A stretch of DNA of 64,000 nt from Haliotis cracherodii (GCF_022045235.1 NW_027266308.1:54064001-54128000), one strand, 5' to 3'. Shown: positions 1 to 64,000, counted from the first letter of the stretch. The notes: generated from the sequence alone by a model not told the origin. Numbers and translations: made by a program.

Positions 1-3000
1 CTATTTGCTTCAAATGTTTTTTTAGGTAATATGATAACTGTTATCTTTTTTTACTTTGTTTTAATTGGTATGATAACTGAATGTCATTTTGAATTGGACT
101 CAATCATGTAAACAGTTCAACATTATTTTATCATTAGCTTACTGCATTTTGCATATTGTGCTCATGTTCATGAGATGGTGTCGATGGGGATGGGGGCATT
201 TCAGTCTTACTCTTTCTTCTTAGAACATTAGTACAAGCAGGATCAAGAGGCAAGAGACAAGGAAGTTTTTGTCCAAGAGGAAGTTTTTGCTCAGCTTTTA
301 TGATTGAACTGGCTTAGTCAGGTATTATCTGAATTGTCAAATAGTTTTGTTTTTGGATTGTTGAAATAATGAAGTAATTGTCATGCGAATGTTTGGTACT
401 TTCTTGAAACTTTGCCTTATTGAAAAAAGCATGTTGTGGATTTGGTGGGGTTTCTTTGAAGGTCATCTAAGTGGTTGGAGCATTTTGCCGGTCCTGTTTT
501 GAAGGTTTTCCAGCTTGTCACTCAGCACTGGTATGGCTGCCCATTTCTTCCTGTGAGATTTCGCAACTAATTTTCTTATAAATGTTGCAATGTTTGACAA
601 AGAATTTGAATGTTGTCCACCTTCTGAATTGTTTCCTTGTAATTTGTTGATGGGTAGGGAGGGGAAAAAGTGAATTTTTGTTATTCCAAAAGGCCAAACG
701 AGACCAAGATAACAGTGTCAACAGGGGAAGTCATTGCCAATTAACAACTTTCTACCCATGGAAATGGACAAGTCTTGCCCAGGATCGGTGAACAGTTAAG
801 CCCTTGTATCGAAGATTTGTGTTTCTGAACATACTCTTTTTCCAAGCTCAAGTCAAGAACTTAAGTTACATGTGTTTGACTGAAAATAATGTTTTATATA
901 TAAAACTATAAATATGTAACGGTAAAAACCATGAGTTGGGGATAGGGAGGGGTATTAACTTGTTTCTACAGATTTTTCATAGGTTCCGTAACCTGACTGC
1001 CTTGATTCGACTGAAATATCCAGTTCGGCCTACATGGGTTTGGAAGGCACAAGGTATTGCACTATATGCATGTAGAACTGTGAATCTTGAATTTGTGGAT
1101 GAAATGCAATCTCATAATCTATTTGCTTCAAATGTTTTTTTTAGGTAATATGATAACTGTTATCTTTTACTTCTGTTAATTGGTATGATAACTGAATGTC
1201 ATTTTGAATTGGACTCAATCATGTAAACAGTTCAACATTATTTTATCATTAGCTTACTGCATTTTGCATATTGTGCTTATGTTCATGAGATGGTGTCGAG
1301 GGGGATGGGGATGGGGGCATTTCAGTCTTACTCTTTCTTCTTAGAACATTAGTTCAAGCAGGATCAAGAAGCAAGAGACAAGGAAGTTTTTGTCCAAGAG
1401 GAAGTTTGTGCTCAGCATTAGTGTTTGAACTGGCTTATTCAGGTATTATCAGAATAGCTCTGTTTTGGATTGTTGAAATAATGAAGTAATTACATATTAA
1501 TATGTTCATTGTCATACGCATGTTTGGTAATTTTTGCTTTATTGAAAAAAGCATTTTTGTGGATTTGGTGGGGTGCTTATGAGTTTCTTTGAAGGTCATC
1601 TACGTGGTTGGAGCATTTTTGACAGTCCTGTTTTGAAGGTTTTCCAGCTGGTCACTCAGCACTGGTATGGCTGCCCATTTCTTCCTGTAAGATTTCACAA
1701 CAATCTGATTTCAAGAGAATTTTCTTATAAATGTTGCAATGTTTGACAAAGAATTTGAATGTTGTCCACCTTCTGAATTGTTTCCTTGTAATTTGTTGAT
1801 GGGTAGGGAGGGGAAAAAGTGAATTTTTGTTATTCCAAAAGGCCAAACGAGACCAAGATAACAGTGTCAACAGGGGAAGTCATTGCCAATTAACAACTTT
1901 CTACCCATGGAAATGGACAAGTCTTGCCCAGGATCGGTGAACAGTTAAGCCCTTGTATCGAAGATTTGTGTTTCTGAACATACTCTTTTTCCAAGCTCAA
2001 GTCAAGAACTTAAGTTACATGTGTTTGACTGAAAATAATGTTATATAAAAATAAAACTATAAATATGTAACAGTAAAACCATGAGTTGGGGATAGGGAGG
2101 GGTATTAACTTTCTACAGATTCTTCATAGGTTCCGTAACCTGACTGCCTTGATTCGACTGAAATATCCAGTTCAGCCTACATGGGTTTGGAACACACAAG
2201 GTATTGCACTATATGCATGTAGAATCTTGAATTTGTGAACGAAGATCACTTTCATAATATATTTACTTCAAATGCTTTTTAGGTAATAGGATACCTGTTT
2301 TCTTTTACTTTGTTGTAGTTTTTATTGGTATGATAACTGAATGTCATTTTTTTGAATTGGACTCAATCATGTAAACAGTTCAACATTATTTTATCATTAG
2401 CTTACTGCATTTTGCATATTGTGCTCATGTTCATGAGATGGTGTCGAGGGGGATGGGGATGGGGGCATTTCAGTCTTACTCTTTCTTCTTAGAACATTAG
2501 TACAAGCAGGATCAAGAGGCAAGAGACAAGGAAGTTTTTGTCCAAGAGGAAGTTTTTGCTTTGCATTTGTGATTGAACTGGCTTATTCAGGTATTATCTG
2601 AATTGTTAAATAGCTCGTGTTTGGATTGTTGAAATAATGAAGTAATTACATATTAATATGTTCATTGTCATACGCATGTTTGGTAATTTTTGCTTTATTG
2701 AAAAAAGCATTTTTGTGGATTTGGTGGGGTGCTTATGAGTTTCTTTGAAGGTCATCTAAGTGGTTGGAGCATTGTGCCGGTCCCGTTTTGAAGGTTTTCC
2801 AGCTTGTCACTCAGCACTGGTATGGCTGCCCATTTCTTCCTGTGAGATTTCGCAACTATCTGATCTCAAGAGTATTTTCTTATAAATGTTGCAATGTTTG
2901 ACAAAGAATTTGAATGTTGTCCACCTTCTGAATTGTTTCCTTGTAATTTGTTGATGGGGAGGGAGGGGAAAAAGTGAATTTTTGTTATTCCAAAAGAAGG

Positions 3001-4290
3001 CCAAACGAGACCAAGATACCACCATTGTCAACAGGGGAAGACATTGCCATTAACAACTTTCTACCCATGGGAACGGACAAGTCTTGCCCAGGATCGGTGA
3101 ACAGTTAATCCCTTGTATCGAAGATTTGTCTCTGAAAATACTCTTTCCAAGTCAAGAACTAAAGTTACATGTGTTTGACTGAAAATAATGTTTTATATGT
3201 AAAACTATAAATCTCTTAAAGTAAAAACAGTATGAAGTGGGGATAGGGAGGGGTATTAACTTGTTTCTACAGATTCTTCATAGGTCCTGTAACCTCACTG
3301 CCTTGACGCAACCAGTTCAGCCTACATGGGTTTGGAAGGCACAAGGTATTGCAGTATGTGCATGTGAAATTGGTTTTCTCTAAAACTGAAAGTTGTGAAT
3401 GAAAAGCACTTTCATAATATATTTACTTCAAATATTTTTTTAGGTAATAGGATACTTGGTTTCTTTTAGTTTGTTTTAATTGGTATGATAACTGAATGTC
3501 ATTTTGAATTGGACACAAAATCATGTAAACAGTTCAACATTGATTTATCATTAGCTCACTGCATTTTGCATATTGTGCTCATGTTCATGAGATGGTGTCG
3601 AGGGGGATGGGGGCATTTCAGTCTTACTCTTTCTTCTTAGAACATTAGTACAAGCAGGATCAAGAAGCAAGAGACAAGGAAGTTTTTGTCCAAGAGGAAG
3701 TTTTTGCTCCGCATTTGTGATTGAACTGGCTCATTCAGGTATTATCTGAATTGTTAAATAGCTTTGTTTTTGGATTGTGAAGTAATTACATATTAATATG
3801 TTCATTGTCACACACGTTTGGTAGTTTCTTGAACCTCTGCTTTATTGACAAAAGCATGTTGTGCATATGGTGGGGTGCTTATGCATTTCTTTGAAGGTCA
3901 TCTACGTGGTTGGAGCATTTTTGCCGGTCCTGTTTTGAAGGTTTTCCAGCTTGTCATTCAGCACTGGTATGGCTGCTACCATTTTTATTCTGCTGGATCT
4001 CTCAGCTGATCTCACATCTGATTTTAATGTAAAATATTTGATTACACATCATACCAAACAGTAGTTTATTCTTACTCTGCAAAGAATTCGTTTGTTGGTT
4101 TCCCTTTAAACTGTGGTGCAATTATATTGGTCGGGAGGGGAGCTAATCAAGGTGTGAAGTTCTATTTGTTCCAAAGAAGACCAAGATGCAGTCAAAGGAG
4201 GATGTTCTCTATATCAAACAACTTGCTACCCATGGCTATTAGGACAAGTTCTCATCAAAGACCAAATTTGGAATAGGTAAACAGTTGGCA
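1..4290. repeat. Tandem array of ~1.12-1.16 kb units (about 3.8 copies visible, open at the left edge)
   Basis: The segment (c)tatttg/acttcaaat...tttaggtaat recurs at ~1, 1119, 2260 and 3420. The same small minus ORF recurs at 518, 1652 and 2807. The fourth copy diverges after ~3990. Confidence 0.93.
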
Positions 4291-4435
4291 ACCCATAGGC
4301 ATTTTTTAAACTTGAGAAAGTTTTTTAGATACATATTCCTACTGCTAAACTTGTGTAAATACATATTATACCAAGTGAGTTTTTATTTGTTTGTTGGATT
4401 GTTTGTGAGGGAAGGGGGGGTGCTTATTGTGCAGG

Positions 4436-7400
4436 ACTGGTATGACTGACTGGATTGAAGGAAGACCATGGCATGACAAAGACCAAACTACTGGATGGAA
4501 GGGCGACCCTGACTGGATGGACGACCCTGGCATGACTGGATGGATAGACGACCATGGTGTGACTGGATGGATAGACGACCATGGTGTGACTGGATGGATA
4601 GATGACCATGGTGTGACTGGATGGAAAGAAGACCCTGGTGTGACTGGATGGACGACCCTGGCATGACTGGATGGATGGACGACCCTGGTGTGACTGGATG
4701 GACGGACGACCCTGGTGTCTGGATGGAAAATCCTGGGGTGACTGGATGGATAGGTGACCTGGATGGATGGACGACCCTGGTCGGACTGGATGGATTGACG
4801 ACCCTGGCATGACTGGATGGATGGACGACCCTGGCTTTGACTGGATGACCCTGGCTTTGACTGGATGGATGACCCTGGATGGATGACCCTGGCATGACTG
4901 GATGGAAAGAAGTCCCGACGTGACTGGATGGATGGACGACCCTGGCCGGACTGGATGGATTGACGACCCTGGCTTTGACTGGATGGATGAACCTGGCATG
5001 ACTGGAAGGACGACCCTGGATGGATGAACCTGGCATGACTGGATGGAAAGAAGGCCTTGGCGTGACTGGATGGATGGACGACCCTGGAGTGACTGGATGG
5101 ACGGATGACCCTGGTGTGACTGGATGGACGGACGAACCTGGTGACTGGATGGAAAATCCTGGCTTGACTGGATGGATGGGTGACCTGGATGGAAAGAAGA
5201 CCCGATGTGACTGGACGGATGGACGACCCTGGCCGGACTAGATGGATTGACAACCCTGGCTTTGACTGGATGGACGACCCTGGAGTGACTGGATGGACGA
5301 CCCTGACGTGACTGGATGGATGGACGACCCTGACGTGACCTGGATGGAAAGAAGACCCCGATGTGACTGGATGGATGGACGACCTTGGCCGGACTGGATG
5401 GATTGACAACCCTGGCTTTGACTGGATGGACGACCCTGGAGTGACTGGATGGACGACCCTGGCGTGACTGGATGGATGGACGACCCTGACGTGACCTGGA
5501 TGGATGGACGACCCTGGCCGGACTGGATGGATTGACGACCCTGGCTTTGACTGGATAGACGACCCTGGATGGATGACCCTGGCATGACTGGATGGAAAGA
5601 AGACCTTGGCGTGACTGGATGGATGGACGACCCTGGAGTGACTGGATGGACGGATGACCCAGGTGTGACTGGATGGACGGACGACCCTGGTGTGACTGGA
5701 TGGAAAATCCTGGGGTGACTGGATGGATGGGTGACCTGGATGGAAAGAAGAACCGATGTGACTGGATGGATGGAAGACCCCGGAGGACTGGATGGAAGGA
5801 CGACCCTGGAGTGACTGGATGGATGGACGACCTTGGCTTGACTGGATGGACGGACGACCCTGGTGTGTCTGGATGGATGGACGGACGACCCAGGTGTGAC
5901 TGGATGGACGGACGACCCTGGTGTGACTGGATGGACGACCCTGGTGACTGGATGGACGACCCTGGTGACTGGATGGAAAATCCTGGGGTGACTGGATGGA
6001 AAGAAGACCCCGTCATGACTGGATGGAAAGGAGGCCCCGACATGACGGATGGATTGACGACCCTGGAGTGACTGGATGGATGGACGACCCTGGAGTGACT
6101 GGATGGACGACCCTGGTGACTGGATGGAAAATCCTGGGGGGTCTGGATGGAAAGAAGACCTTACTGGATGGAAAGGAGACCCCGACATGACTGGATGGAT
6201 GGAAGACCCCGGCGTGACTGGATGGATGGACGACCCTGGAGTGACTGGATGGACGACCCTAGTGTGACTGAATGGACGACCCTGGAGTGACTGGATGGAT
6301 GGACGACCCTGGAGTGACTGGATGGATGGACGACCCTGGTGTGACTGGATGGACGACCCTGGTGACTGGATGGAAAGAAGACTCCGTCCTGACTGGATGG
6401 AAAGAAGACCCTACTGGATGGAAAGAAGACCCGGACATGACTGGACGGAAAGAAGACCCCGGCGTGACTGGATGGAAAGAAGACCCCGACGTGACTGGAC
6501 GGAAAGAAGACCCTGACGTGACTGGACGGAAAGAAGACTGGAGTGACTGGATGGATTGACGACCCTGGTGTGACTGGATGGATGGAAAGAAGACCCTGGT
6601 GTGACTGGATTGATGGAAAGGAGACCCCGACGTGACTGGATGAAAGAAGACCTTGACGTGACTGGACGGAAAGAAGACCTTGACGTGACTGGATTCACAG
6701 AAGACCCTGGTGTGATTGGATGGAAAGAAGACCCTACTGGATGGATTTTAAGACCCGATGTGACTGGATGGAAAGAAGACCCCGACGTGACTGGATGTAA
6801 AGAAGACCCTGGTGTGATTGGACGGAAAGAAGACCCTGGTGTGATTGGACGGAAAGAAGACCCTACTAGATGGATTGAAGACCCCAACGTGACAAGATGG
6901 AAAGAATACCCCGACATGACTGGATGGAAAGAAGACCCTACTGGATGGAAAGAAGACCCTACTGGATGGAAAGAAGACCCTGGTGTGACTGGATAGATGT
7001 AAAGAAGACCCTGGTGTGACTGGATGGATGGAAAGGAGACCCCGACGTGACTGGATGGAAAGAAGATGACGTGACTGGACGGAAAGAAGACCCCGACATG
7101 ATTGGGTGCAAAGAAGACCCTGGTGTGACTGGATGGAAAGAAGATCCTGGTGCGACTGGATGGAAAGAAGACCCTGGTGTGACTGGATGGAAAGAAGACC
7201 CCGACGTGACTGGATGGAAAGAAGAGCCCGACGTGACTGGATGGATGGAAGAGCCCGACGTGACTGAATGGATGGAAGACCCTGATGTGTGGCTAGATGG
7301 AAAGAAGACCCTGGCGTGACTGGATGGAAAGAAGACCCTGGCGTGACTGGATGGAAAGAAGACCCTGGTGTGACTGAATGGATGAAGACCCCGGCGTGAC

Positions 7401-9590
7401 ATGGATGGAAGACCCTGGCGTGACTGAATGGATGGAAGACCCTGGCGTGACTGAATGGATGGAAGACCCCGGCGTGACTGATTGGATGGAAGACCCCGGC
7501 GTGACTGGATGGATGGAAAGAAAACCCTGATGTGTGGCTAGATGGAAAGAAGACCCCGACGTGACTGGATGGAAAGAAGACCCTGGTGTGACTGAATGGA
7601 TGGAAGACCCTGGCGTGACTGACTGAATGGATGGAAGACCCTGGCGTGACTGGATGGAAAGAAGACCCTGGCGTGACTGGATGGAAAGAAGACCCTGGCG
7701 TGACTGAATGGATGGAAGACCCTGACGTGACTGGATGGAAAGAAGACCCTGGCATGACTGAATGGATGGAAGACCCTGGCGTGACTGGATGGAAAGAAGA
7801 CCCTGGTGTGACTGAATGGATGGTAGACCCTTGCGTGACTGAATGGATGGAAGACCCTGGCGTGACTGAATGGATGGAAGACCCTGGCGTGACTGGATGG
7901 AAAGAAGACCCTGGCGTGACTGGATGGAAAGAAGACCCTGGCGTGACTGAATGGATGGAAGACCCTTGCGTGACTGGATGGAAAGGAGACCCTGGCGTGA
8001 CTGGATGGAAAGAAGACCCTGGCATGACTGAATGGATGGAAGACCCTGGCGTGACTGGATGGAAAGAAGACCCTGGCGTGACTAAACGGATGGAAGACTG
8101 CGTGACTGAATGGATGGAAGACCCTGGCGTGAATGGATGGAAAGAAGACCCTGGTGTGACTGAACGGATGAAAGACCCTGGCGTGAGTGACTGGATGGAA
8201 GACCCTGGCGTGACTGGATGGAAAGAAGACCCTGGCGTGACTGAATGGATGGTAGACCCTTGCATGACTGAATGGATGGAAGACCCTGGCGTGACTGAAT
8301 GGATGGAAGACCCTGGCGTGACTGGATGGAAAGAAGACCCTGGCGTGACTGAATGGATGGAAGACCCTGGCGTGACTGGATGGAAAGAAGACCCTGGCGT
8401 GACTGAATGGATGGAAGACCCTGGCGTGACTGATTGGATGGAAAGGAGACCCTGGCGTGACTGATTGGATGGAAGACCCTGGCGTGACTGACTGAATGGA
8501 TGGAAGACCCCGGCGTGACTGGATGGAAGACCCTGGCGTGACTGGATGGAAAGAAGACCCTGGCGTGACTGAATGGATGGAAGACCCTGGCGTGACTGAA
8601 TGGATGGAAGACCCTGGCGTGACTGAATGGATGGAAGACCCTGGCGTGACTGGATGGAAAGAAGACCCTGGCATGACTGAATGGAAAGAAGACCCTGGCG
8701 TGACTGGATGGAAAGAAGACCCTGGCGTGACTGAACGGATGGAAGACCCTGGCGTGACTGACTGAATGGATGGAAGACCCTGGCGTGACTGGATGGAAGA
8801 CCCTGGCGTGACTGGATGGAAAGAAGACCCTGGCGTGACTGAATGGATGGAAGACCATGGCGTGACTGAATGGATGGAAGACCCTGGCGTGACTGAATGG
8901 ATGGAAGACCCTGGCGTGACTGGATGGAAAGAAGACCCTGGCATGACTGAATGGATGGAAGACCCTGGCGTGACTGGATGGAAAGAAGACCCTGGCGTGA
9001 CTAAACGGATGGAAGACTGCGTGACTGAATGGATGGAAGACCCTGGCGTGACTGGATGGAAAGAAGACCCTGGTGTGACTGAACGGATGGAAGACCCTGG
9101 CGTGAGTGACCGGATGGAAGACCCTGGCGTGACTGGATGGAAAGAAGACCCTGGCGTGACTGAATGGATGGAAGACCCTTGCGTGACTGAATGGATGGAA
9201 GACCCTGGCGTGACTGGATGGAAAGAAGACCCTGGCGTGACTGAACGGATGGAAGACCCTGGCGTGACTGGATGGAAAGAAGACCCTGGCGTGACTGGAT
9301 GGATGGAAGACCCTTGCGTGACTGGATGGAAAGAAGACCCTGGCGTGACTGAATGGATGGAAGACCCTGGCGTGACTGGATGGAAAGAAGACGCAGACGT
9401 GACTGGATGGAAAGAAGACCCTGGCACATCGTGATGGATGACCATGACGGACTGGAGGTTGGATTGAAGATTGAAGTTGGAGATGACAAGATGGATGGAA
9501 GACCCTGGCATGACTGGATGGATGGAAGACCCTGGCGTGACTGGGTGGATGGAAGACCCTGGTGTGACTGGGTGGACGGAAGACCCTGCT
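4436..9590. repeat. Satellite/minisatellite A, 27-bp unit GACCCTGGCGTGACT(GGATGGAAAGAA|GAATGGATGGAA), irregular in its left half
   Basis: Directly visible. Homogeneous 27-bp units at ~7300-9420; variable-length GGAT-rich units at 4436-7300. Confidence 0.97.
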
Positions 9591-12500
9591 GGACCTACCT
9601 TCCCGGGAGAAGCATGAGATGGTGGACCTTCCTGGGAGCAGCGTGAGAATCCGGACCTTCCATGGGGAGTGTGAGATGGTGGACCGTCTTGTGCTGCTGT
9701 GGTAGGTCCAGATTCTCACGGCGCTCCGGGGAAGGTCCATCTCAAGCTGTTCCAAGGAAGGTCCATAAGATGGATGACCAGGCGCAGCAGTATGGTTGAC
9801 CCTCCCTAAAGCAGAGTGGACCTGGGCCAGCGTGAGATGGTGGACCTTCCCTGGATCAGCGTGAGATGGTGGACCTTCCCCGGAGCAGCGTGAGATGGTG
9901 GACCTTCCCCAGATCAGCGCGAGATGGCGGACCTCTCCTGGATCAGCGCGAGATTGGACCTTCCCCGGAGAGGCGTGAGTTGGACCTTTCCCGGAGAGGC
10001 GTGAGTTGGACCTACCCGGAGAGGCGTGAGTTGGACCTTCCCCGGAGCAGCGTGAGATGGTGGACCTACCCAGGATTAGCCGAGATGGTGGACTTTTCCC
10101 GGATCAGCGCGAGATGGTGGACCTTCCCCGGAGAGGCTTGAGATGGTGGCCCTTCCCTGGATCAGCGTAAGATGGTGGACCTGGATCAGCACGAGATGGT
10201 TGACCTTCCCCGGAGAGGCGTGATATGGTGGACCTTCCCTGGATCAGCGTGCGATGGTGGACCTTCCCTGGATCAGTGTAAGTTGATGGACCTAGATTGG
10301 TGCGAGATGGTTGACCTTCCCCGGAGAGGCGTGATATGGTGGACCTTCCCTGGATCAGCGTGCGATGGTGGACCTTCCCTGGATCAGTGTAAGTTGATGG
10401 ACCTAGATTGGTGCGAGATGGTGGACCTTCCCTGGAGAGGCGTGAGATGATGGACCTCCCCTGGATCAGCGTGAGATGGTGGACCTGGATTAGCGTGAGA
10501 TGGTGGATCTGGGTCAGGGCGAGATGGTGGACCTCCCCTGAATCAGCGTGAGATGGTGGACTTTCCTGGATCAGCATGAGATGGTGGACCTGGATCAGCG
10601 TGAGGTGGTGGACTTTCCTGGATCAGTGTGAGATGGTGGACCTGGATTAGCGTGAGATGGTGGACCTTCCCCGGAGAGACTTGAGATGGTGGACCTTTCC
10701 CGGAGAGGCTTGAGATGGTGGACCTTCCATGGAGAGGTTTGAGACCTGGTGGACCTTCCCCGGAGAGGCTTGAGACCTGGTGGACCGTCCCCGGATCTGC
10801 GAGAGATGGTGGACCTTCCCCGGAGAGGTTTGTGATGGTGGACCTTCCCCGGATCAGTGCAAGATGGTGCACCTTCCCCGGATCAGCGCGAGATGGTGGA
10901 CCTTCCCCGGATCAGCGCGAGATGGTGGACCTTCCCCGGAGAGGCGTGAGATGTTGGACCCTCCCTAGATCAGCGTGAGATGGTGGACCTTCCCCAGAGG
11001 TGTGTGATGGTGGACCTTCCCCGGATCAGCGCGAGATGGTGGACCTTCCCCGGAGAGGTGTGTGGTGGACCTACCCCAGATCAGCGCGAGATGGTGGACC
11101 TTGCCCGGAGAGGTTTGAGACCTGGTGGACCTTCCCCGGAGAGGCTTGAGACCTGGTGGACCTTCCCCGGATCAGCGCGAGATGGTGGACCTACCCCGGA
11201 TCAGCGCGAGATGACCTTCCCCAGATCAGCGTGAGATGGTGGACCTTCCCCGGAGAGGCGTGAGATGGTGGACCTTCCCCGGATCAGCGCGAGATGGTGG
11301 ACCTTCCCTGGAGAGGTTTGAGACCTGGTGGACCTTCCCCGGAGAGGCTTGAGACCTGGTGGACCTTCCCCGGATCAGCGCGAGATGGTGGACCTACCCT
11401 GGATCAGCGCGAGATGGTGGACCTACCCCGGATCAGCGCGAGATGACTTCCCCAGATCAGCGCGAGATGGTGGACCTTCCCCGGAGAGGCGTGAGATGGT
11501 GGACCTTCCCCGGATCAGCGCGAGATGGTGGACCTTCCCTGGAGAGGTTTGAGACCTGGTGGACCTTCCCCGGAGAGGCTTGAGACCTGGTGGACCTTCC
11601 CCGGATCAGCGCGAGATGGTGGACCTACCCTGGATCAGCGCGAGATGGTGGACCTACCCCGGATCAGCGCGAGATGACTTCCCCAGATCAGCGCGAGATG
11701 GTGGACCTTCCCCGGAGAGGCGTGAGATGGTGGACCTTCCCTGGATCAGCGCGAGATGGTGGACCTTCCCTGGATCAGCGCGAGATGGTGGACCTTCCCC
11801 CGAGAGGCGTGAGATGTTGGACCCTCCCTGGATCAGCGTGAGATGGTGGACCTTCCCCGGAGAGGTGTGTGGTGGACCTACCCCGGATCAGCGCGAGATG
11901 GTGGACCTTGCCCGGATCAGCGCGAGATGGTGGACCTTCCCCGGAGAGGTTTGAGACCTGGTGGACCTTCCCCGGAGAGGCTTGAGACCTGGTGGACCTT
12001 CCCGGGATCAGCGCGAGATGGTGGACCTACCCCGGATCAGCGCGAGATGACCTTCCCCAGATCAGCGCGAGATGACCTTCCCCAGATCAGCGCGAGATGG
12101 TGGACCTTCCCCGGAGAGGCGTGAGATGACGGACCTTCCCTGGATCAGCGTGAGATGGTGGACCTTCCCTGGATCAGCGTGAGATGGTGGACCTTCCCCA
12201 GATCAGCGCGAGATGGTGGACCTACCCCGGATCAGCGCGAGATGGTGGACCTACCCCGGATCAGCGTGAGTTGGTGGACCTTCCCCGGATCAGCGTGAGT
12301 TGGTGGACCTTCCCCGGATCAGCGCGAGATGACCTTCCCTGGATCAGCGTGAGATGGTGGACCTTCCCTGGATCAGCGTGAGATGGTGGACCTACCCCGG
12401 ATCAGCGCGAGTTGGTGGACCTTCCCCGGATCAGCGCGAGATGACCTTCCCTGGATCAGCGTGAGATGGTGGACCTTCCCTGGATCAGCGTGAGATGGTG

Positions 12501-13155
12501 GACCTTCCCTGGATCAGCGTGAGATGGTGGACCTTCCCTGGATCAGCGTGAGATGGTGGACCTTCCCTGGATCAGCGTGAGATACCTGGATTAGCGCGAG
12601 ATGGTGGACCTTCCCTGGATCAGTGCGAGATGGTGGACCTTCCCTGGATCAGTGCGAGATGGTGGACCTTCCCTGGATCAGTGCGAGATGGTGGACCTTT
12701 CCTGGACCAACAAGAGATGGTGGCCCTTCCCCTGAGCAACAAGAGATGGTGAACCTTCCTGGGAGCAGCGTGAGATGGTGGACCTTCCTTGGAGCAGCGT
12801 GAGATGGTCGACCGTTCACGGAGCAAGAAGAGGTGGTGGCTCTTCCCCGGAGCAGCAAGAGATGGTGGACCTTCCCCGGAGTAGCATGAGATGGAGCTTC
12901 CCTGGAGCAGAGTGAGATGGTGGACCTGGAGCAGCTTGAGATGGTGGACCTGGAGCAACGTGAGATGGACCTCCCCGGAGATGGTGGACCTGGATCGGCC
13001 TGAGATGGTGGACCTTCCCTGGAGCAGCGTGACATGGTGACCTGGAGCATTGTGAGATGGTGGACCTTCCCTGGAGCAGCCAGAGATGGTGGACCTGGAG
13101 CTGAAGTGTGAGATGGTGGACCTGAAACGGCATGTGATGTGGACCTTCCCTGAAG
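9590..13155. repeat. Satellite/minisatellite B, 29-bp unit GATGGTGGACCTTCCCCGGATCAGCGCGA with variants
   Basis: Directly visible. The GGATCAGCG, GGAGAGGCG and GGAGCAGCG variants dominate different zones. Confidence 0.97.
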
Positions 13156-14929
13156 CGCATCCACCATGGTGGATACGAGGCATCATGAGCTGGATCGTCG
13201 GTCTTGGTACAGCATGGTGAAGGACCACTCTCAGATGCATCATGTACTCAGACTGGCACCTGTGGGAGCCTTGACATTTTAACAATCCCAGTATACACTG
13301 AGATGATATCGCAGCATGAGGTGTAGACCTTTTACGGAGATGATGACCCACAAGCAATGAGTTGAGGGTTTAAGGCATCGGGGACAAGCACTAGATGCAC
13401 ATAGCAAGACCAATACTGCATGATCTAGGTGGGGATATGAAGCTGCACAAGACGTAATCCTTCCCATGTAGTTGATGTGTCATGTCAAATGGACTCCTTG
13501 AATCAGTGTTAGATGGTTGGGGAAAGAAGACTTTACTCATTGTCATAAATTGTCCAATTATGTACAATTTATTTAGTTTTCTCTAATTGTTAAATACGTC
13601 TTCATGATCTGTGTGAATGAAAAATATATTCTAAATTTATGTGCTAAAGTTACGGTCTTTGTCATTTAGAACTGAATGAGCATAGTGAAAACCCTCACCT
13701 ATTTGTGAATGAAATGTAAAATACATGAATTATTTTATTGTCATGTTAAATTATGTGATTATGTTTTGACGTAGAGGGGATAATAAATTATTTTTGGATA
13801 TTCTTTGCTATGTTCTTATTACTGTCGTGGTGGTTTGTAGCCACTGGTTGATGCTGTGAGCAGTGTCCAGTGCTGTCTGGGTACAAAAACAATACAAACA
13901 ACTGACCACCTACCCGCCTGATACACCAAATAACAGACTATTGGGGTCTAGCTTTCGAATAGGTCATCAGCAGCCCATGATTGCTGTAAGAGACGACTAA
14001 AGGGATCGGGTGGTCAGGCTCGCTGACTTGTTGCAGGGTTTCATTGTTTGTCCCCATGTTCAAACCTCCTCTGTGACTATATGCCTCTGAAACTTGCCAT
14101 ATGTAGAGTTGATGTCATGAGTTGTCAACTTATGTAGTGTACGACCTTGAGAGTGAACTTGACCTTCAACATTAGTGGCAATTATTCCAAAGGGCTATCC
14201 AGCATATTAAGCAAATGTGATGTCTGTTGGTGGAAAGTAATGAAACTGTAGCATAAGCTTCTCATTGAAAGTAGTTGTCCATAAAGAAGAATTAAAATGA
14301 CATAATAAGTAGATGCACAAAAATATCTACAGGAAAAGGCCAGCATACTTTACAAATGACCTTCACTGGGCCTTAATAAAAAATATGTGAGTTCTAGTAA
14401 TTCCACAACACCAGTCTCCAGCAATTTAAGAGCATGATCAAAACAATGTCAAAATTAATATTTGCACAAATGTGGAATGTGTTTTAACTCCGAATTAACT
14501 AAACAATGTAAATTTCATCACATTTTTATAGTATCTTAATTTTCACATTGTTTCAAAATCTGCAAGTGTGAATATTATTTCAGAATATTGTTACAATGAA
14601 TAACAGATACATTTAGTTGACACAAATTTTAAACTCGGCCATACTACCAACAAAAGGTAAGGGGACTAATGAAATGTTAGTGAAGGTGTAATGATGATAA
14701 AATTAATGTCCGTAAAATTAATTTCAGGGTTGTAGATCAATATCTGGTGTGTTCACGTTGGGCGATACATGCACGACAGTTTCCCCCGACAACTTGAGGG
14801 TATACTGTTGATTAACTTGTGTATGGTTGCTCTTGGTTTTGCCCGCCATTCCTCCTGAAGAGCTACCCAAAGTTCGGCCACGTTGGTCAGTGATGAGTCT
14901 CGTGTACACTCTCCACCCGTCAGTCAAAT

Positions 14930-15800
14930 GTCCATACACCGTCCTGGTGACGACTTTGGGTGTGTGTGGTCTGGCATTGTCATCTTGCAGATCAAAATTT
15001 CTGCCAATAATACTAGTGAAATAAAATGACAGGATGCCAAAATTCGTCAACATATACTACTCAAAAGAAGTTAAAGAACACCCAAATCTTTCATATTACA
15101 TGCCAAAACACATTAACTATAGTAATATGAAAGAATCGGGTGTTCTTCTTAGTATATATATCTGGCCAGTCAAATAACAAAAACCAAATCAGTTGACCCG
15201 TCGTGTGATACTGACCCACACCATGGCACTACCACCCCCATACCAATCATGGCCAAGAATTGTTGCGCTGGCATACTGCCAGCTGTTACGTCTCCCAACT
15301 CTTTCTGGCATCTGTGAAATGGAGGAAAAACCTTCGCCTAGCCCACCCTAATCGCCTGCATGTGGTAATCTGTTAGGGTCCTGTCCTTCACATAAAGCCT
15401 TGCTTTCAGGCGGGCTGCATAGAACATTTTTTTAATGATTGATGTGGAAATTCGACTTACTGTTATTGTACTGAATTATTTGCATACTGCAATGAGATGA
15501 TCTTTTTAGGTGTCTCTTTTTTTAAGCCTGTGACACCCAGGTCTCATTACAACCCCACCCATTTGAATGAACTTGTCCTCCCATCGTACTAACAATTTCC
15601 ATTTTGTCTGTTCAATGAGATACAGTTAGGAGGCAAACAATATATCACATGACTAGCCACGGGTGCGGGTAGTCCTGTGGGTATCCAGTCCTACTTAGGA
15701 ACCACTCGAACCGAGTACCTTAGTTATCTGTCCAAGCCCTCGTTTCTAGCTCTCACTTGGCCGCCAAGGTAATCCCAAAGGTGCTTCTGTAATTTGATTA
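14930..15800 (-). mobile_element. Decayed Tc1/mariner transposase fossil
   Basis: Minus-strand fragments translate to Tc1 motifs: RISTSII..AARLKAR (~15395-15460), GGGSAMVW (~15215-15240), LQDDNARPHT (~14960-14995) and HLWDYLGGQVRAR (~15745-15785). Frameshifted and interrupted. Confidence 0.75.
15053..15160. mobile_element. Small palindromic TA-flanked MITE inserted in the Tc1 fossil; a related end starts at ~23184
   Basis: Arms aagaacacccaaatctttcatattac and gtaatatgaaagaatcgggtgttctt. The terminus tatactactcaaaag recurs at ~23184. Confidence 0.6.
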
Positions 15801-16004
15801 TTCTGCTCTGACAAAATACCCTGACACACTCACTACAGTATCTTTTAATATTCATCATGTTGTTTGAGGGAAATTCTGTGGAACGTTTCTGATCCGACAA
15901 ATGGAGAAAGGATGGGTTAAATCAAGTTGTGCTAATTGGTACACCTAAAACATGTTTGCCACACAAAGTTGTGATACGTTCAACTTGACACGTGGCACAG
16001 ATTA

Positions 16005-16442
16005 AACAAGAAAGAAGTGAGCAAAGCTCACATACCCCCGTAATCCCTGCTGGTCAACAACAAATAGTAAATAGTTTGTTAATTAATTAAATATACCTGT
16101 TGCTTTAAGTCAGAGGAACTGCCCTTTCCTTTGTAACCCCATGAGGATGCATTATGTTTCAAATGAACACATGTTTTTGCAAATATATTTCAATCTAGTG
16201 TGGGATAATGCTTAGCACAACATACATTCTTGATGTCTCTTAATGTTTCCATGGAAACAGCAAAAATTAAAAAGTACAGAATCTTCAAACTAGCAAAAGG
16301 CACAAGTTCTCATTGTGGTAAATGTGTGTAGCAAGTTTGGTGAAGCTAGGGTGCATGGTTAAAAAGTTATGGGCCGTACAAAAGCACGGAGGGACAGAAC
16401 GCTATATACCCCCGATTTACTTCGTAAACGGGCGTATAAAAA
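16005..16442. mobile_element. Putative non-autonomous Helitron/Helentron-like (HINE-type) repeat
   Basis: Starts aacaag... and ends in the hairpin tatacccccgatttac-ttc-gtaaacgggcgtata in an A-rich site. The layout resembles molluscan HINE-type repeats (recognition only, not searched). Confidence 0.45.
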
Positions 16443-16552
16443 TGAACACAGCTGATTGGAAAAACAACACAACCAGTGAGTTGATACACAATGACATTTA
16501 TTTACATGCAATTACACGATGGATGCTTCCAGAAATACGGTTTCTTGGTCCA

Positions 16553-19500
16553 TTAACTTGCAGCTCTAGAGATGATTTGTCTCTGAAAAATGAAAATGCC
16601 AATTTTAATAACAATTCGTTTCTTACTGAATAGTCTCAGAGATATAGCGCCACAAAACAAATTCTGTACACAATAAGTAAACACACAAGATGAGGCAAGC
16701 TCAACTAGCACTGTTCACATGGCATCATATTCACATACATTCTCCAAGAGTAAATACAAAAATCTGAATTGTTATTTTATTACCACCTACTGACCAGTTT
16801 TCACACAGAGAATTCATAAACCAGAAACAAAAGAACCTATGTATAGCTTAAAATTGATTAACCAGAGATGTTTGTTAAAATGCAAATTTGTATTTCCAAA
16901 TCTGCGACCCAGAAAAGCCTGACCTTGATGAAGTCTAACGTGTTGGTAGCATGCAGGCCCAGACTCCTCAGCACAACAATGGGTGTGAAGTCCACGCTGT
17001 ATAGCTTCTGTAGCCCATCAATAGCACCCATCACTGGCACCACGTGGCGCTGTCTCTCCGTCTCGTAGTCATGGAGATGGGTTAATGATCCTGGAAGAAA
17101 ATGGCATGGGAATCAGAGACCTTAACAACTAAATTTCACATCTCTAAGCAGTGGTAGACACACACGAGTGAAACAATGTTTGTCACACCCAGAGAAGGAA
17201 ATGGGATTAAAACATTGCTACATTGTAAACAGGCACCCCATGTACATCATCTTGATATATATTACATGTCTGTGAAGAGATCACTCGTTTAATAAAATTA
17301 CGTCCTACGACATTGTGACATGCTTGTAAACTTTGTGATGCAGGGTCCGATTCCACTAGGCGATTGTAGCACAACGACACTCATGAGTAAGTCTATGTAT
17401 ATGGAATTTACGGATAACCTTAGCACTGCGATGGCTTATGTGAAACGGAACCCTGAAGTCTGGCCATTGTATAGTATCAAATTAATATGCATCAACTTTT
17501 GACCTGTTTGGAGTATTATTATTCTGTTAAACTCAATTGGATTATGCTGTGGATCGCGTAGATGTCTGCCTATTCACACAGGACAGTGAAAACTCGCTCC
17601 CGTGTAATACCAATGTTATGAAACTCGTGAATAGTTCTGGTATCTGACTTGCTTTTTGCTCGTCAGATACCAGAACGATTCACTCGTTTCATAAAATTGG
17701 TATTACTCAGCTCATTCAATATTATATATATATATATATATATGAGACATTCTTTCAAAACTGTTTGTGATGATGTGATGAAGATTCTTAAAACAGTATT
17801 TAACTGAATCGACGACTGGTACAGCTATATCATGTACCTACCAAGATCACTACCGTTCTGTAGTGCTGCTGTCAGAGTCCCTGACAGACATGCTACATCT
17901 CCAAAGCCCAAGTTGACCCCTTGACCTGCCAGCGGATGGAGACGATGGGCAGCATCACTGAAACAATGATTAGTGATCTCCATTCAGTAAGCACCACACC
18001 CGAAACAAGGATTAGTAATCTCCATTCTGTAAGCACCACTACTGAAACAATGATTAGTGATCTCCATTCTGTAAGCACCACTACCGAAACAATGATTAGT
18101 GATGTCCATTCTGTAAGCACCACACCCGAAACAATGATTAGTGATGTCCATTCTGTAAGCACCACACCCGAAACAATGATTAGTGATCTCCATTCTGTAA
18201 GCACCACTACCGAAACAATGATAAGTGATGTCCATTCTGTAAGCACCACACCCGAAACAATGATTAGTGATCTCCATTCTGTAAGCACCACTACCGAAAC
18301 AATGATAAGTGATGTCCATTCTGTAAGCACCACACCCGAAACAATGATTAGTGATCTCCATTCTGTAAGCACCACTACCGAAACAATGATTAGTTATCTC
18401 CATTCTGTAAGCACCACTACCGAAACAATGATTAGTGATGTCCATTCTGTAAGCACCACTACCGAAACAATGATAAGTGATCTCCATTCTGAAAGCACAA
18501 CTACCGAAACATTAAGTGATCTTCATTCTGTAAGCACCACTACCGATATATAATGATTAGTGATGTCCATTCTGTAAGCACCACTACCGAAACAATGATA
18601 AGTGATCTCCATTCTGTAAGCACCACACCCGAAACAATGGTTAGTGATCTCCATTCTGTAAGCACCACTACCAAAACAATGATTAGTGATCTCCATTCTG
18701 TAAGCACCACTACCAAAACAATGATTAGTGATCATGTAAAATCTCAAAGCACCAGGCGAATCTTTGAGTCTCCACATTCACAAAAGGTCAATAAACATAA
18801 AAAAGTTCAAAGTAATCCTTGCAGTGTTGTGATGCAACAGTAGCTACTAATCTGAAGCCAGTGTCTAGAGAATTATGGTGTTCAGATTCAAATCTACTGA
18901 AAATTATGCTAATTGTCAAACTCCTAGTTTCAGGCGCTGGAGGCTGGTGTTGCACATGTGAACACTATTTTGGAAGGTAGACTTTTAATTAGGGCTGGCT
19001 ATTGATATAGATTACAGCAATCAGTAATCAACATATTTCATGCCACTCGTGAGCAGTGACACACTTATGCTATAAAACTTTGTGGACATTTGAGATATAA
19101 CAGTTGCTTTCCGCCTTCGACAATGGACATTATGGTCTGTAAATAATCAAGTCTGGACCAGACAATCCAGTGATGAGCATTGATCCACGCAATTGGGATA
19201 CTTTAGTCGCCCTTTACGACAAGCACAGTTGCTTTTTACAGCAAGCATGGGTTCTACCCTGGATCTTCATGGGTCGCTTCCTTCTTAACCAAATTTTAAT
19301 TCCACATCTCTAATAAAAGCAGTCTAATCAAATTCCACTTAAAAAAAAGATGAAGATGGTGATGTTACTTCCAAAAGAACAATGGTAGCAAATGGCCTTC
19401 ACACATTGTGCCCATGTAGGTAATCAAACCCGGGTCTTTGGCATGACAAGTAAACGCTTTAACCACAGGCTACCCCACCCCTCCTTTACACAATAGAATG

Positions 19501-22500
19501 GAAGTTCAATACACTAGATAATCAAACATGACACAAACATCATGTCTAGTTAATCACACATCCAGTACATGACTAACATTCTCACCCTATGAGGGCGACT
19601 CTGGGTCGCACATACGAGGAGGAGTGTATCAGCTGCAGTGGGAAGGCGCCACGACTGCCAGGCTCTATGTCCACCACTGTAGGAGGCAGCTGGCGGACTG
19701 TGTCTGGCCCTACACAGCAATAATACATGACTTATGTAAAAAAACGTGTAAATTTTTCTGAAATACAGATAACCTGAGAACATTACTATATTACCTTTAT
19801 AATAGTTAGCATTAGAATATCAGCCATACTTATGACACTACTTGTTGAGAAAAGGACATTTTTAACACTGATTAAACAAGAAAGGTGTTTGCATGACATG
19901 CAAAAGCAGACACAGCCCGATCTTCACCACAAAAAAGTAACTCATTCACACACATAACTTGAGTGTGTGAATGTGTTGGGTTTAACGCCGCTTTTAACAG
20001 TATTCCAGATATATCACGGCATGTCAGCTTAATGTGGGAGGAAAGCCCGAAGCGATGCAGGTCTCAGACATTTACCACTTCGGTGAAACCCACGAGCACG
20101 GGTATGGTGCTGACAAAACTAGAAACATAATCGGGGCGAACAAGTTCGAACCCACAATCATAGGTTTCTGGCTACTTAAGGGACACAACTCTGCACAGCG
20201 AATCGAGGCACCTTAGACGACGGGGCCACCCATGCCCCCTCACATAGCTTGAAAAAAAATAGAGGAATGAGAGTATTTTCTAACATGCCTGGCAAGATGT
20301 TCCTGACAACAGAACTGAAGACTTCCAGAGCTTTGTCCGCCAAAACATTCTTCTCTCGATCATTCCACTGTAATAAGATGCAATGTATTATCCATCTGGG
20401 ACCAGTATTTGTACCTTTTGTAACACAAGAAACTAATGTCTTGGAAAAAATTCAGATTACAGTTTAGTTTCTATACTTTTGTACGAGGAAATAGATGTCC
20501 ACCCCAAGTCAGGTATGAATCCTCCCAATTCCATTTGTAACATGACTCTTACATGATAACATTTGGTCTATGTTATCATTGGTAATCAAAAGGGCTGAGG
20601 TAAACGATGGAAGCCTGTTGAGAAATGTGTGCTTGTTGAGATTTTTTGTTTGCTGTTTAACACCATACTCAGTAATACTCCAGCAATATGACAGCAGTTC
20701 GTAAATAATTTAGCCTGGATGAGACACTCGAGTGATTTACATCATTTGCATGATCTAGGCAATTGGGATACGGCAAGATGCAGTAAGCCAAGTCATAGGG
20801 CTTGGCCTCCTGATCCTCATTGGTTATAATCGGTTGCTGGGGACCTATATTCTTAACTTGAATCTCCGTTGATGCCTGTTAAGAGATGGAGAACGTGTTG
20901 AGAGAAAGATATCCGGCTGCAGTTACATATCGGGTATAATAGTTTTGTTTTATCATCCACCATTCACTGTTCTCTCAACACTAGGGGTGAAACGATACAA
21001 CAAGGCCACGATAAAATATTATCATGATACATAGGTCATGATGATACGTATCATGATGCACATATTTACGTCAAATCATGTGGTTTTAGTTTGGTTTGTT
21101 GTTTTACACCGCATTTAGCAATATTCAAGCATATGACGGCAGTCTGTAAATAATCGAGTCTGGACCAGACAATCCAGTGATTTTCATCATGTACATCGAT
21201 CCACACAATTGGGATACGATGACATGCATCAACCAAGTCAGCGAGCCTGACCACCCGATCCCGTTAGTCGCCTTTTACGACAAGCATAGTCGCCTTTTAC
21301 GGCAAGCATGGGTTGCTGAAGACCTATTTTACCCCGGATCTTCATGGGACTCAAATCATGTGGAAACTTTTTGACTATTAATATTTCAGAGCTGGTTGCC
21401 AAGGAAAAGCTGGATGTAGACACATGTTCGTAGTAGCTCTTTTCAGTAATGAATTTAAAAAGCAACTGGTAATTACAACACAATTTGCAATATTTGACTG
21501 ACAAATACACTGGGATGGGGTCATCAAACGAGTAGTGAGTACTGTAATTTAGCTAGTGTATCATCTTGTATTGATACAGTAAAAAACATACTGTGTATCG
21601 TATCGTTACATGAAAACTCATGATGCACCGGTACACCGATGTATCGTTTCACCCCTACTTAACACCCTATCCATCCATGGCTTCATTCCACAAAACTTGT
21701 GTCACTTCAACTGTTGTAATTCATGCAAGTAGACTTCAGGTCTCTAAAGCTACTGAGGTGATGCTGACATCAAATGAACTCACAAAAGCATCATTCACTG
21801 CATCAACAAAGCTGTCCTCTGGTACGTTCAGCAGATGCTTGGCCGCCTCGTGCGTTGTGGACCACACCAGGGAACTAAGATTGTCTGTCAGCTGCAGAGA
21901 CATAAATTCTCCATTACTTTGTGCATATTGCATACTGTGTGAATGATCAGGGTACATAGTGAGATAGTCTCAAAATAGTGCTTGCCTTGAAAGTTACTAG
22001 CCACTTTCAAATTTCACAGCTTAAATATGCAACAGTTTATTTTCCAGAAATTTGAGTCAAATATTACGAAGCGGGGTTAACTCTGAGCTTGCAACCTCGA
22101 TTCCGTAAGGATATTAATTTGATGGTCGTATGGATCTACAGAAACGGAAAACTTTTTATATGTTGATCAACTAAGAGGTTTGCATAAAGAAATCCCCATT
22201 AAAATTTCAGTAGTCAGTTGGGCTAGAAACATTTCAGAACCATTTGCCCCACCGAGCGTTTGCTAGCCATGGGCAATTGGGCAGGTGGGCAGGTGGCTAT
22301 TTCACACACTGATAATGATAGGTCAATATTTACACTAAAAATACATTTAAATTGTACAAAACATATTTGTTACATATACCAATGTTTATACTTTAGTCTT
22401 AATATTGTACATACTGACCATAATGAAACAATCTTTTACAAATACAAATAAATAGAATTAAGTGCAAAACCAATAATTTTCCAAGGTATGTGGAAAATTA

Positions 22501-25500
22501 ATGGCCTTCCATGAATTCATTAAGGTTTATCCCAATCCAATAAAGTGTGGAATATAAACTAAATTGATTTTGATACGTTCCCATTTAACACTTCATTTGG
22601 CAAACATTCTGAACAATGCCACATAAAAAAAGAAACATACAAGGAGCAAGCTATCTTCATGAGTTAATTAAAAAGTACACGTGGCCAACACATTAGTACT
22701 TACTGGGAGCATTGCTATAGGACCAGTTGACAGGAACCGTTGCCAGGCAACACAGTTATCAGGTGCCTGCAACAGTCATTTCAGAATGTAACAATTGGTC
22801 AATATTTAAAAAAAACGCCTCTAATATTAAAAATATCTGTTGTTGAGTATGAACTTTGGTTTTTACAAGACTAAATTACAAAACGTTCCTTTTGAAATAG
22901 ATTGAGAGAGTAGTATGTGAGAGACCTCAGCTAGTTTGAGAGTTGCCACGATAGCTTTCTGTTTGTAGTCCCACGTGACCGTGTGGAAGTCGGCTGCTTG
23001 ACGGACTGCGGACTGGTTCCCATCAGCTCCAATCTGTTGGAAAACATACGATGTAGTCTCCCATGTCTGTTTGGTGATCATAACAACTTGTCTCCATACC
23101 ACCGATAACACATGACATGAGATAAGCAAATCAAAAAACATCCGAAATATCTTCAAACCAATACACACAAAACCAAATGTTCATATACTACTCAAAAGAT
23201 GTTAGGGATCACGATTCTTTCACATTACTATAGTTAATATGTCATGCCATGAAAAATTGCTACCAAATAACTAAACTGAACATGACTTGTATCAAGCCTC
23301 TCCGTCGGTCTAAGCAAAACAGGTCTCAAACTTGTGAACATCACCAGAATGCCAACAAAAACATCTTGATTGTGTAAATATTGTATCCTGAAATCTGGAA
23401 AGTTTTGTGAGCAGGAAAGTACTGCGAAACTGCGACTGATACACAATTGCAATAGCAATCTCATTAAAATCAGATCTTTGTTCTCGCTTCCGCTAAACAA
23501 AGATCTGAGAACATCCCATTACTGGTCATGTCAGGCCGACCTTGCGCGAGTTTTGACCGACCAATGGAATGACCAATCAGAAAGCAGCTTTCTCGTGCTT
23601 TACGGCACACATTTCAAATTGGGGACTACGCTTCGAAACATATTTTGACAAATTCTCGATTACAAATTTGAAACCTGACCAAAAAAACATTCCGGAATGG
23701 CTAATAGATGGTCTAGATTGTTAGGATTCGGTCGTTAAACCTGTAACTATCGTTCGGAATACACCATGTTAAACTTTTCGAGATTGCATGACTAGAAATC
23801 ACATTCCGACTGTCACTTTCATAATCTGGTAAGCGACGCACTGATTGGTCAGATGAAAGGTCGTTCTGACGTGACCCCCAACGGGATGTCTTCAGATCTT
23901 TGTTTAGCGGTAGCGAGAACTAAGGTCCGATTTTAATGAGATTGTCACAATAGTTTCATGACACAATTGTTTTAGCAGACCAATAACAAACAAAAGACAA
24001 TGGAGGCATATTTCCTTTTATTCACTTCCAAACATTGTCAACCAGGCAGTAAATGACTACACTGAGTAGTCAGACACACAACCACCTTTGTCAACTTCAA
24101 CATGCATCTATAGTTCAAAAATCACTATCTGACACTGAGTAACCATTTCCTCACACCAGTTCCTACTTTTAAGAAATAAGACAGGCAAACACAGTTTTGA
24201 TCTTCGTTATCCTTAATCGCAAAACTTTCCAGACTCTGTTAAGGCTATTGTTAGTCACTCGCAATAGATTCATGGCACAAAACATTCCACATTTACAGTA
24301 TCAAGACTAATACTTACGAGTAATCGTGTCCGTATGACATCTCCACTTTCCAGCTTCACGCCTACCAGTGGATGTTGCTTGGAAGAGAAATCTTTCACCC
24401 CAGGCAGCTCGTACGCCTTTGGTTTTGTTCTATAGCGGATCTCTACACGATCACCAACCTCAGACAACCTCTGCATCAGAGCCGCCAGGATGATGTCATT
24501 CTCAACAATGTAAGCCAGTGGTTCTGCCATATCTTCATTGTTGAATGTGATCATGGAGTCCGAGCAGGACTCCCAAACCTAGGGAGAGGAAAAGTATCAA
24601 CTGTTTGTTTTCCATCCAGTCATCATGGTCACATTGTAAGCAAACTGATCACCCGATAAGCCAAAATAAAAAGTTTTGTTTGTTTGTTTGTTGATTAATG
24701 CCGCACTCAGCAACATTCTAGCTATATGACAGCAGTCTGTAAATAATCGAGTCTGGACCAGACAATCCAGTGATTGAAATCATGAGCATCGATCTACGCA
24801 ATTGGGATACGATGACATGCATAAACCAAGTCAGCGAGTCTGACCACCCGATCATGTTAGTCGTCTCTTATGACAAGCATGGTTGCCTTTTACGGCAAGT
24901 ATTGGTTGCTGAAGACCTATTCTACCCCGGATCTCCACGGTTCAGAATAAAAAGTAACATTATTTTCTTCCATCCCTCTCTAGGTGTGGTGTTGTTAGTG
25001 GTATGTTTTCAAAGACATGCTGTTCTTATCCAGCCATGTTCATCATCATAAATACAGTGTACTGTAATGTGATGGTACAGATTATGAGAACATTGGTCTT
25101 TAGTGATGTATACAGGTGTAAATGGCCTTGTTAACATTTTTTAAGCCTTAACGAACCTGCATCCTCCTGACTGGTTGACATCTCATCTGTAGAATTTCAT
25201 CCCAACCACCGAAACCTGGAAGAAATACCAATAAATGAAGATAATCACACCTGTGAATCTGTAAATTTCTTTCAGCAAAGTAATGACACATGAAAGTGAA
25301 TACTTGTAATATGTTGACTGTACAATAAACTCATTAGAGGGAGTACTGTCTGTTAAACTTAGAATGCTGGCACTTTGTGATGTACATACTGTATATACAT
25401 TATAGTCAATGTGTAAAATGATATTTTACATATTGACTAGAAATTTGTTGATTTATTTCATAATGCAGATTTTTGCATTAAATTGTATATTAATATAACA

Positions 25501-26992
25501 ATCCTATCTCACACTATGCCTTTTTTCCTTCTTCTTTCGATCCTCATGTGGAAACATGCTTGAACAAAGTTTCAAGCTTCTAAAAACATTTCACCTGAAA
25601 AAAACATCCTAGCATCACCATGGTCACCACACAAACAAATGGGTCATCCCAAAAAAGATCCCAAAACAGAGATCTTAAGAGTGTCAACCTGTAGACGTGT
25701 AATGTCGAACCCTTGAATATTGATCCTTTGATGAACTATGCCCCGATTATTTCATAATGTTCCGTTCCCATCCTCTTCTTCAATTAGAGTCCACAGATGG
25801 TGATTAGAAGGAGAATGATGTGGCAGGGGTAATCAGGTGATAAATCATGAAAGGTCACATGCACGGGATATAGTGCGTAACCCATTTGTTTCCATATAAG
25901 GATCAAAAGAAGAAGTAAGAAGTGAGATAGGATAAGTTCAAAAACATATTTTTCTCAAATGATCGTCTCCTGCAAATCCCTAACATAGTTGGTAGTGGCA
26001 TGACATAAACCAGTGTTTAATATTGAACACTGTAACCAAACTATTCTTTTGCTCTCAATGTAGATAAAAACATCAGCTTAAAAGTTGCCATCCTTTTGAG
26101 ACTTACTGTTAAAGAAATTGACAGTTGCTGGACTTAAAGCACACGTCCTGTTGCTGTATTTCTCCTGAAGAATAAACTTTCCTTTGTCTGGGGCTGCTTC
26201 CAGGAGGATTACTTTCTTGTCAGAGAACAATGGGTTGGTGGCTACAACAAATACAACTTTAGTCTTGTCAAGATTCTCAATGGCAAACCACTCTCAAACC
26301 TACCAGTAATCTACTTCTTATCAAACTCATTTCATGCACTTTGTATATAGTAAATGAATAGAGCTTCAGATTTATGTGAATATTTTTGGGTCCGGTGAGT
26401 GAATCTGTAAGTTCAATCTATTGCTTGTTTTCTAAACCAAAATAAAATGAAAACATTAGGTGCTGTTTTCATCCTCGCAATAGTGGCCATTTTGGCTGGG
26501 TAGATGTTCGGTTTTCGCCATTTGGTGAAGTTTTTGCTTGGTGATATTTTGCTGAGGTGCTGCTTTAGCTATAACCCCAAAAGTAGTATTGAAAATGCCC
26601 TTAAATTGCCTCTGAAAAAGTAGTCTGTTCATGAGCAACCCATCCCAACACAACTACCCTAACGATCGAAGGGGCATGCGAAATCAGGGTCACAGCCGGA
26701 TCCATTAACGCTATAGAGTTGTTCTCTGCAATATAACTAACTTGGAACTCTATAAACTAGAATTACAACTTCAGTCAATTGCAAGGTGAACTTCACTCAA
26801 CACACCCAATGCGCAAGCCATTGCTGCTCCAACCATACCACCTCCGGATATGACAATATCTGACGTTTCTTCATTGTTATCTAAGAGACGTGTACTGGTG
26901 CTGAATGTTCTCCGAATCCGTGTAATAGCACTGTAGGAGCGAGACCTTGGAAGTATCCTTATCAATGTTGAGGACAATGCTGAGGTAACCAT
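16553..26992 (-). CDS. COQ6: Ubiquinone biosynthesis monooxygenase COQ6, mitochondrial (12 coding exons, ~478 aa)
   Basis: Exons 26992-26806, 26241-26107, 25215-25157, 24578-24318, 23033-22926, 22766-22704, 21891-21784, 20367-20289 (GC donor), 19709-19586, 17957-17842, 17090-16924 and 16582-16553 join in phase (1437 nt). The product has an Arg/Ser-rich transit peptide, FAD-binding [33 protein letters not shown] and [26 protein letters not shown]. Confidence 0.96.
17341..17455. mobile_element. Short MITE-like element; related copies at ~30181-30281 and ~30795-30900
   Basis: Inverted ends cagggtccgattccac / gtgaaacggaaccctg. The 30181 copy has arms ccacaaagcgatc / gatcgctttgtgg. Confidence 0.5.
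17603..17705. repeat. Imperfect ~100-bp palindrome (hairpin), probably from a non-autonomous DNA element
   Basis: gtaataccaatgttatgaaactcgtgaatagttctggtatctgac pairs with gtcagataccagaacgattcactcgtttcataaaattggtattac around a 13-nt loop. Confidence 0.8.
17951..18734. repeat. 42-bp minisatellite (~18.5 copies) in COQ6 intron 9, overlapping the exon-10 acceptor
   Basis: Unit AGCACCACTACCGAAACAATGATTAGTGATCTCCATTCTGTA; 14-aa periodicity in the overlapping ORFs. Confidence 0.97.
19963..20240 (-). mobile_element. tRNA(Leu/Ser-like)-headed SINE, family C; second degraded copy at ~48132-48370
   Basis: The minus strand starts GGGGGCATGGGTGGCCCCGTCGTCTAAGG (A-box-like) and contains GGGTTCGAAC (B-box). 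Tail AAAAGCGGCGTTAAACCC. Near-perfect TSD cacata(a/g)cttga at 19951-19962 and 20241-20252. Confidence 0.75.
20982..21657. mobile_element. hAT-type MITE with a nested SINE
   Basis: 18-bp TIR TAGGGGTGAAACGATACA / TGTATCGTTTCACCCCTA, Ac-like terminus. 8-bp TSD ctcaacac / cttaacac. Confidence 0.85.
21084..21350 (-). mobile_element. Non-autonomous retroposon family A (no tRNA head), full-length copy
   Basis: 13-bp TSD tcaaatcatgtgg at 21071-21083 and 21351-21363; (AAAC)n-like tail. Other copies: ~13975-14030(+), 19130-19275(-), 20645-20870(-), 24675-24943(-), 29378-29570(+), 37598-37777(+), 50072-50716(+, interrupted), 51470-51741(-), 53840-54088(-), 54760-54945(-), 59712-59890(+), 63598-63850(+). 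Confidence 0.9.
23456..23944. mobile_element. MITE with ~60-90 bp TIRs; truncated copy at ~32668-32953
   Basis: caatctcattaaaatcagatctttgttctcgcttccgctaaacaaagatctg is mirrored by cagatctttgtttagcggtagcgagaactaaggtccgattttaatgagattg. Both flanks contain caatag, a possible degenerate 9-bp TSD. Confidence 0.85.
24675..24943 (-). mobile_element. Family A retroposon, full-length
   Basis: High similarity to 21084-21350; TSD aataaaaagt at 24665-24674 and 24946-24955. Confidence 0.88.
25500..25937. mobile_element. Inverted-repeat element family ending in ACTTATCCTATCTCAC; related copies at 49530-49810 and ~51430-51926
   Basis: Termini atcctatctcac / gtgagataggataagt and shared internal sequence (caaacaaatgggtca, aatgatgtggca) in three places. 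Confidence 0.7.
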
Positions 26993-27226
26993 ACTGACTT
27001 TGATATTTGGAGTAACCTCCCCTTGTTGACATCAGTTTCGCACTTACGTCTTGTTATATTTATATGAAATTAAATATTTTTATAGTATTATTTTCAGTTT
27101 AGACTAGTAATGATTAGATTAAAATATTAAAATGTGAATAATATTAGCAATTAAAAAGATGCAAATTTGCTGCGGGTCAACATAGCTCGTTTGCATAGTT
27201 CAGTTTAACATGGCAACAATGGCAAC
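26993..27226. promoter_or_regulatory. Bidirectional promoter between COQ6 and FAM161, with an imperfect RFX X-box-like motif
   Basis: The start codons diverge and are only 217 bp apart. GTTTAACATGGCAAC lies at 27203-27217, followed by a second ATGGCAAC half-site. Confidence 0.65.
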
Positions 27227-30200
27227 AAGCCATGGGCTGTCGGTCTTAACCAATTCTTGCATCAAACCACCTGTTAATCCTGATTCAGGACTCTCGTCAA
27301 CTTATGATAATCGACCAGAGGCCTATTACAGGTATCATGAAAATGTTGACAATGCCGAAATTAACGAGTATGAGCTTCAAAATCGAAACGGCGGCAATGT
27401 CGGACACATACTCGCCAACGTCCCATTGGATGATGTTGCTTCGCACTTGCAATTACTGTCTGACGACGAATTTTATGACAGACTCTTGACACTAAAGGAA
27501 GAACAGAAGAAAACCCTTCAGAGATGTGAGGAAATGTACCGACAGAAATTGTCGAGGGAACAAGGTTTGACAACACAAGATGCAGTTGATGACATCTTCC
27601 ACCGGAATGAAGTCCGGCAGACCGTGAATGGACATGTCTCAGATTCAGAAGATTCTCAGGCCTTCGCTGGATTTTCTCATTCACACCACATAGATCAAGT
27701 AAGAGATATGACTAAGAAACCTCCCATATCCCCATTGGTTAAACACGCATTACGACAGGGAGCAGTCATGTCTCAAACCCTCCCTGTAAGATCCCGAGTT
27801 TTTAAAGAACGGCCAAGTTCAGCTCCTGCAGCAGGGAGACATTACTCAAGAAGTTTGGATGGAGATGACTGGCAAGAAGATCAACAGCAATCAGCATATG
27901 AAAGTGGCAATGAGGAACTTCTGGAGAAATCACAGAATAAATCATCTGAAGAATTGTCAGCTGCTCTCAGTAGGATTGACGACATGTGGGACAATTTTTC
28001 CATTGAGGATTATGTGACAAGGGAGAGAAGACATTCCTCTGCATCTCTTGTGAAACAAAAGAAAAGTAACAGGCCTGAAGATAACTGGAGACATAGGCTT
28101 ACCATACCACAGCCTTTTAAAATGACATTAAGAGATGAAATAAAAGAAAAAAAGAAAACTTCAGCACAAATTGAGGTAGAACTGAAGCGATTAGAAAGAG
28201 AGAAACAGGATGAGGCAGAATGTCAGAAAAAGTTCAAAGCATCTCCTGCTCCGGCCCACATCTACCTTCCGCTGTATGATGAGATACAGGAGAAGAACGA
28301 AGCACGACGCAGATATGTGAGAGAATATTGCACAGAAATGCTGAAATCTCAAGAGAAACCATTTAACTTCATGACTCGAGAGGAAGAAAAAAAGAAGTGC
28401 AAACCCACTCCAGCACCTGTAGTCAAACCAGTAAAGGAGAAGCCTGTTTTCAAGGCCAAACCAGTCCCAGAGTATCTCTATGATAACACTGTGAATGAAA
28501 AGTTAATGGAAGAGGAAGAATACAGGAGAATTCGCATCCAGATGAGGTCAGAGGAATTGCTGCGGGAATCGGCTCTACCTCCAAACATGGCAGCTAGACA
28601 AATGATGAAGGAGGAAAAGCTGAAAGCAAAGGCCTTGAAATCTAAGAGGCGACATTTTAAACCTAAAATCAACCGCTACGTACCCGATTATGATGCTCTA
28701 TTTAACCAGTTCCAGAGGGAGCTAGCCAGACGGAAACGACAGAGAGATGCAACTGTTATGAAACCATTTGATTTGGAAACTGAGCGAATCCCATCCAGAA
28801 AAGAGAGGATTCTCAGGGAAATCGAGAGGGATGAAGAGTTGCGGAGAGAGAACAGGTGGCCATATAGATCTGGACGCATGACTCCAAGATCTGCAGGTAT
28901 TGTATTTGATGACCAATCAATGATAATGTGGGTTGCAGAACAAGAGTGTATGAATTTGATAATTTAATTCAGGTTTGGAATACCATGGCCCATCTAAAAA
29001 TGTGAAGAATGGTGAATTTAGTACAGCTGATGGGATACTTCTCAACCTGTGTTACAGTCTATCATTGTTTTGTACCCAGGGTATGTTTCAGTATACATGT
29101 ATCTACATGTCCTCGCTTCTTTTCCTGACTCTCGAAGTGTACCTTGAATTGAAATTTCCTTTTGTTCCCTGGTTTCCCTGCTGTTGGATGTACTGCTGTC
29201 AAATGGCTGGAAATTAGAATATTGCTGAGTGAGGCAACAAACAATAATCCTGCCTGCTGTAACAACATATTGCTTTGATTTGCCATAGCGTAATTGCTGA
29301 TACCTGGGTACAATTTGTTTGAGCTGGATACATGAAACCGCAAACAACCATAACCATTCATGTGTACATATACATCAGACCCGTGAAGATCCGGGGTAGA
29401 ATAGGTCTTCAGCAACCCATGCTTGCTGTAAATCGATGGCAATAGTCAATGGTGTAGATAGATGCTCATGCTATCAATCACTGGATTGTTTGGTCCAGAC
29501 TTGATTATTTATAGACTGCCATCATATAGCTGGAATATTGCTGAGTGCAGGGTTAAACAACAAACAAACATGTAAATGGCGTGGATATAATGAAATGTTG
29601 ACTGGGTACAATACAATAGTACCCCTCAGTGATCGTTAACTTATATGTATGCTTTCTCTTGATCTTTTGGAACCATTCCGCAATTTATTGTCATATATCA
29701 GACGAGATTCTGGTTAAATGCTGTCTGGTGATGGCTTACCACAATACTAAGGTTATCAGTTTTCTCCACTGCCTTCATTCATAAATTTTTTATTATAGGG
29801 CATTATCAATAACTTAAAATAAGGCCATGTTTGTGCAAGTTGAAAAATTGTTATTGTGAAAGAAACAGGATCATTATGATAAGGGCTGAACTTTCATTTC
29901 AAGATATTTAGCTGCTGCTGCTGTAGTGCATGCTGTACAGTCGTAACCATGGTAACAGTACATCAAACATTCATCTTTAATGTGATACATTTTGCTGATA
30001 ACTGCAAAATCTGATTTAATTTCCTCAGGGATTCTGTCTACGTCTTTGGATTCCATTCCTGCAAAGACGACCCACAGCAGTCAGCTAAGAGAAAGTGTTA
30101 CTAGGTAAGTACATTTGATAAAGAGCTGAAATATTGCTAATACAGTGTGACATTCTAACTCACGTGTCTACATTCTAATAGGGCCCCGTTCCACAAAGCG

Positions 30201-33200
30201 ATCTTAGTGTTAAGAATATTGTAACTCCCATTCTTCAACATAGTTACACACTAAGTTGATCGCTTTGTGGCACAGACCCTGGTCTTTAACACTATCCCCA
30301 TGATTGTTGTTATGAATGTTAGTAGACTCTGCTGTTTGGTTAGAATAAATTTATTTTGCACATTCCCTTGAATTGCCTGGTTTCTTTACATGATCCGCCA
30401 ACTTGGCAATGATCTATTTGAGGCATGACAATGATTGAGATAGCTATTTGGCTTTGCCAGTTTGAGATTATGCTTATCTCATGCTTGTTTACAGAGATCA
30501 TCGACAGAAGCTGACACAGCAAGAACAAGAAGAGTTGGAAGAAGAGAGAAGAAGAAGAATACGAGGGATGAGAATTAGGAAGACAATCTCAGAAAGATCT
30601 TCTGTAGATAGTGCAAGAGGCCGACGTGAAACAGTCAGTGATAGGCTGAAGAGAATCAGGTACGATAGGATAAGGCACAGTGATTTCAAAATGGTTCAGT
30701 TTTCAAGTTAAAGAATTCAGGTCAAGAGTCCTTGTCATTACCCTGATGTTAAAGATGTTGCTGGTTCTTTCATAACAATAATAACAAACCTCAAGAGCCT
30801 CTTTGCGCAGCAATATTAGCTCTAGGACTGCCGTGAGTCAGTGTTAAAGTATGGGAGGTAAAATGTCTACGTGCTAATATCTCTCTGTGCAATGGGACCA
30901 TGGACCATAATTTCTAACATAGGTTCTTCTATGCTCAAAGTACGACAAGTAAATCTGGAAGTTTTGAGCAGGGTATATTTAGGTTATTTGTATTCTTATG
31001 TGTAACATACAAAACGAGATAACGTGGTAGGACAAGAGATGGGACAAGTGTATTGAACTGCAATGGGACTGTGTTAAAACATAATTAAAACTCACAATAA
31101 TTTAGTTATGTGTATGCTACTACTTGACTAGGCTCAGAACTTGTAATAAACTGTCATAATAGAACTCTTGATCCATGTTCAAGCTTGCAAACTGACAGTG
31201 GTATTTTCCCTTAAAATTTGTTACGGTTGAAAAAATGTGAGCAAGTATATGTCCAACATTGCCGCCATTTTCGATTTTGAAGCTCATACTCGATAATTTT
31301 GGCATTGTCATCTTATCAGACCAAAAGATATTTCACTAGCCACAGGCTTCGGACTTGGTTTATGTCCCAGACTGAGAGAGTACCTGCTTGACTGATTTAA
31401 TGATAAGATAGATGTTTGTTTTGTGTGTCAAGAGTTTAGTGTGATTTATAATGATTTACTGAGCAAGGAATTGTACATGTTGTATACCGACTGATTTAAT
31501 GATAAGATAGATGTTTGTTTTGTGTGTCAAGAGTTTAGTGTGATTTATAATGATTTACTGAGCAAGGAATTGTACATGTTGTATAGGTAGACAGTTTGGT
31601 CCAATTCATTTGACTTGTGTGTACCTTTGTTACGGGTAATAGAAGAATTATCCATAACCTCAGAACAATGGTATTTCAGAGAGGAGGAGAGATCTCGTCA
31701 AGAGGAATATGATCGAGAGCTGCAGAAAATTCAGGAGAAAGTACAGCAAAGACCATTGTTGTTTGAACGTCAGTCACAGGTGTGTATATTTAAAGATTAA
31801 ACTCCAGGAAATCCAAAAATAAACTAGGTCCTTCCTTGCCTTACTGTCTGTAAGAGGGGCTAAAACTTTGATTTGATTTAATGATTGCTTAATAAGGACC
31901 ATCATGCTTTTGGTTTGATTTTGTGCTGATTCAGAGAATGTGTACCATATATTTCGGCCCTGTACTACTGTTTTTGTTAGCCTTGAAATGTAGTTAAGTT
32001 TTCCTTGTTGTTTGCTTATTTTTGTCACTAAATACAAAACACTTCTCATCCATTCCATGAAAATGAGAGAATAAATAGTTTTTTATGGCTATGCTTAGTT
32101 AATGGCACTCTTATTGATACTCTCACAGGGAAAGGAATTAACCTAGAAAGTCTACTTGGCCGAATAGTGATAACATATAGGAACATCCCTGAAAAGTTTG
32201 AAATCATCCCAGCCCTAAGGTTACCTTTAACATTAGCAAAGCTGTTTCAGACGAGAGGGCTAGTGATCATTTCTATCACTGCTCTCATGAAGTTTATACA
32301 GATATTTTCACACTCACATTCGAATAACGGAATATGAGTTTTCTGTAAGGTTTGTGCAATGATATTACTTTATTAGATTTGTGTGTATTAATCCAATGAC
32401 ACGCCAGTCTCGCACTCCGACTCCGACTCCGACACACCTAATTTGCAACGAATTACCGAAATCACTCATTAAACAGTCTGTTAATCCGACACAGTGATCA
32501 ACGTACTCAGTGGTCATGTGCCCGCAAGTACACAGCCCGTGTTTAGATGCGAGACGAATCGGTTGGTAGCTGCATAATACAACGGCTGCAGAGATAAACT
32601 TGCTTAACAATAAACAATTAATGCTTTAAATAAAGAAAACAGGATAATTCACATGCTTAGATTACCTCAATCTTATTAAAATCAGATACAAGTTCTCGCT
32701 ATCGACGAGGACATCCTATTACAGGTCACTTCAGAACATCCTTTCGTGAACTATGACCTACCAATGAAATGACCAACAGAGAGTCGACGTTAGCCACTTA
32801 GAAAGCAGCTTTATTAAGCTTTGGGTTCCAGTTTCAAAGTTGTGACTTCCATTCCAGAGTATGCTTTTTAAAGAATTTTGAATCGGTCATACAGTCCGTA
32901 ACAGTTGTTTTGTGTTTAACTTTAGAGGTTGCATGATTAGAAAACACATTCCGCCAACAATGTAACATAACAATATGAATATATTTTATATTTTTTATTA
33001 CGTGTTTGAATCCTTATCGATTGTGTAGTTGCCAATTTTTTATCACGAACGTTGATACTACTAAATTTCGTTTATCCGACGTACTTGTTAATCCGATATG
33101 ATTATATGCAACCATCGATGTCGGATTAACAGGACTTGACTATATGTGTTTGCGTTTATGGAGGTATGAACATAACACTGGTGTGAGCACTGTGTAAGTC

Positions 33201-34009
33201 AGAATAGTTGGTATTCCATGTATGACTTCATAAAAGAAAAACCATATTGAAGTCAGTTCTTATAAAATATGTCAATAATTTATAGACTGCTTATTTAATC
33301 ATTAAGACCCAAAAAATAACAGTTTAGAGAACAATTTGAATTGAGAGACATCATCCAGCGCAATAATCCAACACAAGCCCCACCAACTCTATAATCAGCC
33401 AGTCTGGAAACATTAGTGGGCATGGCATTTGTTTTCAGGTTTATAGAAACAAGCACAAAATAAATTGCTTGCTTAGAAAATCAAATCACTTTTAGTTTTT
33501 TCATATATGTGTATATCAGAGGTTGTCGTAAAATTGTATGTACAATAGGCCACTAACCACTTTTTCATAAATTAAATCGATGATAAATATGTTTCGGTCT
33601 GAATTCTTTTATTCATTTTCATGATGGCATATTTTGCCTAGCAATGCAATTTTGTTTTGATTTCATGACATGTATCACATTGTGTATCATCATTTTTCAA
33701 CAGTACTAACTAGATATGTATCATATAACGACAAAGTGTATCCATACATCCTAATCTCTCACTTGTCAACTCTTGCATGCATACTAAATTGTAGGTGTGT
33801 TGCAGGTAAACGCTAGAAAAGCAGCAGAGAAGAAATTCTCCAACACTTTAAGAAGTGTTGGGCTGGACGAAGACTTCCTTCACAGTCGCAGTTCGGCGAC
33901 TCACAGTCGCAGTTCAGTGACTCACAGTCAAGTCGTGGATGGGGACAACTACGATGATGATAGTTTTGATGACACTGCCCTCAAGTCTACAGAGATGGAT
34001 GATGAGTGA
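27210..34009 (+). CDS. FAM161A: FAM161 family (FAM161A/B-like, UPF0564) ciliary/centriolar microtubule-binding protein, 5 exons, ~743 aa
   Basis: Exons 27210-28896, 30029-30104, 30495-30659, 31680-31779 and 33806-34009 join in phase with GT-AG introns (2232 nt). Family motifs LTIPQPFKMTLRD, KKFKASPAPAHIYLPLY, EKPFNFMTRE, FKAKPVP, FKPKINRYVPDY and RPLLFER. Probably the single pro-orthologue of vertebrate A and B. Confidence 0.92.
31241..31310 (-). repeat. Inverted 70-bp copy of FAM161 exon-1 coding sequence (27347-27415) in intron 3
   Basis: The reverse complement matches 27347-27415 with 6 substitutions and 1 indel. Confidence 0.92.
31390..31585. repeat. Direct tandem duplication, 99-bp period, 2 near-identical copies
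   Basis: gactgatttaatgataag...gtacatgttgtata starts at 31390 and again at 31489. Confidence 0.95.
32474..33142. mobile_element. pogo/Tigger-like MITE containing a fragment of the 23456 family
   Basis: Inverted ends cagtctgttaatccgaca / tgtcggattaacaggacttgacta. Confidence 0.55.
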
Positions 34010-36819
34010 CATGTTTACTGTTATAACTATTGTATAAATCTAAAGCAAAGTCAAAGGAAAAATAAATTAGAAATAACAGTGATGAATATGTTTGCTATAC
34101 CTGCCTATAGGTATGCCAGCCTGAAAGAATCTAAATTAACACATTCCAACTACTTTGCTGCATATTCTTTGGTTAGTTTTTTGTTTAGTTCAATATTCAC
34201 AGCATATTCTGCAGAAAATGGCTAAAGTAATTTTATTCAAAGAAAACTATTTATTTTTGTATTTATTACCCCTATTGATGTCATTATGTGTGTTTTACAA
34301 TCCGTCCATATTGTTGTAAGTCAACAATGTCTAGTTAACACGGTCACTGTAAATAGCTACTATGTCTCATAAAATATATGTTATATGTTGGAAATTAGTT
34401 TTCCTGTATATGCACTAAAATAAAACAGTGCCTTTTATAATAGTTTTATAACACTTCCTGGTCCATCTTTCTCATCAGACAATTGTTATCTTGAAAAAAA
34501 CTTGCCATATTGCCTGTGGAATTCTGTTCTTCCTGTTGAAAAACGTATGTGGCCATGTGTTAATAGGTGCCATTGTAACAGACTACTTGAGATATTGATA
34601 AGGCCTTGTGTGGTAACTAATTGTTTTGTGTGGTCAGTATCTGCGGATGACAAGATCTACCTACCTCACTGTGTACACACTGTTTGCTCCTCAGCCATAT
34701 AGATGTAGATTAGAAATGTTGACATGCAAAACTAACATTCCTCGTCTTATCAATGTGAGAAGTGTAAAAAGTTATTCACCGTTTTATCCCTACTCAGCAC
34801 AAAGCTATAGGTTTAGAGAACATGTATGTAATGTACAAATCCTGTATTTTGAATATTTGGTTGTTTATGGATTTTAAAATTGTGTGGTTTAGGTAACTTG
34901 AGGTATGGAGCAGTTCAGTGTAACACATATTTCATGTTAGTTATGACATGATTAACTGCATGTTAATAAATAAGATGTGATTTTGTTTGTTTGAAAAGTT
35001 ATGAATTTTTACTTGTGTATGTCTTTGTCAAGTGCTTTTATTCCTGTTGTGCACTCATGTATCTGTGATATCTACTCTTATACATGTCTGTACAGAGCAG
35101 AAGATGACCAATCTGGATGTCCAGTATGTATCTACTTGTATTTTAGAGGAAATAGAGGTAGCGATTCTATTCCAAATAAAATAAAGCTACTTTTGTAGAA
35201 TGTTGTTGAATTGTTACTTTTTTTTACCAACAGCAATATGCATAAATCTTGTTTTAAAAGTTCTCTATTATACATAGAGCAGTACTATGTCACTATAATA
35301 CTCACACCATGAGTTTGGGCATGGTTTTATGATGCTTTAAACAGCCATAGGGCTGTATGAGAAAAAAGGATCCTGTGTTGGAACATCCTAGTTCCTTCAC
35401 CCTGACATGAGTGCAACCTATCACATATTTACAAGATTTTCTGTCAGTTTGTCATTTTACTCTGGTGTTGCTATGTAATCAAATCCCTTGTGGAAATTAT
35501 ACTCACGTGAGTCCCAAAGAGGGACAGATCAGCGGAAATTGCTTAGGCAGAAGGCGACCTCTTAAACACTTAATGCAACAACAGCGGAAATTCAAGACGA
35601 GAACTGTCATCCATTACTTGCTGGTTGTTGCATGAAGCCATATATTGGATGTATCCCCATTAATGCACTGACAGTCTATGGAGAATAACTCTCAGCTTTA
35701 GCTGATCAGACCTGTCAACCCCTCATCATGACAATGTGGGAGATTTGACTTCAAAATGGGGTAGATTTGCCTCCAAAGGGGGAGATTTTTAAGATAGTGA
35801 AAATAAGATAATTTCCAACTTTTATTTTTAATAATGTTACAAAGAAAACCAAATATTTTGAAACAATAAATAATCAATAAGTTTCTTATACTTACAGCTT
35901 GCTTAATTTCCATTTGCATTTTCCTCCTCCAAAAATGAACCCAGCACAATCTACCCATATAACTTTCCTTCAAAGATCATCTCAGATAAACGCAAACAGA
36001 TATTGAAATTTCACAATCGGTAGCTTGACCAGTTGACGACGTGTTCAATCTGACCAGTTGTCAGGCTTCGTTACGATGCAGGTTTTCTGAGTATTTGGCG
36101 CGATGTTGGTTACAAAATTCGCCAAAGAAATATCAAATGCATTTATCCTGACATAACATCATCGCCCTTAATTTCAATAAGATATACTGGTTTTTTTCTG
36201 TCTGCGGTAGTCTGTTGACAGTCCCATTACTTCGCTTCTTAAATTTCCTAGAAATGTTCACGTTATTCCATTCCAAGAAATGTATGCCATATTTGGAAGT
36301 ACTTTTAAGTTTTACTACAATTTATGAATGAAATGAGTCTCGTCGTTGTTGACCTTTCTGACCTTGACGGGTATTAATCTCATTGGTTGACTAGTACTGT
36401 TGTATGCAAATTAGATTGCAGATCTGAGACGCAAGCAAACTATTAGCCAATCAAATCGTGTAAAATAATCACATGATACATTCTCGCGAAATTTGATAAT
36501 GTTCTGTTTTGATATTTTCTGTGCACACAAGTCACGATGTCAGTCAAAAGGAAATTTATAAGTTTCACTATAAACTTTGACTTTGAAACCCTAGCTCTGA
36601 GGAAGCCTGATCGTGTAACTCATTGATATTTCGACTAGATCTACCTAATCAATCAATCACGCATAGTGTTGTTTCTGAAGACGGTGCTTGCAGGACATAT
36701 TTTGTTTTCATTTCCAAGAGTTCAATGACATATCTTTGAGGTATGTCGATGTTTTAACAAAGTTTCTGACAAATCTGATAACCAATAAAGTCATGTATAA
36801 ATGGACCGACCATATGTAT

Positions 36820-36919
36820 CACAGGGCCACGGATAGCCATACTATCACTGACTGTACTGATTACATTAAAAAATGCAATCAGTACAGTCAGTAATAGTAT
36901 GGCTATCCGTGGCCCTGTG
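36820..36919. mobile_element. 100-bp fully palindromic MITE with 8-bp TSD
   Basis: CACAGGGCCACGGATAGCCATACTAT... is mirrored by ...ATAGTATGGCTATCCGTGGCCCTGTG. Exact TSD ATATGTAT at 36812-36819 and 36920-36927. Confidence 0.92.
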
Positions 36920-39900
36920 ATATGTATCTACGTTCTTAAATTATGGAAGAATAAAGACGCTAAGAACATGAAGACAACAGTTCATTTCATGAAGTGATGA
37001 ATACTTGGCTGATTTTTCATTTCAAGTTCAATCCTTCAGGACTACCCGAGTTTTCTTAACAGTTTACATTGTTCAATCGTTCACCATATGAATTTAATTA
37101 CCAGTTGATTACTGGACAAAGGCCGATCTGGGTCCCCCTGCGGGTGGCTGTGATAAGGGTCCCTAATCCGGGAGCCAGCCTACCGGACAGATCGGGACAC
37201 AAACTTCCCGTTCATTGTTTTTACTCACGGGACAATGGAGGCGTTTTTTTTAAATAATGAAGAATTCTGTTTTGTGGGAGAAATAGTCCATCTTGCGGGA
37301 GAGTGGGAGATTTCATCAAATTGCGGGAGTCTCCCGCAAAGTTGTGTTGTGTGGAAGGATGCTTTACACTGGCCCGGTACCGTGAAAGTGATCTTGGGCC
37401 TCAATCTTGTGACAAAATATGGACTTAAGTTATTTTCCAGGGCTCTGACTGGAGAGCTGCAGCATGGTATTCAAGTTAGGGAGCTGTTGCTTACTGCGAT
37501 GTGAATCTCAATCAATAGCTCGCTCTCTCTCTCTCTCCAAACAATTTTACTTAATTGATGGTTTTGTCTGGTTCAGACTGTCTTCTTGAGGCTGTATACC
37601 TGTGAAGATCTGGGTAGAGGTGTTCAGCAACCCATTCTTGTCGTAAGAGGTGACTAACGGGATCAGGCTTGCTGACTTGGTTGATGCATGTCATTTGCAA
37701 TGTCAGTCACTGGATTGTCTGGTACAGACCTGATTCTTTTGACCGAAATATTGCTGTCTGAGGCGTTACACAACAAATCTTCTGGCTGTAACATGTATAT
37801 TGAATATTCACTCACCTAATCCATAGGTATACAGCCTGTTCGAACACATTTTGGAAACACACAGAAAAAAAATGACATACTTTACATAGAATGTAATTTA
37901 ATCACATTACAAAATAAACTGTACAAAATATGTAGAAATAAAAAAAATATTTATGATGGCATGAACATAATTCTACAGAGGTGCAAACATGGCCAGGTAA
38001 AAAAAATACCTGTTGACTGGACACCAACTGTAAACCGTCACATTTTCATCATAACAAGGACACTGTTTCTTTTATTGACAGGACTACAATCAATGGTGGA
38101 TATAATCTTGAGCAGAAGTCTCATTTGTGGCAGAAATCTTAATAACATGCTTAGGTAATGTGATCAGCATGATCAAGGAATGCTACCTGTTTCGTCAGCG
38201 TGGTTCCTATATTGTAGCTTTACTGCCTTTGGCCTTTGGCCTTGGGCATCATTCACTTTCCTAAGTGTCAGTCATATTTCCAGTGCTTGAACATTGATAT
38301 TCACTACAAATAGGACTTCTTTACTCAAATTAATCATATATATCACAATGCCATGGTAATATCTACCGTAAATAGGAAATGTGCTTTAGATCTTGATTCC
38401 ACCACAATCCTACCTTGGATCTCGATCTACATTATGAATCTTCATTCAAGAAATCTTAAATTCATAATTAAATAAATTAATCAGAGCATAAAGCAGAGAC
38501 TCATCTTCACTTTGCAGACATCAACATATTACAGGCAATATAATGTGAACTGGGAGAACTTACTGTATATAAAATTGATTACAGAGAAAAATCAATTTGA
38601 ATATTTAACTTTGAAAATACTGAGTTTGCATATGACACAACTTATGAAATGGGGACAATAAATAATATTGATATGAAAAATAACAATTAATAAAAAAGAA
38701 CACAATGTGGTAGATTGAAACTGCCCATCTTAACCTTTGTTGACATTCTGTCTTACACATCCATTTCGCAGACTCACAGATGCAAAATAAATACATGTAT
38801 AAAGTTTGGATTGATTCGTTGTGGGTCAAGAAGGCTTGGGACTTCCTTGTCTTAATATTTCCTCGTCCTGTGTTTTTGTACATACACAAGTAGCTGCTGA
38901 CCACAGGATCTCTTTTTCACCGAAAAAATTGAGAGACTAGGTTGAGACCATGGTGACTACAGCATACAAAAGCAAGGTACACTGTCAAAGAACTACACTG
39001 CAGCTCAAAATGAAATATCAGAACCATGTGGCTAAACAGAAAGAGTTCGCAAGTAGTTGTGCATTATGTACGTCCTTTTCAGCAATATTCCATCATGGAC
39101 ACTTAATCTATATTTAGGGTCCATGATTCCATTAATGTTACAGACGAATTGCCTAGAAACACAGAAACATTTAAAATGGCTGCCATGACAGTAGTCCAAA
39201 CTGAAATCAGACAGTTTGAAGCATGTTTTAATGACACAACGGCTGCCACCATCCAAGCAAAGTTTCACATGTGGTTTCAGAGAGAAGCTGAAATTGTTAA
39301 CATAACTGTCCTACAGATAGAAAGTGCTTGCCATAACATAAGTTCTCATAATGTTTTAAGGTTAAGCACAAATGATACAATAATGTTATCTTATTATGTT
39401 ATTTTTGTACTACAGAGATGCAAAATGAAAAGAGAGACACCAAGATTAACTGCGATCAAAATGTCAAAACATCACTAACCCTTCATGTGTGAAATACCCA
39501 GAGAAAATGAAAAAAGAAAACAGAAAAAGATTGAAGTCTTCTGGTCATATCTGAAACTAAGCCTTGATGATACTACTTACACAGGCTGATAAATCCATAT
39601 TATGCTGACCATCTCAACTATGATATAACCATATTTGACTTATTAAGTACACTGATCCAATAAACGCCCCCGACCAACTTCTAGAACAATCTTATTAATC
39701 TTTACAAGTGCCCCATAATGAGACTGAAACTTTACAAGACAGTCCCTAATTTCCTATATATTACAGACCTTTTTTTAAAAACAGACAACAGCAGCGCAGA
39801 AGGGATATACTTTTGCCCAGTAACTATAATCGAAAATGTTAAAGTTTCATCTATGCTTGACAGTGCTCCAGATAGATGCCATATCGGCATATTGTATGGA

Positions 39901-41287
39901 TAGAAAGTACTGAAATACGGATGGAATGCAAATTACAACAGCCTCAAATAAGCAGGCAAACAATACTATTAGCTCTCATGATTAATTGTTACCGTACATT
40001 GTCTATTTATTAGGCAAGAATGCAGTATATCAGACACCTTCCACCATTTTGGTAAGGGATGTGCGCAAGCTCATTCCCTAGTAATGGTTTCTATGTTTTT
40101 CAGACACCATTTTTGTCGCCTTGCTAAAACAACAGAGGGTTGGGGGGGGGCTTCCCCCCACTCAATGGCTTGAATTAAATGCTCTGGTATGTAAATGAAA
40201 TGTCTAATTACCAAAGTAGATACATTATCAGTAGCATCAAACACACATGGCAGATTGGTGTCCGGAATAATGCATGTGTAGCATTTTATCTCAAACACGT
40301 TATTTGAAACAGTGTTAAACTTCTGTTTACAATATCGGGCATTAGCTTCGGCTTAAATGGGAATACGTCATTTTGTGTTGGCAGCAAACAGCTGTCCTCC
40401 CAATCCTGCAATATGATTGGCTAATAATAAAGCATTCAAATTCTCACGTCTCGGTTATGTTTACGTTAGTTTGGCACCCAAATCCGAAAGTACAACACAA
40501 GGTCTTTAAATAATGGCGGCACAATATCATACCAATACTTCTCAATCCTACAGGCAGGACAGTATTCATTGATTTGAAAAAATATGTCTTGAACTCGTAA
40601 AATCTGAAAATGACCAGTACTGTTCTCATATGGTTGAAAAAATTATCTGGAGCACTGCTTGAACTAAGTCTGTTCACGTCTGCGCGACCTCGTTTAACTG
40701 GTTGTGTATGATTTCTCTGAGGGCACTTATTACAGTGAATACGGTATGTCTCAACAGACAAATAAAAGTTGCAAAGGAAGGTAATTTATTAATGTTATTC
40801 TCCCTCTCAAGGACATATTTACACTACCTATGTATTATCACCCTTCAGACAACTGACAACTATAAATTTTGTTCCAAGGTTGCAGATAAATAAATGATTA
40901 TGTATGTTCATTAACAATGCATGGCATACAATTGAAACCAACATCCTTTGATGTTCAGTTGTTTTATAATCAATACCATATTCAGTATCTGGCCAGGCAA
41001 ATGACACAGAGTTAAACATTTTACACCAGAACTAGCACCAGAGGGACAACATTCACGGTGTCAGTATCACAATCATATCTTACAACAGTTGAATAACACA
41101 TCTTCTCAACATCGGTGTCCACACGTTAAGCTAAAACAAAACTAACATTGGTTCTCAGATATAACCACTTAAGCACACATTCACCTTACAACTAAACACA
41201 ACATGGATACTGTTAATTTCATATTATTTTACACATGTTAATAAGATGCAACATTTTCACATTGAGCATCAACATTAATATCTCTGT

Positions 41288-41594
41288 AGGAACCCGTCCT
41301 GTATTACAGGGGTGGGTGGGTCAGAAGTTCTTGACGCACTCATGTACTGAAAATAATGACCCTTCCCTAATGCTTGTCATATTTTTGGATAACCCTCCCC
41401 ATTTCCTAGTACATTTTATTCACGACACTTCCTCAAAAGACATAACGCAAAAAACTTTTATATTTTATAACAAAATGTCCACTTTTTCATGACCTGTCCC
41501 CAGATTTGTGTTTTATTTTTTATGACCCTCCCCTAGAGACTGTCAGATTCCCTCTGACCCACACACCCACCTCTATTATGAATGACCGGTCCCT
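41288..41594. mobile_element. MITE-like element with imperfect TIRs
   Basis: aggaacccgtc...gggtgggtgggtcaga versus tctgacccacacaccc...gaccggtccct, followed by taa. Confidence 0.5.
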
Positions 41595-42007
41595 TAACGC
41601 CTGAGAACCAACAGTTTTTTTCACCTTTACAGCAGCCTATGGTTGACCTGTACAATTTTCAGATCCGAAGTGTGTATCATAATAAAACAAATTTTTGTCA
41701 CTTTATGTTTTTTTTGTTTTAAGCAGACCACAATTACAATCATTTTGGAAGAATCCTGATATGGTAATACTTTCCCCATGTTACTGAGATCAACAATGAA
41801 CAATCATATATGAACATATCACATCTGATTCCATCACAGCCAACAAACTGCTACCTACTCACAATACACAGTAATACTCATTTCCACCTCTATCACACTT
41901 AAAGACAAAGACTTCATGGTTACCATAGTCACTTGAGTATTTGTGCTGAACTAGATAAATGTTGCCATATTTCACCATCTTCATTCTGTTTTATTAAAAC
42001 AAACAAA

Positions 42008-42328
42008 CCGTATTCAACGCAATAAGTGCCCCGCTCTAATAGGCGCCATGGTGAGATTTGCTGATTTAATGGCTATTGAACAATCCCAATTAGCACCCCT
42101 TCCGACCCCTATTCACGTATAATACGCACTCGTGTGCTATATGCACCCTTTAATATTGGCAATTAAATTCTGGAAACATATATCTGTCGTACATAAACAT
42201 TTCAGGCTGTCAGCATAAACCACGAAATTTATCTTTCAACTTTCTTTTTTCACCAAAATAATATTCTGATAAGAGCCCCCTAATTTTAATTTTGAGAGCG
42301 CCCTGGGCGCTTATTACGTCGAATACGG
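42008..42328. mobile_element. MITE with CCGTATT termini
   Basis: ccgtattcaacgcaataagtgccc / gggcgcttattacgtcgaatacgg, with TA on the right flank. Confidence 0.75.
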
Positions 42329-43150
42329 TATATAAAGTTTAACTGTACTTCTTAATGGCTCCACAGAAAATAACAGACTGAAGAAATCTGATATGTCATG
42401 AATTACTATTTTTTAAACACATTGAAACTCTTGGCTGCATTTAGTTTGAATGTTTATGTAGAAATGAACGTAAAAACAAGGCATCTTTAGGTACAATTCA
42501 CTCTCACAAATCAGCTTCTAGATGCATTGGCTACTACTCTGTCATGTCTATATGCTTTAGGCATACATCATTCAGCTTACTATTTATACTAATCAAGTAA
42601 TGGTTCAAGTCTATCACTGCCAGAGCAATAGAGGAATCCTCCACTGGCTTTCAGACCTATGGGTAACAACAGAACCATACATCACAATGTGTCCCATCTA
42701 CACACAATGTACTGGCTCTGAAACACACACCATGATGTTGGATAGTTTTGACAATGTCATTCAAGCTGTGTGTTCAGGATCATACCTCCAAAATAAATTA
42801 CTTCATTTGAACATATAATCTGTAACTCAATAGAGGCAAGTGAAATTACCACCCATGATGTAATTCAATCTACTTTGTAAAATACACTGATGGCAAATAT
42901 CCCAGAGCCACTGTCAAGGTCGTTTGCTATTGACTTGTGGAGCACAATGACATTACAATGGACAAGCATCAGAAATCATGGATTACTGTGAAAAACGAAG
43001 TAGATGATTAGGGAACAAATCAAAACCTGTAATTTCTACAACTGGCCAAGTGGAAATATCTTCTGAGCATTTACAGTTGAAGTAATACTTTGTATCTCCA
43101 CTCCAACTTGGATCATAACACATAAAACATCATCACCCCATTTCTCCATG

Positions 43151-46100
43151 TTAGACCTTGTCCGTCTGCTGTTTATTTGTCACTAAATCCTCCACATGAT
43201 CAGTGTCGTCATCCGACTCCATCATAGGATCCATGGCCATCTCCCTCCCCGTTTGGGAGGAGCTGGAAATATCACCATGTTCTGTTAGTCCTTGGTCTGC
43301 AGCCATGATGCCATCCCCCATGTCTCCAGACCCCTGTGACCCCTGGGTCAAGGACTGAAGGCTGAATTCAGAATGAGCAATCTCTTCATGGTCGAGGTCC
43401 GTATGTAGGAGGTCAGTTTCGTATATGATCTCCTCTCTCCCAGGAATGTGTGGCTGGTGGTAAGGTGAGGTCAGACTGACTATCTCCTGTGGTTGTGAAA
43501 GGACCACCACATTCATGCCTTTGTCCCCAGCCTGGAGAGCCTCAGTGTGGATAGGGTCACCATGTAAACCTGAAAACAGAACACATTTGACACATATACA
43601 TGCACATAATGAATATCCGCTGGTCTGTATTCTGATGAGTAGTTCTAAAATCTAGATGATTTACTCTACCTGTAACTGTCCAACTAAACAAAATGGGGGC
43701 TAGTGAGCATGTTACTGGGCTAGGCACAATTATCAAGTACCATGCCAAATTCACACTGTATTTTAAAGGCTTATACAAATTCCTGTTTAAAATATTTAAA
43801 TCAAGCAAAGATTTGATAAAAGCATCTGTTCTACTTCTGATTCAAATACCAATATCTGGTTAACGAAACAATCCTACAATCCAAGTCTATTTTATTATGT
43901 ATGATCTTATAATATAACAGTTCATAAGCACGCATATCACTTGAGAGTCCACTCACGGTACAGAAATAACATCATTCATGATTTCAATATCACATCATAG
44001 TAGATTTCATCGAACAGAATTCAAGATGATAACTTCACACTGAATATGTTCAAAGGTACGCTGTGATTGAACAGGGCTCACCTTGTGCCTCCAGGATGTT
44101 ATCTGGTAGATGTATCTTCTCAGCATCACCGTCAGCTGGTTGTGTGGTCACGGTCACAACATGGTCCGTCAGACCTTGCGTCAACACCACAGGTTCATGT
44201 GCATCTGCTAGTAAGGAGATGATAAGAAAAATATTTAAAAGACAACATTTTACCTAGACTTACAAAAGTGGAAGGTCCAGGGGACCCCCAATAATTAATT
44301 TGAAGGGTCCTTGCAGGCAATATGAGAGTCCTGTAAAGCAATGAAATGGTGTAGTGTACTGTACATTTAGATAATTACTTCAGAGCCTTGAATGAATCAA
44401 TGAGAATGTGGAAAGTGTTTATGATTGATGGGTAAACACAGACGCCTATAACTGCTCTTGATGCGCTGTAGGTTCTGTGCGTCCCTTGGGACACAGTATT
44501 TTTTTTCTGTGTCCATACTTAAATTTCTGCATACTTGACAAACATTTATGCATCATGTAACCCCTGGTAACATGTCATGCTTGTTGCCTCATGATACTTA
44601 GTGCTATGACAATCTGAAAATTTAGCCACTAGTCCGAAGCCCGAGTCTAGTAAAAACCTGTTCGGTCTTGTAAGCTGGCATGACAGATTAACTATAGTAA
44701 TACGCATATGAATGAATCGGGCCAAAACTCACTTTGAGAATATATATACAAGTTCTCAAGCAAATGTTAGTTCAATTGACTCAAGTGTAGTTCATACATA
44801 TTGGCTGGGCCTACTTTCAATCCCTTTGTTGATGGAAAATCCTTGAGTTGACCTGTGTCAAGTTTATATTATTCATATTGCAAATGCACTATCAAGATAT
44901 CTATCATAATGAGACTAAAGACTGTACGTGCCATACACTTAGTTAAATAGAAGAAAGTAAAATTCTGCAATTATGAAACTGAGAGACTGAATGTCTTCTT
45001 CATCTCTGAACAAGTAGTGTCTGAAGTCTCTGATGTCAAAACTTCTAAACAAATTCCTTTCCATGAAACAAAACTACCTCCATAGTGTTGTGCCAGCTCA
45101 TGAATAACGATCAGCTTTTGGTTGTCTGTGCCTTCCTTCATGCCCTCCTCATTTATCTCTCTCTTTACTGCAATGGCTGATGCGGACGATGATGTGACAG
45201 TGACAGCGATGTCGTTCCTCTCCCTCCTCATCGTCACAGCGGCTGTAGCAGCTGCCGCCATCTCATGTCTCTTCATGTGCACCTTCCGGCTACCACTCTG
45301 GGAAAATGTCTTGAAGCAGATGTTGCAGGAAAATGGTTTTTCACCTGTAAAAATATTAAGATGTTGAAAGTGTGCATAAATAATTTAATAATACTTTCCA
45401 TCTACCAGACACACATGAAATGATGAATAATCTATTGAGTGTCAATAGTATATTTTAATATTTATCTGACACCGTCTTAACTTGTCAAGATTTCTTGATC
45501 ACCTAAAGAGGCATTCACACAATAAAATATACAATGGGTATACAATTTGATGCATGCATGAACAGGCAACTTGTTGGATGTGAGTTGTCCAAAATATGAC
45601 ATGCTCTATTTCATGTGACAAGTTGTATCAAAGCAGCCAATCAAAATGCTTATCGAAATCATGTGATGTTTACACGTCAATTTGTAAACAAAAATGGTGA
45701 CTCCAATTCACATCAGAAACTGCTTTTCGGTATCCAAAGTGTCACAACTCAACAAAGGACCTATAAAAAGTAGGTACGCAGAATAACCCTGTTACAAATT
45801 ATACATTTTCACTTTTGTATCGGTCTGATTCTGAAAATATTTCACAGTGTTATTGAAACGGCAGGCTATGTGAGCATACACTGTAGGCCTAGATGAGGAG
45901 GTCAATAAGCCGTTTCTAAAACTCATATATATCATGCGCATAAATACACTTCACACTTTTGGATTCTGAGGGAAAGTGAGTGAGTGAGTGAGTGAGTTTG
46001 GTTTTACGCCGCTTTTAGCAATATCCAGCAATATCACGGCGGGGGACACCAGAAATGGGCTTCACACATTGTACCCATGTCGGGAATCGAACCCGGGTCT

Positions 46101-49100
46101 TCGGCGTGACGAGCGAACGCTTTAACCACTAGGCTACCCGACGGCCCCTCTGAGGGAAAGTATCTACTATGCGATGCCATTATCAACTATATTAGACAAA
46201 GCAGAAGTACAATAACAACATCTGAAATTAATGTACAATGAAAATATCACCATTTTTGCATTTTAACAATTCCCCATTCTAAATGTAATTATTCAAATAA
46301 CGGACAGCTACATGGGAAGTTCAATTACAAAAATACTGTGTGTCTGCTCTTTCTTAAAACACCAATAATCATTCTGAAAAGACTCCAATAACTCTAATAT
46401 TCGTTTCCAAAAAAAACCGTAATAATTCTGAAGCGAACCTCCATGTTGGATAGTGTTTACACAATCATGATTCTTTTTACATGTGCCAGATGACTATCAC
46501 ATCATATATATTACATTCAGCTACGATACATACATCCCTGAATTCATCATACCATTAACAAATAATTGACAAACTGTTGAAGTCATGATTATAAACTGTA
46601 AACATGAAATCAACTGAAATAATCAAGTGTGAAAGCAAACCCTGTGCCCCGAAACCTACCAGTAGGCCTCCTCATTCGAAAATGTAAACAAAGCAAACAT
46701 CTGGTTTTACATGTTAACATTTTCTTCCCTTTCAAGAGACCCAGTCTTCAATTTTTTGCATACATTAGGTTCGCTTAGATATAAAGCAAACCCTGTGCCC
46801 CGAAACCTACCAGTAGGCCTCCTCATTCGAAAATGTAAACAAAGCAAACATCTGGTTTTACATGTTAACATTTTCTTCCCTTTCAAGAGACCCAGTCTTC
46901 AATTTGTTGCATACATTAGCTCAGATTATTGGGAATATGCATGGGACAATAATCTTTGCAAAAACTGAGGAATCAATAATTAGATACTTTGACAATGCTT
47001 TGGAAAGGTCAACAGAAATTTTTCCATTTGACACAAAATCATGCACACTGATGCCGGTATTCATCTGCCTTTCCACATAAGTTTCCAGGATAGAATGGAA
47101 AACATAAAATACAAATAGAAACATGTTGGGTTTCATTATCAATTAATTATAATTTGAATATCTCTTGAATGTCTTTTCACCCAGAAAAACAATAAAACTC
47201 ATAATTCTATCCTTTTCACATTCACGTTATGTGAAAAATATGCATATGAACTTTAAGAAACTGTCCAAATGTAAACATGATTGATGTCAGAGCACAGCTA
47301 TGCTTGCTGGGGAGCCGTGTAATTACAGGACATGCCACAGTATTGTTTTAACAGCCACACCATCTTGTTCTTCACATTACTTGGTTTACAGTGCTTCAGG
47401 CCTCCTCCAACAACAAATGTTGAACACAAATTAAACAAGGTGAACAACCTTTCTCCTTCCCAGTGAATTTGTGTAAACAACAAAAAGAAATCCAAAATTT
47501 ATCGATATTAATATCAGCAGGGAAGAAAGCCTGTCATGTCATTCATGAAATAGTTTCACATACAATGATGCATATTGTATAAATGTCATTCTATTTGTTT
47601 GTTTGTTTGTTTGTTTGTTGTTTGTACTGTAATGGTTAAACACATCTATCTATCACCTGTATGGACCAGCTTGTGTTTCTTGAGGGATGAACATTCTGTG
47701 AACTTTCTCACACAGCCTTCATAGTCACATGCATATGGACGTTCGCCTGCAAGAAATATCTTGGTAATAAGCAACAATAGAAAACAGACAAAGTATTTTG
47801 GAGAGAGTGAGCATATGGAATAAATGCTGTTATCTACCAGCAATGTAACATGATAATTTGAATGCCAGATACTAACCAAGGGTGGATACAATGAATAAAG
47901 ATCCCTTTAACTGAAACAGTTCTTGAAAATTAAACATTCAAAATCAAATAATTTTCTGTCACATTGACCACCCAAATCCTCACTGACACAAACGCCCTGG
48001 CTACCTGGGAGCTGCTCTACTCTGAGAACATGGCAAACAAACGTATCATATCTCCATTCATTTTGAGTCATTTTGAATTACATGACACAAAAAATAGCCA
48101 TCCAATCATATAACACCATATTGGATAAAATGAGTGAGTTCTCTGAGCTAGGTGTAACCCCGCTTTGAACAGTATTCCAGTTTAACACAGCATATCAGCT
48201 TGATATCGGAGGCAAGCCTGAAGTAATACAGGTCTGGGGCGTTTACCACTTTGGTAAAACTCATGAGCACAGGTATGGTGCTAACAAACCTAGAAACATA
48301 ATTGGGGCAAACCAGGATTCGAACCCAGGATCATAAGGACGCAACTCTGCACAGCGAATTGGAGCTTCTAAGATATCATGAAACTCAAACCAATGAAAAA
48401 TATTTAACAATAAACTGATATCTAAATTTACTGCAGGCCGTAAGGGCCCATACAAACTTGAAACTATGGGCCCGACATGAGATCTACATGCCACGGGCCA
48501 ACCTGCAGGTGTTTTTTTCACTGGTCCAGGGTAAACCTTCAAATCCCCAACCCCCTACTATATTCCCCAGCATTATTGAATAGATAACTTACCTGAGTGT
48601 ATACGCTCGTGGTTTTTTAGATTCCCTGCAGTGGTGAAGGATTTGTTACATTCAGTGCAGACAAATGGCTTCTCTCCCGTGTGGGTGCGCATATGAACTT
48701 TCAACCGCTGAGCAGTAAAGAACCTTTTTCCACAGCCTTCCAACTCACACTCATACTGGCGATTGTCCCTGGAAACAGAAAAATAATTATACAACAGGAA
48801 TAGGATATAACACCTTGAGCTAGGTTTAACTTAGTCCTGCACCATGGCCAAGGAATATATTTATTTTATAAAAAAAAAAAATCTAGAAATGCATACAAAA
48901 CCAAGTCTAGCCAGCTCAAGCGAAATCAGCATAGGGAATTTTTTTATATTTTTAGTGTCAAGAAGGATATTGTGTAATATAAGATTTCAGAGACTAAATG
49001 TTAGTCTAGGTTTAACTGTGATTCCAACTATATTTCTAATATGTCATTGTGTGTCACACAAATGCTGAAGTGTGTTCAATGAATGTTCCAGTCTATCATA

Positions 49101-52100
49101 AGGTATTGATCCTATTTTCACAATGCGTTCAAATGCAAAGAAGGCTTACGTGTGGGTGAGTTGATGATACTTGAAGTGGGCTGGTCGAGCAAACTTGCGC
49201 CCACACTGGTCAAACGGACACTGTAGAGCTTTGCTACTCACAGAGTGACCCTGTGCTGTCTGATGAAACTTGCGGAAACCTGCAGAGGCAAATGTCTTTC
49301 CACATCCTTCGGTCTCACACATGTACACCTTTCCTCCTGAAAATACATGTTCAGTTTTACTGATCAGGAATAAGCATAAATATTTTCATTACGCATTTGG
49401 AAAATACCTTACAAATAATTTCATAGATACTAAAGAGAGAGTGTGTTACTCACTTCAAGCATTTTCCCAGCTAAATCATCTATAGCCTGTATATAATTGA
49501 AAAATCTACATTAACTTGTATATATATATACTTATCCTATCTCACACTGTGGCTTTCTTCCTTCTTTTTTCGGTCCTTGTGTGAAAACGTCCTAAAACAA
49601 AGTTTCCAGCTTCCAAAACTGTTTTGGCCGAATACCCCTTGGATAACCATTGTCATCACCCAAACAAATGGGTCATGCACTACAATCCTGTGTATCATGA
49701 CGTAAGCGGTTTGATCCCCTCGACACCCGATGCCACATCATTTTCCTTCATGGAGCTGACAGGCTGGTGTCACTGTCGGGTGGGCATATAACATGTGTGA
49801 TAGGATAAGTAAATAAATATACAATTTAATGGAAAATTTTCAAATTTTTAAACTTAATGTATATCACACTATGCATTTTGTCCCACGGTTGGGTGGTGAG
49901 TTGCCGATAGCCTAGCAGTAGTCTACAACAGTGAGACTAATGGTGGAAGATTGTTGCACAATATTGCCTGAAAGATATGCTGAATAAGACATGCTTCAAA
50001 CATGAGATTGTTGCACAAAAGTGCCAGAAAGACATCGACTCACGAGTATGTATAACACTTAAAAAAGTGGGAGAATAGGTCTTCAGGAACCCATGCTTGC
50101 CGTAAAAGGTGTCTATGCTTGTCGTAAAAGGCGACTAACGAGATCAGGCGGCCAGGCTCGCTGACTTGGTTGATGCATGTCATCGATCCCAATTGCGTGG
50201 ATCGATGCTCACGATATCAATCAGTCGATTGACTGGTCCAGACCCAATTACATGATTTTATTTTTCACTTTGTATAATATATTTAAAGATTTGCTTAAAA
50301 CGTCTTTATTTTGCTCTTTGACATGTTCGATGCGGACCCGTTGTCGAAATGTGTGTCCGAGAATTTTATTTTCAATAACATCGCGGGAAATAGTGAATAA
50401 TTTTTTAATTTATCGATAAAAAATGATAAATTGAAATGGAATACGTATTTCAGACATTGTGAAATGTGACAGATTTAATAAATGAATGATATTACAGGTA
50501 GATCTAGGTCCATAAAAATATATACTATTTTGACGTGACGTGAGATAAACACATATTGATGATTTGAGATTTGCCGAGCGCGCTCATCGTCTATAATGCC
50601 CACCAATTATTTGGACCCCATTGGTAGCATTGTAGCGAGGGACCACTGTATTTACAGACTGCCATCATATAGCTGGAATATTGCTGAGTGTGGCATTAAA
50701 CAACAAACCAACCAACTTTAAAATGTGAGATGACCCCTTTACGTTACTAGGACATGTCATGAAATCGGGATTAACATGTATTAGAACCTAACAGTTTTAT
50801 GTCTTCATGTAGGACACCGTTTCAAGAATGATCGAGTAGCTTCGAAGTAGGGAACCTATTCTACCATGACAAATAACCAATTCGGAAGGGATGTCCAGTG
50901 ATTAGTTCTACAAGACAAACCACCAGATATGCCCTAAGTAACTGCCAGAACCGTAGATGATAGAGATTTCACAGGAGATACGGGAGCGCTAGAAACAGTC
51001 GACAGTAAAGATTTGGCAGGAATCTTGTCATGGAAGAAAGCTGTCTGAGACTGCATCTTGGTGGATTAGAGAATAGCTTTGGTAGTAACATGCTTAGGCT
51101 TCTTGGTTGCAGATGGCCCATGTTCAACATCCCATGATTTGGATCTCCAATCAACAGTATGCTTCTTTTATTTATGCAGGTAATTAGTAACGGCCATAGG
51201 TGAGATCATTCTGAACATCGGATACCAGGTTTACAAACAGTCACAGCATAACGCATGTGGATCACAAGGTGAAAATATGAGATGACACTTCTTGCAGGCC
51301 GGACGAAAATTCTGTTTTTTCCCCATGACGTTAGGGAGAAGTAATACGTGAACTCACTATCAGAAGCAATAGAAATACAAAACTTGTATTTTCTACTTTG
51401 TAACCCGACTCCACACTGCGGCAAAGAGAAAGAATGATGTGGCATAGGGTGTCAGGTGATCAAACCACTCGGTTGGTTGGTTGGTTGGTTGTTTTACACC
51501 GCACTCAGCAATATTCCAGCTATATGACGGCGGTCTGTAAATAATCGAGTTTGGACCAGACAATCCAGTGATTAATATCATGAGCATCGATCCACGCAAT
51601 TTAGATCAATGACATGCTTCAACCAAGTCAGCGAGCCTGACCACCCGATCCTGTTAGTCGCCTTTTACGACAAGCATAGTCACCTTTTACGGCAAGCATG
51701 GGTTGCTGAAGACCTATTCTACCCTGGAATCTTCATGGGTCCAAACTGCTTAGGTCATGGTATACGGGACTGTAGTGCGTGACCAACTTGTTTGGGTGAC
51801 CACTAGAGTGATGCAAGGGGAGTTCAGGCAAAATGTTTTTTTGAAGCTGGAAACTTGATTTTAGGATGTTTCCACCCACGGATCGAAAGAGGAAGGAAGA
51901 AAGGCATAGCGTGAGATAGGATAAGTTTCAAAATTTAGGTTTTACCAGGCAAACAAGTGGTTGACAGTATCAGCAATGATCCACGCTGTCCACACAACCA
52001 GCCCAAGCATTTCTAAACCTACTGACACTTTTACCATTTGTAGAGTAGGTACCTTGCTATCTAAATGCAGTAACCTTGTGAGAGGTGCTTCTTTCAAGTG

Positions 52101-53349
52101 AGACCTCCTGAGAGGTTTACATTTGAATTATAAGACCTGCTTGGAGTTTTTACATCAGAACATGGGTGCTGAAGACCAATTCTAACCCAGATCTACATGA
52201 AAATTCAATGACATGAATCAGACCTGCAACCTCACATATCATGTTTACTATTGTAACCTACTGTTTTCCAACTGAGCCACAGGGGTAGTGATGAAAGGGT
52301 GTTCAATCTTACATCATGACTTCAGTTGATTGCAGGCTGCACATTGTCTTTCTCTCTCGCTGTCATCAAATTGATTGTTTAAAGTAGTATTTCACTATAA
52401 GGTATCCCAATGTTTTCTTATTATTTCTGGTATTTCTTGCATTTAGACTGATCATAAGTTAATTCGAACACTCCTCCTTGGCTTTCATTGAAAATGTGAA
52501 ACCTATGTCTTTTCCTTTGCTCAAGATTTTACATTTTCAACCAAAACTCCACAGTCATGTTTTAATTATAACTTAGACGCTACGACATTGATTGGCTTAA
52601 TAGATTATGATGTGATCTTCTATGAAGGGTTTGTCAGTGGAGGTATCCTATGTGAGTAACAGATTTGATACGAATGAGACCATCTTGTAGGGCTTGTATA
52701 GAGGACCTATCCTTGCATCCTAAACAGGGAGCAGCAATTACAAACAATATCACTGCATGATTTCTAACTAAAATAATTGTTTGAACTCATTACCTGAGGC
52801 TTTAGATTTTCCCTGACGATGACCTGTTTGTTCTTCATCTTCACATGAGCTCTGAAGACTGGTAAAAGTATCCCCCTCATCCTTGACCTTTGACTGTAGT
52901 GCCATCTCTTCCTCTCCAAGTTGCTGAGCAATATGCTCCTGAGTCTGTGCAATGAGATTAGCCTGAGCCATTGCCTGGATGTTCTGCAAGTCACCAGATA
53001 GACGCAGAAATGCTGGGGATGAGTTTTCCAGCATAACATTTGCTTCCATAGCCCCTTTGCCATGGTTATTTGACAAGACAAGGACCGGCGTGATGGTGCT
53101 GAGGACCTTCTGCTGGTTGGCACTGCTGCTCAGGTACACGACAGGCTGGCTGTTGTCCACGGACGTTGTCTGGTGTCCTGTTGCGCTACCAAGATACACA
53201 TATGATGCCTGTGGTAAGATAGACTGTGCAGTGTTAAGAGAGGCAGTTGTCTGGGGATGAAGAGCATTGACTGTTGCAGTAACTGTCAGAACATCCATCT
53301 TGCCAGGTGCTAGTTCCTCTCCTGATGGAGAGTCTACTGTCTCATCCAT
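43151..53349 (-). CDS. ZNF410: C2H2 zinc-finger transcription factor, ZNF410 orthologue (7 coding exons, ~606 aa)
   Basis: Exons 53349-52794, 49336-49150, 48768-48593, 47746-47657, 45344-45078, 44207-44082 and 43569-43151 join in phase (1821 nt). Finger helices [33 protein letters not shown] and [11 protein letters not shown] match the five fingers of vertebrate ZNF410 as I recall them. The first coding exon has an acceptor at 53547-53548, implying an upstream non-coding exon. Confidence 0.92.
45978..46148 (-). mobile_element. tRNA(Asp-like)-headed SINE, family B, young intact copy; others at ~19385-19480(-), 54283-54450(-), 55145-55308(+)
   Basis: The minus strand reads GGGGCCGTCGGG-TAGCCTAGTGG (A box)...GCTCGTCACGC...GGTTCGATTCC (B box). 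Tail AAAAGCGGCGTAAAACCAA(ACTC)n. Exact 13-bp TSD tctgagggaaagt at 45965-45977 and 46149-46161. Confidence 0.93.
46632..46919. repeat. Direct tandem duplication, 151-bp period
   Basis: aaagcaaaccctgtgccccg...gcatacattag starts at 46632 and again at 46783. Confidence 0.95.
50251..50648. mobile_element. Tigger/pogo-like DNA element remnant splitting a family A retroposon at a TA
   Basis: Right end cgagggaccactg + TA. Family A sequence stops at ~50250 and resumes at 50649 (tatttacagactgcc). Confidence 0.65.
51470..51741 (-). mobile_element. Family A retroposon, full-length, nested in an ACTTATCC-family element
   Basis: Near-consensus copy with a (CCAA)n tail; the host repeat continues on both sides. 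Confidence 0.88.
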
Positions 53350-55144
53350 GTCACTTTACACATGCAGTTAGTCAACTACATTCACAATACATCTTTGTCC
53401 CATGGTTCATCTTGTGACCTGGTTCCACAGTGTGGCATTAGGTTACATCAACAAGCTTCCAGTTATGCAAAATCCTCTTGCTGACTTCTTTTCTTCTTGT
53501 ATAGCTGTAACACATCGTTTTCAACCTCGCATTCATTAATCCACATCTGAAACAAGATATACATTTATTAATGTTTTGTAAAACTGTGTTTACTGTTACC
53601 ATGATTATACTCTAGGTAAGTTGTGTGCATAAATAAAGAAACAACAGATATTCAAAATATCAACAAGAACACCTAGAAGAAATTGTGTTCTCATATTAAA
53701 AAGACCACTTTTTAGATCCTGTGAGCTTGAAGGGTTTGATATTTTGAAAACTGGTGTGGAAAAGAGATTATGAATTTCATTTGAACATAAAGTTTAAATT
53801 GTTTTGCAGAACAGGGTCTGTAATGTTTTTGTACTTAAGTTTGTTTGTTTATTGTTTAACGCCACACTCAGCAATATTCCAGCTATATGACTACAGTCTG
53901 TAAGTAATCAAGTCTGGACTAGACAATCCAGTGATTGACAACATGAGGATCGATCCACGCAATTGGGATCGATGACATGCATCAACCATGTCAGCGAGCC
54001 TGACCACCCGATCCCGTTAGTCGCCTCTTTCGACATCATAGTCGCCTTTTACGGCAAACATGGGTTGCTGAAGACCTATTCTACCCCGAATTGTACTTAG
54101 GTAGATAGATGTATGAAATTGACAAGAAATACAAATGTTCTGGAAACCAGACCTACATAAGCTTACACGTTCCACCCCACTGTGTACTATCGACATGTCA
54201 CATAACCAGCCAAAAAAAGAACAAATAGCCAGGGAAGTCACCTGAACTTTGGATGGAAATGATATGAGCAAATATGAAAAAGTGAGTATGGTTTTACATC
54301 ACTTTTAGAAATATTCCAGCAATATCTCAACAGGGGACATCAGCAAAAGGCTTCACACATTGTAATTTGTACCCATGAGGGGAATCGGGGAATCGAACAC
54401 GGGTCTTCGGCTTCATGAGTGAATGCTTTAACCACTAGGCTACCCTACCGAACAAAACGTGAAAAAGCCAAAATGGGATCATCTATGCACAGTTCAAAAT
54501 TCATAGGTCTATTCAAGTTCTTAATTTAAAAAGGCTACATTGGTGTCTGTTTGGGATGCTGGACTGATGCCAAAAGGACAATTTGAATCAGGAAAATGCT
54601 TTTCAGATCTCTGTAAATGCTGTTGTAGGTTCTGAGAAGACGTCTATTATATTAAATCCAAGGATTTAAATTTAAATTTTAAATTTAAGGATTTACAATT
54701 ACAGGAGACATTAAAAGCCTTGATGTCTTGGTAAAGTTTTAAGTATTTGTTTGTCTGTTTGTTCGCTGACAAACACTGCACTCAGCAATATTCCAGCTTT
54801 ATGATAGCGGCCTGTCCAATAATCAAGTTTGGACCAAAACAGTGATTGACATGAACATCATACAATCAACCAAGTCACAGAGAATGACAACTCAATCCAT
54901 TTAGTCTTCTCTCAACACAAGCGTAGGTTATTGAGGACCTTCTCTGAGTCAGAAACCTAAGTTTCCAAGTTCCATTTCATCAAAGTAGACACAAATTTAT
55001 GGATAACAACTTCTTTGTTTACTATAATAGCGCTGTTTCTTATCCTTATACCCTCATCAAGCAAGACTTGAATAATAAACATTGTACAGAATACTTATGG
55101 TAGGTGGAGGATTAGCAGTGACAACAATTGCATACATGAGTAGA

Positions 55145-55308
55145 GGGGCGGTCAGGTAGCCTAGTGGTTAAAGCGTTCGCTCGTCACACCGAAAACCTGG
55201 GTTCGATTCTCGATATGGGTACATAGTGTGAAGCCCATTTCTGGTATCCCCTGCCGTGATACTGCTGGTATATTGCTAAAAGAGGTGTAAAACCATACTC
55301 AATCACTA
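55145..55308 (+). mobile_element. Family B tRNA-SINE
   Basis: A box TAGCCTAGTGG and B box GGTTCGATTC; flanking direct repeat acatgagtaga at 55134-55144 and 55309-55319. Confidence 0.88.
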
Positions 55309-55520
55309 ACATGAGTAGACTAAATAGTAGAAGGATAATATTGTAACAACATGGCGGACAGAAAACACATGATGGGGAAGCCACTTAAACAGGATTAAGT
55401 ATACATAGGTGGGAGGATTACTGCTTAATGAGTTCATAGCATAAAACAGATGTATATTTACAATACCATAATTCTGTTGTTATTCTTTTAACCAGCTCAT
55501 GTTAATCTCTCTCATGCATG

Positions 55521-55877
55521 GACCACATACGTGGTCTAGTGGTAGAGCGTCTGCCCGGAGAGCGGAAGATCTGGGGTTTGATCCTCGGTCACATCATACC
55601 AAAAGACGTTAAAAGATGGTACTTGTTGTTACCCTGACTGGCGCTGGGCATTAAGGGGTTAAAACAAGGACTGATGGGCTCGGGGTCAGTATACTGTGTC
55701 TGAGTGGGGTATCCATGTTAAACTGTGGCATGGTATCTCAGTGTGCTAGCACTATAAATTGCCATCAGTCTGGAATATTACAAGCAGGCAGACAGACAGA
55801 CACACGCACATACACATGCACGTCGCTATATAAGTGCAATAATCTTGGACGCTACGTTAAACCCAATTTCACCTCAG
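55521..55877 (+). mobile_element. tRNA-headed SINE with a V-domain-like core (V-SINE)
   Basis: A box TGGTCTAGTGG and degenerate B box GGTTTGATCC. The core cataccaaaagacgttaaaagatggtacttgttgttaccctgactggcgctgggcattaagg resembles the V-SINE domain (recognition, not searched). TSD ctctctcatg(c/t)atg at 55507-55520 and 55878-55891. Confidence 0.78.
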
Positions 55878-57499
55878 CTCTCTCATGTATGTAATTGTTG
55901 TAACTTTTAATCATCCACCTACCATATATATTCTGTACCATGTTCATGTTTTAGTCTTGCTTGACAACAGTATAAGGATCTACACATAAACATCACTATT
56001 ACAGTAAAATAAAGAATTTGCTATCCATAAATTTGTGTCATCCATCAATTTCTAAGAAATGCCTATCAAACAAGTCATCTATTTCATCACTGATGAAAAT
56101 ATGGATGGACCCATAAGCATTGTTATTTTACAAATGTGGAAGCTTCTAACAGGCAACACTGTATCAGCATGACTCTACTAAATTACATCCACAACATGAC
56201 TTTTACATCAGGCGTCATTAGTCATAATTATTTCAAGTACCAATGAAACCATCAAATAATCCCCTATAATAACACTCGCTATCCTATGGCAACCAATATA
56301 TTATGTAAATCAGAACTATTATAGATACTTTATGAGATAATAACATACGGAACCACATAATTAATCCAGAATTCATTGGAACAACTGTTGATACAAATCC
56401 AGGTTTAGAACAACTAATATCCCATTTGGGAGAATATGGCTATTTTCTTAATTCCTAAACACCACAAAATTGCTGACCATACTACATATATGTAGATTAC
56501 AGGGAGTGAGATTACAATTTTGAGATAAACCTTGAGTGCTTTTTAAATATATAACTATAAAGGCACATGTGTACATGCCACTGCTCACATAAACACTTCA
56601 CCTTTGAACTTAAATGATAAATATATATGCATGTTTTATAGACCTGTTTGAACTGTCAGTTATTTTCAATGTATTTAATACTGTATTCATTACAAAGCCA
56701 AATTTAAAATACTAACTTAAAAATATTTACATACACCAAAGACTACATAGATATATGAATATACGTCTTTGAATACACCTATAAACATAAACGGTGCCTA
56801 TGAGGTTGTTTATTCGTCCACAAATTGAATACCACAAATGGCTCAATATCAGCTGTGTTTGGTAAGCATTTGTAAGATATCAATCATACCGCTGAACACG
56901 TTTTTTCTGATTAGATCTACATGACTTCTGTTGTTTACCTATAGTTAATAGTTCTTATGAATGATCTGCTTCCAACTGCATTAAACCGGCTAGAAACCAT
57001 CATTCGTGGGTTGTTTCGTGAAACACTGACATTGCTCTATTGAAGGTCGGTGGAATTTTCCATCAGACTTCGTTAACATTTTTAACCATCAATGGCAAAA
57101 TGACGACATAAACCCTCAAACAACAAGAAACGATAGCGCCTAAAATGTAATTTAGGCCGACGTTTGAACCATTTCGTCGAAACGGACTATCCTTTTTTCC
57201 ACACGATATGTGTTATCAAACAAAACAGTTTTGACCACTGATAATCAACGCGGAAATAAATGAAATATTATGGGTTGTAATCTTACTCTTCGCACTTTCC
57301 ATCCTACCTTCATTGCGTAAGAATACAGTTACCAGTCAATGAAAAGTACCAAATCAGTTTTGCAGCTACCGTGGAAACATAGAGAGAGTTTTAAAAGGTT
57401 AGAATCATGATAGTGTGGATACCATGTAACGTTTTATCCTCTTAATACAAATACTCATGCAGAACTATTTAAAAATTGGGTCATCTTCTGAAAGAAGTT

Positions 57500-58260
57500 C
57501 CAATCACTTCCTACACATCGATGGCGTTTGTTAAAACGATACCGATTGGCCAAAGGAACAAAATTTTCCCAAAACACATGTGAATGTTGCATATATTTAT
57601 GAATGTAAACAATCATATCTGTACTTGGAAATACAAATTTGTCAACATTAGAGTGGTTGCGTACTTATTGTGTTACCAGTCGCAAACTAAACTGTCAATG
57701 GAACCGTTTTGATATTTTGTTGACGACATCATGAAACAACCAATCAGAATACACCTTACTTTCTTTCAGAATGACGGAATTACCCGAAGAATTAATATGT
57801 ATATCAAGTTATTCTTTTAAGAGTTTGATTTCAGATAGAAACGTGCATTTGACAATATGTGAACACGAGAACATATATTATATCAGTTATATCAATATTG
57901 TTTATGAAATGTAATAGTTCAACCTATACGGAAAGACACGAGTAAAAGCGGATATGGTGAACATCTACCAGTTTCAACCGGTTTACAACTTTGGGAGTTT
58001 TCATAGCACAGAAGACTGGTACGGGTTCGACAAACTGTTAAGGTATATACCACGAATGATATAGGTAAAGGACTTTGGTTTGGGGTTAATGTGCATGCTA
58101 AAAGGTAAGAGTAACGTTGTGAAAATTGTCTACACGCCGGCATGGAGGCCGCCATTTTAAAACATGTAAACAACGGAAGTGGGATTCAAAGTCATAGGCA
58201 ACCACGATTGTATGTCATGTGATCTCGGTGCATTACGCGCCCTTTTTGTATGGTGATTGC
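57500..58260. promoter_or_regulatory. Probable divergent promoter region for ZNF410 and XPO1
   Basis: Locally CpG-rich. YY1 motif GCCGCCATTTT (~58148-58158), ETS motif CGGAAGTG (~58174-58181) and CCAAT boxes (~57545, ~57739), lying between the two divergent genes. TSSs not determinable. Confidence 0.55.
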
Positions 58261-59249
58261 TTACCATGGAGAATGTAGTTACTTCTTAACATGAATGTGT
58301 AAATTATTTAGAGAGCAACAGCAAAAAATAACCTTGCGATTGATAAATGTAGTAGCCTTTGTCCGATAATTGCGTGATGTTGAAAAGTCAGCTGTTTCTA
58401 CGAATGCTTTTCGACTCGTGTTCATTGTTAGATGGTGTGTGTTTTTTGTCGGTTAAACATCAAGACACTGTCAAGTCACATCTCAATAAATACAAATTTA
58501 CGAGGTGTTAAGTCTAGAATGTTATGTGTTAAGGTATTATCCTGACTTTGCTGCGAACTGTGGGCTGACACAGCAGTGTCAGAAAATTTTGTTCCTTTCC
58601 ACACACGTGTTCGGAACGCAAAGAAGATTAGGCCCAATATGACAATTTGACAGGGTATGTTGGACCATTAGGTGGTCATTAGTTACTGTTTTTACAGATA
58701 GATCTGTATCCAGACATGCTGTATGGCAATTATTATCAAGCTTGTGCTAACTAGCGATCAATAGCTTTAGAAAATCTCAATGCGTCTTCAGCTGAGCAAG
58801 GCTTGTATTTTCATGTATCTGTAGAAGTTAACCCGAAATGTTTTGCTAACTCAAATAGCTACTAGTAGTGTGTATACCTTAACATTACCAAAAATACAGT
58901 CATCTTGTAGACAATTCATCATTCGCAAGTCACACACGGCATCTTTATCAACGGACCGCATTCCATAGGAGGGATTATTATCATGCAAAATTATAATGAC
59001 GTTGCAGTATCCATCAAACCCTACATCTATTTTTTCAGTCATGTTACTGTTCAAATGTTAGGCAAATGAATAAGAGGTTGGTTGGACTACCAACATTGAA
59101 TACAATTCCAATTTGGAATGATTTATCATGTTTATAAAGTGCTAAGTTTGCTAACAAGGTGTTACTCTTTTTGCAGGTTAATTCACCTTTTCCCGCCGTA
59201 GTTGGGTAGCCCAGATTTAGTGAGAGTCGATGTAACCAAGCCTGTCCAG

Positions 59250-62200
59250 ATGGTCATGAGCACCTTGACTGAACAGGCAGCCAAGTTGCTCGACTTCAAT
59301 CAGAAGCTCGACATACAGCTGCTTGACAATGTTGTTGCCTGCATGTATGCAGGGGATGGTCCCCAGGTAGATATGATTTCCTGTTGATTGTAGTTTTGAA
59401 TCCAAGCCTTTCAGCCAAGAACAGATATTGTTACAAAGGTATCATTGATCCTGGGTTGTGGAAACATACACTTGTCCGTTCACAGGTGAACCTGTCAAAA
59501 TCTTCAGTCAGTAGTTGAAGGCTACTGCTCACAAATTTTACAGACATATGTGTCATATGGGTTTGATGTTTCATTTTAGTTTCCAGAGCATTTACTCACC
59601 AAATGATTTCCGGTGTATTATATTCTAATACGAGAAGTATGCTTTACTCAACGCAACCATACATTCGTTTCTGTGGTGACATAACCATCTTCATCTCTCT
59701 TTTTACCATCTCACCTGTGAAGATCCGAGGTAGAGGCTCGCTGACTTAGTTGAAGCATGTCATCAGATCCCAATTGCATAGATTAATGCTCATGATGTCA
59801 GTCACTGGATTGTCTGGTCCAGACGCGATTATTTACAGGCCGCCGTCATGTAGCTGGAATATTGCTGAATGTTGGGTTAAACAGCAAACATCACCAACTT
59901 AGCACAGAATTTCTCTTGCTTAAAAGGGTGGCGTATATAGTTATACCAAGGAATTCCGTCTGTCATGCCGAGGACATTTTTCTGTTAGACTTATAACTCA
60001 AGAACTACCATATAGATTCTTTTCAAACTTGGTGAACACTTTTTATAACTATTGGAGAGATGCAGTGCAAAATTTGATTTCAACTTTTGGATTTTCTATA
60101 AAAAAATACAGCTTTTTTCATTCTCTTCCTTAAACATTTGTGTGACCTATAATTTTAAGACTACTGCATGGATTCTTTTCAATTCATATTTAGTGAACAG
60201 TTTCCTTACTAATGGAAGAGATGGAGTGCCAAGTTTGATTTTGATGTGTGTATTTTCTGGTGAGAAAAAAATCATGTTATGAACTTAGAATGTATTTGAC
60301 TTCAACATTTGTACCCTATTTTCTTCTGAAGCAACAGCAGATGGCACAGAAGGTTCTTACAGAGCTGAAAGAGCATCCAGATGCCTGGACAAGGGTAGAC
60401 ACAATATTGGAGTTTTCCAGTAACCAACAGACCAAATACTATGCTCTTCAGATCCTGGAGAATGTTATCAAAACCAGATGGAAGGTCCTACCTCGTCCAC
60501 AGTGTGAAGGTTTGTAAATTGTTTTGTACTTGATTCTGCATGGAATTCTTTTCACACTGTAAAAAGTAATTAAAATGGTGTTTTTGGTATTTTTGTTCAT
60601 GTTGGTGAGATTGTTCGCTCCTTGTTAGTAAGTTCTCATTCCCTTTTCAGGCATCAAGAAATATATCGTTGGACTTATCATTAAGACTTCATCAGAGAGT
60701 TCATCTTTGGAGAGGGAAAAGGTTTACCTTGGAAAACTTAACATGATTCTAGTCCAGGTAATGGTTTACAAGAATTTAATTTTCTGCTTAGGGCAGTTTA
60801 ATTCCAATTTCAATTAAATGAGATTTTTTCCCTCGGATACAACTATCTCTGCATGAAGAGCTGACAGAGGTCACATGACATGTAAGGTAAACCCTGGAAA
60901 TTTGATTCAGTTTTCTAGATCTATTAGGCTTAATTCTTTTATGTCCTTTTTCCGAAATAAAAATCTTAACAAAAGAAAACCTACACAATATAAATATACC
61001 TTAGTACACACTGTTTCAGGAGTAGATGCCATGGTGACCTGAAACAACAGGGTGTATAATATTCAATTTCTAATTGGAACTGCCTGTTATTGTACATTGC
61101 AATATGCAGGTACCAAATTTTCTGTTCATGTTTGTTCACTTGTGTCAAGAATTTAGAAGTCTTGACACTGATTGCAATGGAGGGTTTTTGTCAGATCTTC
61201 ATGGAGAGGTGCATCGGAGTAAAAGAACCTTCTTTTTTTTACATCAGATTGGTTTTAATTCATATTTACTTGCATTAAATGCATGGTTTAGCAGATGCTG
61301 TTAGTGGTGGTTCACTTGTCATTCAAATGAAGAGTATTAAGCTAATATCTGTGTATGTAGATTTCCCATCATCACACTACTTGGGGACGTCCACTCTCAT
61401 CTACAGGGTTACCAAAACAAATTTATGCACTAGAATTTAGAGGTGTAACAAGCTGACTCCTTCAGAAACATAGTAGACAAGCCCCTGTAAGAGTTGAATA
61501 TATATATTATATGCAATGACCAAATATAACACATCAGTGTGTAGTCAACAAGCAATATTCTTTTACTTATAAGACTTCTGTACTGTAGCAGTAGATGAAC
61601 AATATGTCAGTTCAACCAAGTTTTACTGAATGTTCTGTAGCATCCATGAGTTCCAAAGGGGATTTCACGCCTCTATTTACATTTAGCTAGTTCCTCAGTG
61701 TATATGACCGGGACGGCAGTTGTTAGACCCTGGATGCGCTCAGAGACTGTTCAGGAATCTGGATGTGGTCTGGTCTACTGCTGGGTGGTTGTGTGTAGTC
61801 AGGTTTCTAACAAATTTGACAACTGTTGTACATTTACCAGACAACCTGTATCTACACATCTCCAGTGGACACATGCCAGTCTCGTACTATTTAATCTGTA
61901 TCTAAAGCCATTTAGAATGTCCTGTCTTCCTCTTCATTGGGCTGTGCATTCTCCCAAATTGTGAATAGATAGAGCACTTCTTTGTCTTCAGTTACAGTAA
62001 TAACGACACATCTCAACAAATGCCAGCCAGACTTTTCATGTCCCAAAGTGTTCCTATCAAGATCAGTGTTAGAAATTGGCACTAGTCCTGTAGTCCTTGC
62101 CAAACTGCCCAATGGTTAAGGTATCATAAGGACTAGTAGAAATTTTCCATTTTTAAGGGTTTTGCTATATGTTATCATTATTAGGACTAGTGAACTAACA

Positions 62201-62719
62201 ATGTTCGTTTCTACCGCTGAAGATAATATATGCATGATAAGAACGATAAAGATACTTACAATATTGTTTTTGTCTTTTCAGATTCTCAAATATGAATGGC
62301 CACGAAACTGGCCATCATTTATCAGTGATATTGTTGGTGCAAGTAAGACAAATGAGTCTCTTTGTCAGAACAACATGACCATATTGAAATTATTAAGGCA
62401 AGTGAAGAGGAGCTATTTGCAATACTAATTATGTCTGAAATAATTTTACCATGAACATTTTTTTATCAGCACTTTTATTTGCTAAAAAATCTTTTATTTT
62501 ACACATTGTTTCTGGAGATGTTCATGTAAATCGTCAAGTATTGTCACTAGTAAGAGCTTGAAAGTAGGTGACTGTATTAACAAGTTTCTTTATCTTTGCT
62601 TCAGTGAGGAAGTGTTTGACTTCTCAAGTGGGCAAATGACACAGGCCAAAGCTAAACATTTGAAAGATACCATGTGTAGTGAATTCTCACAAATCTTCCA
62701 GCTCTGTCAATTTGTAATG
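59250..62719 (+). CDS. XPO1: Exportin-1 (CRM1), 5' partial; first five coding exons, gene continues beyond the window
   Basis: Exons 59250-59366, 60332-60509 (acceptor could be 60338), 60651-60757, 62282-62397 (GC donor) and 62605-62719. They encode [73 protein letters not shown] and [24 protein letters not shown]. Confidence 0.97.
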
Positions 62720-63597
62720 GTAAGTACAATATCCCTATCACCATCTTGATACATGAAAACAAAAAATGTAGTGGTTTCTGGGAATTCCAAGATGTCCACT
62801 TGTTATAGAGCGTGGCAACCATTAATCTTGCTATGATGCAAGTATTTCTAATTCTGTATAGTTAATACTTATACCAGGTTTCACGCAATGCACAAATGTT
62901 GATAAAAATGGACAAACTGCATCCTGAGGGACACAGTAATATTCTTTGTACCTAGAACAGCGTATCAAGAACAGTTATGGGTGTCTCGTTTCATCCATCA
63001 ATAATGCCACTATCCACTTGATCATTGGTCATGTAGTCGGAGCCTACTAGTGAATTAGTGTCTTGTGCTGATTTGGGATGTCGAAAAATGCTGAACAGCA
63101 TTATTATTTTATTCATTGAACTGAAGGTATCCAATGGCAGTGAACCCAAAGTGGGTAAAAGTAGCCAAACTCCATTTCCAAGTTGCACCAGAACGGGGGG
63201 ATATGTCATCTCCTGGTGGCTCTTGTTGTCAAAAGGTTGAAGAAAGTTTCAGTTTCATTGAACTTCTCGGTTAAAGATTTGTTTGGTTCTTAACCACACA
63301 GTCAGAAATATTTCAGCTGTAACATGGCAACCTCTTAATAGTTGGGACAAACCAGTATATATTCAATGCCATATGGGTACAAGGACACTAAATCATCTTA
63401 GGCACCACCCTATCCAATTTAAATGCCTCTTATGACAAGCAATAGAGAGTGCAGTGGAACTATTCTTACCTGGGCCCCCATGAAATCTAATGTAAAAGGT
63501 ATCTTGAGAGCTGTTTCCTATTTCTTGGGAGTGAATAAATGTTGCATTTGGTCACATCATGCCGCCATTTGCAGTGAATACTAATGAAGTAATAGAA

Positions 63598-63850
63598 GAC
63601 CCATGAAGATCTGGGGTAGAATAGGTCTCCAGCAAACCATATTTGACGTAAAAAGCAACTATACTTGTCGAAAGAGGCGACCGACAGGATCGGGTGGTCA
63701 TGCTCGCTGACTTGTTTATGCATGTCATCATATACCAATAGCGTGGATCGATGCTTATGATGTCAACCACTGGATTGTCTGGTCCAGACTCGATTATTTG
63801 CAGTCCACCATCATATAGCTTGAATATTTGCTGCTGCATTCAACAACAAA
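63598..63850 (+). mobile_element. Family A retroposon, full-length, in an XPO1 intron
   Basis: Runs from gacccatgaagatctggggtagaatagg to gaatatttgctg and a caacaac tail. Confidence 0.85.
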
Positions 63851-64000
63851 AGAATTTGAGACTTGATAGTCTTTTTGTGTGCTGGTACAGGTTCAAGATT
63901 GATTCTACAGCTGTTAGTCTACTGATCTTGTCAACTGTAACACATTTCAGTGACATGGTTAGCAATGCCAAAGCAAACTGCTCCAAACATTTGGTCATTC

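What the first reader, a model, noticed from the sequence alone, without database searches (positions are those of the whole stretch)
16553..62719. COQ6-FAM161-ZNF410-XPO1: an apparently ancestral bilaterian block that vertebrates split between two paralogons
Seen: <-COQ6 | FAM161-> <-ZNF410 | XPO1->. Established (human gene order, from memory): 14q24.3 has ZNF410-> <-FAM161B | COQ6->, with the same head-to-head and tail-to-tail geometry. 2p15 has FAM161A upstream of XPO1 on the same strand. Inference: this window keeps the intact pre-whole-genome-duplication cluster, and reciprocal gene loss produced the two human loci. The block is two divergent pairs, so shared bidirectional promoters could be the constraint.
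Basis: partly seen in the sequence, partly recalled or inferred. Interest (0 to 1): 0.8.

Follow-up and report, generated by a model that had tools for sequence, protein, structure and literature searches.

The report
Ancient COQ6-FAM161-ZNF410-XPO1 gene neighbourhood in abalone
In black abalone four unrelated genes (COQ6, FAM161, ZNF410, XPO1) lie side by side in the order and orientation that humans keep in two halves on chromosomes 14 and 2, a clear but unsurprising case of gene order kept since early animals.

Summary
The window (Haliotis cracherodii, contig C45) carries <-COQ6 | FAM161-> <-ZNF410-like | XPO1->. Each identity was tested exon by exon.

- The zinc-finger gene is a reciprocal best match of vertebrate ZNF410 and matches it finger by finger.
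- FAM161 is single-copy. In a maximum-likelihood tree, vertebrate FAM161A and FAM161B form one clade (97/90) that excludes the abalone gene. An AU test rejects orthology to FAM161A alone (p 0.0003).
- Both divergent pairs have close 5' ends: 217 bp between the COQ6 and FAM161 start codons, and about 0.8-1.0 kb between the ZNF410 and XPO1 5'UTR exons.
- Metagenome contigs show parts of the block elsewhere: COQ6|FAM161 head-to-head in two bivalves, and FAM161-> <-ZNF410 in three annelid-like contigs.
- FAM161->XPO1 also occurs 385 bp apart in a demosponge contig (Aplysina aerophoba metagenome), so that linkage may predate Bilateria. One anthozoan contig lacks all three partners within 10 kb.

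The ancestral-block and reciprocal-loss reading is supported. Shared promoters explain only two of the three junctions.

The parts
16553..26992 (-). COQ6 (ubiquinone biosynthesis monooxygenase) coding region. Exon pieces lie within 26774-27031 (ATG at 26992, [17 protein letters not shown] motif), 26081-26293, 24273-24578, 22866-23180, 21739-21969, 17828-17983 and 16861-17112, with a last exon ending at the stop codon 16553-16555.
   Evidence: all seven pieces have TIGR01989 COQ6 as top match, collinear over profile positions 2-433 of 437 (about 304 bits summed). FAD_binding_3. The exon or exons covering profile positions 270-339 were not located.
26993..27209 (.). COQ6|FAM161 divergent promoter interval, 217 bp between the two start codons.
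   Evidence: Read directly from the sequence. The same layout, with COQ6 exon 1 about 200-270 bp upstream on the opposite strand, occurs in bivalve contigs L001 and L003. In human the annotated ranges overlap by 481 bp.
27210..34009 (+). FAM161 (centriole/cilium protein), single copy and co-orthologue of vertebrate FAM161A and FAM161B. Exons at 27210 to about 28904, about 30022-30105, about 30487-30660, about 31699-31794 and 33803-34006, plus the stop codon.
   Evidence: PF10595 at 4e-59. P0001 is 100% identical; exon mapping; only locus in the genome; tree and AU test.
34010..43150 (.). Tail-to-tail spacer between the FAM161 and ZNF410 stop codons, about 9.1 kb.
   Evidence: The equivalent gap in the annelid-like contigs is about 1.2-1.9 kb to the last matched ZNF exon. 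Human: about 0.7 kb.
43151..53349 (-). ZNF410-like coding region. The N-terminal exon lies within 52771-53355 (ATG at 53349). An extra finger plus ZF1 lie in 49149-49385, ZF2-3 in 48576-48830, ZF4 in 47649-47774 and ZF5 in 45220-45384. The C-terminal exon lies within 43154-43651 (stop codon at 43151-43153).
   Evidence: exons align to 6wmi chain residues 3-32, 33-95, 94-126 and 117-152; no close paralogue; reciprocal best match with frog ZNF410 fragment P0339, 65% identity over ZF2-3.
56939..57290 (-). ZNF410-like 5'UTR exon, spliced to 53546. The intron 53547-56938 has GT..AG on the - strand.
   Evidence: contigs from three runs begin exactly at 56939 and end at 57138-57292, and mRNA-length contigs end at or jump from 53546; splice dinucleotides.
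57291..58096 (.). ZNF410|XPO1 divergent promoter interval, about 0.8-1.0 kb between the outermost contig ends of the two 5'UTR exons.
   Evidence: Assembled contigs cannot fix true transcription starts. One run has extra pieces at 57308-58040, so the gap may be smaller.
58097..62719 (+). 5' part of XPO1 (exportin-1/CRM1). The 5'UTR exon lies at about 58097/58226-58653 with donor GTATGT, and exon 2 starts at about 59202 with ATG at 59250. Further exons lie within 60245-60514, 60632-60814, 62120-62425 and 62486-62719. The gene continues about 23 kb beyond the window.
   Evidence: exon translations. IBN_N; human Exportin-1, E 1.6e-29. CRM1_C exons at C45:54140725-54151000, the only locus; a 5.5-kb contig ends at 58653.

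Best explanation
The window holds a four-gene conserved ancestral microsyntenic block, <-COQ6 | FAM161-> <-ZNF410 | XPO1->. [quoted passage not shown] After the vertebrate whole-genome duplications the two copies lost complementary genes. One copy kept ZNF410-FAM161B-COQ6 (human 14q24.3) and the other kept FAM161A-XPO1 (human 2p15). FAM161 is the only gene retained in duplicate. The FAM161->XPO1 adjacency is probably older still, because a demosponge contig has it without ZNF410 in between. ZNF410 would then have been added between the two genes before the bilaterian ancestor, or lost in that sponge. How the block is held together is inferred, not shown. The two 5'-5' junctions are compact divergent promoter regions, where a breakpoint would damage one or both genes. 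The 3'-3' junction is probably kept by short distance, slow rearrangement, or regulatory elements of one gene lying inside its neighbour. Duplication relaxes the promoter constraint, because each promoter copy can lose one partner and still serve the other. That is what happened to ZNF410|XPO1.
For: Gene identities.

ZNF410 orthology:
- Collinear fingers and recognition helices match 6wmi.
- The best intra-genome paralogue of the ZF2-3 exon scores only 65.9 bits at 47% identity, against 192 bits for self.
- The forward best hit is frog ZNF410 fragment P0339 (one 90-residue stretch, 196 bits, on human ZNF410).
- P0339's best hit in the 1.18-Gb genome is this exon (84.7 bits, 67% identity).

FAM161:
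- Single locus in the genome.
- Vertebrate FAM161A, FAM161B and lamprey form one clade (97/90), and Haliotis nests inside molluscs (100/98).
- The AU test rejects a clade of FAM161A plus spiralians (delta lnL 59, p 0.0003).
- FAM161A and FAM161B names were checked.

Human order:
- PTGR2, ZNF410, FAM161B, COQ6 are contiguous in hg19, and FAM161B and COQ6 overlap by 481 bp.
- The 2p15 order is USP34, XPO1, FAM161A, CCT4.

Other animals:
- Bivalve contigs L001 and L003 have COQ6 exon 1 head-to-head with FAM161.
- Annelid-like contigs L002, L007 and L008 have a collinear ZNF410 gene tail-to-tail with FAM161.
- Demosponge contig L032 has the FAM161 stop at 1647 and the XPO1 ATG at 2032 on the same strand.

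Promoter geometry.

Wider neighbourhood: abalone CCT4, the neighbour of human FAM161A, lies about 204 kb beyond XPO1. The only Aha1 gene is on the same chromosome.
Against: - No deuterostome invertebrate could be examined, so the ancestral state rests on spiralians, vertebrates and one sponge contig.
- The anthozoan 30-kb contig L029 has cornichon, not COQ6, head-to-head with FAM161, and no ZNF410 or XPO1 within 10 kb.
- COQ6 exon 1 was not found within 350-780 bp upstream of FAM161 in L002, L004, L007 or L008.
- The ZNF410|XPO1 junction itself is seen only in abalone.
- USP34 is not next to abalone XPO1 (the single DUF3517 locus found is on another contig), and CCT4 is in a different position and orientation than in human.
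- Human strand orientations rest on memory.
- No expression or promoter-function data were obtained. The sequencing runs used are only guessed to be RNA, and assembled contigs cannot show transcript ends.
Confidence: 0.8

Rival explanations
1. The block is ancestral but is kept neutrally. Spiralian genomes such as abalone rearrange slowly and the intergenic gaps are small, so few breakpoints fall in them. Shared promoters are a by-product, not the reason for retention.
For: The 3'-3' FAM161/ZNF410 junction has no shared promoter, yet it is the junction seen in the most lineages: abalone, three annelid-like contigs and human. The COQ6|FAM161 pair is absent from the anthozoan contig and was not seen in the annelid-like contigs. 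The ZNF410|XPO1 pair was dissolved in both vertebrate copies.
Against: COQ6|FAM161 keeps an extremely tight 5'-5' layout in abalone, two bivalves and human (217 bp, about 200-270 bp, and overlapping ranges). Published surveys find conserved pairs enriched for 5'-5' orientation and gaps under 1 kb (PMC3514665). FAM161->XPO1 survives from sponge to human.
Confidence: 0.3
2. The zinc-finger gene is not a ZNF410 orthologue but an unrelated C2H2 gene that happens to sit there. In that case only COQ6-FAM161 and FAM161...XPO1 would be shared with human.
For: Summed PDB scores rank multi-finger proteins (ZNF568, Aart, YY1) above ZNF410 for three of the four finger exons. The reciprocal hit leads by only about 3 bits (84.7 against 81.4). 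The human ZNF410 motif is not clustered at the abalone CHD3/4/5 gene.
Against: The higher ranks come from adding many weak per-finger matches, none above 51 bits. Each exon's best ZNF410 stretch is collinear with ZF1 to ZF5. The helices agree closely with human: [10 protein letters not shown] is identical, and QRLKVH, SSL(K/R)KH, SQSGSR.VHM and PAHFKYH are nearly so. Identity to the frog fragment is 65-67%, against 60% or less for any other abalone locus. The same gene sits in the same place in the annelid-like contigs.
Confidence: 0.04
3. The resemblance is convergent. The adjacencies arose independently in molluscs and vertebrates by chance rearrangement.
For: No deuterostome invertebrate was examined, and one cnidarian contig lacks the block.
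Against: Three junctions are shared with identical relative orientation. Parts of the block recur in bivalve, annelid-like and sponge contigs. Chance expectation is about 1e-4 per junction (inference).
Confidence: 0.02
4. The ancestral order was FAM161->XPO1 with no gene between, as in the sponge. ZNF410 then landed next to FAM161 independently in spiralians and in the vertebrate 14q copy.
For: Demosponge contig L032 has only 385 bp between FAM161 and XPO1. Human 2p15 has no ZNF410 between them.
Against: This needs two independent insertions of the same gene, in the same tail-to-tail orientation, immediately 3' of FAM161. One insertion before the bilaterian ancestor followed by one loss on 2p15 is simpler.
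Confidence: 0.05

Closest known systems
Conserved ancestral microsyntenic pairs (CAMPs; Irimia et al. 2012, PMC3514665)
   Same: Unrelated genes have stayed adjacent across more than 600 million years. They are enriched in 5'-5' orientation with very short gaps, and some are split between vertebrate paralogons after the genome duplications.
   Different: This is a chain of four genes with three junctions, not a pair. I could not check whether any of these pairs is already in the published list: no supplement was held, and the supplements of PMC8851819 do not name these genes. No paper in the library pairs 'microsynteny' with FAM161.
HSPD1-HSPE1 bidirectional pair
   Same: A mitochondrial gene sits head-to-head with a neighbour across less than 1 kb, conserved from non-bilaterians to human (quoted).
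   Different: HSPD1 and HSPE1 act in one complex, so co-regulation has an obvious purpose. COQ6 (ubiquinone synthesis) and FAM161 (centriole/cilium) have no known shared function, and co-expression was not tested here.
Human 14q24.3 (PTGR2-ZNF410-FAM161B-COQ6-ENTPD5) and 2p15 (USP34-XPO1-FAM161A-CCT4)
   Same: The orthologues have the same order, and from memory the same relative orientation. CCT4 is also nearby in abalone.
   Different: In abalone all four genes lie in one 45-kb stretch. PTGR2 was not looked for. USP34 is not adjacent (the one locus with its DUF3517 domain is on another contig). An ENTPD-family gene lies 0.7 Mb away, and CCT4 lies on the other side and on the opposite strand.
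Vertebrate ZNF410, the single-target activator of CHD4
   Same: The abalone gene has five collinear fingers with near-identical base-contacting helices.
   Different: The literature describes ZNF410 conservation only among vertebrates (PMC9976917). The abalone gene carries an extra N-terminal finger-like unit. There is no cluster of the human motif CATCCCATAATA within 80 kb around the abalone CHD3/4/5 gene.

Membership tests
COQ6 (TIGR01989 equivalog) | Collinear match to the COQ6 model, better than to bacterial UbiH/UbiF models, with an N-terminal FAD-binding GxGxxG | tested here: met
   all seven exon pieces have COQ6 as top family, covering profile positions 2-433 of 437. GGGMVG lies in exon 1.
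COQ6 (TIGR01989 equivalog) | Whole-protein score above the curated cut-off (489 bits) | not testable with these tools
The pieces sum to about 304 bits, and the exon or exons for profile positions 270-339 were not located.
FAM161 (PF10595) | Pfam FAM161A_B domain above the gathering score | tested here: met
   200.9 bits against a cut-off of 29.9; single genomic locus.
Co-orthologue of vertebrate FAM161A and FAM161B (2R ohnologues) | Vertebrate A and B form one clade that excludes the invertebrate genes | tested here: met
   A, B and lamprey form one clade at 97/90; the AU test rejects A plus spiralians (p 0.0003). A long-branch priapulid attaches beside the vertebrate clade and is treated as an artefact.
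Co-orthologue of vertebrate FAM161A and FAM161B (2R ohnologues) | The two copies lie in paralogous chromosome regions that share other duplicate pairs | not tested
   The 2p15 and 14q24.3 positions come. The wider 2p/14q paralogy (OTX1/2, SIX, AHSA1/2) is from memory. The ohnologue-list supplement held no entry. The single abalone Aha1 gene is on the same chromosome.
ZNF410 orthologue | Five C2H2 fingers collinear with human ZF1-5, with matching recognition helices | tested here: met
   exons align to chain residues 3-32, 33-95, 94-126 and 117-152; 65% identity to frog ZF2-3.
ZNF410 orthologue | Reciprocal best match | tested here: met
   Forward: top hit P0339, shown to be frog ZNF410. Reverse: top hit is this exon. 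The margin in bits is small because the gene is split into exons, but the margin in identity is clear. The forward search covered only proteins of 47-149 residues.
ZNF410 orthologue | Clusters of the ZNF410 box at the CHD4 orthologue | tested here: not met
   no exact motif and one site with one mismatch in 80 kb around the CHD3/4/5 gene, which is background density. This feature defines the vertebrate regulatory circuit, not gene orthology.
XPO1/CRM1 | IBN_N and CRM1_C domains and best match to exportin-1 | tested here: met
   IBN_N at 6e-12. CRM1_C exons downstream on the same strand, the only locus; every listed hit is exportin-1/CRM1, with human first at 1.6e-29.
Conserved ancestral microsyntenic block | The same adjacency of orthologous, unrelated genes in several deeply diverged lineages | tested here: met
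   Seen in abalone (the window), bivalves, annelid-like contigs and a demosponge, and in human.
Bidirectional promoter pair | Divergent transcription starts less than 1 kb apart | tested here: met
   COQ6|FAM161: the start codons are 217 bp apart, so the starts must lie within that interval or overlap.
Bidirectional promoter pair | Divergent transcription starts less than 1 kb apart (ZNF410|XPO1) | tested here: inconclusive
   the contig ends of the two 5'UTR exons lie about 0.8-1.0 kb apart, but contigs cannot show true starts and the runs are only guessed to be RNA.
Bidirectional promoter pair | Co-regulation from the shared interval | not tested
   No expression levels or reporter data were available.

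The most novel reading that the evidence does not exclude
The FAM161->XPO1 adjacency dates back to the last common ancestor of sponges and bilaterians and is under selection. ZNF410, described so far only as a vertebrate factor devoted to CHD4, would then be an ancient bilaterian gene born or inserted inside this linkage. Its DNA-reading residues were already fixed, but its CHD4 box clusters are a later vertebrate invention, so its original target is unknown.
Probability: 0.3. Interest if true: 0.55.

Novelty: new member of a known kind. Interest (0 to 1): 0.4.

Why it matters
This is a compact, easily checked example of how whole-genome duplication resolves a tight gene cluster by complementary loss. 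It could serve as a marker block for reconstructing the ancestral linkage group behind human 2p and 14q.

It extends ZNF410, of clinical interest as a fetal-haemoglobin repressor acting through CHD4, to molluscs and annelid-like animals with nearly unchanged DNA-contacting helices. That opens the question of what ZNF410 regulated before the vertebrate CHD4 motif clusters existed.

It also gives a candidate sponge-to-human linkage (FAM161-XPO1) and a very tight COQ6/FAM161 divergent promoter for functional study. None of this overturns current views, since hundreds of such conserved pairs are already catalogued.

Tried and rejected
- **Neighbour look-ups:** Gene order in amphioxus, echinoderms, hemichordates, Nematostella, gar and others could therefore not be read.
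- **PDB ranking by summed score:** this was misleading for zinc-finger exons because multi-finger proteins add up many weak matches. I used best-stretch collinearity and the frog fragment instead.
- **USP34 next to XPO1:** the only DUF3517 locus found is on contig C67, so this extension was rejected.
- **Otx on the same chromosome:** the TF_Otx family gave no match anywhere, which is uninformative.
- **ENTPD5 next to COQ6:** a GDA1_CD39 gene lies 0.7 Mb away on C45. Its subfamily was not resolved, so it does not count as support.
- **ZNF410 boxes at abalone CHD4:** not found. The one cluster of the motif in the part of the match list that was printed (100 of 216 matches), at C3:33.879 Mb, is a 42-bp minisatellite and was judged chance.
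- **Literature:** no paper links FAM161 with microsynteny. The supplements of Irimia 2012 were not held. The supplements of Robert 2022 and Singh 2015 do not name these genes. The source of the JAAUYG, JAAUXT and JAAUXV contigs was not found.
- **Long GC-rich ORFs at 4-13 kb:** these are satellite arrays, not genes.
- **Spliced models:** All window genes were searched exon by exon.

Full report
**What the window is.** A 585-residue open exon at 27210-28964 is 100% identical to 'protein FAM161A-like [Haliotis cracherodii]' (P0001). The window is contig C45:54064001-54128000 of a 1.18-Gb assembly. It is an intron-rich animal locus, so every gene was analysed exon by exon on stop-free pieces. I made no joined or spliced protein model. 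Where a full-length protein was needed (the FAM161 tree) I used database protein P0001.

**Gene identities.**
- *COQ6, - strand.* Seven exon pieces between 16861 and 27031 each have NCBIfam TIGR01989 'COQ6' as their best family. They are collinear over profile positions 2-433 of 437. Exon 1 begins at ATG 26992 and carries [14 protein letters not shown].
- *FAM161, + strand.* It matches Pfam FAM161A_B at 4e-59. Mapping of P0001 gives five exons, 27210-34006. It is the only locus in the genome.
- *XPO1, + strand.* Exon 60245-60514 matches human Exportin-1 residues 42-102 at E 1.6e-29 and Pfam IBN_N. The CRM1_C exons lie at C45:54140725-54151000 on the same strand and nowhere else. Only the 5' fifth of the gene is in the window.
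- *Zinc-finger gene, - strand, coding sequence 43151-53349.* It has an N-terminal exon, four finger exons and a C-terminal exon.

**Is the zinc-finger gene ZNF410?** The ZF1 exon's best match in the PDB is human ZNF410 (6wmi, 4e-19, against 8e-12 for the next hit), with the unusual PAHFKYH helix.

The best ZNF410 stretch of each exon is collinear with the human fingers:

| Abalone exon | 6wmi chain residues |
|---|---|
| ZF1 | 3-32 |
| ZF2-3 | 33-95 |
| ZF4 | 94-126 |
| ZF5 | 117-152 |

Summed scores put ZNF568, Aart or YY1 higher for three of the four finger exons. Those totals come from many weak per-finger matches, each 51 bits or less.

Inside the abalone genome the next-best match to the ZF2-3 exon scores 65.9 bits at 47% identity, against 192 bits for self. 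There is therefore no close paralogue.

In the 5.8-billion-protein search, limited to proteins of 47-149 residues, the top hit is a bullfrog fragment, P0339. P0339 aligns to human ZNF410 in one 90-residue stretch of 196 bits. It is 65% identical to the abalone exon, with [10 protein letters not shown] fully conserved. Searched back against the whole abalone genome, P0339's best hit is this same exon (84.7 bits, 67% identity; the others are at most 81 bits and 60% identity).

I take orthology as established to about 95%.

**FAM161 tree.** A search of 1.84 billion representative proteins gave 834 relatives. Cluster look-ups named the vertebrate FAM161A and FAM161B groups, a lamprey gene, and priapulid, acoel, sponge, cnidarian and placozoan genes.

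In a careful IQ-TREE analysis (39 rows, 662 columns, LG+C20+F+G4), vertebrate A, B and lamprey form one clade (ultrafast bootstrap 97, SH-aLRT 90). The abalone gene nests inside molluscs (100/98) and Spiralia (98/97).

Forcing FAM161A together with the spiralian genes costs 59 log-likelihood units and is rejected (p-AU 0.0003).

The abalone gene is thus co-orthologous to both human genes, as the reciprocal-loss model requires. Rows left out of the careful tree were the unnamed environmental sequences and redundant species. A long-branch priapulid sits next to the vertebrate clade, which I regard as an artefact.

**Human arrangement.** In hg19, PTGR2 spans 74,318,533-74,352,168, ZNF410 spans 74,353,317-74,398,991, FAM161B spans 74,399,694-74,417,117 and COQ6 spans 74,416,636-74,429,813 (PMC5845532). 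ZNF410 and FAM161B are therefore 0.7 kb apart, and FAM161B and COQ6 overlap by 481 bp. The 2p15 gene list runs USP34, XPO1, FAM161A, CCT4, COMMD1 (PMC5426703). GWAS papers on pig, cattle and turkey name the 14q genes together; I did not open those papers.

**Promoter geometry in abalone.** The COQ6 ATG (26992) and the FAM161 ATG (27210) are 217 bp apart.

For the other pair I laid assembled contigs from four runs, guessed to be RNA, on 53301-59300.
- mRNA-length contigs (0.8-2.9 kb) end or jump at 53546. Contigs from three runs begin exactly at 56939 and run to 57138-57292.
- The interval 53547-56938 has GT..AG on the - strand. The ZNF gene therefore has a 5'UTR exon at 56939 to about 57290.
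- A 5.5-kb contig and others end at 58653 (donor GTATGT) and begin at 58097-58226. This is the XPO1 5'UTR exon, spliced to about 59202, with the ATG at 59250.
- The two 5' ends are therefore about 0.8-1.0 kb apart and divergent.
- Contigs cannot prove transcript starts or strand. The splice signals give the strand.

**Other animals.** I then searched the 41 loci with the window's exon pieces and placed their FAM161 genes on trees.

| Contigs | Likely source | What is seen |
|---|---|---|
| L001, L003 | Heterodont bivalves (L001 is 72% identical to Mya; L003 lies inside the Mercenaria/Mya/Dreissena clade) | COQ6 exon 1, with presequence and D(V/I)[18 protein letters not shown], on the opposite strand about 200-270 bp upstream of the FAM161 ATG |
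| L002, L007, L008 | Annelid-like (clade whose only named member is Paralvinella) | A ZNF410 gene tail-to-tail downstream of FAM161. In L007 and L008 the extra finger, ZF1-5 and a C-terminal motif ([12 protein letters not shown]..., DFDHEEIA) lie in collinear exons. L002 shows ZF4 and ZF5 only. Identity to frog ZNF410 is 65-67% |
| L032 (MKWU01045931.1) | Demosponge, from the Aplysina aerophoba sponge metagenome (PMC5649159) | FAM161 stop codon at 1647, then on the same strand at 2032 an ATG exon, MNGQFTLQQAEQLLNFEAKLDVGLLDAVVHCFYDSLGEE, followed by GT. All 33 PDB hits with E of 1 or less are exportin-1, at its N-terminus |
| L029 | Anthozoan (30-kb contig) | Cornichon head-to-head with FAM161, a ROK kinase beyond it, and no COQ6, ZNF410 or XPO1 within 10 kb |
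| L004 | Echinoderm-like | Too short to tell |

The FAM161 gene of L032 falls in a large unnamed clade on the sponge side of the tree, with Sycon and Corticium (SH-aLRT 96).

In L002, L004, L007 and L008, no COQ6 exon 1 was found in the 350-780 bp available upstream.

**Wider neighbourhood.** A CCT gene at C45:54354905-54362978 (- strand) is CCT4: 104 bits to subunit delta, against 48 bits or less to the other subunits. It lies about 204 kb beyond the XPO1 3' end. In human, CCT4 is the immediate neighbour of FAM161A. The only Aha1_N gene is also on C45, at 28.4 Mb. An ENTPD-family gene lies 0.7 Mb upstream. USP34 is not adjacent.

**Reading.** Both ZNF410 (human 14q) and XPO1 (human 2p, and the sponge) lie 3' of FAM161, and ZNF410 is immediately tail-to-tail with FAM161 in abalone, the annelid-like contigs and human. 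The abalone order FAM161-ZNF410-XPO1 is therefore the most parsimonious pre-duplication state, and complementary loss explains the two human loci.

The sponge contig suggests FAM161->XPO1 is older than Bilateria, with ZNF410 added later or lost in that sponge.

The bidirectional-promoter idea fits the two 5'-5' junctions and agrees with the known enrichment of conserved pairs for 5'-5' orientation and gaps under 1 kb (PMC3514665). It cannot explain the 3'-3' junction. Neutral retention remains a live alternative for the 'why'.

**Side test.** The abalone and human ZNF410 recognition helices are nearly identical, so I looked for the human motif CATCCCATAATA (bioRxiv 10.1101/2020.08.31.274324).
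- The genome has 216 exact sites, against 113 for the reversed control.
- There is no exact site, and only one site with one mismatch, in 80 kb around the CHD3/4/5 gene at C14:3.489 Mb.
- The one cluster among the 100 matches that were printed, on C3, is a 42-bp minisatellite.

The vertebrate CHD4 box clusters are therefore not evident in abalone. The literature describes ZNF410 and its boxes as conserved 'among vertebrates' (PMC9976917).

**Verdict.** It is a new member of a known kind of feature. No paper in the library mentions it, but I could not inspect the published pair lists. Interest is moderate.

Noticed in passing
window 4514-9588 and 9828-13123: Two large G+C-rich satellite arrays with units of 27 bp (about 189 copies) and 29 bp (about 97 copies). 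They lie downstream of COQ6 and create long spurious ORFs on both strands.
   Followed up: partly
window 17960-18733: A 42-bp minisatellite (18.5 copies, 91% matches) lies inside a COQ6 intron just upstream of the exon at 17828-17983. I confirmed only the array itself.
   Followed up: partly
window 53839-54088 and about ten or more other copies or fragments (e.g. 21086-21336, 24678-24929, 51476-51724, 63613-63833): A roughly 250-bp interspersed, SINE-like element at 82-88% identity is scattered through the introns of COQ6, ZNF410 and XPO1. It gives enormous summed contig depth in all four sequencing runs. Its translation (..[27 protein letters not shown]..) recurs in the ORF lists.
   Followed up: partly
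window 49149-49385 (- strand); L007 6723-6929; L008 6694-6888: The abalone and annelid-like ZNF410 genes carry an additional finger-like unit (Y.C...CGKTFAS..F...H) just N-terminal to ZF1, on the same exon. I did not check whether vertebrate ZNF410 keeps a remnant.
   Followed up: no
window 43154-43651 (- strand); L007 4584-4841; L008 5054-5200: There is a conserved non-finger C-terminal motif, G(M/A)NVVVLSQP(Q/E)E... and D(L/F)DHEEIA, in mollusc and annelid-like ZNF410. It may correspond to the ordered C-terminal domain described for human ZNF410 and would be an independent orthology marker.
   Followed up: no
G000:C45:54354905-54362978 (locus L042): CCT4 (TRiC subunit delta), the neighbour of human FAM161A, lies about 204 kb beyond the XPO1 3' end on the - strand. 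One of its introns holds a long tandem array (L042 about 6330-7400).
   Followed up: partly
G000:C3:33879141-33879929 (locus L051 4141-4929): A 42-bp-unit minisatellite carries nine copies, all in one orientation, of the human ZNF410 motif with at most one mismatch. I judged it chance, but it is the only cluster among the 100 of 216 exact motif matches that the tool printed.
   Followed up: partly
locus L029 6107-7481 (- strand) and 1470-2492 (+ strand): In an anthozoan contig the head-to-head partner of FAM161 is a cornichon-family gene, and a bacterial-type ROK sugar kinase ORF without introns lies upstream.
   Followed up: partly
G000 genome-wide: The human ZNF410 motif CATCCCATAATA occurs 216 times, against 113 for its reversed control. 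This roughly twofold excess is unexplained.
   Followed up: no
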